Below are positions 1 through 64,000 of a DNA stretch of 64,000 nt, one piece after another. Within the stretch, counting starts at the first letter, position 1, and each line of letters opens with the position of its first letter. The notes below the pieces were generated by a model, which saw nothing but the letters and a program-made list of their open reading frames with translations, had not been told where the DNA came from and did not search any database. Source of the stretch: Solirubrobacteraceae bacterium (GTDB lineage: Bacteria; Actinomycetota; Thermoleophilia; Solirubrobacterales; Solirubrobacteraceae); NCBI GenBank assembly GCA_049509055.1, contig JBELAG010000001.1, positions 8,895-72,894 of the forward strand, read 5' to 3'. The position numbers were made by a program, and so were the translations under genes.

Positions 1-1
1 A

Positions 2-1183
2 GCCGAGAGCTCGCTGTCGTCGCCCCGGGTGGCGCTCGTCCACGATTTCCTGCTCGACGTGCGCGGCGCCGAGCGGGTGTTCATCGAGCTGTGCCGGATG
101 TGGCCCGAGGCCCCGATCTACACGGCCGTCTACGACGAGGAGGGGACCGAGGGCCGGTTCGCCGACCGCACCGTCCACAGCTCGTTCCTGCAGGGGCTGC
201 GGCCCTCTGCCCGCACCTTCCGGGTGCTGCTGCCCCTGTATCCGGCGGCGATCGAGTCGTTTGACCTGTCGGGCTACGACCTCGTCGTCTCCAGCTCCTC
301 GGCGTGGGCCCACGCGATCCTGTGCGACGAGCACACCGTCCACGTCAGCTACTGCCACAACCCGTTTCGCTACGCGTGGAACGACCGTGACCAGACGCTC
401 GCCCGGGCGCGCAACCCGGTCGCGCGGGCCTTCCTGCGCGGCGCCTTCCGCCGCTGGCGCCAGTGGGACTGGATCGCGGCCCAGCGGACCGATCGCTACA
501 TCGCCAACTCCGACACGACGCGGGCCAGGATCAAGGCCTACTTCGGGCGGGAGGCGTCGGTCGTGTATCCGCCCGTCGAGACCGCGCGATTCAGCGCCGG
601 GAGGGTGGGCGACCACTACGCGATCGTCTCCGAGCTGATGCCGCACAAGCAGATCGATCTGGCGATCGAGGCGTTCAACGCGCTGGCGCTGCCGCTGATC
701 GTGATCGGCGACGGTCCCGACGCCCGCCGGCTGCGGCGGGACGCGGGCCCCATGATCCACTTCGCCGGCCGCCTCACCGACGCCGCCGTGGCCGAGGTGC
801 TGCAGGGCGCGCGGGCCCTGATCGTGACCGCGGTCGAGGAGTTCGGGATCGCGGCGGTCGAGAGCCAGGCCGCGGGCCGGCCGGTGATCGCCCGTCGCGG
901 CGGCGGGGCCCTGGAGACGATCGTCGACGGGGTCACCGGCTGCTGGTGGTCGGGTGGCGCCGAGGATCTCGCTCGCGCGGTGCTGGAGTTCGATGACGCG
1001 TCGGTCAATCCGCTGGCCTGCGTCCGCAACGCTCATCGCTTCGACACCGCCCAGTTCCGGGACGGGATGTGGGCCGAGGTGGAGGCGGCCACCGAGTCCG
1101 AGATCCGTCCTGCGGCCGGCGACCGGCAGCCGCTGGCGACGACCCGCCTGGTGAGGCGCGCGGCGCGGGACGCCCACCGCTAG
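2..1183 (+). CDS. Glycosyltransferase family 4 (GT-B), probably 5'-partial
   Basis: ALVHD..GAERV N-terminus and EEFGIAAVESQAAGRPVIA GT4 motif. The frame is open from the window start; the ORF track starts at GTG 29. Confidence 0.9.
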   Translation, partial: AESSLSSPRVALVHDFLLDVRGAERVFIELCRMWPEAPIYTAVYDEEGTEGRFADRTVHSSFLQGLRPSARTFRVLLPLYPAAIESFDLSGYDLVVSSSSAWAHAILCDEHTVHVSYCHNPFRYAWNDRDQTLARARNPVARAFLRGAFRRWRQWDWIAAQRTDRYIANSDTTRARIKAYFGREASVVYPPVETARFSAGRVGDHYAIVSELMPHKQIDLAIEAFNALALPLIVIGDGPDARRLRRDAGPMIHFAGRLTDAAVAEVLQGARALIVTAVEEFGIAAVESQAAGRPVIARRGGGALETIVDGVTGCWWSGGAEDLARAVLEFDDASVNPLACVRNAHRFDTAQFRDGMWAEVEAATESEIRPAAGDRQPLATTRLVRRAARDAHR

Positions 1184-1185
1184 CG

Positions 1186-2658
1186 GTGCGCCCCGGCGTC
1201 GCCAACGCCGCGCGCCTCGTTCTGCTCGCCGGGCCGACCGCCCTGGCGTTCTTCGCCGGCGGCTACTTCGACGGTCCGCGGATCTGGGCGGGCCTGGTGG
1301 CCTGGGCGCTCGTGGCCGTCGCAGCGGTCGTCTGCCCGCGGCCGGTGCCCGACTCGCCCGGCGCGATCATCGCGCTCGTCGGGCTCGCGCTGCTGGCGGC
1401 ATGGACGCTGGCGTCGATCGCCTGGGCGCCGGTGGCCGGCAGCGCCTATCACGACGGCCAGCGGATCGTGCTCTACGCCGGGGTGCTGCTGGCGGCCGCC
1501 GCGCTGCTGCGCACCCGCGGCGCGCAGCGCGCGGTGGAGCCCGTGCTGGCGGCGGGCACGCTGGTCGTGATCGGTTACGGCCTGTCGGAGCGCGTCCTGC
1601 CCGGCGTGCTGCACTTCGCCCACTCGGTCAGCGCCCAGGGACGCCTCGAGCAGCCGCTCACCTACTGGAACGCGATGGGCGAGCTGGCGGCGATGGGATT
1701 CGTCCTCGTCGTCCGCCTGGCGGGCGATGACGAGCGCCCCCGCTGGCTGCGTTGCGCGGCCGCCGGCGGCGCCGCGCCGCTCGGCCTCGGCTTGTACCTG
1801 AGCTTCTCCCGCGGCGCGCTGTTCGCGTGTGCGGCCGGCCTGCTGACGCTGATCGTGGTCGCCCCCCAGCGACGCCAGGGCTGGGCGCTGCTGCGCTGCG
1901 TGGCCGCCGGAACCGTCTCGGCGGCGGTGGCGGCGCCGTTTGCCGGCGTGGTGTCGATGTCGGGCTCGGCGACCACGCGGGCGCTGCAGGGCGCGGTGAC
2001 CCTGGTGGCGCTCGTCGTGATCACCGGCGCGAGCGCCAACGCGCAGTGGTGGCTCGCCGAGCGGGAGTTCGCCGGGGACCTGCGGCTGCCCCGCCGCGCG
2101 CCGGCGCTCGCCACGCTGCTCACCTGCGCCGGGCTGGCGCTGGCGATCGTCGTCGGCGCCAAGGAGGGGACCTCGCAGCCGCTGGGTTCCGGGTCCAACC
2201 GGCTGGTCTCGCTGCAGAGCAACCGCTACGCCTACTGGCGCGTCGCCCTGCGGGCGTTCGCCCGGTCGCCGGTGAACGGCGTCGGCGCGGGCGGCTGGGC
2301 CGTCTACTGGCTGAAGTGGCGCCCGTTCGCCGAGGGCGCTCAGGACGCCCATTCGCTGGAACTGCAGACGCTGGCCGAGCTGGGCATCGTCGGTCTGGCG
2401 ATGCTCGCGGCGTTCCTGGCCGGGATCGGCCTGGCCGCGCGGATCGCCCATCGGGTCGCGCCCGCCGCGTCGGCCGGCGCGATCGCCACGTGCGTGGCAT
2501 GGCTTGCCCATTCGCCGCTGGACTGGGACTGGGAGATGCCGGCGGTCACGCTCGTCGCGCTGATCCTCGCGGGGCTGCTGCTGGCGCTTCCCGACCCCCT
2601 CCGCGAACGGCCGGCGCGGACCGTCGCGCGCCGCGCGCCGAACGGCCGAAATGGATAA
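1186..2658 (+). CDS. O-antigen ligase-like (Wzy_C) membrane protein
   Basis: Multi-TM protein with LSFSRG, a late RYAYWRVAL...GVGAGG loop and AHSLELQTLAELGIVG (H-N/S motif). GTG 1186 follows the upstream stop. Confidence 0.8.
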   Translation: MRPGVANAARLVLLAGPTALAFFAGGYFDGPRIWAGLVAWALVAVAAVVCPRPVPDSPGAIIALVGLALLAAWTLASIAWAPVAGSAYHDGQRIVLYAGVLLAAAALLRTRGAQRAVEPVLAAGTLVVIGYGLSERVLPGVLHFAHSVSAQGRLEQPLTYWNAMGELAAMGFVLVVRLAGDDERPRWLRCAAAGGAAPLGLGLYLSFSRGALFACAAGLLTLIVVAPQRRQGWALLRCVAAGTVSAAVAAPFAGVVSMSGSATTRALQGAVTLVALVVITGASANAQWWLAEREFAGDLRLPRRAPALATLLTCAGLALAIVVGAKEGTSQPLGSGSNRLVSLQSNRYAYWRVALRAFARSPVNGVGAGGWAVYWLKWRPFAEGAQDAHSLELQTLAELGIVGLAMLAAFLAGIGLAARIAHRVAPAASAGAIATCVAWLAHSPLDWDWEMPAVTLVALILAGLLLALPDPLRERPARTVARRAPNGRNG

Positions 2659-3070
2659 TCCGTCGATGCCGGTGCTCCGCCTCGCGATCGTCGTCTGGGC
2701 CCTGCTGGCCTGCGCGTGGTTCGCGCTCGGCGCGGTCCAGACCCACGATGAGAACGCGGCGATCGCGCTGATCGATCAGCCGGGAACACCGTCGGCGACG
2801 CAGACCGCTCGGATCCTCGCGCTGCTGCACGGCGCGGCGCGCCTCAATCCCGACCGCAACATCGCGCTGTACCGGTCCCAGGCGCAGACGCGGGCGGGCG
2901 ACAGCGCGGCGGCGGTGCGCACCGCGTTGAGCGTCACGCGGGCCGAGCCGCTGAACATCGACGCGTGGACGGTGCTCGCCTTCGCCGCGCAACGGACCGA
3001 CCCGGCGCAGTCCCGGCGGGCACAGCGCGAGCAGTTGACCCTGGCTCCCCCGGTGCCCGCCGCGCCATGA
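2651..3070 (+). CDS. Small membrane-anchored helical (TPR-like) hypothetical protein
   Basis: N-terminal TM helix followed by AARLNPD / RAEPLNIDAW TPR-like turns. Overlaps the ligase stop. Confidence 0.6.
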   Translation: MDNPSMPVLRLAIVVWALLACAWFALGAVQTHDENAAIALIDQPGTPSATQTARILALLHGAARLNPDRNIALYRSQAQTRAGDSAAAVRTALSVTRAEPLNIDAWTVLAFAAQRTDPAQSRRAQREQLTLAPPVPAAP

Positions 3071-3077
3071 TCCCCGC

Positions 3078-6000
3078 TTGACCGTTCCGGCGCAGCCGGT
3101 GGCGACCGCGCAGGCCAGGCCGGCGAACCGCGGCAGCGCCCGCGCCATGCGGGCGCGGGCGCTCGTCGGCGACCGCGCGATCACGCTGTGGTTTGTCGCG
3201 TTCTCGTTCGCGCTGGCCTTCTGGCAACGCCCGGGCTGGGCGACGGCCGACACGAAGATCGATCTGCACGTCGATCCCGGGCAGTTCCTCTCCCAGGTGG
3301 CATCGGCGTGGACGTCGACCGGCGATCTCGGCGAGGTCCACAGCGCGCAGTACAGCGGCTATCTCTGGCCGATGGGGCCGTTCTTCGCCGCCGTCCACGC
3401 GATCGGGATCTCCGACTGGGTCGCCGAGCGGCTCTGGCTCGGGCTGCTGTTCGCGCTCTCGGCGTGGGGGATGCTCAAGCTCCTCGACGTCCTCGTCGGC
3501 CGGCCCCGGGGCGCGGTGCACGTCGTGGCGGGCGCCTTCTACCTGCTCAACCCCTATGTCGTCGTGTTCACCGCCCGCACGAGCATCACGCTGCTGGGCT
3601 ACGCCGCGCTGCCGTGGCTGTTGCTGATCACCTTCCACGGGATCAAGGCGACGCGCGCCCGGCGCTCCTGGCGAAGCTGGTGGTGGGCGGCGGGCTTCGC
3701 CCTGATCCTCACCTCCACCGGCGGCGGCGTCAACGCGGCCGTGGTCGGCTGGATGCTGTTCGGGCCGCTGGTGCTGGCGATCTACGAGCCGGCGATCGGC
3801 AACGCCCGCTGGCGCGACAGCGCCGCGTTCCTGGTGCGCGTGGGCATCCTCGGGCTGCTCGCCTCGGCCTGGTGGATCGTGCCGGTGCTCGTGCACGTGC
3901 GCTTCGGGATCGACTTCCTCCAGTTCACCGAGCAGCCGGCGACGATCTGGGGCACCAACAGCCTGACCGAGTCGCTGCGGCTGATGGGCTACTGGACCTC
4001 CTACATCGGGGTCGGCTTCGGCGTCAGCCGCCCGTTCTTCAGCGACGGCGCGACGCTGCTGTTCAACCCGCTGGTGGTCGGCGCGTCGCTGCTGATCCCC
4101 GCGCTCGCGGTCGCCGGCTTCGTGCGCGCCCGGCGCCTGAGCTACGCCCCGTTCCTGCTGGCGCTCGTGGTCGTCGGGGTGGTGATCGAGACCGCCGGAT
4201 TCCCCGACGGCACGCCGGTGCGCGGGACGATGGTGTGGATCTACGAGCACATCTTCGTGCTCAGCTTCATGCGCACCACCAACAAGGCGGCGCCGCTGGT
4301 CGCGGTCGGGGTGGCGGGCCTGCTCGGGCTCGGCGTCCGCGCCGCGCTGGCCTGGCTGCGCCAGCGGCCGACGGCGCGACTGCGCCGCGGCGGGCCGGTG
4401 GCGGTCGCGGTCGCCGTGACCGCGCTGATCGTGCTCGCCGCGCTCCCGCTGGTCCGCGGCGGCGCGATCGACACCCAGCTCTCGTTCAAGCGCATCCCCG
4501 CCGGCTGGACGCAGGCCGCGACGGGCCTTGACCGCTCGCTGCCCGCCAACACGCGGGCGATCGTGCTCCCCGGCCAGATCTTCGCCTACTACAACTGGGG
4601 CGGCTCGCTGGATGCGATCCTGCCGCGGCTCACCACCCGGCCGGTCGCGGTGCGCTACGAGACGCCGTACTCCGATCTGCACGCCGACGACCTGCTGATC
4701 ACCGTCGACGATCTCGTCCAGCAGGACCGCCTCGTCCCCGGGGAGCTCACGCCCCTGCTGCGGCTGATGGGGGTCGGCGCGGTGATCACCGGGGCCGACG
4801 ACGACATCTCGCGCAGCGGCGCCCTCGATCCCAACGCCGCGGCCGGCGTGCTGGCGGGGCAGGGACTGCGCACGCCGAACGCCGCCTACGGCGTCGTCAA
4901 GCCGCATCCGGCGGCCGCCGGTGACATCGGCCCGACGGTCGAGCTGCCGGAGGTTCGCCGCTACGACGTCGCCGGCGCGCGCGGGATCGTCCACCTGGAC
5001 CCGGCCGCCGCGCCGACCGTGGTCGACGGCAGCGCCCAGTCGCTGGCCGAGATGGCGGCGTTCGGCACGCTGCCCGCTGCCGCGCCGATCTTCTACGCCG
5101 GCGATCAGTCCGAGGCGCAGCTGCGGTCCCTCGCCGCCCAGGGGGCGAACCTCGTCGTCGGCGACTCCAACCGCCGGCAGGAGTTCCTGCCCGAGTCCAC
5201 GCAGCAGAACCTCGGCGTCACCCTGCCGTCCGATCAGTCGATCCCGGTCAACGCCGCCGACCTCGACCCCTTCGCGTCGGCCGCAGGCGCCGCCCAGACG
5301 GTCGCCGCGCTGCGGGGCGCCCGCTACCTGGACGCTCCCAGCGAGCCTGGCGAGCTGCAGTTCCCCGAGGCCGCGCCGATCGCCGCGTTCGACGGCAACC
5401 TCCAGACGGCGTGGGCGGCCGACCGCAACCTGCCGGTGTTCGATCGCTGGATCCAGATCGGCTTCGACGCCCCCCGGGCGGTGCCCTACGTGCGGGTGTA
5501 CCCGCTCGACGACAGCCACGGCGCCGTGACCGAGGTCGACGTCAACGGGATCGACCACGCCGTCGGCCCCGGCTGGACGACGATCCCCCTGCACCTGCGG
5601 TCGGTCAGCGCGCTGCGGCTGACGATCACCGGGCTGCGCCAGCCCCGCACCGGCGAGGCGAGCGCCGGCGGCTTCCGCGAGGTCCGGATTCCCGGCTTCC
5701 ACGTCACCGAGTACCTGCGGGCGCCGGTCGTGATCGGCCGCGACCTGGCGGGCGTCGATCTCGCCCACGACAGCCTCAGCTACCTGCTGGCGCGCACGAC
5801 CGGCGACGAGCCGTTTGATCGCAACGTCGGCGGCGTCGACACGCTGCTCGACGATCCGTCGGACCGGGGCGACGCCGAGGCGCAGATCCAGCGGATCGTC
5901 TTCGCCCCCGTCACGCGCGCCTATGCGGCCTCGGCGTGGGTCTATCCCGCCGTCGGCACGCCCGACTCCACGCTCGACCGCCTCGCCGGCTACCGCGGAC

Positions 6001-7382
6001 CCGACGTGTTCGACTCCTCCGGCCGCTTTCAGGATCAGCCCGCCTACCGCGCGTCCAGCGCCTTCGCCGCCGGCTCGCGGGTGGGCTGGATCGGCGTCTG
6101 GCGACCCGGTGCGCCCGCGCCCTGGATCTCGTGGAGCACTCCGCGGGCGCTGACCGTCTCGCGGCTGACGATCGCGCCGTCGGCGATGGTCGTCCGCCGT
6201 GCCACGCGAGTGGCGCTCAGCTTCAGCGGCGGCGCGACGGGACCGCTCGTGGTCGGGCCCGGCGGCACGGTGACGCTGCCCCGTCCGGTCACCGCCCGCG
6301 CCTTCCGGCTGACGATCCTGTCGGCCGCCTTCCCGGCCGGTGCCACCGCGCAGCAGCGCCAGGCCCTGGCGGTGGGGATCGGCGCCCTGTCGGTGCCGGG
6401 GATTCCCGCGGTCTCGATCCCCATCGCCGGCGCGCTGCACGCCCCGTGCGGCACCGTCGCGATCGCCGTCGACGGGCGCTCGGTCGCGATGGCGCCGGTC
6501 GGCACCGTCGCCCAGCTTGACGCCGGGCGGCCGCTGCCCGCCCGCGCCTGTGCCCCGGTCTCGATGGCCGCGGGCGTCGCGCAGATCAGCTCGCTGCCCG
6601 GTCCGTTCAGCGTCGATCTGCTACGGCTGGCCTCGGCGGCGCCGTCGCCCCTGGCGCCCGCCACGGCTGCGACCGCCGCGGCCGGGCGGCTGCTCGACCC
6701 CGGCCGGATCGGCAACAGCACGGTCAGTGGCGTGCGCGTCACGCTGAGCGCTCCGACCTGGCTGGTGCTCGGCGAGAGCTACGACGCCGGCTGGCAGGCG
6801 AGCTGCAACGGCCGCTCGCTCGGGGCCCCGCGCGTGATCGACGGCTACGCCAACGGCTGGCTCGCGCCGGCCGGCTGCACAAGCGTGACGTTCACTTTCG
6901 GGCCGCAGGCGGGCATCAACCGCAGCTATGCGCTCTCGGCGGTGGCGTGCGCCGTGATGCTCCTGCTGCTGGTGATCGGCGCCTGGCGCGCCCCGGCGGC
7001 CGCCACCGTCCCGCGCGACGCGCTCCGGCGCCTGCCACCGTGGACCGGCGGCCCGGTATCGCTGCCCCGGGCGGCGCTGTTGGCGCTGATCGCGTCGATC
7101 CCACTCGGTTACCTGTTCGCCATCCGCGCGGGGCTCGGGCTGTTCGCGCTGCTGACCTTCGTGCTGTGGCGCGGCTACCGCCCCCGGACGCTCGCGCTCG
7201 CCGCGGCGGCGATGCTCGGGATCGCCGTGCCGGTCGCCTACCTGATCGGCTCCCCGCACAACCAGGGCGGCTACGGCTTTGCCTACAGCACCCAGACGAT
7301 CGGCGCGCACTGGATCGGCGTGGCGGCGATCGTCCTGCTCAGCCTCGTCCTGTGGCGGCTCATTCGCGCCCGCGCTCGATGA
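3078..7382 (+). CDS. aftD: AftD-like / DUF3367 GT-C glycosyltransferase with F5/8-type-C-like extracellular domains (paralogue 1)
   Basis: 1434 aa. QRPGWATADTKIDL, YLWPMGPFF, LLGYAALPW, ESLRLMGYW, AAFDGNLQTAW, GYANGW. Size and motifs match the AftD family. Confidence 0.85.
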   Translation: MTVPAQPVATAQARPANRGSARAMRARALVGDRAITLWFVAFSFALAFWQRPGWATADTKIDLHVDPGQFLSQVASAWTSTGDLGEVHSAQYSGYLWPMGPFFAAVHAIGISDWVAERLWLGLLFALSAWGMLKLLDVLVGRPRGAVHVVAGAFYLLNPYVVVFTARTSITLLGYAALPWLLLITFHGIKATRARRSWRSWWWAAGFALILTSTGGGVNAAVVGWMLFGPLVLAIYEPAIGNARWRDSAAFLVRVGILGLLASAWWIVPVLVHVRFGIDFLQFTEQPATIWGTNSLTESLRLMGYWTSYIGVGFGVSRPFFSDGATLLFNPLVVGASLLIPALAVAGFVRARRLSYAPFLLALVVVGVVIETAGFPDGTPVRGTMVWIYEHIFVLSFMRTTNKAAPLVAVGVAGLLGLGVRAALAWLRQRPTARLRRGGPVAVAVAVTALIVLAALPLVRGGAIDTQLSFKRIPAGWTQAATGLDRSLPANTRAIVLPGQIFAYYNWGGSLDAILPRLTTRPVAVRYETPYSDLHADDLLITVDDLVQQDRLVPGELTPLLRLMGVGAVITGADDDISRSGALDPNAAAGVLAGQGLRTPNAAYGVVKPHPAAAGDIGPTVELPEVRRYDVAGARGIVHLDPAAAPTVVDGSAQSLAEMAAFGTLPAAAPIFYAGDQSEAQLRSLAAQGANLVVGDSNRRQEFLPESTQQNLGVTLPSDQSIPVNAADLDPFASAAGAAQTVAALRGARYLDAPSEPGELQFPEAAPIAAFDGNLQTAWAADRNLPVFDRWIQIGFDAPRAVPYVRVYPLDDSHGAVTEVDVNGIDHAVGPGWTTIPLHLRSVSALRLTITGLRQPRTGEASAGGFREVRIPGFHVTEYLRAPVVIGRDLAGVDLAHDSLSYLLARTTGDEPFDRNVGGVDTLLDDPSDRGDAEAQIQRIVFAPVTRAYAASAWVYPAVGTPDSTLDRLAGYRGPDVFDSSGRFQDQPAYRASSAFAAGSRVGWIGVWRPGAPAPWISWSTPRALTVSRLTIAPSAMVVRRATRVALSFSGGATGPLVVGPGGTVTLPRPVTARAFRLTILSAAFPAGATAQQRQALAVGIGALSVPGIPAVSIPIAGALHAPCGTVAIAVDGRSVAMAPVGTVAQLDAGRPLPARACAPVSMAAGVAQISSLPGPFSVDLLRLASAAPSPLAPATAATAAAGRLLDPGRIGNSTVSGVRVTLSAPTWLVLGESYDAGWQASCNGRSLGAPRVIDGYANGWLAPAGCTSVTFTFGPQAGINRSYALSAVACAVMLLLLVIGAWRAPAAATVPRDALRRLPPWTGGPVSLPRAALLALIASIPLGYLFAIRAGLGLFALLTFVLWRGYRPRTLALAAAAMLGIAVPVAYLIGSPHNQGGYGFAYSTQTIGAHWIGVAAIVLLSLVLWRLIRARAR

Positions 7383-8103
7383 ACGCGAAGACGACCCCGC
7401 GCGCGCTGTAGAGCAGGAAGTCGTAGGGCGCGGTCCACACGAGCGCGGGCTCGGCCTCGTGCCAGCGCGTCTCGCCCCCGGCGCGGCGCAGGGCGGCGAT
7501 CGCGGTCGTCGCGATCGTGCCGTCGCGCAGGGCGGCGTCGAACGCCGGGTTGTAGCCGACCGGCACGGTGATCACCAGCAGCCCGCCGGGAGCCAGCCGC
7601 TCGCGCAGCGCGGCCACCGCGGCGGCCGCCTTGCCGGGGTCGCGCGGCTGCTCGTCGAAGCCGACATGCTCGAGCGTGGAGATCGCCACGATCAGGTCGA
7701 ACGGCCCGAGGTCGGCGACGTCGGTCGCGTCGCGGTTGAGGACCCCTGCCGAACGCTCGTACTTGTCGATCACGAGGTGTGACTGCGGCCGGTAGTGGCC
7801 GAGCACGTGGCCCACCTCGAGGATCCGCGCCCCCGAGTGGCGGTCGACGATCGACTGCACGACCGGCACCTCGACGGCGCGCTCGGTCAGCCACGTGCGC
7901 TTGTAGGGGTGATAGAGGTAACGATGGGTCTCGCCCCGGAAGGCGAAGCGACGGTGGGCGCCCGCCAGCGACCAGGGCGTCCCGGCGATCCACCGGCATC
8001 CCCAGCGCGCCAGGTCGCCGATCACCGGCCGCGGCCCCCGGGCCCGGATCGCGCGGCGGGTGCGGGGGCCCAGCGCCTGCGGTTGGTAGCCGTCGGAGAG
8101 CAT
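7360..8103 (-). CDS. Class I SAM-dependent methyltransferase-like protein
   Basis: ILEVGHVLG motif I variant, FDLIVAISTLEHVG, LAPGGLLVITVP. ATG at 8103 overlaps the upstream stop. Confidence 0.75.
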   Translation of the reverse strand: MLSDGYQPQALGPRTRRAIRARGPRPVIGDLARWGCRWIAGTPWSLAGAHRRFAFRGETHRYLYHPYKRTWLTERAVEVPVVQSIVDRHSGARILEVGHVLGHYRPQSHLVIDKYERSAGVLNRDATDVADLGPFDLIVAISTLEHVGFDEQPRDPGKAAAAVAALRERLAPGGLLVITVPVGYNPAFDAALRDGTIATTAIAALRRAGGETRWHEAEPALVWTAPYDFLLYSARGVVFAFIERGRE

Positions 8104-10649
8104 CAGGCGTCTGCCCGGCGCCGGCGTGCGGCGATCGGCACGCTGGCCGCCGCGGCGATCAGGCCGAGCGCGCACAGCAGCGTGATCACCACCCCGATCG
8201 TCCAGCTCGCCGGCTGATACGTGAACACGATCGTGTGGCTCCCCGGCCCGACGCTGACGCCGCGCAGCAGGTAGTCGACGCGCCTGACGGTCGCCGGGCG
8301 GCCGTCGACGGTCGCGCTCCAGCCCGGATAGGAGTCGTCGGTGAGCACCACCAGGCTGCGCGCGGTCGCCGTCGCGTGGATCACGATCCGCTCCGCGCCA
8401 TAGGACGCCAGCCGCGCGCCGGCACCGGCCGGTGCCGGCGCTGAAGTGGACTGCGGCAGGCCCGCCAGCGGCGCCTCGGTGACCGCCACGCCGCGGCGAT
8501 CGAAGCCCGGGGCGGTGACCGCATCCAGCGCCGCGGCGTCGCCTTGCACGGTCTGCTGGTGGTCGACGACGAACACCCGCGGCAGCGCGTCGGCGTTGGC
8601 GTAGACGACGCCGTCATCGCCGCGGTAGGCGACGGTCAGGCCCGGGCCGCGAAGCGGCGACGCGACCGCCTGCAGCGGGCCGACCAGCAGATCGGACACG
8701 CTGAGCAGGTCGAGCGCGCGCAGCGACGCCGGCGTCGCGGAGGCGAACTCCTCGGGTTGGGTGAGCGCGCCGGTCCCGGGCGCCACGTCGCGGCGCCACA
8801 GGGCGTTGAGGCGCTTCTCGACCGGGAAGTCATAGCCGCGGGCGTCGTAGAGGCCGAAGTGCATCGCCAGGTCGGCGGGCAGCGGCTGGGTGAGCTCGAG
8901 CGTGCTGACCCCGATGAAGCGGTTGGGCCTCTGGCGCTGGAGGTAGCGGATCGCGCCGGTGACCGGCGGCGTCGCGTTCCGGATCGGGATCGCCGGGTTG
9001 AAGCCCATGTTGGCGCGGAACAGGTCGGCGGCGAGCAGCACCACGGTGAGCCCGACGAACACCTCGACCGCCAGCGGGCGGCGGGAGCGCAGCCGCGCCG
9101 CGATCAGCGCCAGGCCGGCGGCCGCCGGCGGCAGCCAGATCTCCAGCGAGCTGTCGCGGACGATCGCGCCGGTGAGCGTGAACTCGGCGTCGACGCCGGC
9201 CGGCGGCACCGGCGGATGCGCAAAGCCCCACGCCACCTTCAGGCCGGCCCACAGCTCGTGCAGGTTCAGCGTTCCGGCGACGGCCATCCACGCGATCGGC
9301 AGGCAGACGATCGCGCCCGCGGCGCCGATCACCGCGCGCCGGCCGATCCGGCTGGGGAGCTGCAGCGCGCTGAGGTCGTCGAGCCCCCAACCGGCGAGCA
9401 GCCCGAGGCTGAGCAGCACGTAGATCAGCAGCCGCTCGTTGTGGGCGGCGTCGAACCCGGGGAGCGCCGAGACGATGCCGAACACGGGCGGGATCCCCAC
9501 CACCATGCACACGCAGAACAGGGCGTAGGCGACGATCGCGATCCGCTCAGCGCTGCGGCGGAGGATCAGCGCGGCGGCGACGAGCATCAGCGTGACCGCG
9601 CCGGCGTACCAGCCCCGCACCTGCATGAACGACTCCAGGTCGATCTGCGTCGGCCGGCCCCAGTAGTCGTGCAGGAACAGCGCGCCCAGATACTTGCGCG
9701 GCCAGAAGCCGGCCGCCTGGTTGACGCGCTGGGCGAGGTCGCCGGAGTGCAGCACGAACTCCGCGAACGGCGCGAGCACGAGCGCCGCCAGGCCGGTGCC
9801 CGCGACGAGCGCGAGCACGAACGCGCCGGTCGGCGCCAGCAGGCTGCGCGCGCCGGCGCCCGCGCGATGGCGGTGCAGCAGCGCCCGGAAGACGAAGAAC
9901 ACCACCGTGGTGAACAGCAGATGGAAGCTCGATTCGGGGTGACCGCCGAGGAACTGCAGGCCGACGACCGCGGCCAGCCCGGCGACGGTCAGCCGCGCCG
10001 GGCGCCGGACGAGAAGCTCGGTGAGCGCGAGCGTCCACCCGATGAAGGCATAGACGCTGCTCAGCGGCCAGGCCAGCCAGACGACGAAGAACGTCCCGAA
10101 AGCGAACACCACCCCGCTCAGCAGGGCGCCCCCGAAGCGCATCCCGAGCACGCGGGCGAGCACGAACGTCCCCAGCGCGCCGAGGAACAGCTTGAGCATC
10201 GCCGCGACGGCGAGCGACTTCCAGAACGGCAGCACGTAGGACGGCACGCTGAACGGCGAGAACACCGCCGACTGGCCGTCGGCCAGCAGCGGGCGCCCGG
10301 CCATGATGTAGGGGTTCCAGAGCGGGACTCCGGGGAGCTGGGAGCGGGTGTACTGCAGCATCGGCTGGAACACGTTGGAGGCGTCGGCGAGCTCGAAGTT
10401 GGTGCCCAGCCCGGGCACGTCGGCGGGCTTGGAGCTCTGCCACGGGACCGAGCTCAGCAGCGAGTCAGAGCTCGACAGGGTCCGTCCCGGCAGCAGTCCC
10501 TGGCCGACCATCAGCAGCGACAGCAGCGCATAGACGAGCGCGGCGGCGAGGGTGGGGCGGGCGGCCGCGAGCCGCAGGACGCGCTCCAGGGCCGGTGCTC
10601 GGGGGCCGGCGCGGAACGCCCGCGCGGCCGGCGTCGGGGCACTGGGCAC
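8103..10649 (-). CDS. YfhO-family GT-C membrane glycosyltransferase
   Basis: PLWNPYIMAGRPLLAD, QFLGGHPES, C-terminal DSYPGWSATVDG...GPGSHTIVFTYQP. Start placed at GTG 10649 (the ORF track over-extends it). Confidence 0.8.
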   Translation of the reverse strand: MPSAPTPAARAFRAGPRAPALERVLRLAAARPTLAAALVYALLSLLMVGQGLLPGRTLSSSDSLLSSVPWQSSKPADVPGLGTNFELADASNVFQPMLQYTRSQLPGVPLWNPYIMAGRPLLADGQSAVFSPFSVPSYVLPFWKSLAVAAMLKLFLGALGTFVLARVLGMRFGGALLSGVVFAFGTFFVVWLAWPLSSVYAFIGWTLALTELLVRRPARLTVAGLAAVVGLQFLGGHPESSFHLLFTTVVFFVFRALLHRHRAGAGARSLLAPTGAFVLALVAGTGLAALVLAPFAEFVLHSGDLAQRVNQAAGFWPRKYLGALFLHDYWGRPTQIDLESFMQVRGWYAGAVTLMLVAAALILRRSAERIAIVAYALFCVCMVVGIPPVFGIVSALPGFDAAHNERLLIYVLLSLGLLAGWGLDDLSALQLPSRIGRRAVIGAAGAIVCLPIAWMAVAGTLNLHELWAGLKVAWGFAHPPVPPAGVDAEFTLTGAIVRDSSLEIWLPPAAAGLALIAARLRSRRPLAVEVFVGLTVVLLAADLFRANMGFNPAIPIRNATPPVTGAIRYLQRQRPNRFIGVSTLELTQPLPADLAMHFGLYDARGYDFPVEKRLNALWRRDVAPGTGALTQPEEFASATPASLRALDLLSVSDLLVGPLQAVASPLRGPGLTVAYRGDDGVVYANADALPRVFVVDHQQTVQGDAAALDAVTAPGFDRRGVAVTEAPLAGLPQSTSAPAPAGAGARLASYGAERIVIHATATARSLVVLTDDSYPGWSATVDGRPATVRRVDYLLRGVSVGPGSHTIVFTYQPASWTIGVVITLLCALGLIAAAASVPIAARRRRADA

Positions 10650-10697
10650 GGCGTGATCGTATCTGCCCTCCCGCGGCGTCAGGTAGCCTCCGGCCGC

Positions 10698-11909
10698 ATG
10701 GAAGGAGGCATCCAGGTCCATCCCGAGACCCCGCCCGGCGCGCTCGCGCCCCAGCTCGGCGGCGGCGACGGTCGCGACCGGCCGCTGCGGATCCTCGTCC
10801 TCGCCGACCGCGACTGGACGCATCCGCAGGGCGGCGGCACCGGCGCCAACGTCTATGAGAACGTGATCCGCTGGGCGCGCTGGGGCAATCGGGTGACGCT
10901 CGTCGCGGGCGAGTATCCGGGCTGCCGGGCGGTGGAGGAGATCACCCCCAACCTCGTCGTGCACCGGATGGGCGGCCGCGGATCGGTGTTCCCCCGGGCG
11001 ACATGGGCCGTGCTGCGCGGTCTGGGCGCCGATGCCGACGTCGTCTTCGAGGTGATCAACGGGATCACCTTCCTGACCCCGCTGTGGCTGCGCAAGCCGT
11101 GCGTGGCGCTCGTCAACCATCCTCATCGCGACCTCTACATCGGCGAGTTCGGGCGGCGCCTGGGGCGGCTGCTGTCCGCCGGGCTGGAGGAGGTGCCGCT
11201 GCGCATGCTCTACCGCCGGGTCCCGTTTCTGACGATCTCGGACTCGGCCCGGCAGGAGCTCGTCTCGATCGACGGGATCCCGCTCGAGCACATCACGATC
11301 GCCTACTGCGGGGTCGGCCCGGGCGACTTCAGCCCCGGGGAGCGCTCGCCGGACCCCCGCCTGCTGTACGTCGGCCGCCTGAAGGCCTACAAGCGGATCG
11401 AGGTGCTGCTCGACATGCTGACCGACCTGCCCGGCGTGACGCTCGACGTCGCCGGCGCCGGCGACCACGGCGAGACGCTCGACGGGGAGATCTCCAAGCG
11501 CGGTCTCGGCTCCCGCGTCCGGGTCCACGGCTACGTCGACGAGCAGACGAAGGCCGATCTCTACCGCCGGGCGTGGGTGCACGTCACCGCCTCGGTGTCG
11601 GAGGGCTGGTCGCTGACGGTGATGGAGGCGGCGCTGTGCGGGACGCCGAGCGCGGCGCTGCCGTGCGGCGGCCTGCGCGAGTCGATCGTCGACGGGGAGA
11701 CCGGAGTGCTGGCCGCCGATCCCGCCCAGCTGACGATCCGCGTCCGCGAGCTGCTGAAGGACGGCGCGCTGCGTGACCGGCTCGGCGCCGCCGCCCTGGC
11801 GCGCGCCCGGACGTTCACCTGGGAGCGCACGGCGGCCACGACGCTGGCCGTCGTCCAGCGTCAGGCCGCGGTGGCCGCCTCGCGATCGCGCCGCCTGCCC
11901 CGGGCGTGA
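10698..11909 (+). CDS. Glycosyltransferase family 4
   Basis: LRILVLADRDWTHPQGGG, LLYVGRLKAYKR, EGWSLTVMEAALCGTP. ATG 10698. Confidence 0.9.
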   Translation: MEGGIQVHPETPPGALAPQLGGGDGRDRPLRILVLADRDWTHPQGGGTGANVYENVIRWARWGNRVTLVAGEYPGCRAVEEITPNLVVHRMGGRGSVFPRATWAVLRGLGADADVVFEVINGITFLTPLWLRKPCVALVNHPHRDLYIGEFGRRLGRLLSAGLEEVPLRMLYRRVPFLTISDSARQELVSIDGIPLEHITIAYCGVGPGDFSPGERSPDPRLLYVGRLKAYKRIEVLLDMLTDLPGVTLDVAGAGDHGETLDGEISKRGLGSRVRVHGYVDEQTKADLYRRAWVHVTASVSEGWSLTVMEAALCGTPSAALPCGGLRESIVDGETGVLAADPAQLTIRVRELLKDGALRDRLGAAALARARTFTWERTAATTLAVVQRQAAVAASRSRRLPRA

Positions 11910-12673
11910 GCGTGCCGGCGGCCGCCGGCGGCGCGCGCTTTGCCGACGCGCTGGCCCGGGTCGGGGGCGTGCAGGGCTGGCTGACCGACGCGCAGGCCCG
12001 CTGTCTGTGGGACGCGGCCGGCGCCGTGGCGCCCGGCGGCCGGATCGTCGAGATCGGCTCCTTTCACGGCCGCTCGACGATCGTGATGGCCTGCGCGCTG
12101 CGCGACGGCGTCGAGCTGATCGCGATCGACCCCCACGGCGGCGGGGACCGCGGGCCGCAGGAGATCACGCCCGATGCCGCCGCGGGCGAGCGCGACCATG
12201 CGGCGTTCGCCGCCAACCTCCACGCGGCGGGCGTCGAGGACCGGGTGCGACACGTGCGGGCGATGTCGGACGCGGCGCTCGGGGAGGTGGCCGGGCCGAT
12301 CGACGTCCTCTATGTCGACGGCGCCCATCGCTACCGGCCGGCCAGCGCCGACATCGCGCGCTGGGGGGCGCGGGTGGCGCCGGGGGGCTCGATGCTGATC
12401 CACGACTCGTTCAACGCGATCGGCGTGATGCTCGCCCAGCTGCGGCTGCTCGTGTTCTCGCGGCGCTGGCGCTACGGCGGGCGCCGCGGCTCGCTCGCCG
12501 TCTACCGCCGCGAGCCCGAGCCGCTCGCCGGCGCCGACGTCGCGGTCAACGCCATCCGCCAGCTGGCGGAACTCCCGTACTTCGCGCGCAACCTGCTCGT
12601 CAAGGTCGCGGTCGTCGCGCGGATCGCGCCGCTGGCGCGGCTGCTGGGCCACGGCGGCGGCTGGCCCTACTGA
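11906..12673 (+). CDS. Class I SAM-dependent methyltransferase (Methyltransf_24-like)
   Basis: IVEIGSFHGRST and DVLYVDGAHRY motifs. GTGA coupling to the GT4 gene. Confidence 0.85.
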   Translation: MSVPAAAGGARFADALARVGGVQGWLTDAQARCLWDAAGAVAPGGRIVEIGSFHGRSTIVMACALRDGVELIAIDPHGGGDRGPQEITPDAAAGERDHAAFAANLHAAGVEDRVRHVRAMSDAALGEVAGPIDVLYVDGAHRYRPASADIARWGARVAPGGSMLIHDSFNAIGVMLAQLRLLVFSRRWRYGGRRGSLAVYRREPEPLAGADVAVNAIRQLAELPYFARNLLVKVAVVARIAPLARLLGHGGGWPY

Positions 12674-13557
12674 CCGGCGGCCTCGCGGTCGGCGGTCACC
12701 GGCCCGGCGGCGCTGGTGAGCGCCTCCAGGGCGGCGGGCAGCGCGAGCTCGGAGGCGGCGATCGTCACCGGCGGCGACTCCGGGTCGAGCCGTGGGTCGG
12801 CGAGCGGCACGGTGCGGGCGGGCCACGCCCGTCGCAGCCGCGGCCAGCGCAGGCTGGGGACCAGCCACAGCGCCTCGATCGCGATCGAGAGCGAGATCTT
12901 GCTCTCGCCGACCGTCCGGTCCCGGAACACGATCGGCACCTCGACGACGCGGAAGCCGGCTCGCTGCGCGCGGTAGCCGAACTCGATGTTGAAGACGTAA
13001 CCCTGTGAGCGCAGGGTGGCGAGATCCACGCCCTCCAGCACCTCGCGCCGGATCGCGCGATAGCCGCCGGTCAGGTCGCGCACCCCGACGCCCAGGATCG
13101 TGCGGGCGTACAGCGATCCGGCGCGGCTGAGCAGCCGCCGCAGCCGCGGCCACTGGACGATCGCGCCGCCGGGGACATAGCGGGAGCCGAGCACCAGGTC
13201 GTGGTCGAGGGCGGCGGCGAGCAGCTCGGGCAGGTGCCCGGGGTCGTGCGAGTAGTCGGCGTCCATCACGATCACCAGTTCGGCGCCGCCCGCGAGCGCG
13301 TGCTCGAAGCCGGCCCGGTAGGCGCGACCCAGGCCCTGCTTGCCGGCGCGGTGCAGGACCTCGACGCCGGGCAGCCGCGCGGCGAGCGCGTCGGCGACCC
13401 GTCCGGTGCCGTCGGGCGAGGCGTCGTCGACGATCAGCACCCGGTGGTCGCCGGGCGCGCTGAGCTGCAGTTGCGCCAGCACCGCGCGCACGATCCGCTC
13501 CACGTTGCCGGCCTCGTTGAAGGTCGGCACGGTCACCCAGATTCGGGGTCCATCCAT
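12667..13557 (-). CDS. ppm1: Polyprenol monophosphomannose synthase-like GT2
   Basis: VPTFNEAGN, IVDDASPDGTG, MDADYSHDP, DLTGGYRA, SQGYVFNIE, VPIVFRDRTVGESK. Confidence 0.85.
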   Translation of the reverse strand: MDGPRIWVTVPTFNEAGNVERIVRAVLAQLQLSAPGDHRVLIVDDASPDGTGRVADALAARLPGVEVLHRAGKQGLGRAYRAGFEHALAGGAELVIVMDADYSHDPGHLPELLAAALDHDLVLGSRYVPGGAIVQWPRLRRLLSRAGSLYARTILGVGVRDLTGGYRAIRREVLEGVDLATLRSQGYVFNIEFGYRAQRAGFRVVEVPIVFRDRTVGESKISLSIAIEALWLVPSLRWPRLRRAWPARTVPLADPRLDPESPPVTIAASELALPAALEALTSAAGPVTADREAAGQ

Positions 13558-13630
13558 GGGCAAACCCTACGCGGTCTCACCGCGCGCAACCGCCTTGGGG
13601 TGCGGTGGCCACCGATACGCTTCCCCGTCG

Positions 13631-16600
13631 ATGTCGAGGCCTCGCCGATCAGCGGGTGTCCCCGCGCTGCTCGGCGCCGGCGCGCTCGCGCTCGCCTTCA
13701 TCCAGCGGCCGGGGTGGGCGACCGCCGACACGAAGATCAACCTGCACGTCGATCCGGGCCGATTCCTCGCCGACGTCGCGTCGATGTGGACGTCGACCGG
13801 TCAGCTCGGCGACGTCCAGGCCGGTCAGCAGGCCGGCTACCTGTTCCCGATGGGGCCGTTCTTCGCCGCCGGCCACGCGCTCGGCCTGCCGGACTGGGTC
13901 GTGCAGCGGCTGTGGCTGGGCGCCGTGCTGGCGCTCGCCGCGTGGGGCGTGGCGCGGCTGGTCAGGGCGCTGCTGGACGCCGGTCCAGGGGCGGCGGCGC
14001 CGTCCACCGCAACCGCCGAGCTCGTGGCCGGCGCGGTCACGCTGCTCAACCCGTTCGTCGTCACCTACGCCAACCGCACGACGGTCACCTTCCTGGCCTA
14101 CGCTGCGCTGCCGTGGCTGATGCTGGCCGTCCACCGCGGGATCCGCGAGCCGCGCGGGTGGCGCTGGCCGGCGGTGATCGCGCTGCTGATCACCGCCTCC
14201 GGCGGCGGGATCAACGGGGCGGTGACAGCGTGGATGCTGCTCGGGCCGGTGCTGCTGGCGCTCTATGAGTGGCTGCTGGGCGCGGTGGGCCGGCGCGAGT
14301 TGACGGCGTTTCTCGTGCGGACGCTTCCGCTCACCGCGCTCGTCTCGCTGTGGTGGGTGATCCCGGCCTATGTCCAGTCCTCGTGGGGGATCGACTTCCT
14401 GCACTTCACCGAGCAGCCGGGGACCGTGTGGGGCACCACGAGCGCCACCGAGAGCCTGCGGCTGATGAGCTTCTGGCTGTCCTACGTCGGGATCGGCTTC
14501 GCCGGCCGGGCGATCCCCTACTTCGACGATTCCCGCACGCTGCTGTTCTCGGCCCCGGTGGTGGTCGCGTCGCTGCTGCTGCCGGCCGTCGCGCTCGGCG
14601 CGTTTGCGTGGGTCAGGCGCCGGCCCTACGGGCCGTTCCTGCTGACCCTGGCGCTCGTCGCGGTGCTGATCATGGGGGCCGGGTTCCCCGAGGGGACGCC
14701 GCTGCGCCACGGCCTGCACTTCACCTACAACCACGTCTCGGCAGTGCAGTTCCTGCGGGCCTCCTACAAGGCGGCGCCGCTGCTGGCGCTCGCGCTGTCG
14801 TGCCTGGCCGGCGCCGGCGCGGCCGAGCTGACGCGCCGGGTTTGGGGCGGGCCGCGACCGGGGCGGCGGCGGGCGCTGACGCTGGGCGCTGCGTCGGTGG
14901 CGGGCGCGGCCGTGCTCGCGCTGGCGGCGTGGCCGCTGGTCAGCGGCCGTGCGCAGGACGCCCAGGTGTCGTTTCAGCGCGTCCCGGCGGCCTGGCGTGA
15001 CGCAGCCGCCGAGCTGGACCGGCAGCTGCCGGCCAACTCCCGCGCGATCGTGCTCCCCGGCGACCTGTTCTCGTTCTACACCTGGGGCGGAACGGTCGAC
15101 CCGATCCTGCCGGCGCTGGCCACGCGGCCGGTGGCCGAGCGCGCCGAGGTGCCGTATTCCGATCTGCGCGCCACCGACCTGCTGTGGACGATCGACGGCC
15201 TCGTGCACCAGCAGCGCCTGCTGCCCGGCCAGCTCGAGCCGCTGCTGTCGCTGATCGGCGTGCGCTCGGTGGTCACCGGCAGCGACGACGACCCGGCTCG
15301 CAGCGACGCGCCGAACCCCGCCGACGCCGCCGCCGAGCTGGCCGCCCAGCCCGGGTTCGCGCGCCCCGCCCGCTCCTACGGGCCGGTGACGCGGTTTGCC
15401 CCGAGCGGGATCGGCCCCGACGCGCCGCTGCCCGAGGTGCGCCGGTATGACCTGCCGTCGGCCCGGGGGCTGGTGCGGGTCGAGCCGCGGGCGTCGCCGG
15501 TGGTCGTCGACGGGTCGGCCGGTGGCGTGGCGGGCCTGGCCGCGTTCGGCGCGCTGCCGGCCGGGCGCGCGCTGTTCTACGCCGCCGACCTGCCTCCCGC
15601 GCGGCTGCGCGCGGCGGTCGCCGACGGCGGACAGGTCGTGATCAGCGACTCCAACCGCCGCCAGGCGTTCGTGTCGGGGTCGCTGGAGCAGAACGCCGGG
15701 CCGGTGCTCACCCCCGAGCAGGACGTCAGCGCCGACGGGTTCGTACTCGACCCGTTCGGATCCGATCCCGAGGCGGGATCGTGTCGGTGGAGGCGCCGTA
15801 CTCCCCACAGATCCCCCAGTTTCCCGAGCACGCGCCGTTCGCGGCGATCGACGGCTCGCCTGCCACGGCGTGGTTGGCCGACCCCACGCTGGCGCCGTCG
15901 GATCGGTGGCTGCAGGTCGATTTCCCCCGCCCGCGTGACGTGTCGTCGGTGGCGCTGCTGCCCGACGGCGACGCCGGCGGGACGGTCCGCCGGGTGATGA
16001 TCGACGGGCGCAGCTTCGCGGTGCGCCCGGGGTGGAACCGGCTGGTGCTCGGCCTGCGCGACGTCGGGAGCCTGCGGGTGTCGCTGACCGCGGTGACGCC
16101 TCCGCGGCCGGGCGCGGTCGCCGGCGCGGGCGGGATCAGCGAGCTGCGGATCCCCGGAGTCCAGGCCCGGGAGGCGCTGCGCCTGCCGCTCGACGCCGCG
16201 CGCGCGCTGGCGGGGACCAATCTGCAGAGGGTCGAGCTCACGTATCTGTTCGAGCGTCAGACCGGCGATGACCCGTTCGCGCGCAACCTCGTCACCGGCC
16301 CGGCGTCGGCCCGCGACGTCCACGCGCCCGGCGACGCCGAGCAGACGATGCGCCGGCTGTTCACGGTGCCCGCCACCCGCCGCTTCACCGCCTCGGCGTG
16401 GGTGACGCCGTTCGCGCAGACACCCGACGACGCGCTCGACCGCCTCGCCGGCTACCGCGGACCGGTGCGGGCGACGTCGTCGAGCCGATACGACGGCGAG
16501 CCGCGGTGGCGGGCCTCGATGGCGCTCGATGGCCGTCCGGCGACCGCCTGGATCGCCGACTGGGCCGGGCCGGGCTCGGCGTGGTGGCAGGTGACCGCCG

Positions 16601-17883
16601 TGCGCCCGTTCCGTGTCTCGGCGCTCGTGCTGACGGCCCCCGCGCCGGCGGTCCGCCGGGCGACGAGCGTGCGGCTGCTGTGGCCCGGCGGGTCGGCGGG
16701 CCCGCTGGCCGTCTCGCCGGCGGGGATGGTCGCGCTGCCGGCGGCGCTCCGCGTGCGGCAGCTGCGGATCGTCGTGCTGGGCGCCCAGGCGCCTCCCGGC
16801 GCGAGCGCCGGTGACCGGTCGGCGGTCGGGATCGCGTCGATCACGGGCCTCGACGGGTTGCCGGCGATCGCCGGGGCGCGTCCCGGGCCGACCTTCACCG
16901 CCGGGTGCGGGACGGTCGCGCTGCGGGTCGGGGGCGCCGTGATGGCGCTGCGCGTGCACGGCGCCCGGTCGGCGTTCGCGGCCGGGCAGCCGCTGGCGGC
17001 CTCGTCGTGCGGGGCGCCGGTCGCGCTGGGCGCCGGGCAGCAGCTGCTGGCGGTCTCGCCCGGGGCGTTCGCGGTCGACGAGCTGCGCCTGGAGTCGCCC
17101 GCGCCGGCCGCCGGGGCCGCGCCCGCCGGGGGTGTGGCCGACCGCTCCGCGGTGCTCGACAGCGGCGTCGCCGGGCGCGGCTCCTACGACGACGTCCGGG
17201 TGCGGATCGCCGCGCCGTCGTGGCTGGTGCTCGGCGAGGGCTACAACCGCGGCTGGGAGGCGTTCTGCGGCGGGCACTCGCTCGGCGCGCCGACGCCGAT
17301 CGACGGCTACGCCAACGGCTGGCCGGTGGGCTCGCACTGCCGCGACGTCCGCTTCGCGTTCGCGCCCAACCGCCTGGCCGAGCTCGGCTACGTGGCCTCC
17401 GGGGTGGGCGGGATCGTCTGCGTGCTGCTGATCGCGGTCGCGCTGTGGCGCCCGCGCCCGCGCCCGCGCCCGCGCCGGCGCCGGCGCCGCTGCCGCGCGG
17501 GCGCGCCGCCGTCGCCGCTTGCCCCGCCCGCCGGGGTCGTTGACGACGATCCGCCCGGTCGTCGACCCGCGGCGCGCGCGCTGCGCGCGGCGGTGCCGGC
17601 CGCGTTGGTGTTCGGGTTCGTGTTCGGGATCATCCCCGGCGTGGTCGCCGCGCCCGCCATCTTCCTCGTCGCGTGGCGCGGGATCGGCGCCCGCGCGCTC
17701 ACCCTCGCCGCCGCCGGACTGCTCGCCGTCGTCGTCCCGGTCCTCTATCTCATCCACACCGGCGGCGAGGCGGGCGGCAACCACTTCGGCTATGCGATGG
17801 CCCACCTCGGGGCGCACTACGTCGGCGTCGCAGCCCTCGGCCTGCTTGCCGCCGCGCTGTGGCGCAGCCTCCCGCGGCGCTGA
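13631..17883 (+). pseudogene. aftD: AftD-like / DUF3367 GT-C paralogue 2, split by a frameshifting deletion at ~15775
   Basis: Frame 13631-15775 and frame 15775-17883 are together colinear with paralogue 1 (QRPGWATADTKINL; AAIDGSPATAW; GYANGW). It may be intact in the real genome. Confidence 0.8.
17449..17490 (+). repeat. Hexamer tandem repeat (CGCCCG)4(CGCCGG)2 in the aftD2 linker
   Basis: Directly visible; encodes [13 protein letters not shown]. Confidence 0.8.
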
Positions 17884-18217
17884 CGCTCACGGCCCGCCGA
17901 GGCTCGGTGGGCGATGCCGGCGCGACCGTCTGCGCCGTGCGCGACACCGCCCGGAGCGCGGTGGCGGCCGCAAGATCCGAGACCGCCAGACCGCCGAAGC
18001 TGGTCGCCGCCAGCACCCCCACGACGGTCCAGACGGTGGCAGTCGAGGCGGCGCGCTGGACCAGCCCGTCCACCGCCAGACGGATGAACAGCCCGGTGCG
18101 CGAGCGTCCCTCATGCGCGACGAGGTCGTCGATCAGCGCCGCGATCTCCGGGCCGTGGCGCTCGCGGACCCGGCGCGGGTAGAGCAGCAGGATCGTGCCC
18201 GTGAGGCGGTGCCTCAT
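17750..18217 (-). CDS. Hypothetical membrane protein, PadR partner type
   Basis: LLLYPRRVRERHGPEI N-terminus typical of PadR-linked proteins, plus one TM helix. The 3' end overlaps aftD2 and is uncertain. Confidence 0.55.
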   Translation of the reverse strand: MRHRLTGTILLLYPRRVRERHGPEIAALIDDLVAHEGRSRTGLFIRLAVDGLVQRAASTATVWTVVGVLAATSFGGLAVSDLAAATALRAVSRTAQTVAPASPTEPRRAVSVSAAGGCATARRQAGRGLRRRRSAPRGGPSHSRSGCRPPRRRCG

Positions 18218-18513
18218 GCGCCCCCCAGAGCGATCCGCTCGAGCCCGAGGCTCGCGATCCGGGCGGATTCGGCCAGGCGCTCGGCCAGCGCCGTCCGGCC
18301 CGCCGGCGTCAGCCGGTACGGGTAGCGCCGGTCGTCGGCCGGCAGGCGCTCCACGAAGCCGTCGGCCTCGAGCTTGGCGAGCGCGCCGTACAACGTCCCC
18401 GGTGACAGGGCGACCCCGGAGAAGCTCTCGATGTCCTTGATCAGCGCGTACCCGTGGCGGTCGCCGCCGGCAAGGCTGGTCAGGACGAGGACGCTGCGCT
18501 CGGCCACCCGCAT
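18214..18513 (-). CDS. PadR family transcriptional regulator
   Basis: LTSLAGGDRHGYALIKDI...PGTLYGALAKLEADGFV...YRLTPAG. Confidence 0.9.
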   Translation of the reverse strand: MRVAERSVLVLTSLAGGDRHGYALIKDIESFSGVALSPGTLYGALAKLEADGFVERLPADDRRYPYRLTPAGRTALAERLAESARIASLGLERIALGGA

Positions 18514-18518
18514 GCGAC

Positions 18519-19145
18519 TCAGAGTACGCCGATCCTGTCCAGCGGCCAGTAGGTGAAGAACGCGACGCCGATGATGTAGCGCTGCGGAACCGGGCCCCAG
18601 TAGCGGCTGTCGTCGGAGTCCCCGCGGTTGTCGCCCATCATGTAGACGTGGCCGGCCGGGACCCGGATCGAATGGGAGAACGTGCATTCGGCCGCGCCGC
18701 CGCAGGCGGAGACGTAGGCGTCCGGCTCCCGCTTGCCGTTGCGGATGACATGCCCGTCCACGATCCGCAGAACGTCGCCCGGTAGGCCGACGACGCGCTT
18801 GATGAAGGTCTGCGCCGATTCGCTGGCCAGCGGCCGATCGCACGGTTGTGCGAGGGCATCCCCATCGGTGCCGAACCCCTGCCGGGAGTCGGCACACTGG
18901 CCCGACCCGAGGTCCGCGCCGTGAGGTGGATGGAACACGACGACGTCCCCGATCCCAGGCTGAGTGTCCATCCGGTTGACCAGGACCCGCTGGTTGATGG
19001 CCAGCGTCGGCAGCATCGATCCGCTCGGGATCTTGTATGGCTTGACCACGAACGCCTGGATCAGCAGTGCGAGGCCGACCGCCACGGCGATCGTGACGAC
19101 CAGCTCCAACAGCGACCGCAGGCGGCGCTTCAATGACTCGGACAT
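18519..19145 (-). CDS. lepB: Signal peptidase I
   Basis: TM helix, IPSGSMLPTL (catalytic Ser), FIKRVVGLPGD (Lys), MGDNRGDSDDSRYWG. Confidence 0.95.
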   Translation of the reverse strand: MSESLKRRLRSLLELVVTIAVAVGLALLIQAFVVKPYKIPSGSMLPTLAINQRVLVNRMDTQPGIGDVVVFHPPHGADLGSGQCADSRQGFGTDGDALAQPCDRPLASESAQTFIKRVVGLPGDVLRIVDGHVIRNGKREPDAYVSACGGAAECTFSHSIRVPAGHVYMMGDNRGDSDDSRYWGPVPQRYIIGVAFFTYWPLDRIGVL

Positions 19146-19223
19146 CGTTATAACGGTTTCCGAGTGTACCAGCCTCTCAGCGGCGACGGACCACGCGCGG
19201 AGGAGACCTGGTTTGCTCTTGTC

Positions 19224-20070
19224 ATGCTCGAGCAAGCCGCAGGCCTGTCATCTCGAGCCTTGAGCGCGATCGCCGAGCTCGAGCGGGAGGTGGTGGCGGC
19301 CGACGGTGGCCGCTTGAAGCTCGAGTGGGGCGAGGCTTCGCCGCCGTGACGGCGGCCGCGTCGAGGACCTGCTGTGGTGGGAGGAGGACCGGCTGCGGGG
19401 CTTCCTGGGCTTGTATCGCTTCGGCCTGTCGCTGGAGCTGGCCGGCATGGTCGCGCCCGACGCTCGCCGGCGCGGCATCGGGACGGCGCTGTTGGCCGGC
19501 GCCGTGCCGCTCTACCGCGGGCTGGGCCACCGGCCGGTGCTGCTGATCGTTCCGCGCACCTCGGAGGCGGGGAGGCGTCTGGCGCTGCGCAACGGTGCGC
19601 GGTTCGATCACTCAGAGCACGCTCTGGTCCTGGCCGGCGATCCGATGCGCGGGCCGCACGAGCCGGCGCTCGGGATCCGCCCGGCGACCGCGGCGGACAT
19701 TCCCGTGGTCTCCCACCTGTTGGAGGTGGGGTTCGGAGGACCGGCGCCGGATGATCTCGCTGAGCGCCCGAGCTCGACACACGGGTCGACATCGGTCGTC
19801 GAGTTGGACGGCTCGGCGATCGGAACGCTGAGCCTGACGCGCGAGGGAGGCGACGGTCGCATCCACGGGTTTGTGATCGACCCCGCCTGGCAGGGCCGTG
19901 GCCTCGGCCGCGATGCGCTGAGGCGGGGGTGCGAGCAGCTCCGGGCCGATGGCGCGCGCCGCGTCGGCCTGGAGGTGGCCGTCGACAACGACCGAGCGCT
20001 CGCGCTGTACACGTCGATCGGCTTCACGCCGGTCACGACGGAGGATTATTTCGCGCTCCCCGTGAGCTGA
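19224..20070 (+). pseudogene. Tandem-domain GNAT acetyltransferase with a single-base frameshift at ~19335
   Basis: RBS GGAGGA then ATG 19224 MLEQAAGLSSRAL...LKLEWG continues in the +1 frame as LRRRDGGRVEDLLWW. Two acetyl-CoA motifs: RRRGIGTALL and QGRGLGRDAL. Confidence 0.8.
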
Positions 20071-20140
20071 TCGCGCTCTGCGGTGGCGGCATGGCAGCTC
20101 GGCGTCGTCGCCGACCGGCCGATCCTCAGCGGTGCGAGCG

Positions 20141-22867
20141 ATGCGGTTACGCTCCCGTCCGGTGGCAGCGAGTGAGCGCAACGTCGAGCTGATCCGGGTG
20201 GTCGTCCTCTCGCCCGGGGATGTCGCCGAGGAGCGCGCCACGGTCGCGGTCGTCGTCGACGAGCTCAACCGCCGGGTCGCGCGGTCACACGGCTGCCTGC
20301 TGTCGCTGTGGCGGTGGGAGACCGATGCGCGTGCGGGCCTGCACATCGCCGGGCCACAGGGGCTGATCGATGAGCGGATGGAGATCGGTGAGTCCGATAT
20401 CGCGATCGGGATCTTCTGGTGGCGGTTCGGGACGCCGACCGGCGACGCGCGGTCGGGGACCGAGCACGAGCTGCGTCGAGCGTGGGAGGCGTGGCGAGAG
20501 AACCACCGGCCCGATGTGATGGTCTACTTCTGCGAGCGCGAAGGGTTCCCCGCCAGCAAGGCTGAGGCCGAGCAGCTGATGCAGGTGATGGCGTTTCGCG
20601 AGGAGCTGCCCCGCGAGCAGCTGTGGTGGTCCTACACCACGCCGGTGGAGTTCGAGCGACTGGTGCGCGGGCATCTGGAGGATGTGATCGTTCGCCGCGC
20701 TGCCCGGACCACGCCGCCGGCGCCCGTCACGGGGCGCGGGGCGCCGGTCGGTTTCAACCTCCCGTTGGTGCCCCGGCTGTTTGTCGGCCGCACCCGCGAG
20801 CTCGCCGCGCTGGAGGAGGCGCTCCAGGTCGCCGACCGTGCGGTGGTGACCCAGGCGATCACCGGGCTGGGCGGCGTGGGCAAGAGCCGGCTGGCCGAGC
20901 ATTACGTCGCCGCGCACGCCGATGAGTACGACGTCGTGGCCTGGATCCGGGCGCAGGACGGCGGCGTCGCCGACCTGGCCGAGCTCGCGGCCGCGCTCGG
21001 CGAACCGGTCGACGGGTTATCGCCCGCCGAGGCGCGTGAACTAGCGCTGCTGCGCCTGGGGCGGGGTCAGGAGCGCTGGCTGCTCGTGCTCGACAACCTC
21101 GACTCCCCGGCTCAACTCGCCGGCTGCCTGCCCCGGGGCGGTGGTGGCCGGGTGCTGGTGACGTCGCGCGACCGGGAGGTGCGCCAGTTCGCCCCCGCGC
21201 TGTCGCTCGACGTGTTCGACGAGCAGACCGCGGTCGACTACCTCATCGAACGGGCCGACCGTCCGCGCGACCGCGACGGGGCGCGGCGCCTGGCGCAGGC
21301 GCTCGGGGGTCTGCCGCTCGCGCTGACCCACGCCGCCGCCTACTGCGCCGACAGCGCCGACAGCTTTGACGACTACCTGCAGCTGCTCGGCGCGCTGCCG
21401 GCCCAGGAATTGTTCACCTCACGTCCCGAGCCCTCCTACGAGCAGACGGTCGCCTCGACCTGGAGGGCGTCGATCGCCGCCGCGAGCGCCCGGGCGCCGC
21501 GGGCCGGCGACGCGCTCGCGCTCGCCGCCCACCTCGGCCCGGACGCGATCCCCAGATCCCTGTTCGGCGTGCTGATCGACCCCGAGCAGCCGGGCGAGCG
21601 GATGCGACTCGCGACAGCGCTGGGCGCGCTCGCGCGGGCGAGCCTGGCCACCGTCGACGACGAGACGGTCAGCGTGCACCGGCTCCTGCAGAAGGTGGTG
21701 CGCGACGACGCTCGCGCTCGCGGCGATCAGACCCCGATCACGCGCGCGCTCGCCGCGCTCGACCAGGCGTTCCCGGCCGACCCCGCCGATCCGTCCCGGT
21801 GGCCGCACTCGGAGTGCCTGCTCTCGCACGTGATCGCCCTGGCTGACGGCGCCGCGCAGCTCGGGGACGCGGTGTCGCGGCTGATCGGCCTGCTCAACCG
21901 CGCGTGCACGTACCTGATCTGGGCCGGAGACGGTGCTCGCGGGCTCGCGCTCGCGCGGCGCAGCGCCGCGGCGGCCGAGCACACCCTCGGTCGTGACCAT
22001 CGCGAGACGTTGACGGCGCGGTATTGGACGGCGGTCGCGTTACGGCAGACGGGCCGCGCGGAGGAGGCGATGGCCTGCTGTGAGTCCCTCGTCGCAGACC
22101 AGGAGCGGATCCTCGGAGCGCGTGACCCCGACACGCTCAGATCCCGAAACCACCTTGCCACGGTCTTGCGCGCCGCCGGCCGGGTGACGGAGGCGATCGC
22201 GATCCTCGACCCGCTCGTGGCCGACAGCGCTCAGATCCTCGGCATCGAGCACCCCGAGACGCTCACCACCCGCCACAACCTGGGGCTCGCCTATCGGGCC
22301 GATGGGCGCGCCTCGGAGGCGATCGTGATCCTCGAATCATTGCGAGCCGACTACACACGGATCCGTGGCGCCGAGCAGCTCGAGACGCTCACCACGCTCA
22401 ACAACCTCGCGCTCGCGTATCGAGACGTCGGGCGGATGGCGGAGGCGATCGCGATCTTCGAGGCGCTGCGCGCGGACCGTGTGCGGATCCTCGGCGCCGA
22501 GCACCCCGACACGCTGACCAGCCGGGGCAACCTCGCGTCCACCTACCAGGCCGCCCACGACATCGCGGCGGCGATCCTGATCCTCGAACCGCTCGTTGCC
22601 GACTTCATGCGGATCCTCGGCGCCGATCACCCGCACACGCTCACCACCCGTCACAACCTCGCCGTGTGCTACCGGGCCGCCGGGCGTGCGGCGGACGCGG
22701 TCGCGATCCTCGAGCCGCTGCTCGCCGACAGCGCCCGGATCCTGGGCCCAGGGCACCCCGGCACGCTCACGACGCGACGCAGCCTGGCCGCTGCCTATCG
22801 CGCCGGCGGGCGCGAGGCCGAGGCGGACACGCTCGCGCCGCCGGTCCGGCGTCGCGAACGGCGGTGA
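20141..22867 (+). CDS. DUF4062-like domain + NB-ARC/STAND ATPase + TPR repeats (NLR-like protein)
   Basis: SPGDVAEER...GIFWWRFGTP...SGTEHE (DUF4062), ITGLGGVGKS (Walker A), WLLVLDN (Walker B), ALGGLPLAL (GLPL), seven 42-aa TPRs. Start is uncertain (20132-20162). Confidence 0.88.
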   Translation: MRLRSRPVAASERNVELIRVVVLSPGDVAEERATVAVVVDELNRRVARSHGCLLSLWRWETDARAGLHIAGPQGLIDERMEIGESDIAIGIFWWRFGTPTGDARSGTEHELRRAWEAWRENHRPDVMVYFCEREGFPASKAEAEQLMQVMAFREELPREQLWWSYTTPVEFERLVRGHLEDVIVRRAARTTPPAPVTGRGAPVGFNLPLVPRLFVGRTRELAALEEALQVADRAVVTQAITGLGGVGKSRLAEHYVAAHADEYDVVAWIRAQDGGVADLAELAAALGEPVDGLSPAEARELALLRLGRGQERWLLVLDNLDSPAQLAGCLPRGGGGRVLVTSRDREVRQFAPALSLDVFDEQTAVDYLIERADRPRDRDGARRLAQALGGLPLALTHAAAYCADSADSFDDYLQLLGALPAQELFTSRPEPSYEQTVASTWRASIAAASARAPRAGDALALAAHLGPDAIPRSLFGVLIDPEQPGERMRLATALGALARASLATVDDETVSVHRLLQKVVRDDARARGDQTPITRALAALDQAFPADPADPSRWPHSECLLSHVIALADGAAQLGDAVSRLIGLLNRACTYLIWAGDGARGLALARRSAAAAEHTLGRDHRETLTARYWTAVALRQTGRAEEAMACCESLVADQERILGARDPDTLRSRNHLATVLRAAGRVTEAIAILDPLVADSAQILGIEHPETLTTRHNLGLAYRADGRASEAIVILESLRADYTRIRGAEQLETLTTLNNLALAYRDVGRMAEAIAIFEALRADRVRILGAEHPDTLTSRGNLASTYQAAHDIAAAILILEPLVADFMRILGADHPHTLTTRHNLAVCYRAAGRAADAVAILEPLLADSARILGPGHPGTLTTRRSLAAAYRAGGREAEADTLAPPVRRRERR
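21986..22830 (+). repeat. Seven 126-nt / 42-aa TPR repeats (kinesin-light-chain type)
   Basis: Repeating LGxxHPxTLTxRxNLAxxYRxxGRxxEAxxILExLxAD units. Confidence 0.85.
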
Positions 22868-22869
22868 CG

Positions 22870-25800
22870 ATGCTGCGGGGCGTGCGTTGGCGCCTCGCCG
22901 CCTCGGTGCTGACCGTGATCACCGCGACGATCGCCGTCGCGACCGCAGTGCTCGGCCCGCTGTACCTGCACGCGGCGGGTGACTCGGTGCTGCGCCGGGC
23001 GATCGCGTCGGCCGCGGTGCAGGATCGCGGGGTGACGGTGCTGACCTACTCCGACCAGCGCACCCGCTCGGCCCGGTGCAGCGGGCCGAGCGAGTCGTGG
23101 ACGCCTCGGGACGCTGGTATGGCGCCCCGATCACCACCGTTCTGGCCGGCGTGGTCCTGTCGAACGCCAGGTCGGAGCTGTTCTGGCGAACCGGCATCTG
23201 CCGCGTGCTGCACTTCGAGCGCGGTCGGTGCGACTTGGGTGCCGGCGACGTCGTGATGACCGACCGCGGCGCCCGGCAGATCGGGGCATCGGTCGGCGCC
23301 ACGATCGACGCCTTCGCCAAGGGACGGAGCGGGCCGTTGCGACTGAGGGTCACCGGGCTCATCTCGACCCCCGACGTCGACCTGCCGTACTGGTGGGGCG
23401 ACGGGCCGGGGGACTTCCCGTTCGGACACAGCTCCGGGGGGCCGGGCGGGCCCGCCGAGACCGATCCGCTGATCGCGTCGCAGGCCACCGCCCTGGCGGT
23501 GCCCGCGCAGGACGTTCCGACGGCGATCGGCCAGGTGCCGCTGCGCGCCGGCGCCGTCGGCCTCGCCGACGAGGCCGCGGTGAAGCAGGTCCTGAGCCGG
23601 ACCGCCGCGACCCTGAACAGGCAGGGGATCACGGCCGGCACCCAGCTCCCGTCGGTGCTGGCGGCGGCTGACCGTCAACGGCGGGCGATGACGACGATCG
23701 TCGCGATCGCCGCCACGCAACTCGTTCTGCTCGCCGTCTGGGTACTCGGCGACCTGCTGGTACGCAGCAGCGACGCCCGTCGATCGGAGGCACGCGTCGC
23801 TGCACTGCGCGGCTTTCCGGCGATCAGCATGGTGTGGGCGACCGCCGCCGAGCCGGGGATCCTGTGCGCGCTGGGGGCCGTTCTGGGCGTGGCGGCGGCC
23901 TGGGTGTCGGTCGTCGTCGCCCGAGCGCATCTGCTCGTGCCCTCGGCGGTGATCGCGTTCGATGGACGGACATGTGCGGCGTTGGGACTGACCGTGGCGG
24001 CGATCATCGGCGCTCTCGGCATCGCGACCATGCGACTGCTGGGCGCCGGCGACCGGGAGCGCGCCGTGCGCGCGCCGACAGGCCCTTCGGTGATGGGCCG
24101 GGTCGCCGACGCGGTGCTGGTCGTACTGGCGATCGCGGCGCTCGTGGTGCTCGACACGACCGGCGCGCTGTCGAGCGCACACAGCGATCCGCTGGCCTCG
24201 GCGGCGCCCGGGCTGATCGCGCTCGGTGCCGCTGTTCTGGCCGTCCAGCTGATCCTGTCCGCCTGCCGGCTCGGGATGTCGCCGACCGCCGATTCGGGTT
24301 GGGTCGGCCTCTTCCTGGCTCTGCGTCAGACCGTCCGTCGGCCGACGGTTCTGCGCCAGGCCCGGGTGCTGATCATCGCGCTCTGCCTGGCCTGCTTTGC
24401 CTCGGTGGCGTGGTCGGTGGCTCGCAGCAACCGGGCGACGGCGGCGCAGTTTCAGGTCGGGGCCCGCGCGGTCGTCACGGTGGCGCCGCTGAGCAGCACG
24501 AGCCTGGAGCGAGCGGTCGAGCGGGCGGATCCGCGCGGACGGTTCGCGATGGCGACGGTCGACCTGCACACGCCGAGCACGAGGCTGCTGGCCGTCGACG
24601 CCCGGCGCCTGCCGGCCGCAGCGTCGTGGCCGACCGGAATCTCGGCTGCGACGGTGCAGAGCATCGCGCGCACGCTTCGCCCCTCCGGCCTCGCGGCGGT
24701 GACGCTGCCCGGTGAGCGGGTGCAGGTCGCCGCCCGGACGGTCACGACCGTCACGCGGGTCCCCGTCGACCTGGACATCTGGGTCTTCACCGCCGCGGCC
24801 GGGACCGCGATCGTCGACCTGGGGAGCCTGCACCCGGGCCAGGGGACCTACCGCGCCGACCTCGCCAGGGTGTGTCCGGCGGGGTGTGAGCTGGCAGGGC
24901 TCGGCGTCGGGCCGGCGCCCGGCCGGGGCGTCCCGGCGGCGGGCACCGTCGAGTTGAGCATCGGCCGAGTGGTGGCGCTTTCGCCCGCTGGGACATCGCG
25001 GCAGGTGCCGGCCGATCTGGTGCCGGACGGCTGGCGGTCCACCGCCCCCGGGGTGCGCGTCGAGTCAGGACAGGCGCAGGGCCTCACGTTGACCGCCACC
25101 GCCGCGGCAATCGGTGCCGACGCCGGCGCGACGGGCAGCCTGACGTCGCCGATGGTCTCCCCCGCCGACCACCCGCTCGTGCTCCCCGGGGTGGCCACCT
25201 CCGAGCTGGAGTCGGCGAACGCAGAGGTGGTCGGACCGCTGCCGGCGGAGGGGCTCGACGGCAACCCGATCAGCGTGCACCCGGTCGTGGTCGCGTCGGC
25301 GCTGCCGCGGGTCGGCGCCGATGCGGTCATGGTCGATCTGGGCCTGCTGTCCGACGCGCAGGTGGCCCCCACCAGTCCGGACACGACCGACGAGGTCTGG
25401 CTCGGGCCTCGCGCCCCGGCCGACGCGCTGGCCCGGTTGCGCGCGGCGGGCCTGACGCTGATCAGCGTTCAGCGCTCGTCGACCGTGTGGGCCGCGCTGC
25501 AGCGCTCCGCCCCGGCGCTGGCCGACGACTTCCTGCTGGCGGCGACGATCGCCGCGCTGATCGTCGCCGCCGCGAGCACGCTGGGAGCGCTCGGCGCCGC
25601 GACCCGTGAGCGGGCGACCGAGCTCGTCTCGCTGCAGGTCGCCGGGGTGCCCCGATCGGTGCTCGTACGCTCGCTCGGGATCGAGTCGGCGATCCTGATG
25701 CTCACCGCCATGTGCGGCGTCGGCGTCGGAGCGCTGGCCGCGGTGATCGCGGCTCCCTCGCTGCCGGAACTGGCCTCCGCCTCGCTCGCCCCGCTGCGGT

Positions 25801-25946
25801 ACGGGCTGCCGGCGAGCGTGATCGCGGCGATCCTCGCGGCCGTGGTCATCGCGGTGTCGCTGGTCGCCGGCGCGGTCACCGCGGTCCTGGTTCGCCGGAT
25901 GTCACCCGCCCTGCTGCGAATCGCCGCCGATGAGGGCACGGGCTGA
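22870..25946 (+). pseudogene. FtsX-like ABC transporter permease with a single-base frameshift at ~23064
   Basis: Two FtsX-type TM clusters (RRSEARVAALRG; RERATELVSLQVAG). The N-terminal frame from 22870 joins the frame of ORF 23076 if one C is added to the ACCCG run. Confidence 0.75.
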
Positions 25947-25953
25947 GCCGCTG

Positions 25954-26756
25954 ATGAGCGCCGCCGGCGCCGAGGTCGTCTGCGCCGGGGTCGTCCACGT
26001 CTACCCCGGTGAGGACGCGCCGATCGTCGCTCTGCGCAACGTCGATCTGCACGCCCGGGCCGGAGAGATGGTGGCGATCAACGGACCGTCGGGTTCGGGC
26101 AAGTCGACGCTGCTTGCCCTGCTCAGCGGGCTGATGGCGCCGACCGCCGGCACGATCCGCGTCGGCGACCATGACATGACCCGGCTGGACCGTCGAGGCC
26201 TGGCCCGCCTGCGCGCGACCGAGCTGGCGCTGATACTGCAGGACCCGCTCCGTAACCAGCTCCCCTACGCCACGACGCTGGAGAACCTGGCCTTCGCCCA
26301 ACGGGGCGCCCGACGCCGCGGTTGGCCGCTTCGCTGGTCTCCCGATGAGCTCGTCGATGCGTTCGGGCTGGGCGCGGTCGCCCGGCGGCCCGTGCACGGG
26401 GTCTCAGGCGGCGAGCAGCAACGGGTGGCCATCGCCGGCGCGACGGCAACCTCGCCCCGGGTGCTGCTGGCCGATGAGCCGACCGCCCGGCTGGACCACG
26501 CCGGGCGCGACGCGGTGATCGACAATCTGCGACGCGCCCACGCGCTGAGCGGCGCCACCGTCATCATCGTCACGCATGACACGACATTGGCCGAGGCGCT
26601 GCCGCGGGCACTCGGGATCGCCCACGGGGTCGTCGGTTCCGAGCGGCGAGCCGGACAGCGGCTGGCCGTGGCGGGCCGCGACGGGAGCGTGCAGCTGCCT
26701 CCCGAGGTCGCCGCGTCGACCCGCAGGACGCGCACGGACCGTCGGCCGGCGCGTGA
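25954..26756 (+). CDS. ABC transporter ATP-binding protein (C-terminal frameshift/deletion at ~26715)
   Basis: [32 protein letters not shown]. The probable true C-terminus [13 protein letters not shown] is out of frame and ends at the GTGA overlap with the next gene. Confidence 0.85.
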
Positions 26757-27391
26757 GCATCTCGGAGCTCCGCGGCGAGGATCTCGCCGTCCTCGGAGGC
26801 GAGGCGATCATCCTGCGCGGGATCGACGTCGTCGTCGGGGCCGGTGAGATCCTCGGGCTCAGCGGACCGTCGGCGTCGGGTAAGACGAGCCTGCTCTACG
26901 CGCTCGGCGGGCTCGCGCCGCTCGCCGCCGGCAGGGTCCTGATCGACGGCCGTCCAGCGCTCGCCTGGCGCGACGCCGTCACCGGAATCATCCTCCAGAA
27001 CCTGTGCCTGGTCCCGATCCTCAGCGCCGAGGAGACGGTCGCACTGCCGCTGCAGTCCACCGCGGTACCCAGGACCGACGTGGCGCGACGCGCAGCCGCA
27101 GCGCTCGATCAACTCGGTCTCGCCGACCACGCCCGGCAGCTGGTCGGCACCCTCTCCGGCGGCCAGCGCCAGCGCGTCGCGGTCGCCCGCACGCTCGCCA
27201 CCGGCCCCGACCTGATCCTCGCCGATGAGCCGACATCGGCCCTTGACGAGCACTGGCGCGACGTGGTCCTGGATCAACTCGTCACGCACGCCCGCCGGGG
27301 CGCCGTCGTGATCGTCGCCTCAGGCAACACGGATGTCATCTCGGTCTGCGACCGGGTGCTCTCGCTGACGAGCGACGGCACACCGGCATGA
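26753..27391 (+). CDS. ABC transporter ATP-binding protein
   Basis: [29 protein letters not shown]. Confidence 0.9.
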
Positions 27392-27553
27392 TCAGCCCCC
27401 GCGACGGTCGGCCTGCGGGAGGCCCTCGCGGGCCAGGGGGCGACGACTGCCGAACGGTTAGGCTTCAGGCTCCGTGCCGTCCAACCTCAGATGCGCGGCA
27501 GCTTCGATCGCCGGACCCCGTTGCGGTCGACGACTCCGACGGGCGATCGCCTG

Positions 27554-28150
27554 ATGGCACGCTGCCTGGTCACGGGCGGCGCCGGCTTCATGGGTGCGCA
27601 CCTCGTCACCGCGCTGGTCGACCGTGGCCATCACGTGGTCGCGCTCGACGACCTCAGCGGTGGATTCCGTGCCAACGTGGATTCAAGGGCACGCTTCGTG
27701 AAAGCATCGGTCATCGACCACGCGGCGATCGATGCCCTGTTCGGCCGGGAGGAGTTCGAGATCGTCTATCACCTCGCGGCGTACGCGGCCGAGGGGCTCA
27801 GCCATTTCATCAAGCGCTTCAACTACACCGAGAACCTGATCGGATCGGTGAACCTGATCAACGCGGCCGTCAATCACGGCGCCGACTGCTTCGTATTCAC
27901 GTCGTCGATCGCGGTGTACGGCGCGGGGCAGGTACCGATGATCGAGACGCTCACTCCCGAGCCCGAGGACCCCTATGGAATCGCCAAGCGCGCCGTCGAG
28001 CTCGACCTGATCGCCTCACACCAGATGTTCGGGCTGGACTTCGTCGTCTTCAGGCCCCATAACGTCTACGGGGAGTTGCAGAACACGGGGGATCGGTACC
28101 GCAACGTGATGGGGATCTTCATGAATCAGGTCACGACCGACGGCAGGTAG
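27554..28150 (+). pseudogene. NAD-dependent epimerase/dehydratase (extended SDR), 3'-truncated
   Basis: VTGGAGFMG, FTSSIAVYG, YGIAK, FRPHNVYG. Stops at ~198 aa just after GIFMNQV. Confidence 0.85.
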
Positions 28151-28803
28151 TGGATCTCGTAGCCCAGCGGCGCGAGGCGGCGCGCTATGTCGGCCTCCTC
28201 GCTGAAGATGAAGTAGCGCTCGTCAAAGCCGCCGATCTGCTCGAACACCGCGCGGTCGACGAGCATCGCACAGGCCGACACCGCTCCGACCGCCTTCGGC
28301 TGATCGCCGGTGGATACCACCGCTCCCCGCCGGCCGAGCGTCAGCGCCCAGAGCAACTGCACCCGCAGGCTCATCAGCCGCCACGCCGAGCCTTGCCGGC
28401 GACCGTCGGGGCCGACGATGCGTGGCCCCACGATCGCACAGCGCGGGTGCGCGTCCAGATAGCCCACGAGCGCGTCAAGCGTCCCCGGCGGCGTCTCGGT
28501 GTCCTCGTTGAGGATGTAGACGTATCGGCTCTCGACGGCCGCGACCACGACGTTGTGGTTGGCGCCGAATCCGGCGCGGTGGGGCTGGGCGATCACGTGC
28601 ACCTGCGGGAGTCTCCGGCGCACGGCGTCCACCGATTCATCGACCGAGGCGTTGTCGAGCACGTGCAGCTCGACCGAGCAGCGCCGCCCAGGGTCATCGA
28701 GCAGCGTCTCCAGGCAACGCATGAGCAGCGCGCAGTTCGACGTGTTGACGATCGATACGGCGACATCGATCGCGGTGTCCGAGTTGATCCGCGTCGTGTT
28801 CAC
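28126..28803 (-). pseudogene. Glycosyltransferase family 2 (rhamnosyltransferase-like), 3'-truncated
   Basis: VLDNASVD, GFGANHN, ILNEDT, GGFDERYFIFSEEAD. Ends at HYLPSVVT, collided with the epimerase. Confidence 0.85.
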
Positions 28804-28849
28804 TCTCGAGCCGTGACCGTTGTCATGAACCGGGCGAGGCCCCGCGCGG

Positions 28850-29662
28850 TCAGCTGCGGGGCGCGGCGGGCTCTGCGGCCGCCGCGGCGGCCGGCGTGGC
28901 GGGCGGGCCGTCGCACGTGCGGCGGGGCCTCAGCGCGGCCGCGCGGATGTGCGCCCGCGTGGCGATCAGCTCGCGCAGCACCGGGACCATGATCCGCGGG
29001 ATCGACAGCCGCGAGCCGGGCCGGTGCGTCCACGCGATCCCGCACGGCGCGACGCCGTAGCCGAGCGCGCGGGCGAGGGCGAGCGCCTCGGCGTCGAACG
29101 CCCAGCCGTCGATCCGCGCCCGGCTGAAGACGTCCCGCGCAGCGTCGGCGGTGAACAGCTTGAAGCCGCAGAACACGTCGCGCAGGGGCTCGCCCATCAC
29201 TCGGCGGCACAGGAAGATGAACCCCAGGCTGGCGGCGCGGCGCTGGATCGGCTGATAGCGCGCCACCTGCGAGTCGGCGGCGTTGCGGGCGCCGGCGACG
29301 ATCGCGCAGCGGTCGCCGATCAGCGCCTCCATCGCCGGCAGCGAGGCCAGCGAGTGCTCGCAGTCGGCGTCGCACATCAGCCGCAGGTCGCCGCCGGCCT
29401 CGAGCATTCCGCGGCGGACCGAGTAGCCCTTGCCGCGGTTGACCGGGTTGCGGATCACCCGCACGCGGGGATCGGCGAGGAACGGCCCGACCCGCGCGAC
29501 GGTGTCGTCGGTGCTGGCGTTGTCGACGACCAGGATCTCCCAGTCACCCCCTCGCGCCGCGAGGGCGGCCCGCACCGCGGGAATGATCTTGACGATCTCC
29601 TCGGCCTCGTTGTAGACGGGGACGATGACCGACATCGACGGCGTGGGCCTCACCATCGCCAC
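28850..29662 (-). CDS. GT2, dolichyl/polyprenyl-phosphate glycosyltransferase-like
   Basis: IVPVYNE, VVDNASTD, NRGKGYSVRRGM, MCDAD, DVFCGFKLF, GWAFDAE. Confidence 0.88.
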   Translation of the reverse strand: MAMVRPTPSMSVIVPVYNEAEEIVKIIPAVRAALAARGGDWEILVVDNASTDDTVARVGPFLADPRVRVIRNPVNRGKGYSVRRGMLEAGGDLRLMCDADCEHSLASLPAMEALIGDRCAIVAGARNAADSQVARYQPIQRRAASLGFIFLCRRVMGEPLRDVFCGFKLFTADAARDVFSRARIDGWAFDAEALALARALGYGVAPCGIAWTHRPGSRLSIPRIMVPVLRELIATRAHIRAAALRPRRTCDGPPATPAAAAAAEPAAPRS

Positions 29663-29665
29663 AGT

Positions 29666-31372
29666 CTATGGACCGGGCGGCGCGCGGCGCAGGCGGTAGA
29701 AGAGCACGCCGCCGGTCGAGATCGGGCGAGCGCCGAGCGTCGCGAACAGGGTTCGCCATGGCCCCGGCACGCCCTCCTCGACGACGATCGCGGTGACGTG
29801 TTTGGCCGCCACGAAGCGGCGCAGCTGGGCCGGCCATCCGGGGGTCAACTGCCCGGTGAGCAGCGTGTTCCAGGTCGGAAACCGGGCGTAGGCTGCCGGG
29901 AACGGGTTGCCGGCGTAGCCGTCGGAGAGATTGAAGGCAAAGCCGGTGTCGGCCTGCCAGCGCTCGTTGGGGCCCCACGCCGGGATCGTCACCACGTTGT
30001 CGGTGGCCTTCAGGTAGGAGCGGTAGGCGCCGGAGGCGAAGAAGGCGGGGTCCGCGACCGGCACGTTCCAGGCGACGTTGCCGACATCCGGGAGGATCAG
30101 CGCCACGGCCACCGCCGCCAGCCCCCAGCGCCACAGCCGGCCCCGGCCCGCGGGCCGGGGCGGCGCCTGCTCGGGACTCAGGAACAGGGCGACGATCACC
30201 GCCACCGGCAGGTCGACGAACAGCGCCAGGCGCACCGGGATCGCGTAGCGCAGGACGGGCAGGTGCGACAGGACCAGCCACGGCATCGGGATCGACGTCT
30301 TGTGGCCGCGCACGAGGAGATGGGCGCCGAGCGTGCACAGCCCGGCCGCCGCGATCGACAACGTGACCACCCACGCCGCGCGGGTGCGGCGCTGCTCCCA
30401 GGCGAAGATCGCGACCAGCACGATCAGCCCGACACCCAGGTAGCCCTCGGTATTGGAGCCGACGAACATCGGCGCTCGCCGCGTGATCGCCATCAGCGGC
30501 GAGGGCAGCGCGTAGGACGCGAGGTCGGCGGGGAAGTGCGTCGCCGCCGGCGGATAGTGCTGCCCGAAGAAGAAGTAGTAGAGAAACGGGCTGATCAGCA
30601 CGGCGGTGATCGCGAACGCCCCGGCCAGCGGGGGGACGAGCTCGCGCAGCGCGCGGCGCGCCGCCGGCAGCAGGACGAACGCCAGGACGAGCGCGAGCAC
30701 ACCGAACAGCGCCGAGGTCGCCAGCACCTCGCTGGAGATGAGGTACTGCCCGGTGAGCGCGAGCGCCATCGCGATCACGAAGCGCCGCCGGCTGATCGCG
30801 TCGCGCAGGCGCAGCGCCACCAGCCACACGAACACCGGCACGAGCGCGGCCAGCGCCAGGTACGGCCCGCCGGTGAGGTGGATCAGCATGTACGGCGAGA
30901 ACCCGAACACGTAGCCGCCGGCCAGCGAGGGCCCGACCCGGCCGGTGAGCTCCCGACACAGCAGGAACGCGGTCCAGGCGCTGAGCGCCGGCGAGGCCAG
31001 CTGGATCACGTTCCAGGTGACCGCCGGGCCGAACGCCAGCGTCACCGGCGAGAGCAGGATGGCCGGGCCGGGCATCGCCGTCGACCACGTCAGGTTGAAG
31101 CCCGAGGGGACGAACATGACGTGGGTCACGAACGGGTTGAGCCCGTGCAGCAGCGCGTGCGGCCACCACGCGAAGAACCACATGAACTGGCTGGAGTCGA
31201 TCGTGTCCGACGCGATGATCCGGCTGTCGAGATGCCCGACGACCGGGCCCCCGAACAGCACCAGCGACAGGGCCGCGTACAGCCCGAGCGGCCACAGCGC
31301 GTCGCGCCGGCGGGGCGTGTCCGTCGCTCTGGGCGCCGGCCACGCCCCGGCCCGCAACCGCGTGGCGGTCAC
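29666..31372 (-). CDS. GT-C-like polytopic membrane protein (uncharacterised)
   Basis: Multi-TM protein with an early acidic loop (SDTIDSSQFMWFFAWWPHA), GGYVFGFSPYM, ISSEVL and RYAIPVR. GTG 31372 is coupled to the upstream gene. Confidence 0.65.
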   Translation of the reverse strand: MTATRLRAGAWPAPRATDTPRRRDALWPLGLYAALSLVLFGGPVVGHLDSRIIASDTIDSSQFMWFFAWWPHALLHGLNPFVTHVMFVPSGFNLTWSTAMPGPAILLSPVTLAFGPAVTWNVIQLASPALSAWTAFLLCRELTGRVGPSLAGGYVFGFSPYMLIHLTGGPYLALAALVPVFVWLVALRLRDAISRRRFVIAMALALTGQYLISSEVLATSALFGVLALVLAFVLLPAARRALRELVPPLAGAFAITAVLISPFLYYFFFGQHYPPAATHFPADLASYALPSPLMAITRRAPMFVGSNTEGYLGVGLIVLVAIFAWEQRRTRAAWVVTLSIAAAGLCTLGAHLLVRGHKTSIPMPWLVLSHLPVLRYAIPVRLALFVDLPVAVIVALFLSPEQAPPRPAGRGRLWRWGLAAVAVALILPDVGNVAWNVPVADPAFFASGAYRSYLKATDNVVTIPAWGPNERWQADTGFAFNLSDGYAGNPFPAAYARFPTWNTLLTGQLTPGWPAQLRRFVAAKHVTAIVVEEGVPGPWRTLFATLGARPISTGGVLFYRLRRAPPGP

Positions 31373-32406
31373 CGCCGGGCGGGGGCCGGCGCGAGCCCGG
31401 GGGCCGGCGCGAGCCCGGGGGCCGCGGCCGCCCCGGGGGCCGCGGCGGGCGCTGCCGGGTCGCGGATCACGCAGTCGACGAGATACAGCGGGCGCCCCAG
31501 CACCTCGGCGTGGACCCGCGCGAGGTAGCGGCCGAGGATTCCGACGGTCGTCAGCTGGACGCCCGACAGGAACAGCACGGCGGCCAGCACCCACACCCAC
31601 ACGCTGGGGTGCACGGCGCCGATCAGGCTGAGCAGCAGGATCACCACCGCGCCGAGCGCGCTCAGCTGCGCGGTGAGCATGCCGAACAGCGTGGCGAGCT
31701 GGAGCGGGACGTCGGAGAAGGCGGTCAGCGCCTCGAGCGCCAGGCCGAGCAGCTGCGGATAGGTGGCGCCGCGCCCGGCGTGGCGCCCCGCCCGCCGGTA
31801 CTCGACCGGCACCTGCACGAACCCCACCCACGCCACCAGCCCGCGCAGGAAGCGCCGGCGCTCGGGCATCTGCCGGATCGCCTCGACGACCCGCCGCGAC
31901 ATCACCCGGAAGTCGCCGGCCTGGCCCTGGTAGGGGACCCGCGCGACGCGGGCCATCAGGCCGTAGAAAGCGGTGGCGAGAAAGCGCTTGACCGCGCTCT
32001 CGTCGCGGCCGATCCGCCGCGCGTAGGCGACGTCGGCGCCGCCGCGGACGGCGGCGAGCATCTCGGCCAGCAGCTCGGGCGGGTCCTGGAGGTCGGCGTG
32101 CATCAGCGCGACGTAGCGGCCGCGGGCATGGTCGAGCCCCGCGGACATCGCGATCTCCATCCCGAAGTTGCGCGACAGCCTGACGAGCGCGACCTCGACC
32201 GCGCCGGCGCCGACCCAGCCCCGGACGAGCTGCACCGAACGGTCGCTGGACCCGTCGTCGACGTAGACGATCTCGGTCGGCCCGTCGAGGGCGCCGAGCG
32301 TCTCGGTCAGCCGGCGATGCAGCTCGGGCAGGCCCGCCTCCTCGTTGAGGACCGGGACGACGACCGAGAGCAGCGGCTCCTGTGGGGCGGCTGGCGGGCT
32401 CATCAC
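31369..32406 (-). CDS. GT2, GtrB/CsbB/ArnC-like undecaprenyl-phosphate glycosyltransferase
   Basis: VVPVLNEE, YVDDGSSD, LSRNFG, MHADLQDPP, GDFRVMSRR, RFLRGLVAWVGF, two C-terminal TM helices. Confidence 0.9.
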   Translation of the reverse strand: MMSPPAAPQEPLLSVVVPVLNEEAGLPELHRRLTETLGALDGPTEIVYVDDGSSDRSVQLVRGWVGAGAVEVALVRLSRNFGMEIAMSAGLDHARGRYVALMHADLQDPPELLAEMLAAVRGGADVAYARRIGRDESAVKRFLATAFYGLMARVARVPYQGQAGDFRVMSRRVVEAIRQMPERRRFLRGLVAWVGFVQVPVEYRRAGRHAGRGATYPQLLGLALEALTAFSDVPLQLATLFGMLTAQLSALGAVVILLLSLIGAVHPSVWVWVLAAVLFLSGVQLTTVGILGRYLARVHAEVLGRPLYLVDCVIRDPAAPAAAPGAAAAPGLAPAPGLAPAPARR

Positions 32407-32454
32407 GTGCGGAGACTAAGGGGTGACGGGACGGGCGCAATACAATCGCCCGCC

Positions 32455-33219
32455 TTGGAGCAGCAGGCTTACCGCGAGCAGTTCGAGCTCGAGGACACCC
32501 ACTGGTGGTTCGCCGGGCGGCGCGCGGTGATTCGGGCGCTGCTGCAGCGCACCGGCGCGATCGACGGCCTGCGGCTGCTCGATGCCGGCTGCGGAACCGG
32601 CCACAACCTGCGGGAGTTCGGCACGCCCGGCACCGCGCGCGGGGTCGACTCCTCGCCGCAGGCGATCGAGTTCTGCCGGCTGCGGGGCGTGGAGGGGGTC
32701 AGCGAGGGCCGGATCGAGGAGCTGCCCTTCCCCGACGGCTCGTTCGATCTGATCCTCGCCACCGACGTGCTCGAGCACCTGTCCGACGATCGCGCGGCGA
32801 TGCGCGAGCTGCGCCGCGTCGCCGCCCCCGGCGCCCGGCTGCTGGCGACCGTGCCCGCCTATCGCTGGCTGTGGAGTCAGCACGACACCGCCCACCATCA
32901 CTTCCGCCGCTACACGCTGGCGCGGCTGCGTGGCCGGCTGCAGGCGGCCGGCTGGCGCCCGCTGGCCTGGAGCTACTTCAACACCGTCCTGCTGCCCCCG
33001 ATCGCCGCCGTCCGCGTGCTCGGCCGCCGCCACACCGATGCCGACGGCGAGCGCCCCGACCTGCGGCTGACGCCGGCGGCGCTCAACCGCCTGCTCGAGG
33101 CGCCGATGCGCCTCGAGGCCGGGCTGATCGGCCACGGCGCCCGGCTTCCCGCCGGGGTTTCGATCGGGATCGTCTGCGCCGCCGGCGAGCCCGCCGGCGA
33201 GCCCGCCGGCGTTCGGTGA
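32455..33219 (+). CDS. Class I SAM-dependent methyltransferase
   Basis: EDTHWWFAGRR, LLDAGCGTG, TDVLEHL, TVPAYRWLWSQHD, HFRRY. TTG start. Confidence 0.88.
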   Translation: MEQQAYREQFELEDTHWWFAGRRAVIRALLQRTGAIDGLRLLDAGCGTGHNLREFGTPGTARGVDSSPQAIEFCRLRGVEGVSEGRIEELPFPDGSFDLILATDVLEHLSDDRAAMRELRRVAAPGARLLATVPAYRWLWSQHDTAHHHFRRYTLARLRGRLQAAGWRPLAWSYFNTVLLPPIAAVRVLGRRHTDADGERPDLRLTPAALNRLLEAPMRLEAGLIGHGARLPAGVSIGIVCAAGEPAGEPAGVR

Positions 33220-33992
33220 TCGGGCGGGCGGCCCGGTCGCTGGCGCTGCGCGCGGCCGATGCCGCCGACGGCGCGCTCGGCCGCAGCGACGCCCTGACGC
33301 CGCCCCGGCGCCTGTCGGACTACGTCGGCGACTCGGATTTCCGGGCCACCGGCGCCGAGTTCCTCGGCTATTTCGAGGAGCTCGCCGGGCTCGAGTCCTC
33401 GGATCGGGTACTCGAGATCGGCTGCGGGATCGGACGCATGGCGCGGGTGCTCGTGCCGGTGCTGCGCCCGCCGGGCGGCTATGACGGCTTCGACGTGGTG
33501 CGGACGGGGATCGACTGGTGCCGTTCGCGCTATGTCCGAACCCCGGCGCCGTTTCGCTTCCACCACGCCGACCTGCGCAACGCGGCCTACAACCCGGCGG
33601 GCTCGCTGGCGCCCGACGAGTACCGCTTCCCGTTTCACGACGGCGCCTTCGACCTCGTGATCGCCACCTCGGTCTTCACCCACCTGCTCGCCGGGACGGC
33701 CGATCACTACCTGGCCGAGGCGGCGCGCGTGCTGGCGCCGGGCGGCCGGCTGTTCACGACGTGGCTGCTGATCCCCGCCGGCGCGCCGACGCCACCGGCG
33801 TTCGCGCGCCGGCGTGAGGTCGCCGTCCGCGATCCCGCGGTGCCCGAGGCGGCGGTCGCCTACGACGAGCCGTGGCTGCGCGAGCGCCTGCCGGCCCACG
33901 GTCTCACGATCGATGCGATCACCCCCGGGACATGGTCGGGGCGCGAGGGCCGCACCCCCCAAGACGTCGTGATCGCGCTTCGAGCGCGGTAG
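33216..33992 (+). CDS. Class I SAM-dependent methyltransferase
   Basis: VLEIGCGIGR, YDGFDV, SVFTHL, LAPGGRLFTT. GTGA coupling. Confidence 0.88.
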   Translation: MIGRAARSLALRAADAADGALGRSDALTPPRRLSDYVGDSDFRATGAEFLGYFEELAGLESSDRVLEIGCGIGRMARVLVPVLRPPGGYDGFDVVRTGIDWCRSRYVRTPAPFRFHHADLRNAAYNPAGSLAPDEYRFPFHDGAFDLVIATSVFTHLLAGTADHYLAEAARVLAPGGRLFTTWLLIPAGAPTPPAFARRREVAVRDPAVPEAAVAYDEPWLRERLPAHGLTIDAITPGTWSGREGRTPQDVVIALRAR

Positions 33993-34040
33993 CGCCCGGA
34001 CGTTCGGGAGGTTGTACACCGTATTCGGAGCCGGTCTCCC

Positions 34041-35507
34041 TCACGTCCCCCGCCCCCGCAACGCTGCGAGCAGTTCGGACACGAGTGTCCGCTCGCGGCG
34101 AAACACCAACGCTCCGTACACGACGCTGAACAGCAGCAGTTCGCCGATCGCCTGCGCCGGCGTGCGCCGGCCGCCCCACAGCGCGAGCCGCAACGCCACC
34201 ACCGCCGCGCAGGCGAGCGCGAGCGGCAGCAGGACCGGACCGACGAGCCGGCGGTAGCGGGCGTTGGGCAGCAGGCGCCGGACGTAGACGCTGCGGACGG
34301 CGAAGGCCACCAGCGCCGCGCCGATCCGGCCCAGGACGAAGCCGTCGAAGCCGTCGAGCAGCAGGCCGGCCGGCGCGAGGGCGACGAACGCGATCGCGCC
34401 GGCGACCGCCTCGACCGCCGGCGGGCGGGTGTCGCCGTGCGCGCGAAAGAACGAGAACCAGTTGAAGCCCAGCTGGGTGATCGCGCCGACCACCGCGAGG
34501 CCCTGGAGCAGCACGACCGCGGGGTGCCAGCTCGGACCGAGGATGAAGCCGACGAGGTCCGGGGCGAACAGGACGAGCCCGGCGGCGTAGGGCGCCACCC
34601 ACAGCAGCGTCGCGCGATTGGACTTCAGGTAGAGCTCCTCGAGCGCCGGCCGCTGGCCCTGGATCGCGCAGATCGCCGGGTAGATCGTCGCCGTGACGAT
34701 CTGGTCGGCGCGGTCGATGTAGCGCGTCAGGGTGACCGCGAGCGTGATGAAGCCGGCCGCCGCCAGCCCGTCGTGGAGCTTGATCACCAGCACCGGCCCC
34801 TGGGCGATCACGATCGCCCCCAGGACCGTGACGAGGATCGGCGCCGAGAAGCGCAGGTAGCGGGCGGCGATCGCGCGGTCATAGCGCAGCGCCAGCGGGT
34901 AGGGGGCGACGGCGAGCGCCGCCGCGACCGCGACCGCGTAGCCCGCGACCTGGCCGACGATCAGGCTCCACACCCCCAGCGAGGTGGCGGCCGCCAGCGG
35001 CACCGTGACGACAAAGCCGACCAGCGGCTGGATCGCCTGCAGCGAGCGCTGGCGGCGGAAGTCCATCCGGCGAAAGAACACCCACAGCGGCGCCTGCAGC
35101 GCGAACGCGAGCGGGAGATACGCGAGGCTCGCCATCAGCGCCAGCAGCCGGTGGTCGGAGTAGATCGCGGCGACCGCCGGCGACAGCGCGAGGATGATCG
35201 CGCACATCGCCACCGACAGCCCGAGCTCGAGCGTGAACGCGTACTGGAACTCGGCCCGCTGGTCGGGCTGGTCCTGCTGAACGAACGCCTCGTCGATGCC
35301 GACCCGCTTGAGCGCGATCAGCGAGATCACGGTCGTCGAGACGACGCCGTAGAGGCCGATCTGGCGCGGGCCCAGCAGGCGGGTCACGACCAGCCCCTGG
35401 ACGAGCACGAGCGCATCGATCGCCACCAGGAAGCCGGCGGTGACGATCGTGCCCCGCAGCGTGCGCCGGCGCAGCTCGCCGCGAGGGAAGGGCAGCCGCT
35501 CGCTCAT
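34041..35507 (-). CDS. wzx: Oligosaccharide flippase (Wzx/MOP family)
   Basis: RRTLRG start, TRLLGP..IGLYG, RRMDFRR, SLGVWSLIVGQ, ~12-14 TM pattern. Confidence 0.85.
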   Translation of the reverse strand: MSERLPFPRGELRRRTLRGTIVTAGFLVAIDALVLVQGLVVTRLLGPRQIGLYGVVSTTVISLIALKRVGIDEAFVQQDQPDQRAEFQYAFTLELGLSVAMCAIILALSPAVAAIYSDHRLLALMASLAYLPLAFALQAPLWVFFRRMDFRRQRSLQAIQPLVGFVVTVPLAAATSLGVWSLIVGQVAGYAVAVAAALAVAPYPLALRYDRAIAARYLRFSAPILVTVLGAIVIAQGPVLVIKLHDGLAAAGFITLAVTLTRYIDRADQIVTATIYPAICAIQGQRPALEELYLKSNRATLLWVAPYAAGLVLFAPDLVGFILGPSWHPAVVLLQGLAVVGAITQLGFNWFSFFRAHGDTRPPAVEAVAGAIAFVALAPAGLLLDGFDGFVLGRIGAALVAFAVRSVYVRRLLPNARYRRLVGPVLLPLALACAAVVALRLALWGGRRTPAQAIGELLLFSVVYGALVFRRERTLVSELLAALRGRGT

Positions 35508-37039
35508 CGCGTCGCCGCGCGGCGGCCGCCCACCAGCACCTGGTAATAGCCGTAGCGCGCCACCGGGGGATAGTGGGCGGCGATCCAGCGGCCGAGCAGG
35601 TTCACCCCGCTCGACCGACCCGACCCGTTGGGCTCGACCTGGTCGGCGCGCGGATCGAGCCAACGGATCACCACGCGGGTGCCGGAGCGCTGCAGCGAGG
35701 CGATGATCTCGCGCTGGACGGGCGCCGTCGTCACCACCCCCGGCTGCATCACGTCATAGCGCGTCGGGTTGGGATGGCCGGTGATGACGTACAGCTCGGG
35801 GTCGCCGGCCTGCACGAGGTCAAAGCGCGGGTTGGCGACGAAGATCGGGGCGCCCGGGCGGGTGATCCGCGAGAGCTCGGCCAGCAGCAGCGCCAGCGAT
35901 CGGGCATCGGCAGGATCGGTCTGGACGCCATCCCCCGCCGGGCCGGGGACGGCGGCCAGCGCGGGCGGGTGCAGCAGCTGCCCGGCCCGGCGCTCGACCC
36001 CGTGCACCGCGATCAGCGCCAGCGCCAGCGCGACCGCGCCGCGCAGCACGGCGGGCCGGGTGACCGGCGCTGCCCGGGCGAGCATCACCGGCAGCACCGC
36101 GGCCAGCGGCACGAGGTGAAACTCGTCGGTGCGCCCCAGCAGGTAGGCGAGCCCGACGACCGCCAGCGGGACCGGCGAGAAGTCCTCGAGCGCGATCCGG
36201 GCGCGGTCGCCCGCCACGATCGCGACCGCCCACACCGCCAGCCCCGCCACCAGGATCAGCGGGATGTAGAACTCGATCAGCTTGCTCGGCTTCAGCGGCC
36301 CGTGATAGGCGAGCGGGAAGGGGAGCCGCTGCAGGCTCTGGATCGAGTAGAAGCCGATCGTGTCGTGCCACATCGCGCCGGGCGCGACGACGGCGAACGG
36401 GCCCAGCGTGACCGCCGCGACCGCGGCCGCCGCCAACCCGGCCCGCCGGCGCGTGCCCCACGGCGCCTCGAGCGCCACCCCGACGATCGCCGCCAACCCG
36501 AGCTCCAGACGGAACACGCACGCCAGCCCCGCCAACGCGCCCGCCAACCCCGGACGGCGCCGTGCGGCCAGCAGCGCGGCGAAGGCGATCAACAGCGCCG
36601 GCGGGTTGGGGCCCGGAAGGCTCGGATACGCCAGCGCGCCCGCCACCGCCAGCCACGCGCCGAGGGCGTAGGGCTCGGGCGCGCGGCGCCGCGCGAGCCG
36701 GTAGGCGAGCAGCGCGACGGCCGCGTCGGTGGCGACGAGCACCAACCGCCAGGCCAGCAGCGACGGGCCGAAGACGAGCTGCAGCCCGGCCAGGATGACC
36801 TCCTGCCCGGGCTGGTAGTTGGTCCAGAAGTCGCGGTAGGGCCACTGGCCGCCGGCGATCCGCGCGCCCGCCTGGAGCATCAGCCCCTCATCGTGTGGGG
36901 CATAGCCCTGGAGGATCGTGAACCCGGCCAGCAGCCCGGCGAGGGCAAGGAGCGCGCACTGGAGCCCGGGCCCGGGCGGATCGGGGGCGATGCCCCGGGA
37001 TGCGCCGCGCGGGCTCCGCGTCTGGCTGAGCACCGACAT
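35504..37039 (-). CDS. GT-C / ArnT-like membrane protein
   Basis: PHDEGLMLQAGARIAGGQWPYRDFWTNYQPG loop, FRLELG, RTDEFH and a C-terminal soluble domain. Confidence 0.7.
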   Translation of the reverse strand: MSVLSQTRSPRGASRGIAPDPPGPGLQCALLALAGLLAGFTILQGYAPHDEGLMLQAGARIAGGQWPYRDFWTNYQPGQEVILAGLQLVFGPSLLAWRLVLVATDAAVALLAYRLARRRAPEPYALGAWLAVAGALAYPSLPGPNPPALLIAFAALLAARRRPGLAGALAGLACVFRLELGLAAIVGVALEAPWGTRRRAGLAAAAVAAVTLGPFAVVAPGAMWHDTIGFYSIQSLQRLPFPLAYHGPLKPSKLIEFYIPLILVAGLAVWAVAIVAGDRARIALEDFSPVPLAVVGLAYLLGRTDEFHLVPLAAVLPVMLARAAPVTRPAVLRGAVALALALIAVHGVERRAGQLLHPPALAAVPGPAGDGVQTDPADARSLALLLAELSRITRPGAPIFVANPRFDLVQAGDPELYVITGHPNPTRYDVMQPGVVTTAPVQREIIASLQRSGTRVVIRWLDPRADQVEPNGSGRSSGVNLLGRWIAAHYPPVARYGYYQVLVGGRRAATR

Positions 37040-37161
37040 CCGCCGCGTCCCGGCGCCCGGGCCAGGACGGCGCCCGCCGCCCGCCGTGACGGGACCGCGG
37101 GAGCCTCCGTCCGTCATCCGCCGCGAGTCTATCTGCGTGACCGACGTGTACGGTCGCGGCC

Positions 37162-38283
37162 ATGAGGGTGCTGGTCGACGCGCGGTCACTGGCCGGCTCG
37201 CGGGGGGTGACGCGCTACACGCGCTGCCTGCTGGAGGCGATGGCCGCGGACTTCCCCGGCGACCGCTGGGTGGTGTTCGCCCCCGGCCGCGACGAGCTGC
37301 CAGGGATCGACGGGCTGCGGGCACTGAGAAACGTCTCGGTCCGCCGCCACCCGCTGCCGGGCCGGGTGCTGTTCGGCGCCGCCGCGGTGGCCGGCCGGCC
37401 GCGGCTCGAGCGGCTGGCCGGCGCCCCAGGGCCCGACGTCGTGTGGGCCCCCGCAGTGGCCCCGATCGCCGTGTCGCCGGGGATCCCGCTGGTGCTGACC
37501 GTGCACGATCTCAGCTTCGAGCTGCGTCCGCAGGACTTCACCGCCTACGAGCGCCTGTGGCATCGCCTGGCCCGCCCGCGGGCCCTGGCCGCCCGCGCGG
37601 CCGCGGTGATCGTGCCGGCGCCGTCGACGCGCGAGCAGCTCGTCTCCCGCTGGGGCCTGGACCGCGCCCGGATCGTCGTCGTGCCCGAAGGGGCGTTGCG
37701 CTCGGCGGCGGACCGCGGAGCGCCCGTCGAGTCCGGCGCGATGCTCGCGCGCCGCGGGCTGACGCCCGGCGGATACCTGCTCGCCGTCGGCGCGCTGGAG
37801 CCGCGCAAGGCGCCGCAGCTGCTGGCGCGGGCCTACGCCACGGCGCGCCGGCGCGGGCTGCGGGCCGAGCTCGTGTTCGCCGGGGAGGGCCGCCTCGCAT
37901 CGCGGCTGGTGGCGCCGGGCGTGCGGCTGCTGGGGCGGGTGACCGACGCCGAGCTCGGCGCGCTGTACGCGGGGGCGATCGCGCTGGCGGCGCCCTCGCT
38001 GCTGGAGGGTTACGGGCTGACCGTGCGCGAGGCGCTGGCCCACGGCACCCCGGCGGTGATCAGCGATCTGCCGGAGTTCGGCGACGAGCTGTCGGGCGCG
38101 GTCCTGCGCGTGCCGGCGGGCGACGAGGACGCGCTCAGCCTGGCGCTGGCGCGGATCGCGGGCGACCCGGCAGTGCGCGCCGCGCTGGCCGGCGCCGCGC
38201 GCCCGGCGGTGGCGGGGCTGAGCTGGCGGGCCGCCGGCGAGCGGACCCGGGCGGTGCTGGAGCGGGCGAGCGCCGGGCGATGA
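37162..38283 (+). CDS. Glycosyltransferase family 4 (mannosyltransferase-like)
   Basis: MRVLVDARSL, LTVHDL, VGALEPRK, PSLLEGYGLTVREALAHGTP. Confidence 0.9.
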   Translation: MRVLVDARSLAGSRGVTRYTRCLLEAMAADFPGDRWVVFAPGRDELPGIDGLRALRNVSVRRHPLPGRVLFGAAAVAGRPRLERLAGAPGPDVVWAPAVAPIAVSPGIPLVLTVHDLSFELRPQDFTAYERLWHRLARPRALAARAAAVIVPAPSTREQLVSRWGLDRARIVVVPEGALRSAADRGAPVESGAMLARRGLTPGGYLLAVGALEPRKAPQLLARAYATARRRGLRAELVFAGEGRLASRLVAPGVRLLGRVTDAELGALYAGAIALAAPSLLEGYGLTVREALAHGTPAVISDLPEFGDELSGAVLRVPAGDEDALSLALARIAGDPAVRAALAGAARPAVAGLSWRAAGERTRAVLERASAGR

Positions 38284-39257
38284 GCGCGCGGACGTCGGTG
38301 GTCATCCCCAACTGGAACGGCCGGCGCTGGCTGGAGCCGTGCCTGGCGGCCCTGGCCGCCCAGGATCTGGCGGCGGCCGAGGTGATCGTCGTCGACAACG
38401 GCTCCACCGACGGCTCGCGGGAGTACCTGCGCGACCGCCATCCCGAGGTCCGGGTGCTCGCGCTGGCGACCAACACCGGCTTCGCCCACGCCGCCAACGC
38501 GGGCATGGCCGCCGCGCAGGCCGAGTTCGTGGCGCTGATCAACACCGACGTCGAGCTCGCCCCCGACTGGCTGCGGCGAACCGCGCAGGCGCTGCACGAC
38601 CACCCGCGGGCGGCGTCGGTGGCCTGCAAGATGCTGTCGCTCGAGCATCCCGAGCTCGTCTACGACGCGGGTGACATCCTTCGCCGCGACGGAGTCTGCG
38701 AGCAGCGCGGACGGTCCGGGGCCGACGACGGCCGCTACGACGAGGCCGGCGAGATCTTCGGCGCGTGCGCCGGGGCGGCGCTCTACCGGCGGGCGGTGGT
38801 GCGGGCGATCGGCGGGTTCGACGAGCGCTACTTCGCCTACCTGGAGGACGTCGATCTGGCGTTGCGGCTGCGGCTGGCGGGATGGGGATGCCGGTATGAG
38901 CCGGTGGTGGCGTGGCACGCCGGCGAGGGCTCGTCGCATCAGCTCGCGGGCGGGCATCAGCGGCTGGTGGAGCGCAACACGCTGGTCCTGGTCGCCAAGG
39001 CCTTCCCGCCGGCCTGGCTGCCGATGGTGCTCTACCGCCAGGCCGGTTGGCTGGCGCACGCCGCCCGCGAGCGGCGGCTGCGCGCGCACCTGCGCGGCGC
39101 CCTGGGCGCGCTTCCGCTGGCGCGCCACGCCCTCGCGCAGCGCCGCCGGCTGCGCGCGACGGCGGTGATCGGCGTCGCCGAAGCGGTTCCCGCGCGCGCG
39201 TTTCACGGATCCCAGGCCGGGGGACACCCGGATAAGAAAGCTGGGGCCCGCCGCTAA
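38280..39257 (+). CDS. Glycosyltransferase family 2 (GT2-like, rhamnosyl/galactofuranosyl type)
   Basis: VVIPNWNG, VVDNGSTDG, NTGFAHAAN, LINTD, CAGAALYRR, FDERYFAYLEDVD. Confidence 0.9.
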   Translation: MSARTSVVIPNWNGRRWLEPCLAALAAQDLAAAEVIVVDNGSTDGSREYLRDRHPEVRVLALATNTGFAHAANAGMAAAQAEFVALINTDVELAPDWLRRTAQALHDHPRAASVACKMLSLEHPELVYDAGDILRRDGVCEQRGRSGADDGRYDEAGEIFGACAGAALYRRAVVRAIGGFDERYFAYLEDVDLALRLRLAGWGCRYEPVVAWHAGEGSSHQLAGGHQRLVERNTLVLVAKAFPPAWLPMVLYRQAGWLAHAARERRLRAHLRGALGALPLARHALAQRRRLRATAVIGVAEAVPARAFHGSQAGGHPDKKAGARR

Positions 39258-39277
39258 CGTTGTCTGATGGAGAGGAA

Positions 39278-40030
39278 ATGAGCATGGACGCGGCCAAGAT
39301 CCCCCGGATGTCAGCGCCGCTGATGCCGTGGATGACGCCGGCGCTGCGCGTCCTGGCGGAGTGGAACTCCACCCGTGACCAGCGCGCGTGGCCCGAGGCC
39401 CCCGCCGGCGGCGGGCGCCCGGTGATGCTGATCCCGGGCTTCCTGGCAGGCGACCCGAGCCTCACCCGGATGGCGGTGTGGCTGCGGACCGGTGGTTACT
39501 TCCTCGCTCGCAGCGGGATCGTGCGCAACACGGGCTGCTCCGACGAGACGGTGTCCGAGCTCGAGATCCGGCTCGAGGCGGCCGTGCAGCAGGCCGGCCA
39601 GCCGGCGCTGATCGTCGGCCAGAGCCGTGGCGGGAGCATCGGCCGCGCCCTGGCGGCGGTGCGCCCGGACCTCGTCGACTCGCTGGTGACGCTCGGTTCG
39701 CCGCTGCTTGATCCGCTCGGCGTCCACGCGCACATCCTGCCCTCGATCGTGGCCGTCAGCGCCCTGGGCAGCTTCGGCTTCCCCGGGATGTTCACCGCCG
39801 GGTGTGTGCGCGGCGACTGCTGCCAGCGCAGCCGGGAGGCGATGCACGGGCCGTTCCCCGAGCACGTGCAGTTCATCTCGATGTACTCGCGCACCGACGA
39901 GGTCGTGCGGTGGCGGGCCTGCCTGGATCCCGCCGCCCGGCACGTCGAGGTCCACACCAGCCATGTCGGGATGGCGATGGCCAGCGAGACGTGGATGGCC
40001 GTCGCCGAGCAGCTCGCGCCCGCGGACTGA
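39278..40030 (+). CDS. Alpha/beta hydrolase (esterase/lipase)
   Basis: LIPGFLA oxyanion segment, GQSRGG nucleophile elbow, LVTLGSP, YSRTDEVV, SHVGM. RBS GAGGA. Confidence 0.85.
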   Translation: MSMDAAKIPRMSAPLMPWMTPALRVLAEWNSTRDQRAWPEAPAGGGRPVMLIPGFLAGDPSLTRMAVWLRTGGYFLARSGIVRNTGCSDETVSELEIRLEAAVQQAGQPALIVGQSRGGSIGRALAAVRPDLVDSLVTLGSPLLDPLGVHAHILPSIVAVSALGSFGFPGMFTAGCVRGDCCQRSREAMHGPFPEHVQFISMYSRTDEVVRWRACLDPAARHVEVHTSHVGMAMASETWMAVAEQLAPAD

Positions 40031-40039
40031 GGGGCCGCC

Positions 40040-41878
40040 TCAGGCCTGGGCGCGGTCGCGCGCTCCCGCGCGCGCGATCTTCACGCGACCGGTCTTGTCG
40101 AGCTGCACCTTGCGCAGGCGCACGGCGTGGGGGGTCACCTCGACGCACTCGTCGGCGCGCAGGAACTCGAGCGCCTGGTCGAGCGACAGCTCCCGCTTGG
40201 GGACGAGCCGCACCAGCTCGTCGGCGGTGGAGGAGCGAATGTTGGTGAGGTGCTTCTCCTTGCAGGCGTTGACGTCGAGATCCTCGGCCCGCGAGTTCTC
40301 GCCGACGATCATCCCCTCGTAGACCTCGTCGCCGGGCTCGACGAACAGGGTGCCGCGCTCCTGGAGATTGAACAGGGCGAACGCGGCCACGACCCCGCGG
40401 CGATCGGAGATCAGCGAGCCGGTCGGGCGCGTGCGAAGCTCGCCGTGCCAGGGCTCCCAGCGGTCGAAGACGTGGTGGACGAGCCCGGTGCCGCGGGTCT
40501 CGGTGAGGAACTCGGTGCGAAAGCCGATCAGCCCGCGCGCCGGGACGAGATACTCCATCCGCACCCAGCCGGTGCCATGGTTGACCATCTGCTCGAGGCG
40601 GCCCTTGCGCAGCGCCAGCATCTGCGTGATCACGCCGATGTACTCCTCGGGCGCGTCGACGCTCATGCGCTCCACCGGCTCGTGGACCTTGCCGTCGACG
40701 TCTCTGGTGACGACCTGGGGCTTGCCGACGGTGAGCTCGAAGCCCTCGCGGCGCATCAGCTCCACCAGGATCGCCAGCGCCAGCTCGCCACGGCCCTGGA
40801 CCTCCCACACCTCGGGGCGCTCGGTCTCGGAGATCCGCAGCGAGACGTTGCCGACGAGCTCGCGCTCGAGCCGCGCCTTGACCTGACTGGCGGTCAGCAG
40901 GTTGCCGTGCTGGCCGGCCAGCGGGGAGCTGTTGATCCCGATCGTCACCGACAGCGACGGCTCGTCGACGGTGATCACCGGCAGCGCCCGCGGATCGCCG
41001 GCGTCGGTGAGCGTGTCGCCGATCGTGATCTCCGGGATCCCGGCCACCGAGATGATCTCGCCGGCCGAGGCCTCGGCGGCGTCGACGCGGTCCAGCGCCT
41101 CGGTCACGTACAGCTCCGAGACGCGCACGCGCTCGACCGAGCCGTCGTGACGGCACCACGCGACGGTCTCGCCGCGGCGGATGACGCCGTTGCGCACCCG
41201 GCAGATCGCGATCCGCCCGACGTAGGGCGAGGCGTCGAGGTTGGTGACGTGGGCCTGAAGGGGGTGGCCGGGCTCGTAGGTCGGCGCCGGGACGTGTGAT
41301 ACGAACAGGTCGAGCAGCGGTTGCAGGTCGGTGCCTTCGTCGGTCGGGTCCAGCGAGGCGCGCCCGGCCTTGGCGTTGCAGTAGACGATCGGGAAGTCGA
41401 TCTGGGACTCGTCGGCGTCGAGATCGAGGAACAGCTCATAGATCTCGTCGACGACCTCGTCGATCCGGGCGTCGGGCCGGTCGACCTTGTTGACGACGAG
41501 GATCACCGGCAGCCGGGCCTCGAGTGCCTTGCGCAGCACGAAGCGCGTCTGCGGCAGCGGGCCCTCGCTGGCGTCGACGAGCAGCAGCACGCCGTCGACC
41601 ATCGTCAGCCCGCGCTCGACCTCCCCCCCGAAGTCGGCGTGGCCGGGGGTGTCGATGATGTTGAGCTTGACGTCGCCGTAGCGGACCGCGGTGTTCTTGG
41701 CGAGGATCGTGATCCCCTTCTCGCGCTCGAGGTCCATCGAGTCGAGCACCCGTTCGTTGACCGTCTGGCCCGAGCGGAAGGCGCCGGACTGCCACAGCAG
41801 CGCGTCGACCAGCGTCGTCTTGCCGTGGTCGACGTGGGCGATGATCGCGATGTTGCGGATGTCGGCGCGCAGAGCCAT
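40040..41878 (-). CDS. typA: Translational GTPase TypA/BipA
   Basis: [46 protein letters not shown]-terminal EVTP..VRLRK. Confidence 0.97.
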
Positions 41879-41914
41879 GCGCCGTCAGGTTAGACGCAGT
41901 AGCCTTTCGGGCCG

Positions 41915-42383
41915 ATGCGCCGGGCTCGGAACCAACGGCGGAGATGGTCGCCGGTGGCGCTCCTGGCGGCCGTCGCGGCAGTCGCCGCGGCCGTCGTGCC
42001 GGCGACGCAGTCGGCCGCTCGATCGGCCGCGCGGTCGGCCGCGCGGCCGGCGGTGGGCCGCGCCATCGCCGTCGTGCCGTCGAGGTCGCCGTCGTCGCTG
42101 AGCGCGAAAGTCAACATCCGCCACGTGTTCGTGATCGTGCTGGAGAACGGCGATCACCATGCGCTGGAGCGCGTCGACCGCCGACGGGACGGCGCTGGCG
42201 TTCTACGAGGTCCAGGAGCGCACCGGCGCCGGCGCGTGGCGCACGCTGGAGCAGGCGACGACGAAGACCTCGCTGACGACCTCGGGCACGGTGGGCAGGC
42301 GGTATCGCTTCCGCGTGCGTCCCGCCAACCTCGCCGGCCAGCTCGGCAACTGGGCGAACGTGACCGCCGCGAGCGCTACGTAG
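41915..42383 (+). pseudogene. Secreted phosphoesterase N-terminus joined out of frame to an Fn3-like C-terminus (internal deletion)
   Basis: Signal peptide + IRHVFVIVLEN (phosphoesterase start), then a different frame from 42150: AITMRWSA...YEVQER...RYRFRVRPANLAG (Fn3-like). Confidence 0.65.
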
Positions 42384-43356
42384 CCGACCGCGCCGGCGGG
42401 TCGGCCGCGACCTGGCCGTTGCCCGCCGCGCCGGAGCCGAGCTCGGGCCGGGGGCCGGCGTCGAGCTCGGCCTGCGCCGGAGCCGCCTGTACAGCGGGCG
42501 CCGCCTGTACCGCGGGCGCCGCCTGTACCGCGGGCGCCGCGGCATCGGCGACGGGCGGCGCTGCGCCGGCGGCGCCCGACGCGGCGCCGAGCGCGTGCAG
42601 CATCGGCTTCATCAGGTCGATCGGCATCGGGAAGACGATCGTGGAGTTCTGCGTGCCGCCGATCTCGCGCAGGGTCTGCAGGTAGCGCAGCTGCAGCGTG
42701 ACCGGGTTGGGGCCGATCACGTCGGCGGCCTCGGCGAGCTTGGCCGAGGCCTGGAACTCGCCCTCGGCGTTGATGATCTTCGCGCGGCGCTCGCGCTCGG
42801 CCTCCGCCTGGCGCGCGATCGCGTGCTGCATGCGCTCGGGGATCTCGACGTCCTTGATCTCGACCGTTGTCACCTTGATCCCCCACGGCTCGGTCTGGGT
42901 GTCGATCACCTTGGCGAGCGATGCGTTGAGATGCTCGCGCTCGGACAGCAGCGTGTCGAGGTCGGCGACCCCGAGCACGGAGCGCAGCGTCGTCTGCGCG
43001 ATCTGCACCGTCGCCGCCTGGTAGCTCTCGACCTCGGTCACCGCCTTGCACGGATCGATCACCCGGTAGTAGGCGACCGCGGTGACCCGCGCCGGCACGT
43101 TGTCCCGGGTGATGATCTCCTGGGGCGGCACCGCGAGCGTCACCGTCCGCAGGCTGACGCGGACCATCCGATCGAGCGACGGGATCAGCAGCTGCAGCCC
43201 GGGGCCGCGCAGCTCCATCAGGCGGCCGAGGCGGAACACGACGCCGCGCTCGTACTCGCGCAGCACCCGGACCGAGCTCGACAGAGCGGTGAGCCCGACG
43301 ACGAGCAGGACGATCAGGACGACGATGATGGCGGTGATCACAGCAGCAGCTCCCAT
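42376..43356 (-). CDS. SPFH/band-7 (slipin/stomatin-like) protein
   Basis: [52 protein letters not shown]. Ala/Pro tail. Confidence 0.92.
42482..42535 (-). repeat. 3 x 18-nt tandem repeat encoding APAVQA in the SPFH tail
   Basis: GCCGCCTGTAC(A/C)GCGGGC x3. Confidence 0.85.
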
Positions 43357-43817
43357 TCTTCGGCCGGCCGCACGCACAGGGTGAGGCCATTGAGGCGTTC
43401 GACGACGACGGCGTCGCCGGCGTGCAGCTCGGGCGGGTCCTCGTCATCATGGCCGGAGGACCGGCGCGCACTCCACAGCGCGCCGTCGAGCGCGACGCTC
43501 CCGTTGTCCTGCGTCCAGTCGCGCACGACGCCGACGTGGCCGATCATCCCCTCCGCGCCGGTGCGCACCTGGCGCCCGCGGACAGCGACGCCGTGGCGCA
43601 GCGACAGTGCGAGCGTTCCGGCACCGACGCCGGCCAGCGCACCGCCGGCCAGCAGCCCCAGCAGCAGCCCGGCCCCGAGCCCGCTGATCGCCAGCACCGC
43701 GCCCACCGCCAGGACGAGCACACCGAGCCCGCCGGCGATGCCGTGCGTGGGGTAGTGCGCCTCGGCGATCGCGACCAGCGCCCCGAGCACCAGCAACACG
43801 ATCCCTAACGAAGTCAC
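43338..43817 (-). CDS. NfeD-family protein (short NfeD1b type)
   Basis: TM hairpin, then [10 protein letters not shown]...[13 protein letters not shown]...[15 protein letters not shown]-fold. Lies upstream of the SPFH gene. Confidence 0.85.
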
Positions 43818-43970
43818 GGTTAGATCCTACGCTCGCGCGGCGGCCGGGCATAGGGATGATGGTGCGCGGGCCGGCTGCTATCTAGGCCTTTACACGCGTG
43901 GCGGGTTTGAGCGTCAGGCTTGTTGCGCAATCATCCCCTGTGAACGGTCCCGACTGCGGAGGTAGGCCAG

Positions 43971-45851
43971 ATGAACAACGAAGAGATCCATCAGCTCGCC
44001 CAGCGCCTGCGCATCGATTCGATTCGCGCCGCCGCGGCCGCCAACTCGGGGCACCCGACGTCGTCGATGTCCGCGGCCGACCTGATGGCGGTGCTGATGG
44101 CGCGTCATCTGCACTACGACTACGACGCTCCGGAGAACCCCAACAACGATCACCTGATCTTCTCCAAGGGTCACGCGTCGCCGCTGGTCTACGCGATGTT
44201 CCTGGCGGCCGGGGCGATCACCGACGAGGAGCTGCTGACCTTCCGCAAGTTCGGCTCCCGGTTGGAGGGCCATCCCACCCCGCTGCTGCCGTGGGTCGAT
44301 GTCGCCACCGGATCGCTGGGCCAGGGACTGCCGATCGGCGCCGGGATCGCGCTGTGTGCCCGGGACCTCGATCGCCTGCCCTACCGGGTGTGGTGCCTGT
44401 GCGGCGACTCCGAGATGGCCGAGGGGTCGATCTGGGAGGCCGTCGAGCACGCGGGCGTCGAGGGGCTCGACAACCTCGTCGCGATCGTCGACGTCAACCG
44501 GCTCGGTCAGCGCGGTGAGACCATGCACGGCTGGGATCTCAGCTCCTACGCCAAGCGGGCGGAGGCCGGCGGCTGGCATGCGATCGAGGTCGACGGCCAC
44601 GACGCGGCCGAGATCGATCGCGCCTACACCGAGGCCGTCGCGACGACCGGGCGCCCGACGATGATCGTCGCGCGGACGATCAAGGGCTACGGCGCCACCG
44701 AGACCGCGAACGTCGAGGGCAAGCACGGCCAGCCACTCAAGGATCCCGAGAAGGCGATCCACGAGCTCGGCGACGTCGCGCCGGTTCACGTCGCGGTGGC
44801 CAAGCCGCAGAGCACCGGCACCCCGCACCGCTTCGACGCCGATCCGTCCTCACCGCTGCCCGCCTACGAGCTCGGCGGCGCTCCGGTCCCGACCCGCAAG
44901 GCGTTCGGCGAGGGCCTGGCGGCGGTCATGCGCCGGCGTGGCGATGTCGCGGCGATCGACGGCGAGGTCGGCAACTCCACGCACCTCGAGGAGGTGATCA
45001 AGGACACCCCCGAGCGGTACTTCGAGGCCTACATCGCCGAGCAGATGATGATGGCCACCGCCGTCGGCTTCCAGGTCCGGGGGTACACGCCGTTTGCGGC
45101 CACGTTCGCCGCGTTCCTCTCCCGGGCCTATGACTTCGTCCGGATGGCGGTCATCTCCCAGGCCAAGCTGTGCATCAACGGATCGCACGCCGGCGTCTCG
45201 ATCGGCGAGGACGGACCGTCCCAGATGGCGCTCGAGGACCTGGCCGAGTTCCGCGCGCTCGGAAACTCGGTCGTCCTGTATCCCGCCGATCCCAACCAGA
45301 CCGCCAAGCTCGTGCAGGCGATGGCCGACCATGACGGCATCTCCTATCTGCGCTCCACGCGGTCGGCGCTGCCGACCCTGTACGGCCCCGACGAGGAGTT
45401 CGCGATCGGGGGCTCGCGCGTGGTGCGCGAGTCAGACGATGACCAGGTCACGCTGCTCGGAGCGGGCGTGACCCTGCACGAGGCGATCAAGGCGGCCGAC
45501 GCGCTCGCCGGCGACGGCATCGCGGCGCGGGTGATCGACGTGTACTCGGTCAAGCCGATCGATGCCGACACGCTGGCGGCGGCGTCGCGCGCGACCGGCG
45601 GGCGGTTCGTCGTGGCCGAGGACCACTGGCCCGAGGGCGGGCTCGGCGACGCCGTGCTGAGCGTGTTCGCCGACAGCGACGAGCGTCCCCGCGTGGTCAA
45701 GCTCGGCGTGACCCATCTGCCGGGCTCGGGCACGATGGCCGAGTTGCTGGCCGACTGCGGCATCGACGCCGAGGCGATCGCCACCGCCGCCCGGCGACTC
45801 GCCGCCCTCGGCCCGCAGATCGCCACCGCCTCCGCCGCCGGCGCGAGCTGA
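43971..45851 (+). CDS. tkt: Transketolase
   Basis: SGHPTSSMS, FSKGHASP, ATGSLGQG, GDSEMAEG (ThDP motif), IAEQMM, GEDGPSQM. 626 aa. Confidence 0.95.
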   Translation: MNNEEIHQLAQRLRIDSIRAAAAANSGHPTSSMSAADLMAVLMARHLHYDYDAPENPNNDHLIFSKGHASPLVYAMFLAAGAITDEELLTFRKFGSRLEGHPTPLLPWVDVATGSLGQGLPIGAGIALCARDLDRLPYRVWCLCGDSEMAEGSIWEAVEHAGVEGLDNLVAIVDVNRLGQRGETMHGWDLSSYAKRAEAGGWHAIEVDGHDAAEIDRAYTEAVATTGRPTMIVARTIKGYGATETANVEGKHGQPLKDPEKAIHELGDVAPVHVAVAKPQSTGTPHRFDADPSSPLPAYELGGAPVPTRKAFGEGLAAVMRRRGDVAAIDGEVGNSTHLEEVIKDTPERYFEAYIAEQMMMATAVGFQVRGYTPFAATFAAFLSRAYDFVRMAVISQAKLCINGSHAGVSIGEDGPSQMALEDLAEFRALGNSVVLYPADPNQTAKLVQAMADHDGISYLRSTRSALPTLYGPDEEFAIGGSRVVRESDDDQVTLLGAGVTLHEAIKAADALAGDGIAARVIDVYSVKPIDADTLAAASRATGGRFVVAEDHWPEGGLGDAVLSVFADSDERPRVVKLGVTHLPGSGTMAELLADCGIDAEAIATAARRLAALGPQIATASAAGAS

Positions 45852-45860
45852 CCGCCGGGC

Positions 45861-45900
45861 GCGTTCCGGCGAGTTCCGGCGAGTTCCGGCGAATTCCGGT
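45861..45900 (+). repeat. 4 x 10-nt tandem repeat G(C/A)(G/A)TTCCGG(C/T)
   Basis: gcgttccggc gagttccggc gagttccggc gaattccggt. Confidence 0.9.
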
Positions 45901-45901
45901 C

Positions 45902-46103
45902 CCCACACCGCGCGCCCCCGCGGTGTGGGCGACCGTCGCGCCCCCAACTTCCCGGCCGCCACATCGCGCGCCCCCGCGGTGTGGCGACCCTTGCGCCCCC
46001 AGCTTCCCGGCCGCCACATCGCGCGCCCCCGCGGTGTGGCGACCGCTGCCTCCTCGGCCGTTCCCGGTCGCCGCACCGCGCGCCCCCGCGATGTCGGCGA
46101 CCG
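45902..46103. repeat. Array of four REP-like palindromes (~11-bp stem, CGCCCC loop, 55-57 nt period)
   Basis: CCCACACCGCG-cgcccc-CGCGGTGTGGG at 45902, with variants at 45958, 46013 and ~46066. Confidence 0.88.
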
Positions 46104-46286
46104 GCAACGCTACGCCGCGCCGGGAGATGCGCCCCCAAGTCCGATGAGTGAGTGCGTCTCGTTCGTTGAACTCGCGTAACCCATGGCAGGCAGCATCGCG
46201 GTTTGCGCGCCGCGCGTCAGCCAAGTTCTGGAGACGGGACTGTCCAATTCTGGACGCGCGACCGCCATGAGAAAATCGACCCGATC

Positions 46287-49019
46287 GTGACCGGATCCGC
46301 GCTTCCGACCGGGACAGTGACGCTGCTGTTCACCGACATCGAGGGCTCGACCGGCCTGCTGCTCAGGCTCGGCGAGCTGTATCAGGGCGTGCTGGGTCGC
46401 CACAACGAGCTGCTGCGCGAGCAGCTCGCGCGCCACGGGGGGGTCGAGTTCGGCACGATGGGCGATGCCCTGTTCGCGGCGTTCAGCTCCCCCCGCCGCG
46501 CGCTCGACGCGGCTCGCGGCGCGCAGGACGCGCTGGCCGCCGAGACGTGGCCGCGCGGCGAGACCGTGCGCGTGCGGATCGGAGTCCACACCGGAAGGCC
46601 GCGGATCGCCGAGCACACCTACTGGGGCGAGGACGTGCACTATGCCGCGCGCATCGCCGGCGCCGCCCACGGCGATCAGGTCGTCGTCTCCGCCGCGGCC
46701 GCGGAGCTCGTCGGCGAGGCCGGCCTGCTCGATCTGGGCGAGCACCGCGTCAAGGACTTTCCGATCCCGCGCCGGCTCTACCAGCTCGGGGCGGCCGCGC
46801 ACCCGCCGCTGCGCACCCTGGATCCGCTGCGCTCCAACCTGCCGAGCAGCCCCGGGGGCCTGATCGGACGTCAGGCCGAGTGCGCGCAGCTGATCGAGAC
46901 CTTCCGTGCGGGCGAGCAGCGGCTGGTGACGATCACCGGCGCCGGCGGGACCGGCAAGACCCGGGTCGCCCTCGAGGTGGCCGAGGCGATGGTCGGCGAG
47001 CTGACCGACGGGGCGTTCCTCATCTCGCTGACCGAGGTGTCGGCCGTCGACGGGGTGCTCGGGGCGATCGCCTCTCAGTTGAGGGTCCCCCTGCGGCCAG
47101 ACGCCGCGCCGGTCGACGCGATCGCCGGCGCGATCGGCCGCCGTCAACTGCTGCTGGTGCTCGACAACTTCGAGCACCTGCTCGACGCCGCCGTCCTCGT
47201 CGTCGATCTGCTCGACGCCGCGCCGGGGCTGCGCGTGCTCGTCACCAGCCAGGCTCCGCTGCGCGTCCGGGGCGAGCGCGTCAGCACCCTGGGCCCGCTT
47301 GCCGTTCCGGCGGGCGACGACATCGCGAGCCTTGACGCGGCGCCGGCCGGCCGGCTGCTGCTCGATCGCGCCCGTGAGGCCGTCCCGGATCTCGCGCTCA
47401 CCCCCGAGAGCGCGGCCTGCCTGGCGCGGTTGTGCCGGGCGTTGGACGGCCTGCCGCTGGCGATCGAGCTGGCGGCGGCCCGGCTGACGATCGTCTCGCC
47501 GGCGGAGCTGCTGGCGCGCGTCGGAGTCGGCATCGACGCGCTCGGTCGGGGGCCGCGCGATCTGCCGGTTCGCCAGCGCGGGCTGCGCGCAGCGCTGGAA
47601 TGGACGCACGGCCTGCTCGGCGACGGCGAGGCGAGGTTGCTGCGGCGGCTGGGGATCTTCGCCGGGCCGGCCTCGCTGGAGCGCATCGAGCGGATCTGCG
47701 CCGGGCCGCATGACCAGGTGCTCGACGCGATCGCGCAGCTGTGGGACTTCTCGCTGGTCATCCGGACCGGCGATGGTCGCTTCGACCTGCACGCTGCGGT
47801 GCGCGAGTACGCCCGTGACAAGCTGGACGAGTCCGGCGAGGCCGAGGAGCTGGCCCGACGCCATGCCTCCGAGTTCGCGCATGCGGCCCAGTCCTGGGGC
47901 CGGCGCTATCTGTTCGACGTCGCCGCCGTGCAGGCCGTCGTCGTCCGTGAGCAGCCCGACATCGGGGAGGCGCTGGCGTGGGCGGCCCACCACGACGACG
48001 ACTGCTTCGCGCGGCTCGCCGGAGGGGCGGCGATGGCGTTGCTGTTCACGGCGCGGCTGGGCCCGTGGCGCGAGCGCATCGATGCGGCGCTCGCGCGCGA
48101 GACGGTGACCGGGGAGCCGCGGGCGTGGCTGCTGCTGGCCGGCGGCCTGGCCGCGCTCGCCGCCGACGACGCCGGGCGCGCACATACGATGCTGGGCCGG
48201 GCGACCGCCGCCGCGCAGGAGTCGGGCGACGCGTGGCTCGCCTGCCTGATGCTGACCTGCTCGGTCGTCCTGCACTTCCTCAGCGAGGCCACGCCCGAGG
48301 TCCGGACGATGCACTCGGCGCTGCGCGCGCGCGTCGCCGCGCTGGGCGACGACGCGTTCGGCTCGCTCGTGGAGGGGCTCGAGCCCTACCTGCTCGCCTA
48401 CTGCGACGCCGAGCTCGACCCCGAGCGCCTCGAGCAGGCCCAGCCGCTGTTCCTGTCGCTGCTGGCCGATCGCGCCCGCACCGACTTCCCGGCACGGATC
48501 GCGGCCTACTACTGGCCGGATTGCCTGATGGCCAGGGGCGAGCACGACGCGGCGCTGCGCGGCTACCTGGCCGCGCTGCGCACCGCCCGCGAGCGGGCCG
48601 ACCCGCTCGGCATCGCCTACCAGCTGGAGGGGATCGCGATCTCGCTCACCGGTCTCGGTCGCCACGAGGAGTCGCTGGAGGCCGCCGGCTGGGCCGAGTC
48701 GGCGCGACAGACCGCGGGGCGCTTCACCGACGAGGGGTGGAAGGCGTTGCTGGTGGACGCGACCGATCGGTCCCGGGCGGCGCTCGAGGCGCCGGCCGCC
48801 GCGGCCGCCTTCGCGCGCGGGCGCGCGCTCGGACTCGACGGCGCCGTCACCGCCGCGCTGGGCTTCGATCAGCCGTCCGCCGGCGCCGCGGTGACCGGCG
48901 GGATCTGCAGCGACCCCTCGACGAACGCGCACAGCACGTCGGGGTCCCAGGCGCCGATCCAGAACGACACCGGCCAGGCGGCCTCGGTGTCCAGCGTCGC
49001 GCCGAGCACACCGTCCTGA
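46287..49019 (+). CDS. Class III nucleotidyl cyclase + STAND/NB-ARC ATPase + TPR-like tail
   Basis: LFTDIEGST, GTMGDALF, RIGVHTG, YWGEDVHYAAR; ITGAGGTGKTR, LVLDNFEHL, LDGLPLAIELAAAR. The 3' ~150 nt overlap the convergent gene. Confidence 0.88.
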   Translation: MTGSALPTGTVTLLFTDIEGSTGLLLRLGELYQGVLGRHNELLREQLARHGGVEFGTMGDALFAAFSSPRRALDAARGAQDALAAETWPRGETVRVRIGVHTGRPRIAEHTYWGEDVHYAARIAGAAHGDQVVVSAAAAELVGEAGLLDLGEHRVKDFPIPRRLYQLGAAAHPPLRTLDPLRSNLPSSPGGLIGRQAECAQLIETFRAGEQRLVTITGAGGTGKTRVALEVAEAMVGELTDGAFLISLTEVSAVDGVLGAIASQLRVPLRPDAAPVDAIAGAIGRRQLLLVLDNFEHLLDAAVLVVDLLDAAPGLRVLVTSQAPLRVRGERVSTLGPLAVPAGDDIASLDAAPAGRLLLDRAREAVPDLALTPESAACLARLCRALDGLPLAIELAAARLTIVSPAELLARVGVGIDALGRGPRDLPVRQRGLRAALEWTHGLLGDGEARLLRRLGIFAGPASLERIERICAGPHDQVLDAIAQLWDFSLVIRTGDGRFDLHAAVREYARDKLDESGEAEELARRHASEFAHAAQSWGRRYLFDVAAVQAVVVREQPDIGEALAWAAHHDDDCFARLAGGAAMALLFTARLGPWRERIDAALARETVTGEPRAWLLLAGGLAALAADDAGRAHTMLGRATAAAQESGDAWLACLMLTCSVVLHFLSEATPEVRTMHSALRARVAALGDDAFGSLVEGLEPYLLAYCDAELDPERLEQAQPLFLSLLADRARTDFPARIAAYYWPDCLMARGEHDAALRGYLAALRTARERADPLGIAYQLEGIAISLTGLGRHEESLEAAGWAESARQTAGRFTDEGWKALLVDATDRSRAALEAPAAAAAFARGRALGLDGAVTAALGFDQPSAGAAVTGGICSDPSTNAHSTSGSQAPIQNDTGQAASVSSVAPSTPS

Positions 49020-49747
49020 TCGCCGGAGACGGTCGCCGGGCCGACCATCGGGAAGCTGAAGCGCTCGACGTGATAGCGACTGGTCACGCGGCGGTCGGAG
49101 GGTTTGTCGAGTCCGATCCGCAGCTCCGCCAACCGGCCGCGCAGCGCGGTCGCCGCCACCGATTCCGAATCGGCGCCCAGCTTCTCCAGCTCGGCGGTGA
49201 GCGCGTCGAAGCGCGCCTGCCGGTCGGCCACGGAGTCCCAGATCCCGGTCGCGGCTCCGACCGTGTCGGGCTCGAACGCGAAGCCGGAGGCCCCCTGCCG
49301 CGCCAGGTCGCTGCTGGCCGCCTGCCAGACCGGCCGGGTCGGATCCGCGGGGTTCAGCGGCGAGGTGCGGTCGATCGCCAGCCGATCGCTCTCGATCCGC
49401 AGGTGAAACGGGACGATCGGCTCATAGCCGGACTCCGTCAGCGCTCCCTGCCGGTTCTCCAGCTTGGGCGCCTCCAGCAGGTCGACCGTCGCCCCGACCA
49501 GCTCGGGGACGATCCGGCCGGTGTCCACCCATTTCGCCGCACGGACGCGCACGCCGATCGGCGGCGATTGGGAGCGCGCAACGAACACGGCCTCCGGCGG
49601 TGGCTGGACGTACAGGATGCGGTCAAGGTCGGGCTCCCCGGCGAACGCGAACGTGTACCCGCTCACGCCGCGGGGCTCGTCGGATGGATCGGGATCGGTG
49701 GCCAGGCGGAGCAGGCACCAGCCCGCAAAGCCGAGGACCAGCGTCAT
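48869..49747 (-). CDS. Uncharacterised protein (FxGW..RLATDPDP family), partner of the ferritin-like gene
   Basis: MTLVLGFAGWCLLRLATDPDPSDEPRGVSGYTFAFAGEPDLDR. ATGA coupling to the ferritin-like gene; coding-like GC3. Confidence 0.7.
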   Translation of the reverse strand: MTLVLGFAGWCLLRLATDPDPSDEPRGVSGYTFAFAGEPDLDRILYVQPPPEAVFVARSQSPPIGVRVRAAKWVDTGRIVPELVGATVDLLEAPKLENRQGALTESGYEPIVPFHLRIESDRLAIDRTSPLNPADPTRPVWQAASSDLARQGASGFAFEPDTVGAATGIWDSVADRQARFDALTAELEKLGADSESVAATALRGRLAELRIGLDKPSDRRVTSRYHVERFSFPMVGPATVSGDQDGVLGATLDTEAAWPVSFWIGAWDPDVLCAFVEGSLQIPPVTAAPADG

Positions 49748-51021
49748 CGCGCCGGCGCCGTGGCGGGCGTCGCCATGTTCGTCCTGAAGTCCATCTCCAT
49801 CCGGGCCAGGTTCTCGGCCATCAGCGTCAGCCGGGCCTGGATCGCCGGCGTGTAGCTGCGGTGATCGCCGGCGAACTGCTGGGCGCGGCCGGCGAGTTGC
49901 GCCAGCCGGTCGGCGATGATGGCCCACGCCGACGCGCGGTGGGGCAGCAGCGCGATCGGGCGCTCGAAGCGGAAGCGCGCGCCCGCCCGAATGGAGCCGT
50001 GGGGGGACAGCGGCAATTGGGCGACGATCTCGCCGAGCGGGCGGATCACCGCGGTCATCATCGGGAAGAACGTGACGTGCTGCAGGGCGGCGACGTCGCC
50101 GGCGGTCTGGTCGGTCTGTGAGAGGAAGCGCGCCAGCAGCAGCATCAGCGTCTCATAGGCGAGGTCGAACAGGTCGACGAGCGCGGCGGTGGAGGCGAGC
50201 CCGAACCGGGCGGAGAGCGGCCGACCGGTGACCGGCCAGGCGGGATCGAACGCCGGGGAGCGCGCGCGCTCGGCGCCGAGCTCGATGGAGATCGAGCAGA
50301 AGCGCTCGAAGTGGCTCGTCGTCGCGCCGCTCGGGCCGCCCTCGCCCTCGACGATGATCTGCTGAATCGCCCCCTGCGCGGAGCGGTTGTCGCTGATGTC
50401 TCTCAGCGTGACGTCGTACGCGCCGCCGCCGGGCACCCCCACGCCGCGCACGTCGCCGGGGTCGCTGAGCTCGGCGGAGTCCGGCCCGATGAACAGCCCC
50501 TGCTCGTCGTGTGCGGACAGCTCGGCGAACAGCGAGCCGATCTCGCCGTAGAGCCGGCCGAGCGTCCGGTGCTCGTCGGGGTCGACGTGCGGCAGAGCCT
50601 GCGCGAGCAGGCGCCGCTCCTCGTCGGTCGGCTCCATCGGCATCTCGAACTTGATGAAGCGCTCCAGCGCTCCGGGGCCGAAGCGCTCCAGCCGGCTCTC
50701 GACGAGCAGCGGATAGGCCGACTTCAGCAACGGGAAGTTCGGGCGCTGCAGGTAGGGGGCCTCGCCGATCGCGGTCAGCATGTTGCAGACCAGGCCGAGA
50801 TGCTCCATCTCCTGGCGCGCTACCGCGAGCAGGCTCGCGTCCCAGCGCCGGATCAGCTCCAGCTGCGCCCAGCTCGGCCCGCCGCTGCGACTGCGCGCGC
50901 GCCGCAGCGAGAAGCTCGCGAACAGGTACTGGCAGAGCAGGCCGTGTTCGAGTTCGGCCGCCATGCACAGCAGCTCGGCGAGCCTGATCCGCTTGGCACC
51001 AGCCTCCAGGTCCGTGAGCAC
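49744..51021 (-). CDS. Ferritin-like domain protein (VioB C-terminal / PF12902 type)
   Basis: AAELEHGLLCQYLFA, ARQEMEHL, FIKFEMP, TLGRLY, IIVEGEG, SHFERF, MTAVIRPLGE. Start is uncertain. Confidence 0.82.
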   Translation of the reverse strand: MLTDLEAGAKRIRLAELLCMAAELEHGLLCQYLFASFSLRRARSRSGGPSWAQLELIRRWDASLLAVARQEMEHLGLVCNMLTAIGEAPYLQRPNFPLLKSAYPLLVESRLERFGPGALERFIKFEMPMEPTDEERRLLAQALPHVDPDEHRTLGRLYGEIGSLFAELSAHDEQGLFIGPDSAELSDPGDVRGVGVPGGGAYDVTLRDISDNRSAQGAIQQIIVEGEGGPSGATTSHFERFCSISIELGAERARSPAFDPAWPVTGRPLSARFGLASTAALVDLFDLAYETLMLLLARFLSQTDQTAGDVAALQHVTFFPMMTAVIRPLGEIVAQLPLSPHGSIRAGARFRFERPIALLPHRASAWAIIADRLAQLAGRAQQFAGDHRSYTPAIQARLTLMAENLARMEMDFRTNMATPATAPAR

Positions 51022-51112
51022 CCGGTCTGAAACCCTAACATCGCCGACCCGGGCGCGGGCCCCGCTCCCGCAGCGGTCCTCGGCCTGTCGTAGCCTAGTG
51101 AGTGGTGATCTC

Positions 51113-51799
51113 ATGACGGCAGGCGTTCTGGAGACCGGCGTCGCGCCGGACAGCTTTCTCGCGCTGCTCGACGACGTCGATCGCAGCGCCGTCCTCGACC
51201 TCGGCGTCGCGCGTGCGTTCCCGCGCGGCGCGGTGCTGATGTTCGAGCGTGAGCCGGGCGAGCGGCTGATGATCCTGCTCGCCGGCCGGGTCAAGGTCGC
51301 GGCGGCCGGCGAGAACGGCCACGACGTGCTGCTTTCGATCCGTGATCCGGGCGACGTCCTCGGCGAGCTGGCGTTCATCGACGGCCAGCCGCACAGCGCC
51401 ACCGTCAGCGCGCTGGAGCCGGTCAAGGCGGTGGTGATCTCATCCCGGGTGTTCCGCGCCCACCTGGAGACCGCCCCGCGCGTCGCGGTGGCGATGGTCA
51501 CGATCGTGACCCGCCGGCTGCGCGAGACGACGGTCAAGCGCTCGCAGTTCAGCGCCGACACGATCGCGCGGCTGGCGGCGCGGCTCGTCGAGCTCGCCGA
51601 CCGCTACGGCGCCGACACCGGCGACGGCCTCGAGATCGGCCTTGTTCTCTCCCAGCACGAGCTCGCCGAGTGGACCGGCGCCTCGCGCGCCGGGCTGGCC
51701 AAGGCGATGCAGACGCTGCGCGAGCTCGGCTGGATCGAGACCCAGCGCCGCCGGATCGTGATCCGCGACATCGACGCCCTGCGCCGCCGCGCCGCCTGA
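51113..51799 (+). CDS. Crp/Fnr family transcriptional regulator
   Basis: cNMP-binding domain (PGDVLGELAFIDGQPHSATV) + HTH (LSQHELAEWTGASRAGLAKAM). Confidence 0.92.
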   Translation: MTAGVLETGVAPDSFLALLDDVDRSAVLDLGVARAFPRGAVLMFEREPGERLMILLAGRVKVAAAGENGHDVLLSIRDPGDVLGELAFIDGQPHSATVSALEPVKAVVISSRVFRAHLETAPRVAVAMVTIVTRRLRETTVKRSQFSADTIARLAARLVELADRYGADTGDGLEIGLVLSQHELAEWTGASRAGLAKAMQTLRELGWIETQRRRIVIRDIDALRRRAA

Positions 51800-51837
51800 G
51801 ACGGCCGCGAGGGCGGCGCATGAAGACCTCGCCGTGC

Positions 51838-52416
51838 CTAGGTCCCCGGCGCCCCGGGTCCGCAGCGGTTGAGCAGGCGGGTGAACACCGCGGCGAGTAC
51901 GGCGGCCTCGTTGGGTTCCAACTGGTCAAGGAACGCCGACTCAACGAACGCGAACAGGTTGCGCTGAGCGTGGGCGGTCAGCGTCCGCCCCCGCCGCGTG
52001 AGCGTGACGTTGGTGGCGCGGGCGTCAGCGGGGCACGGCCGGCGATGCACCAGCTCGCGCTCCTCCAGCAGGTCGATCACGCGCGACACCCTGCTGACGC
52101 TCAGCCCCATCGCGTCGGCGAGCGCGCTCTGGCGCAGCGTGCCGGCCGGCGCCCGTGACAGTCGCCCGGTGATGCCGAGCATGCTGATCGTGAGCTCGGC
52201 ATCGGCCAGTAGAAGGTGCTCCGCGTCACGACGCAGGCGCCGCGCGACCTCGAGCAGGCCCTCCCACGCGATCGACTCGTCCGCGCTCCATTCCCGCTCG
52301 GCGTCGGCGCCCATCATGTGCAGCGCGCGGGCCGCGACCTGCGACGCGTCGGTCGCGACCGGCGACGGCGCATCGCCGATCGTGGAGGCGGGACGGCCGG
52401 CGGCGCGGGTGCTCAT
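51838..52416 (-). CDS. MarR family transcriptional regulator
   Basis: LRQSALADAMGLSVSRVSRVIDLLEERELVHRRPCPADARATNVTLT. Confidence 0.9.
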   Translation of the reverse strand: MSTRAAGRPASTIGDAPSPVATDASQVAARALHMMGADAEREWSADESIAWEGLLEVARRLRRDAEHLLLADAELTISMLGITGRLSRAPAGTLRQSALADAMGLSVSRVSRVIDLLEERELVHRRPCPADARATNVTLTRRGRTLTAHAQRNLFAFVESAFLDQLEPNEAAVLAAVFTRLLNRCGPGAPGT

Positions 52417-53342
52417 CGGCGGGCGTCGACCACGGAGATCTCGTTGCCGGCCGGGTCATGGAGCACGGTGGCGCCGCGCGCGGCGGGGGCCAGGGCAACG
52501 CCCGCGGCCGCGGCGCGGTCGGCCAGCGTGTCGCCACCGGCACCTCCGCGCAGGATCAGCTCATAGCTGCGCATCCCGGCGGAGCCCGGCGCGGCGCGGC
52601 GCGCGCCGGGACCGTGCCAGTCGTTGAGCGCGATGCGGTGGGGGAAGCGACCTCCCGCGCTGAGGTCGGCCATCCCGATCGCCGCCATGTAGGCGTGGTC
52701 CTCGAAGCCGATCACGTCGCGGTAGAACCGATGGGCGGCGCTCAGGTCCGGGACGTGGAGATGGACGTGCCCGACCGAGGTCCCCGTCGGCAGCGGCCGG
52801 CCGGGATCCAGGTCCCCGAGCGGCGCGAGCGCCGCCGCGAGGTCCAGCGGCTCGGTGGGCCCGCGCCGGCGCCCCTCGCTGTCGAGCAGCACGATCTCCC
52901 GTGGGCCGATCTCGAGCGAGCCGAGGCGCTCGGGCGTCTCGAGCGTGAGCTCGAGCAGGATCCCGTCGGGATCGTGCAGGTAGGTCGCCTTGGAGAAGAT
53001 GTGATCAGTCGGCGACTGGGGCACCCGCCCGATCGCGAGCCGGGCCAGCACGCGAGCGAACTCGGGCGCATCGGGAAGGTGGATCGCGAGGTGATACAGG
53101 CCGGCGCGCCCGTGCTCGGCCGGTCTCGCGGCCGTCGCTCGCAGCACGACCAGCGTCCGATCGTCGACGCCGAGGCGCGCCTGTCCGGGCGCGGATTGCA
53201 GCTCGGTGAGTCCGATCAGATCGCGCCAGAACGCGAGCGACCGCCCGAGCTCGACGACGTCGAGGTGGACGGCGCCGTAGGCGATGCGATCCTCGCCCAA
53301 CCCGCCGTCAGCGGGTGACACCGTCATCGTCGGGGTGCTCAT
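52413..53342 (-). CDS. catE: VOC/glyoxalase family, catechol 2,3-dioxygenase CatE-like
   Basis: GAVHLDV, GLYHLAIHLP, DHIFSKATYLHDPDG..LEL, VGHVHLHV, FYRDVIGF, HRIALNDW. Confidence 0.85.
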   Translation of the reverse strand: MSTPTMTVSPADGGLGEDRIAYGAVHLDVVELGRSLAFWRDLIGLTELQSAPGQARLGVDDRTLVVLRATAARPAEHGRAGLYHLAIHLPDAPEFARVLARLAIGRVPQSPTDHIFSKATYLHDPDGILLELTLETPERLGSLEIGPREIVLLDSEGRRRGPTEPLDLAAALAPLGDLDPGRPLPTGTSVGHVHLHVPDLSAAHRFYRDVIGFEDHAYMAAIGMADLSAGGRFPHRIALNDWHGPGARRAAPGSAGMRSYELILRGGAGGDTLADRAAAAGVALAPAARGATVLHDPAGNEISVVDARR

Positions 53343-53370
53343 CGTGTGCCTTTCTCGCGGATGGTGCTCA

Positions 53371-53395
53371 CGCGGACGGCGCCAAGCCGTCCGCG
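53371..53395. other. Perfect 10-bp hairpin in the catE leader
   Basis: CGCGGACGGC-gccaa-GCCGTCCGCG. Confidence 0.5.
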
Positions 53396-53403
53396 GCAAA
53401 TTG

Positions 53404-53490
53404 CTTGCTAGCGCAACGATAGCAGACGCACGAGCTTCGACGGATTTACTTGCGAGCGCAACCGTATTCGTGTATGGTTGCTCTAGCAAG
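53404..53490. promoter_or_regulatory. Three TTGC-N4-GCAA operator boxes (probable MarR sites) in the divergent catE/yceI promoter
   Basis: TTGCtagcGCAA 53405-53416, TTGCgagcGCAA 53450-53461, TTGCtctaGCAA 53478-53489, in an AT-enriched intergenic region. Confidence 0.75.
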
Positions 53491-53541
53491 TATCTCAGCG
53501 TGTCAGCCGACACCTCAGTCACGCACGAAACAAGGAGCACC

Positions 53542-54102
53542 ATGAGCGCCACCACCAGCACCCCCACCGTCGTCCCGTCGGGCACCTGGAGCGTCGACCC
53601 GGCCCACTCCACGATCGGCTTCGCCGTCAAGCACATGGGCATCGCGACGGTGCGCGGGGAGTTCCATGAGTTCGAGGGCACGCTGGAGGTCGGCGAGGAC
53701 CTCGCCGGCGCGACCGCCCACGGCACGGTCAAGGTCGAGTCGGTCGACACCAGCGAGGCGCAGCGCGACGAGCACCTGCGCTCGCCCGATTTCTTCGATG
53801 CCGCCGCGCATCCGGAGTTGACGTTCACCTCGACGCGCATCGAGGCTCTCGACAACGAGTCGTTTCGCATCACCGGCAACCTGACGCTGCACGGAGTGAC
53901 CAGGGAGGTCGTCCTGCGCGCAGACGTCCAGGGCACCGATGTCGACCCGTGGGGCAACGAGCGGGTCGGCCTCGAGATCAGCGGACAGCTGTCACGCGCC
54001 GACTACGGGATGAAGTTCAACCAGGCGCTGGGCAGCGGAAACATGCTCGTCGCCGATCGGGTCAAGCTCGTCCTCGACATCTCGGCCGTCAAGCAGGGCT
54101 GA
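53542..54102 (+). CDS. yceI: YceI family (polyisoprenoid-binding) protein
   Basis: WSVDPAHSTIGFAVKHMG, RDEHLRSPDFFD, GNLTLHGVTREV, DPWGNERVG. RBS AAGGAG. Confidence 0.93.
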   Translation: MSATTSTPTVVPSGTWSVDPAHSTIGFAVKHMGIATVRGEFHEFEGTLEVGEDLAGATAHGTVKVESVDTSEAQRDEHLRSPDFFDAAAHPELTFTSTRIEALDNESFRITGNLTLHGVTREVVLRADVQGTDVDPWGNERVGLEISGQLSRADYGMKFNQALGSGNMLVADRVKLVLDISAVKQG

Positions 54103-54109
54103 CCGCGGC

Positions 54110-55448
54110 GTGAGTCCGGCGAGCGTGCGCGGCCAAGCGCGTGCGCCAGATCGAGTCGCTGGCGGACGCGCCGCTGCTCGTGCGGACCAGCCGTGGCGTG
54201 TCGGCGACCGCGACCGGAGAGCGGCTGTATCCGATCGCCCGCGACCTGCTCGCCCGCCGCGGCCAGGCCGTCGATGCGCTCCGCGTCGACCCGACCGGTC
54301 CGCGCTCGCCGGGCGACGCGGTCGCGCCGGCACTGGTCGGCGCGTTCTGCGACGCCCTGCGCGCTGGCGTGCCGTCCGCGGCGCATGCCGCCGCCGACGC
54401 CGCGCTGGCTCGGGGCGCCGACGTCGGCGCCGTCCACCGCCGGTTGATCGAGCCCGCGATGACGATGATCGGCGAGCTGTGGGAGAACAGCGGGATCACG
54501 GTCGCCGACGAGCACCTCGCCACCGCGATCAGCCATGAGGTGGCGGCCCGCGCGGCCTGCCGGGCCGTGCCCGCGCCGGCCACCGCAGGTGATCGTCGGG
54601 GGTCGCGCCGCCCTCCGGATTCCCGGCGCGGTTGTGGTGGCACACTCGAGTCGGCGCTGCGCGAGCTGCTCGCCATCGGCATTCTGGCCGGGCGCGTCGC
54701 CCATCAGCGGCGTCGACCGTCGCACTGGCAGGATCCGACGTCGTTCGTGATCGATCGGGATCTCGTCGTGCGGGCGGCGGAGGGGCAATCGATCCTGCGG
54801 CTGCCGTGGTTCGAGGACGGCCTGTTCGTCGGTCGCAGCCTGCCCGACATCTCCGAGATGCCGGCCCCGGTGCGCCGGCTGTGCGTCACCACATACTCGG
54901 CGGCGCTGGCGGGTGAGCGCGGCCGGTTCGCGTGCACGAGCTTCGGCTACCGGTACTCGGTCGAAGCGGTGCCGGTGTTCGGCGACCACGGGGGCGTCGA
55001 GGCGGTGCTCGCGGTCGTCACCCCAACCCGTGCCTTCGCCTCCGCGGCCCTGGGGTACGAGCGGACGGCAGAGCGCCTCGACGCGGCGGCGGGCCAGGCC
55101 GACGGCCGCGCCGAGCGCTACCGGATCGCGGGGCGCGCCGATGCCGAGGCCGCTCAGCGCGACGCCTCGCGGAGATCGCGCGCCGGCGCGGCGCGGGCGC
55201 GAGCCAGTGCCGCGGCCCTGCGCTCACGCGGCGACGCCACGCCGTCGGAGCCGCCTTCCCTGACCTCGCGGCAGATCGAGGTCCTGAGCCTCGCCTCCCA
55301 CGGGCTCACCTATGCCGAGATCGGCGAGCAGCTCGGGGTCAGCCCGACGACGGTCAAGACGCATTTCGCCGAGATCTACGTCCGGTTGGGGGTGAGCGAT
55401 CGGACGGCGGCCGTCGCGGCGGTCCTGCGTCACGGCGTGATCGAATAA
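54110..55448 (+). CDS. Mosaic regulator: partial LysR-type HTH + B12-binding cap + PAS-like + LuxR HTH (disrupted)
   Basis: VSPASV/AKRVRQIE..LLVRTSRGV (LysR HTH), GELWENSGITVADEH (Wx9EH), out-of-frame VIVGGRA, PAS-like segment, LTSRQIEVL...VKTH...KLG-like LuxR HTH. Confidence 0.7.
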
Positions 55449-55485
55449 CGGCCTTGGGCCCTTAGCGCGGGCTCGGGCGCCAATC

Positions 55486-55530
55486 TCGTCCGTTCGGCCG
55501 ATTGCCGCCGGCTGTCCGGACATCGATAGT
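55486..55530 (+). promoter_or_regulatory. Inverted-repeat boxes and putative -10 upstream of the Cys-rich ORF
   Basis: TCGTCCG-tt-CGGCCGA (55486-55501), TGTCCGGACA (55513-55522), GATAGT (55525-55530) 7 nt before ATG 55538. Confidence 0.4.
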
Positions 55531-55537
55531 GAGCATC

Positions 55538-55987
55538 ATGGATGCGGACGACCGCGGTCACCGGCGGCCCGCGTCAGGTGCGGGCGTGCGCCGCTGCGAT
55601 TGCATGGTGGCGTGCGGGCTCGCCTCCGAGTCACGCCACCTGCCGGGCACGGTGGCGATCTGCTCGTCGTGCGGTGTCGCCGTCTACCTGACCGATGACA
55701 CGCGCGACTATGTCGCCGCCTGGCGCGCGCGGCTGACCTGCGTCGCCTGCGCGGTCGCGGCATCGCAGGGCGCCCGCCTCGAGTTGACGCCGCTCGGGCG
55801 CGGGCTGGTGCTCGCCCGCGCCGGGTCAGAGCGCCAGCGCCAGGGGCTGCTCGAGCAGCTCCCGGACACGCGACAGAAACCGCGCGGCCTCCGCGCCGTA
55901 GAGGATCCGGTGGTCGCACGACATCGTCAGCGTCATGACCTGGCGGTCGACGATCTCGCCACCGGCGCGGGCCAGAACGGGGTGTGA
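55538..55987 (+). CDS. Small Cys-rich hypothetical protein (putative metal-binding)
   Basis: CDCMVAC, CSSC, CVAC. The 3' end overlaps the E2 gene and is uncertain. Confidence 0.45.
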   Translation: MDADDRGHRRPASGAGVRRCDCMVACGLASESRHLPGTVAICSSCGVAVYLTDDTRDYVAAWRARLTCVACAVAASQGARLELTPLGRGLVLARAGSERQRQGLLEQLPDTRQKPRGLRAVEDPVVARHRQRHDLAVDDLATGAGQNGV

Positions 55988-57076
55988 CGCGCCGGCCCCG
56001 AGGATCGCCGCCTGCGGAGCGTTGATCACCGGGGTGATCGCCGTCATCCCGTACATGCCGAGGTTGGACACGGTGAACGTCGCGCCCGACAGGTCGGCCG
56101 GCGTGATCGTGCCGTCGCGCGCCGCGTCTGCGAGCCGGCGGACCTCGGCGGCGATCGATCCGAGCGACCGGGTGTCGGCGTCGGTCACGGTCGGCACGAT
56201 CAGTCCGCCGTCGAGTGCGACCGCGACCCCGACGTTGACCGCGGAGTGCAGCTGCAGCCGGCCGTCGCGGTAGGAGCCGTTGACCAGCGGAAACGCGCGC
56301 AGCGCGAGCGCGGCGGCTTTGACGATGAAGTCGTTGACCGAGGGTGGCCGCTGGGTGACGTCGCGCAGCTGCGAGCGCAGCGCGAGCAGCGCGTCGATCG
56401 CGACCTCGGCCTGCACCTGGAAGTCCGGGACGGTCGCCGTGGTCGCGGCCATCCGCTGCGCGATGACCCGCTGCATGCGCGTCAGCTCGCGCACCTCGCC
56501 GGCGTCGGGCGCCGCGGGCGCCGCGGGCGCCGCCGGCGGCGCCGGCGGGCCCGGCGGGGCCGGGGGCTGGAGCGCACGCGGCGCGCCCAGCGGCGCCCGC
56601 TGCGGCGAGGAGGACGATCGTGCGCCGGCGCCGATCACGTCGGCGCGGGTCACCCGCCCGCTGGGACCGGTCCCCGTCACCGAGGCGAGGTCGATGCCGT
56701 GCTCGGCGGCCACGCGCCGCGCGAGCGGGGTGGCGCGCACCACGGCCCCCCCGCCGTTGGCGCCGCTCCCGTGGGCGGCCGGCGGGTCACGGGCGAGCCC
56801 GCCAGCCGGTTGCCCGCCGCCGCTGGCGGGAGCCGGGACCGCGACGGCGGCCCCCAGACGGGCGATCGGCTCGCCCACCGCGACCGTGGCGCCCGGCCCG
56901 ACGAGGATCGCCAGCACGCCGTCGCCCGGCGACGGGTAGGTCACCGTCGCCTTGTCGGTCTCGATCTCGACGAGCTCCTCGCCGGCCGCCACCCGGTCTC
57001 CGTCGGCCTTGAGCCAGGTCAGGATGGTGCCCTCCTGCATCGAGTCCGACAGCCTCGGCATCGTGATCTCGATCAT
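55826..57076 (-). CDS. pdhC: 2-oxo-acid dehydrogenase E2, dihydrolipoamide acetyltransferase
   Basis: Lipoyl domain EIETDKAT, PSBD ATPLARRVA..GTGPSGRVTRADV, catalytic TFTVSNLGM..PVINAPQ..CDHRILYG. Confidence 0.92.
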   Translation of the reverse strand: MIEITMPRLSDSMQEGTILTWLKADGDRVAAGEELVEIETDKATVTYPSPGDGVLAILVGPGATVAVGEPIARLGAAVAVPAPASGGGQPAGGLARDPPAAHGSGANGGGAVVRATPLARRVAAEHGIDLASVTGTGPSGRVTRADVIGAGARSSSSPQRAPLGAPRALQPPAPPGPPAPPAAPAAPAAPDAGEVRELTRMQRVIAQRMAATTATVPDFQVQAEVAIDALLALRSQLRDVTQRPPSVNDFIVKAAALALRAFPLVNGSYRDGRLQLHSAVNVGVAVALDGGLIVPTVTDADTRSLGSIAAEVRRLADAARDGTITPADLSGATFTVSNLGMYGMTAITPVINAPQAAILGAGASHPVLARAGGEIVDRQVMTLTMSCDHRILYGAEAARFLSRVRELLEQPLALAL

Positions 57077-59400
57077 CGCGACGCCCCCTCGATCAGGTCG
57101 ACGGCGGCGCCGGCGATCGTGTCGGCGTCGATCCCGAAATGCGCGTAGAGGTCGGGCACGTCGCCGGACTGCCCGAAGTCGTCGACCCCCAGACAGGCGA
57201 GCGGCTGGCAGCGCACCGCCGACAGGAAGCTGAGCGTGTGGGGGTGACCGTCGAGCGCGGTGACGACTGGCGCGGCCCGCTCGGCCGGGAACAGGACGTC
57301 GAGGATGGCGACGTCGGCGTCGGCGAGCCCCTGCCGGGCGCGCAGCGCGCGGAACACGAGGTCGGCCGAGGTGAGGCACACGACGTCGACTGCCACGTCG
57401 CCGCCGGCGAGCTCGTCAGCCGCCGCGAGCACGTCGGGCATCACCGCGCCGGCCCCCACGAGGACGACCTGCGGCGCGCGCGCCGCCCGGCGCAGGAGGT
57501 ATCCGCCGGCCAGCGCGTCGCGCCGTCGCTGCTCGCGGTCAGCGTCCTGCTCGGGGACGGCGGCCAGTGACTGATCGATCGGACGCGTGCTGAGCCGGAA
57601 GTAGGCCGAGCTCCCGTCGGGCCGGCCGAGCAACCCCAGCGCATGCAGCAGCGTCCACTCCAGGTCCTGTCCGAAGGCCGGCTCCCAGGCCACGCAGCGG
57701 GGCTGCTCCAGGCCCACCGACGGGGTGATGATCGACTGGTGCGCGCCGCCCTCGGGCGCGAGCGTCACCCCGGACGGCGTGCCCACCAGGATCGACTGCC
57801 CGCCCGCGTACATGCCGAACGACCACGGCTCGAGCGCGCGGTTGACGAACGGGTCATAGAGCGTGCCGATCGGCAGCAGCGGCCGGCCGTCACGCGACCA
57901 CGTCGCCCCCAGCTCGCCGAGCAGGCCGACCAGATTCCCCTCGGCGATGCCGAGCTCGATGTGCTGCCCGTGCGTGCCCTCGCGCCACGCGACCAGGGTG
58001 TTGGGGTCGTCGGCGAACCAGTCGACCCGGTCGCCGGGGCTCCAGACGCCGACGCGGTTCAGCCAGCCGCCGAGGTTGGTGGACGAGGCGACGTCCGGGC
58101 TGACCGTGACGACGCTGCGGGTGACCTCCGGCGCCGCATGCGCGAGGTCGACGAAGAAGCGGCCGAACGCCTGCTGAGTGGATTCGCGGCCGGCGTGCAC
58201 CCGGCCGAGCGCGGGGGGAACCGCGGGCGCGGGACGGGTGACGACCGGCTCGCGCGCAAGGTTGCGTGCCGCCCGCCGGCACAGGTCGTCCTCCGCCGAG
58301 CCGGGCGCGAAGCGCGCCCAGGGGTCGCCGGCGTCGGCGCCGAGCTCACCGGCCAGCTGCTCCCACTGCGCCGCCGTGAGCAGTGCCGAGTGATTGCCGG
58401 GATGGCCCTCGGTGGCCAGCCGCCACGACTTGATCGTGTAGGCGAGGATGACCGACGGCCGCTCGGCCTCGGCGTCGGCCGCCGCGAAGGCGTCGAGCAG
58501 CGCCCCGAGATCGTGGCCTCCGAGGTCGCGCACCGCACGCGCGAGCTCGTCGTCCTCGACCCCGGCGATCAGCCGGGAGATCTCCCGGCCACCGGGGCCC
58601 TCGCCCGGCAGGCGCTCGCGCAGCTGCGCCCGGCCGGCGCGCAGCAGGCGCTGGTACTCGGGGTTGGGCATCGCGTCGATGCGGGCGCGCAGCGCCGGCC
58701 CGCCGTCGCGCTCGAACAGGCCGTGCAGAAGCCGGCCGTATTTGACGGTCTGCACGTGCCAGCCCGCCGCGGTGAACATATCGGCCAGGCGCTGGGCGGC
58801 GATCTCGGGGACGATCCGGTCAAGCGACTGGCGATTGAGATCGACGATCCACAGCAGCTCGCCGAGCCGCGACACGATCGGGTCGAGGATCGCCTCCCAG
58901 CACGCGCCCTCGTCGAGTTCGGCGTCGCCCAGCAGCGCGACCTGACGCCCACCCTGCGGCACCTCGAAATGGCCGGCGACGTAGCGATGCGCGACCGCGC
59001 TCCAGACGGGCGCGGTGGCGCCGATCCCGACCGAGCCGGTGGAGAAGTCGGCCCGCACCGGATCCTTGAGCCGGCTCGGGTAGCTCTGCAGCCCGCCGAA
59101 CGCGCGCAGCGTCGTCAGATAGCGCTCCTCGAGCGTCCCGAGCAGGTATTCGATCGCGTGCAGCACCGGCGCGGCGTGGGGCTTGACCGACACGCGATCC
59201 GGTCCGCGCAGGTGCTCGAAGTACAGCGCCGACATGATGCTCACGATCGACGCCGACGACGCCTGGTGGCCGCCCACCTTGACGCCGGACGGAGTCACCC
59301 GCACATGGTTGGCGTGGTGCACGATCGACGTGGCCAGCCACAGGACGCGATCCTGCACGGCCTCGAGCACCTGGAGGTCCCTGCCGGTCGCCGACGACAT
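57073..59400 (-). CDS. aceE: Pyruvate dehydrogenase E1, homodimeric AceE type
   Basis: KVGGHQASSAS, LQSYPS, DFSTGSVG, GDAELDEG, NRQSLD, GIAEGN, EGGAHQS. Confidence 0.9.
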   Translation of the reverse strand: MSSATGRDLQVLEAVQDRVLWLATSIVHHANHVRVTPSGVKVGGHQASSASIVSIMSALYFEHLRGPDRVSVKPHAAPVLHAIEYLLGTLEERYLTTLRAFGGLQSYPSRLKDPVRADFSTGSVGIGATAPVWSAVAHRYVAGHFEVPQGGRQVALLGDAELDEGACWEAILDPIVSRLGELLWIVDLNRQSLDRIVPEIAAQRLADMFTAAGWHVQTVKYGRLLHGLFERDGGPALRARIDAMPNPEYQRLLRAGRAQLRERLPGEGPGGREISRLIAGVEDDELARAVRDLGGHDLGALLDAFAAADAEAERPSVILAYTIKSWRLATEGHPGNHSALLTAAQWEQLAGELGADAGDPWARFAPGSAEDDLCRRAARNLAREPVVTRPAPAVPPALGRVHAGRESTQQAFGRFFVDLAHAAPEVTRSVVTVSPDVASSTNLGGWLNRVGVWSPGDRVDWFADDPNTLVAWREGTHGQHIELGIAEGNLVGLLGELGATWSRDGRPLLPIGTLYDPFVNRALEPWSFGMYAGGQSILVGTPSGVTLAPEGGAHQSIITPSVGLEQPRCVAWEPAFGQDLEWTLLHALGLLGRPDGSSAYFRLSTRPIDQSLAAVPEQDADREQRRRDALAGGYLLRRAARAPQVVLVGAGAVMPDVLAAADELAGGDVAVDVVCLTSADLVFRALRARQGLADADVAILDVLFPAERAAPVVTALDGHPHTLSFLSAVRCQPLACLGVDDFGQSGDVPDLYAHFGIDADTIAGAAVDLIEGASR

Positions 59401-59535
59401 GACGCCGATGATGACGTCCGCGGTCCCGAAAGGCCAGTACCTGCGGCCGGAGACGGTGCGAGTCGTCGGTTGTCACGGATCGTGGCCGGGAGTAGCGTTG
59501 AGCGCCGGTCGGCCCAACAGAGGAGGAGAGGCTCG

Positions 59536-60226
59536 ATGGATCTCGATTGTGCGCGCCTGATCGCCCGCGGGCGATGGGTGGTGGTGACGTCGATCATGGC
59601 GGTGACCGTCGCGGCCTGTGGCAGCGCCAGCTCCAGCAGCTCGCGCAGCGCGTCGAGCTCCAGCGGCGCGGCGACCTCGTCGAGCGCGGCCGGCGCAGCG
59701 ACGACGGGCTCCGCCTCGGGGTCGGTCTCGGCCTCGACGCTGGCCTCGCTCAAGACGATCGTGACCAAGGCCGAAGCGGTGCCGGCCTACACGAACCCCG
59801 GTCCGGCGGTCAGCGGTTCGGTCGTGAAGGGGTCCTCGATGGTCGTGTTCCCGATCAACAGCCAGATCGACGCCTGTCAGACCCAGGCCGAGGATTTCGC
59901 GGCGCTCGGCAAGAGCCTGGGCGCGAACGTGACGCTGGTGTCGAACTCCGGCCAGCCCTCGCAGTGGCAGAGCGCGGTGCAGGACGCCACCGGCGCCCAT
60001 GACAAGGCGGTCGCGATGCAGGTGTAGACCTTCAGGCCGCTGATATGGGAGTTGCCTGATCGGCCATCACCCGGCGGCCCCGGTGAACGCCGAGGTGGAC
60101 CCCGATCGCTTCTTCGTCGCCGCCAACGTGTCGTCGTTCTTCGGCCCGGGCGGGACGTACGGCAACGCCGGGTTCGGCGGCAACGCGTTCATCAGCGGCT
60201 TCGACAAGCTGTGGGGGGTCTCCTAG
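59536..60226 (+). pseudogene. Sugar ABC transporter substrate-binding lipoprotein, middle deleted and replaced by a ~45-nt inverted piece
   Basis: RBS AGGAGG, lipobox VAACG, Ser/Ala linker, N-terminal SBP to AHDKAVAM; the C-terminus LIGHHPAAPVN...GFDKLWGVS* is in another frame. Confidence 0.75.
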
Positions 60227-60253
60227 CAACCGCCGGGGCGCCGCTCTCTCCCG

Positions 60254-61873
60254 ATGCCCGAGCGCGTCGAAGCGGCGGCGCCCGCCTCGACGCCGGCGGA
60301 GGTCCCGTCGCTGCAGGCGCGGGGCCTTGCCAAGCGGTTCGGCGCCCAGTGGGCGCTGCGTGGCGCCGATCTGACGATCGGCGCCGGCGAGGTGGTGGCG
60401 CTGCTGGGCGAGAACGGGTCGGGCAAGTCGACACTGGTCAAGATCCTGGCCGGGTATCACGAGCCCGAGCCGGGCGGCGAGCTGCGGATGGCGGGCACGC
60501 CGGTGCGGTTGCCGGTCGCGCTGGGTGGCTTTCGCGACATCGGGCTGGCCTTCGTGTTCCAGGACCTCGGCCTGGCCAACGAGTTGACGGTGGTGGAGAA
60601 CCTGTTCGTCGGTCACCGGCTGAGCGGTCTCGCGGCCCGGGGCGGGCGGTGGATCAACTGGCGCGCGGAACGTCAGCGGGCGCGGGAGATGTTCGCGCGC
60701 TATGAGGTCGATCTGGATCCGTCGGCCACGGTCGGCCGGCTGCGTCCGACGGCGCAGGCGCTGCTGGCGATCGTGCGAGCGGCGGAGGATCTGCGGGAGT
60801 TCCGGGCGCGGTCGGGCGGGGCCGGCGGCGTCCTGGTGCTCGATGAGCCGACGGTGTTCCTGCCCGAGCACGAGAAGGTGTTCCTGTTTGACCTCGTCCG
60901 CCGAGTGGTGGCTGACGGGACCGGAGTGCTGTTCGTCTCTCATGACATGACCGCGGTGCGGGAGATCGCGCATCGGGCGGTGGTGTTGCGCGATGGGGTC
61001 GAGGTCGGTGACGTGCTGGTCTCCGAGGCGACCGATGCTCAGCTCGTGCAGCTGGTCTCCGGGCACCGCCTCGCGCCGGGTGCGCTGGAGCGGGCCGCGA
61101 CCTCCGAGCGGGCCGGCGCCGGCGCGGCGGCGGACGTGGTGCTCGCCGTCGAGCACGTCTGCGGTGGCCGGGTGCGCGACGTGTCGCTGGAGGTGCGCGC
61201 GGGTGAGATCGTCGGCGTCGCCGGTCTGTTGGGCTCGGGCAGCGAGGACCTCCCGTACGTGCTGTTCGGCGCGATGGCCGGGACCGCGGGGCGCATGCGG
61301 GTCGGCGATTGGTCGGGCGACGTGTCCGCGCTTGACCCGTCGCAGGCGCAGCGGCTCGGGATCGCGCTGGTGCCCGGTGATCGCAAGCAGCAGGGCGCGG
61401 CCGGAGACCTGTCGGTGGAGAAGAACATGCTGTCGCTGGTGCTTCCGAGCTTCGTCCGTCGCGGGATCCTCGCGCACGGACGGATCCGCTCGGTGGCCCA
61501 TCGGCGCAGCGAAACCTACGATGTGCGCCCGCGCAACCCGGCGGCGGTGATGGCGGCGCTCAGCGGCGGCAACCAGCAGAAGGTCGTGCTCGCCCGCTGG
61601 CTGGAGCTCGACCCGCGGCTGTTGCTGTTGCACGAGCCGACGCAGGGAGTCGACGTCGCCACCCGCGCCGAGATCTACGAGATCATGCGCGCCCGCTGCC
61701 GCGAGGGCGCCGGGATCCTCTGGGTGAGCACCGATTTCGACGAGCTGGCCACCGTCGCGCACCGGATCCTGGTGTGCGCGGACGGGATCATCGCGGGCAG
61801 CCTGGCGCCGCCGTTCACCCGTGATCGGATCACCAACGAGGTCTACGCCACCGTCGCGCGCGGTGGTGTTTAG
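60254..61873 (+). CDS. Sugar ABC transporter ATP-binding protein (RbsA/CUT2 type)
   Basis: GENGSGKSTLVKILAG, LVLDEPT, PGDRKQQG, LSGGNQQKVVLARWL, LHEPTQGVDV. Confidence 0.93.
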   Translation: MPERVEAAAPASTPAEVPSLQARGLAKRFGAQWALRGADLTIGAGEVVALLGENGSGKSTLVKILAGYHEPEPGGELRMAGTPVRLPVALGGFRDIGLAFVFQDLGLANELTVVENLFVGHRLSGLAARGGRWINWRAERQRAREMFARYEVDLDPSATVGRLRPTAQALLAIVRAAEDLREFRARSGGAGGVLVLDEPTVFLPEHEKVFLFDLVRRVVADGTGVLFVSHDMTAVREIAHRAVVLRDGVEVGDVLVSEATDAQLVQLVSGHRLAPGALERAATSERAGAGAAADVVLAVEHVCGGRVRDVSLEVRAGEIVGVAGLLGSGSEDLPYVLFGAMAGTAGRMRVGDWSGDVSALDPSQAQRLGIALVPGDRKQQGAAGDLSVEKNMLSLVLPSFVRRGILAHGRIRSVAHRRSETYDVRPRNPAAVMAALSGGNQQKVVLARWLELDPRLLLLHEPTQGVDVATRAEIYEIMRARCREGAGILWVSTDFDELATVAHRILVCADGIIAGSLAPPFTRDRITNEVYATVARGGV

Positions 61874-61891
61874 AGAGGCGGAGTCGAGGTC

Positions 61892-62932
61892 ATGACAACC
61901 GACGTGGACGAGCGGCAGCCGGCCGACACGCCGGGCGGCGACGGCGGACCGGCGAAGGCGCCGAGGCCGGGCCTCTCGCACCGCGGCACGCTGCTGGAGA
62001 GCGCGATGCTGCCGCTCGCCTGGATCCTGGTGATCGCGGGGTTCGGGATCCACTCGCCCGGCGACTTTCTGACGGTGGCGAACTTCTCCAACATCTTCGG
62101 CTCCCAGGCCGTGCTGTTCGTGTTGACGATGGCGCTGCTGGTGCCGCTCACCCAGGGCGACCTCGACCTGTCGGTCGGCGCGCTGTCGGGGCTGGTCTCG
62201 ATGGTGATCGCGGTGCTCAACGTCAACGACGGCATCGCGATCGTGCCGTGCATCCTGATCGGGCTGGCCGTCGGCGTGCTGTGCGGGCTGATCAACGGAC
62301 TGATCATCGTCCGCTTCGACGTCAACCCGTTCATCATCACGCTCGCCACCGGGACCGTGTTCGGCGGCGTCCAGGAGTGGTTGTCCAAGGAGCAGACGAT
62401 CGTCGGCGTCTCGACGCACCTCAGCGAGTGGACGTTCGTCAAGGAGGTCTTCGGGATCCCGATCGAGTTCTACTACGGCCTGGTGATCATGGTGGTCATG
62501 TGGTACCTGTTGACGTTCACGCCGTTCGGGCAGAGAGCCCTGTTCATCGGCCAGTCGCGCGAAGTCGCGCGGTTGAGCGGCTTCAAGGTCGGCGCGATGC
62601 GGCTGCGCGGCTTCGTGATCGCCGGCTTCGTCGCCGCGATCTCGGGGGTCCTGTTCGTCGGCACGACCGGCTCGGCGAGCGCCGGCACCGGCGCCAACCT
62701 GCTGCTGCCCGCCTACGCCGCGGCGTTCCTCGGGCTGACCACGATCCAGCCCGGCCGCTTCAACGCGATCGGCTCCGGGATCTCGGTCTACTTCCTGGCC
62801 ACCGGCGTCGCCGGCCTCGAGCTGCTCGGCGCCCAGGACTACGTGCAATCGCTGTTCTACGGGATCGTCCTGGTGATCGCCGTCGTCCTCTCCCGGCTGG
62901 TCAACCGCCGGAGCCTCGGCGTTGGGTCCTGA
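61892..62932 (+). CDS. Sugar ABC transporter permease (RbsC type)
   Basis: GDLDLSVG, GLINGLII..VNPFIITLA, TPFGQRALFIG, YAAAFLG. Confidence 0.92.
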   Translation: MTTDVDERQPADTPGGDGGPAKAPRPGLSHRGTLLESAMLPLAWILVIAGFGIHSPGDFLTVANFSNIFGSQAVLFVLTMALLVPLTQGDLDLSVGALSGLVSMVIAVLNVNDGIAIVPCILIGLAVGVLCGLINGLIIVRFDVNPFIITLATGTVFGGVQEWLSKEQTIVGVSTHLSEWTFVKEVFGIPIEFYYGLVIMVVMWYLLTFTPFGQRALFIGQSREVARLSGFKVGAMRLRGFVIAGFVAAISGVLFVGTTGSASAGTGANLLLPAYAAAFLGLTTIQPGRFNAIGSGISVYFLATGVAGLELLGAQDYVQSLFYGIVLVIAVVLSRLVNRRSLGVGS

Positions 62933-62977
62933 CGCGGCGTGCGCCGCGTCAGGATCCGCCGCCCGCCGCCGGCCGGG

Positions 62978-63622
62978 TCAGGAGGCCTGGCGCTCGCGAC
63001 GCGCGAGGTCGACGAGCACCCCGGTCACCTCGGCGAGGTGGTGGCGCATCGCCTCCTGCGCGGCGTCGCGGTCGCCGTCGCCGATCGCCCGCACGATCGT
63101 CGCGTGCTCGGCGATCGAGCGGGCGGCACGTCCGGGCGCGAGCACGGTGCGAAACTGGAAGCGGACGACCTGGGAGCGCAGGCGCCCGCAGACGTCGATC
63201 GCGACATGATGCCGCGAGACCTCGAGGATGCGGCGGTGCAGCACGCCGTTGTGAGCCGACATCTCCAGCAGCTCGCCGCCGGCCTGGAGCCGCTGCATCT
63301 CGCCGACGAGCGCGGCGAGCTCGCCGGCCTCGTCGGCGGTGCGCCGCAGCGCGGCGTACCCGGCGGCCAGCGACTCCAGCGCGCAGCGCGCCTCGACGAT
63401 CTCGATCGCCTCGTCGATCAAGATGCGGCGCACGTGGGCGCCGCGATTGCGCTCCCGGGCGACGAGGCCGTCGTGGCCGAGGCGCACGATCGCGGCGCGC
63501 ACCGCCCCGCGGCTGCAGCCCAGCCGCTCGGCGATCTCCTCCTCGATCAGCCGCTCGCCGGGCGACAGCTCCGAGGCGACGATCGCGCGGTGGAGGTGCT
63601 CGTAGGCGTCGCCTTCGCTCAT
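62978..63622 (-). CDS. GntR family regulator (FCD/FadR type)
   Basis: LSPGERLIEEEIAERLGCSRGAVRAA, EARCALE, HNGVLH, SIAEHATIVRAI, AMRHHL. Confidence 0.92.
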   Translation of the reverse strand: MSEGDAYEHLHRAIVASELSPGERLIEEEIAERLGCSRGAVRAAIVRLGHDGLVARERNRGAHVRRILIDEAIEIVEARCALESLAAGYAALRRTADEAGELAALVGEMQRLQAGGELLEMSAHNGVLHRRILEVSRHHVAIDVCGRLRSQVVRFQFRTVLAPGRAARSIAEHATIVRAIGDGDRDAAQEAMRHHLAEVTGVLVDLARRERQAS

Positions 63623-63659
63623 GAGACAGCTATATCAGGTCACCCAGATCGCCGAGTAG

Positions 63660-63682
63660 ATTGTTGACGATTTTGTTAACAT
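63660..63682. promoter_or_regulatory. Tandem TTGTT(G/A)AC boxes (probable GntR operator) overlapping an extended -10
   Basis: ATTGTTGACGATTTTGTTAACAT; TGTTAACA is a perfect palindrome; TGnTAACAT lies 4 nt before ATG 63687. Confidence 0.6.
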
Positions 63683-63686
63683 TCGC

Positions 63687-64000
63687 ATGATGGACGAGGG
63701 CCATCCGGTTCCGTCGCGGCGCGCGCGCGAGGCCGTGCGCGGGGGCTTCGATCCCCACGTGCACGTCGCTCCCGATTTCGCGCCGCGCCGGATCACCGAC
63801 CTCGAACTCGCCGTGCGCTGCCGGGAGGTCGGCCTCGCCGGCTTCGGCCTCAAATCGCACTACACCGCGACGGCCGAGCGGGCCGCGGTCGTGACCGCCG
63901 CCCATCCCGAGATCCGCGCGCTCGGGACGATCACCCTCAACCACGCCGTCGGCGGGCTCAACGCGACCGCCGTGGAGGTGGCGGCGCGGCAGGGCGCGCG
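63687..64000 (+). CDS. DUF6282-like amidohydrolase-related protein, 3'-partial
   Basis: GGFDPHVHVAPD..RRITDLE...GFGLKSHY..TAERA..GTITLNHAVGGLN..AVE. Absent from the ORF track because it runs off the window. Confidence 0.75.
   Translation, partial: MMDEGHPVPSRRAREAVRGGFDPHVHVAPDFAPRRITDLELAVRCREVGLAGFGLKSHYTATAERAAVVTAAHPEIRALGTITLNHAVGGLNATAVEVAARQGA

Follow-up and report, generated by a model that had tools for sequence, protein, structure and literature searches.

One conserved gene cluster of the Solirubrobacterales probably encodes the synthesis of an envelope heteroglycan that would be built in two compartments. It was found in a stretch of 64,000 nucleotides (the window) from a MAG of an uncultured soil actinobacterium of the Solirubrobacteraceae, whose assembly is 91% complete and comprises 631 contigs. 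The cluster is real and is conserved in relatives. It consists of about 21 tightly packed genes, in which five GT-C enzymes are accompanied by enzymes that likely make lipid-linked sugar donors (Table 1), and neighbouring genes overlap by 4 nt at GtrB/P0001, P0002/Wzx, GT4/MT24 and MT11/MT25. Genes were called from codon-position GC and a codon model, because most long ORFs are spurious at 74% GC.

In the proposed mechanism, three GT4 and two or three soluble GT2 enzymes would make a lipid-linked oligosaccharide on the cytoplasmic face of the membrane, started by a priming transferase encoded outside the locus and O-methylated on the same face by the SAM methyltransferases. Export of this oligosaccharide by the MOP flippase would be followed by its polymerisation or ligation through the Wzy_C protein. 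On the outside, AftD1, AftD2, YfhO, P0001 and P0002 would extend and branch the glycan, with polyprenyl-phosphate sugars from the GtrB-type and the two DPM-synthase-like GT2s beside them as donors. The AftD-like enzymes, with their carbohydrate-binding modules, would act on the growing glycan, and their donor would most likely be a lipid-linked hexose, not decaprenyl-phospho-arabinose. Support for this proposal comes from protein families and folds, tight packing, adjacency to GtrB- and DPMS-like genes, synteny, the residues of AftD1 and the missing arabinose-donor genes.

Table 1. Features of the locus and its surroundings (window positions)
Feature	Position	Strand	Evidence or remark
GT4 glycosyltransferase a01, cytoplasmic	29..1183	+	Pfam Glycos_transf_1, Glyco_transf_4
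Wzy_C / O-antigen-ligase-like polytopic membrane protein a02	1186..2658	+	PF04932, 42.6 bits (cut-off 31.7)
Small protein a03, 134 aa	2666..3070	+	N-terminal hydrophobic segment
AftD-like GT-C 1 (AftD1), 1434 aa	3078..7382	+	PF11847, 302 bits; F5/8C
Putative methyltransferase a05	7360..8103	-	Methyltransf_23, Methyltransf_12 below Pfam cut-offs; PDB E 0.34
YfhO-family GT-C, 848 aa	8103..10649	-	PF09586, 32 bits (cut-off 28.5)
GT4 glycosyltransferase a07	10698..11909	+	Glycos_transf_1, 98 bits; 4-nt overlap with a08
SAM methyltransferase a08 (Methyltransf_24)	11906..12673	+	PF13578, 82 bits
DPM-synthase-like GT2 a09	12667..13563	-	5MLZ 9e-31; divergently oriented to AftD2
AftD-like GT-C 2 (AftD2)	13631..17883	+	PF11847, 301 bits (N-terminal part); two ORFs by frame change
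Insert interrupting the locus, ~11 kb	17884..28849		Pfam content, synteny, GC3
DPM-synthase/ArnC-like GT2 b03	28850..29662	-	5MLZ 1.5e-14, ArnC 6e-12; 3 nt downstream of P0001
Predicted GT-C-fold membrane protein P0001, 568 aa	29666..31372	-	AF2, Foldseek
GtrB/ArnC-type polyprenyl-phosphate glycosyltransferase b05	31369..32406	-	5EKP 2e-67; overlaps P0001 by 4 nt
SAM methyltransferase b06 (Methyltransf_11)	32455..33219	+	PF08241, 74.8 bits
SAM methyltransferase b07 (Methyltransf_25/11)	33216..33992	+	PF13649, 50.6 bits
MOP-family (Wzx-type) flippase b08	34041..35507	-	Polysacc_synt_3, 132 bits; overlaps P0002 by 4 nt
Predicted GT-C-fold membrane protein P0002, 511 aa	35504..37039	-	AF2, Foldseek
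GT4 glycosyltransferase b10	37162..38283	+	Glyco_trans_1_4, Glyco_transf_4
Soluble GT2 glycosyltransferase b11	38298..39257	+	PF00535, 91.6 bits
Alpha/beta hydrolase b12	39260..40030	+	Syntenic locus end; adjoins BipA/TypA
BipA/TypA	40040-41878	-	Beside b12

A preliminary description of this DNA had placed the genes in two blocks. Synteny in relatives, the comparison it had proposed, revealed a single conserved unit instead, contiguous in at least 16 related MAGs (G005 and at least 15 MAGs with long contigs) and sharing the order BipA, GT2, GT4, P0002, Wzx, two methyltransferases, GtrB, P0001, GT2, AftD2, GT2, MT24, GT4, YfhO. MAGs labelled Thermoleophilaceae carry the same gene set in shuffled order; the related genomes, which provided 79 loci, are not independent samples. 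The position of b12 is identical in G005, L029, L033 and L034. At the other end, a01 starts at C1:8923 or slightly before the window, and the locus reaches upstream to at least C1:5396, taking in a GT2 along with two GH39-like genes; the start of the contig carries a sixth GT-C (YkcB_C).

The stretch from 17.9 to 28.85 kb is an insert that lies outside the system. It encodes a PadR protein, an S26 signal peptidase, a GNAT protein, an NB-ARC/TPR STAND protein, an FtsX permease with two ABC ATPases, an epimerase and a GT2. The PadR, S26, GNAT, STAND, FtsX and GT2 (b02) genes were found in none of the 79 related loci, where AftD2 abuts b03. GC3 is 0.88 in the insert against 0.945 in the locus, and the FtsX-ABC-ABC trio is located elsewhere in one relative (G341). 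It is extremely improbable that insert and frameshift (in AftD2, see below) stem from mis-assembly of the MAG, or that the cluster is decaying and non-functional here. The 631 contigs, the frameshift, the truncation of the epimerase at the insert edge (219 aa) and the lower GC3 of the insert would fit such an origin. However, neither the window nor contig C1 contains a single N base, and the insert falls precisely into the intergenic gap where AftD2 and b03 converge, with the order and orientation of relatives kept, an arrangement that a pair of random chimeric joins would not re-create. Besides AftD2, the other ~20 genes of the locus are intact and have a strong coding signal. In the source genome, the 11-kb insert divides the cluster, and AftD2 carries either a frameshift or an assembly error.

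All five proteins previously read as GT-C-like were borne out, the AftD-like pair and YfhO by Pfam and the other two by structure prediction. AftD1 has its GT-C domain at the N-terminus and a TM bundle at the C-terminus, together with periplasmic F5/8C carbohydrate-binding modules; M. abscessus AftD (6W98/6WBX) matches it at 1.5e-41, both in the GT-C domain and in the C-terminal part. Equivalents of K39, D41, E251, W272, K361 and D474 are all present, and AftD1 thereby retains all five residues on which mycobacterial AftD has been shown to depend. In AftD2, the ORF at 13340-15997 (or from 13631) forms one gene with the ORF at 15781-17883, the coding frame switching at ~15757-15775. Its C-terminal part contains F5/8C, CBM_AftD and four TM segments, and in G005 the orthologous gene is read in one uninterrupted frame (at least 1524 aa). 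Throughout the AftD2 clade, Asn stands where mycobacterial AftD has its essential Asp41, and all 11 motif matches at AftD2 orthologs read DTKIN, not DTKID; both this change and the frameshift count against the two-compartment proposal. A canonical AftD copy in one relative (G337) scores 705 bits on PF11847, compared with ~300 for the locus pair.

The PF09586 match in the YfhO gene, for which the version on record has a GTG start at 10649, is confined to the C-terminal 60 positions of the model. Of the 120 homologs listed, nearly all carry precomputed PF09586, under the NCBI name 'YfhO family protein'. The protein has eleven hydrophobic segments, the final one isolated at the C-terminus. Neither P0001 nor P0002 gave a direct match in Pfam or NCBIfam; relatives of P0001 bear a DUF6311/PF19830 tag, and some of P0002 are tagged PF09594 (GT87) or PF13231 (PMT_2). 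The AF2 models of P0001 (pLDDT 82.7, pTM 0.85) and P0002 (pLDDT 75.4, pTM 0.74) have only GT-C enzymes as best PDB matches, each at probability 1.00, and both are accordingly modelled as GT-C enzymes. For P0001 these matches are ArnT (7e-6), AftA (TM-score 0.55-0.58), STT3, DPY19 and PglB; for P0002, DPY19 (1e-4), ArnT (2e-4), AftA, STT3 and ALG9. Just past TM1, P0001 has an invariant D59 and a nearly invariant D56, and an H-D-E motif is conserved after TM1 of P0002.

Three GT2s had been proposed as polyprenol-phosphate-sugar synthases. The assignment is clear for b05, a full-length homolog of the GtrB/ArnC type, which aligns with Synechocystis GtrB (5EKP) across residues 13-311, also matches PgfS (3e-62) and ArnC (4e-38), and has one C-terminal TM segment. 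For a09 and b03 it is probable only. The top PDB match of a09 is Pyrococcus DPMS (5MLZ), and its best NCBIfam models are AglJ, PpgS and Dol-P-hexose transferase, each below cut-off; PpgS is also the top NCBIfam match of b03. Both lack TM segments and match at catalytic-domain level only, a further point against the proposal. No sugar identity can be assigned; every NCBIfam match falls far below its equivalog cut-off. In the 79 loci around P0001 homologs, GtrB directly precedes P0001 in 21 and b03 directly follows it in 23, and a DPMS-like GT2 lies within 600 bp of an AftD-like gene in 14 of 26 loci.

The AftD-like proteins might instead genuinely transfer arabinofuranose or another pentofuranose from a decaprenyl-phospho-pentose, with the donor genes in the unassembled 9% of the genome, a reading that appears quite improbable. 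DPPRS is common in the order (61 of 151 sampled genomes, each at least 90% complete), and three AftD-bearing relatives, G005 and G056 of the same genus and G190 of the same family, carry DPPRS-DprE1-DprE2 operons (DPPRS 246-369 bits, cut-off 207; DprE2 259 and 305, cut-off 250; DprE1 383-545, cut-off 500). However, an HMM search of the source genome gave no match to DPPR synthase, and neither HMMs nor tblastn with the relatives' sequences found orthologs of DPPRS, DprE1 or DprE2 in the assembly. AftD-like genes occur in 27 of the 151 genomes, only five of which also have DPPRS; it is absent from 22 of these 27, compared with 68 of the 124 without AftD-like genes. The neighbours of the AftD-like genes are DPMS-like GT2s, not DPPRS. 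A hexose-type lipid donor from the adjacent GT2s therefore seems more likely, given that the pentose-donor genes were not found here and DPPRS occurs in so few AftD-bearing genomes. Still, the source organism may possess an arabinose or ribose donor, since the assembly reaches 91% completeness and the operons occur in three close AftD-bearing relatives.

Pfam confirmed the three GT4s, two other GT2s (at 28126 and 38298), the ligase/Wzy-like protein and the Wzx of the earlier account. Its four methyltransferases fared unevenly: a08, b06 and b07 are firm assignments by sequence, but a05 is a weak one, although conserved at 58-62% identity in relatives. Orthologs of a01 in Thermoleophilaceae loci are 65-69% identical; a02 has nine hydrophobic segments and is present in 15 of the 79 related loci. 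No Pfam or NCBIfam match was obtained for a03, whose G005 ortholog (57% identity) also lies beside AftD1. The flippase b08 matches NF007773, 'MOP flippase family protein', at 1.5e-28 (100 bits, cut-off 273).

This content fits the Wzx-exported, extracytoplasmically decorated and methylated backbone suggested previously, but Pfam and profile searches of the locus detected no priming phosphoglycosyl transferase, chain-length regulator or LCP ligase, and the lack of all three, like that of a GtrA-type flippase, is counted against the two-compartment proposal. Five Bac_transf, three MraY/WecA-family and three LCP genes are found on other contigs. Their location is consistent with a locus that only decorates, in which the 'Wzx' would flip polyprenyl-phosphate sugar donors and the GT-Cs would modify a backbone made elsewhere, perhaps a wall teichoic-like or LCP-attached glycan. 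No GtrA-type flippase occurs in the window, so the donors must be flipped by another protein; in three-component systems (PMC11127046) this task falls to a MATE-family flippase, and b08, which overlaps P0002, could act likewise. We consider a locus that only decorates rather unlikely, because three GT4s, two or three soluble GT2s, four methyltransferases and Wzy_C are conserved together across families, a set that exceeds the needs of a decoration module.

It is also unlikely that the locus serves protein O-glycosylation, in which Wzy_C would act as a PglL-like oligosaccharyltransferase and secreted or surface proteins would be glycosylated by the GT-Cs of the PMT_2/GT87-like and YfhO-like kinds, by analogy with S. 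mutans PgfS/PgfM1 and actinobacterial Ppm1/Pmt. Among NCBIfam models, the Wzy_C protein matches an 'O-glycosylation ligase' best (1.6e-7) and the flippase shows a weak match to an 'O-glycosylation flippase'; b05 resembles PgfS and YfhO weakly resembles PgfM1, and some P0002 relatives bear the PMT_2 tag. However, all of these matches lie far below curated cut-offs. The AftD-like pair bears F5/8C and CBM_AftD modules, and carbohydrate-binding modules of mycobacterial AftD bind glycan acceptors; the number of GT-Cs (five) and of donor synthases (three) also indicates a complex glycan.

An envelope heteroglycan made in two compartments would have counterparts among known systems. In mycobacterial and corynebacterial arabinogalactan and LM/LAM synthesis (GT4 PimA/B, Ppm1, then GT-C PimE, MptA-C, Emb and AftA-D), cytoplasmic GT4/GT2 steps and flipping are likewise followed by several GT-Cs acting on polyprenyl-phosphate sugars. 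The AftD architecture is shared, and a Ppm1/DPMS-like GT2 adjoins the AftD-family enzymes of the locus. In contrast, the locus belongs to another class, Thermoleophilia, its AftD-like pair scores ~300 bits on PF11847, the DPA pathway was not found in the source genome or in most AftD-bearing relatives, and a Wzx/Wzy_C pair, YfhO, two Pfam-less GT-C families and four methyltransferases are added. Wzx/Wzy loci for O antigen or capsule also combine a MOP flippase, Wzy_C and several GT4/GT2s with a patchy distribution in relatives, whereas this locus has neither their priming transferase and chain-length regulator nor nucleotide-sugar genes, and its GT-C load is unusually heavy.

Pairing of a YfhO-family GT-C with a GtrB/CsbB/PgfS-like GT2 recalls CsbB/YfhO of B. 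subtilis, GtlA/GtlB of Listeria and PgfS/PgfM1 of S. mutans, which glycosylate teichoic acids or adhesins; here, however, the YfhO model is matched in its C-terminal part only, YfhO is not beside the GtrB-type GT2, and no teichoic-acid genes are in view. Three-component Gtr systems consist of a GtrA flippase, the Und-P-glucose synthase GtrB and a serotype-specific GT-C, GtrC, with pentofuranose versions also described (PMC11127046). The locus shares their lipid-P-sugar donor logic, a GtrB homolog translationally coupled to a GT-C (P0001) and, as in the latter systems, a MOP/MATE-type flippase in the cluster. Unlike these single accessory modules, it lacks GtrA, is not phage-borne and unites three synthases and five GT-Cs in one conserved cluster. 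The preliminary description knew of no polymer of such design in this lineage, and our literature search likewise found no publication on the cluster; the design is, however, not unprecedented and follows the logic of arabinogalactan/lipoarabinomannan and Gtr systems in a new lineage.

The locus lies in a metagenome-assembled genome (MAG; 6.64 Mb, 631 contigs, 91% complete), on a contig, C1, of 95.5 kb that is free of N bases. The window spans C1:8895-72894, and the names of homologues put the MAG in Solirubrobacteraceae (class Thermoleophilia). As a GC content of 74% makes most long open reading frames (ORFs) spurious, genes were called with codon-position GC and with a model of codon usage. 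Pfam searches confirmed most entries in the gene list of the preliminary description, which fall into two blocks, A and B (table), and the housekeeping gene BipA adjoins the alpha/beta hydrolase at the end of block B. An NCBIfam search returned no equivalog for any locus gene, and hence no sugar can be named.

Glycan-locus features in window coordinates
Feature	Coordinates	Strand	Block	Assignment or remark
GT4	29-1183		A	Pfam
Wzy_C protein	1186-2658		A	Pfam
134-aa ORF (orf134)			A	between Wzy_C protein and AftD1
AftD1, AftD-like GT-C	3078-7382	+	A	PF11847, 302 bits; F5/8C
Methyltransferase	7360-8103		A	weak assignment
YfhO-family protein	8103-10649		A	
GT4	10698-11909		A	
Methyltransf_24	11906-12673		A	
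GT2	12667-13563		A	DPM synthase-like
AftD2, N-terminal ORF	13340-15997	+	A	PF11847, 301 bits
AftD2, C-terminal ORF	15781-17883	+		F5/8C, CBM_AftD, four C-terminal TM segments
GT2 b03	28850-29662	-	B	
P0001, GT-C fold	29666-31372	-	B	
GtrB-type GT2	31369-32406	-	B	
Two methyltransferases			B	between GtrB-type GT2 and flippase
Wzx-type flippase	34041-35507	-	B	
P0002, GT-C fold	35504-37039	-	B	
GT4, GT2, alpha/beta hydrolase			B	after P0002

The two blocks belong to a single locus. In a genome of the same genus (G005), a 44.1-kb contig carries an unbroken gene order of BipA, hydrolase, GT2, P0002, Wzx, methyltransferase, GtrB, P0001, GT2, AftD2, GT2, Methyltransf_24, GT4, YfhO, methyltransferase, AftD1 and orf134. 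We fetched 79 loci around P0001 homologues, all from MAGs and none from a cultured isolate, and found the same contiguous order on at least 15 further Solirubrobacterales contigs, many of them hundreds of kb long. The PadR, S26, GNAT, STAND and FtsX genes and the GT2 at 28126 occur in 0 of the 79 loci. Given this contiguity in relatives, 17884-28849 is an insert, which lies where AftD2 and GT2 b03 converge. Both blocks of the preliminary description are thus present and form the same locus in G005 and the 15 or more other contigs, but what separates them is an 11-kb insert into one locus. The third-position GC content (GC3) is 0.88 for the insert genes versus 0.945 for the locus genes; a congeneric genome (G341) has the FtsX-ABC-ABC trio of the insert in unrelated surroundings, and neither repeats nor an integrase were found at the insert edges. 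Artificial joining of unlinked contigs, which would have undermined the linkage of the blocks, appears unlikely because gene order and orientation across the insert agree with those of the relatives.

The insert, which all related loci lack at this site, encodes PadR, an S26 signal peptidase, GNAT, an FtsX permease, two ABC ATPases and an NB-ARC/TPR STAND (NLR-like) protein, as well as a short GT2 and an epimerase that is truncated (219 aa). The longest ORFs of the two ABC ATPase genes (25930-27391) overlap by about 270 nt, and the codon model sets the second start at 26753. Upstream of the window, C1 (locus L003) begins with a sixth GT-C protein bearing a YkcB_C domain, which is cut by the contig end (C1:2-1312), followed by an A4 peptidase, a ferric-reductase-like protein and a PcsB-like protein, and then by two paralogous GH39-like genes and a GT2 (C1:5396-8817). 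The GH39-like gene at C1:5396-6715 and the upstream GT2 have orthologues within the locus in Thermoleophilaceae MAGs. In MAGs with that label the gene set is the same but its order is shuffled; the Wzy_C gene and the first GT4 are part of their loci, as are the GH39-like genes and the GT2 found here just upstream of the window.

Five GT-C proteins had been proposed for the locus, and all five were upheld, the AftD-like pair and YfhO by Pfam and P0001 and P0002 by structure prediction. The latter two have no direct match in Pfam or NCBIfam, and searches of the PDB by sequence, with single sequences and with profiles, returned nothing; structure comparison alone gave matches. Each has hundreds of homologues in soil metagenomes (59-81% identity), with DUF6311 tags on some P0001 relatives and GT87 or PMT_2 tags on some P0002 relatives. 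AlphaFold2 gave confident models from homologue alignments, with a pLDDT of 82.7 and pTM of 0.85 for P0001, and 75.4 and 0.74 for P0002. The top Foldseek matches of both models in the PDB were all GT-C enzymes (ArnT, AftA, STT3/PglB, DPY19 and ALG9), with probability 1.00 and TM-scores of 0.40-0.58. In the homologue alignments, D59 of P0001 is invariant and D56 is present in at least 90% of sequences, as are D50 and E51 of P0002; helix positions in the models place these acidic residues just past TM1, in the first loop on the extracytoplasmic side. Judged from the models, P0001 and P0002 are members of the GT-C fold superfamily.

The protein at 8103-10649 is assigned by sequence to the YfhO family, because its match to PF09586 exceeds the cut-off (32 against 28.5 bits), albeit only over model positions 775-835 at the C-terminal end, and because its homologues are consistently tagged PF09586 and named 'YfhO family'. 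A single 1159-aa YfhO-like gene spanning 8103-11582 was ruled out, since the codon model and the version on record both give 848 aa; the GT4 at 10698-11909 occupies the strand opposite the YfhO gene.

Of the three GT2s originally described as polyprenol-phosphate-sugar synthase-like, one can be called firmly and two are only probable. The GT2 at 31369-32406 matches PDB entry 5EKP at 2e-67 over residues 13-311 of 345, ArnC at 4e-38 over residues 13-316 and PgfS at 3e-62, has one TM segment by hydropathy and shares a 4-nt overlap with P0001; on these alignments it is firmly assigned as a full-length GtrB/ArnC homologue and synthase. For the GT2s at 12667 and 28850, DPM synthase heads the PDB matches (9e-31 and 1.5e-14, respectively), and ArnC is also among the best PDB matches of these DPM synthase-like proteins. 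Their top NCBIfam matches (AglJ, PpgS and Dol-P-hexose transferase) are all lipid-phosphate sugar synthases, scoring 48-59 bits, far under cut-offs of 325-375. Hydropathy analysis revealed no TM segments in either; the catalytic domains of mycobacterial and corynebacterial Ppm1 are soluble and likewise lack TM segments. Both are probably polyprenyl-phosphate sugar synthases.

AftD1 and AftD2 both exceed the 26-bit cut-off of GT-C_AftD (PF11847, DUF3367) and are the only two PF11847 copies in the genome. AftD1 (1434 aa) has the layout of AftD, with a length of about 1400 aa, an N-terminal GT-C domain, periplasmic carbohydrate-binding modules including F5/8C, and a C-terminal bundle of TM segments; AftD2 shows it only when its two ORFs are combined. 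AftD1 retains the equivalents of K39, D41, E251, W272, K361 and D474, all of which except W272 are among the residues essential in Mycobacterium abscessus AftD (10.1101/2019.12.22.885152). At the D41 position, Asp is found in 9/9 motif matches of the AftD1 clade, whereas AftD2 and its clade have Asn, reading DTKIN instead of DTKID in all 11 motif matches at AftD2 orthologues.

AftD2 switches coding frame between 15757 and 15775, where a linker joins the GT-C domain to the first carbohydrate-binding module; the G005 orthologue reads through in a single frame (at least 1524 aa). Either a real mutation has broken the gene or it has been mis-assembled here. Its C-terminal part, if made separately, would start within a periplasmic domain and lack an export signal. 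A second frameshift at the 5′ end (13333-13599) was ruled out, as this signal is the antisense translation of a conserved GT2 on the opposite strand. In a sister family, genome G337 carries an AftD gene (C5:542797-544743) that scores 705 bits on PF11847, versus about 300 bits for the clade studied here, and looks like a canonical, mycobacterial-type AftD; this genome also has decaprenylphosphoryl-phosphoribose (DPPR) synthase.

A DPPR synthase model found no match in the genome carrying the locus, and tblastn found no orthologues of DprE1, DprE2 or DPPR synthase there. Its only ALO/FAD oxidase (contig C83) has GH31 and GH3 genes as neighbours and was rejected as DprE1. Three close relatives with AftD-like genes do carry DPPR synthase-DprE1-DprE2 operons (G005:C1, G056:C4 and G190:C13; loci L118, L120 and L121), which disproves absence of the decaprenyl-phospho-arabinose pathway from the whole lineage and means that the missing genes could reflect an assembly gap. 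We therefore cross-tabulated AftD-like genes against DPPR synthase in a single sample from the order, made up of 151 genomes with a completeness of at least 90%. The former are present in 27 genomes, the latter in 61 and both in 5; DPPR synthase is thus present in 5/27 AftD-bearing genomes versus 56/124 others, counts that are descriptive only because related genomes are not independent. On these figures the AftD-like clade appears not to be coupled to the arabinose-donor pathway. In related loci, the AftD-like genes usually adjoin a DPM synthase-like GT2.

The operons themselves, found in 61 of the 151 genomes and mostly in those without AftD-like genes, hint that other GT-C enzymes of Thermoleophilia make glycans that contain pentofuranose.

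The locus encodes both Wzx and Wzy_C, consistent with the Wzx-exported backbone first proposed, but a Wzx/Wzy-dependent pathway would have four parts in one locus (a flippase, a polymerase, a priming transferase and a chain-length regulator), and this set is incomplete here. Pfam assigned no locus gene to a PGT or PCP family, and a priming transferase, chain-length regulator, GtrA-type flippase and LCP ligase are absent from the locus and encoded on other contigs. The locus is not self-sufficient. By analogy with systems in which the flippase flips donors (PMC11127046), the MOP flippase might flip donors and not a repeat unit.

P0001 orthologues are patchily distributed (12/41 relatives). AftD-like genes were found in 7/201 genomes sampled across the class, all in this order except for one weak, sub-threshold match. 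MAGs of Gaiellaceae and of Binataceae (Binatota) contain more distant, DUF6311-like P0001 homologues (32-37% identity; L059-L104), often in several copies per genome, and in some Solirubrobacterales MAGs three or four tandem paralogues replace the single P0001 copy (L043, L046). Earlier work had recorded AftD homologues beyond Corynebacteriales, in 11 further orders of the class Actinobacteria, without assigning them a function. Literature searches turned up nothing about the locus, about DUF6311 or about envelope glycans of this kind in Thermoleophilia. This is in keeping with the suggestion that no polymer of this design has been described in the lineage, but the logic is a known one: the locus combines the scheme of arabinogalactan and LM/LAM assembly in mycobacteria with lipid-phosphate-sugar glycosylation of the Gtr, CsbB-YfhO and Pgf types.

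Taking these observations together, we put forward a tentative reading, to which we give rather less than even credence. The Solirubrobacterales AftD clade would work without decaprenyl-phospho-arabinose, on a polyprenyl-phospho-hexose supplied by the adjoining DPM synthase-like GT2, and with the two uncharacterised GT-C families would build a methylated, LAM/arabinogalactan-like envelope polymer, perhaps anchored to phosphatidylinositol, with the Asp-to-Asn AftD2 paralogue as a mechanistically altered or non-catalytic partner. Phosphatidylinositol is a major lipid of cultured Solirubrobacterales.

Three testable leads emerge: an AftD clade seemingly uncoupled from the arabinose-donor pathway, confirmation of which would add to the donors known for the AftD family; a conserved AftD2 paralogue without a residue essential in mycobacterial AftD; and two GT-C families, those of P0001 and P0002, with no direct Pfam match and no characterised member. 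Thermoleophilia are abundant in soils and, to our knowledge, their cell envelope is almost unstudied. The cluster predicts that this distant class assembles a complex glycan of the mycobacterial-wall kind outside the membrane; if this is confirmed, the 'mycobacterial' mode of wall-glycan assembly would be older or more widespread than thought.
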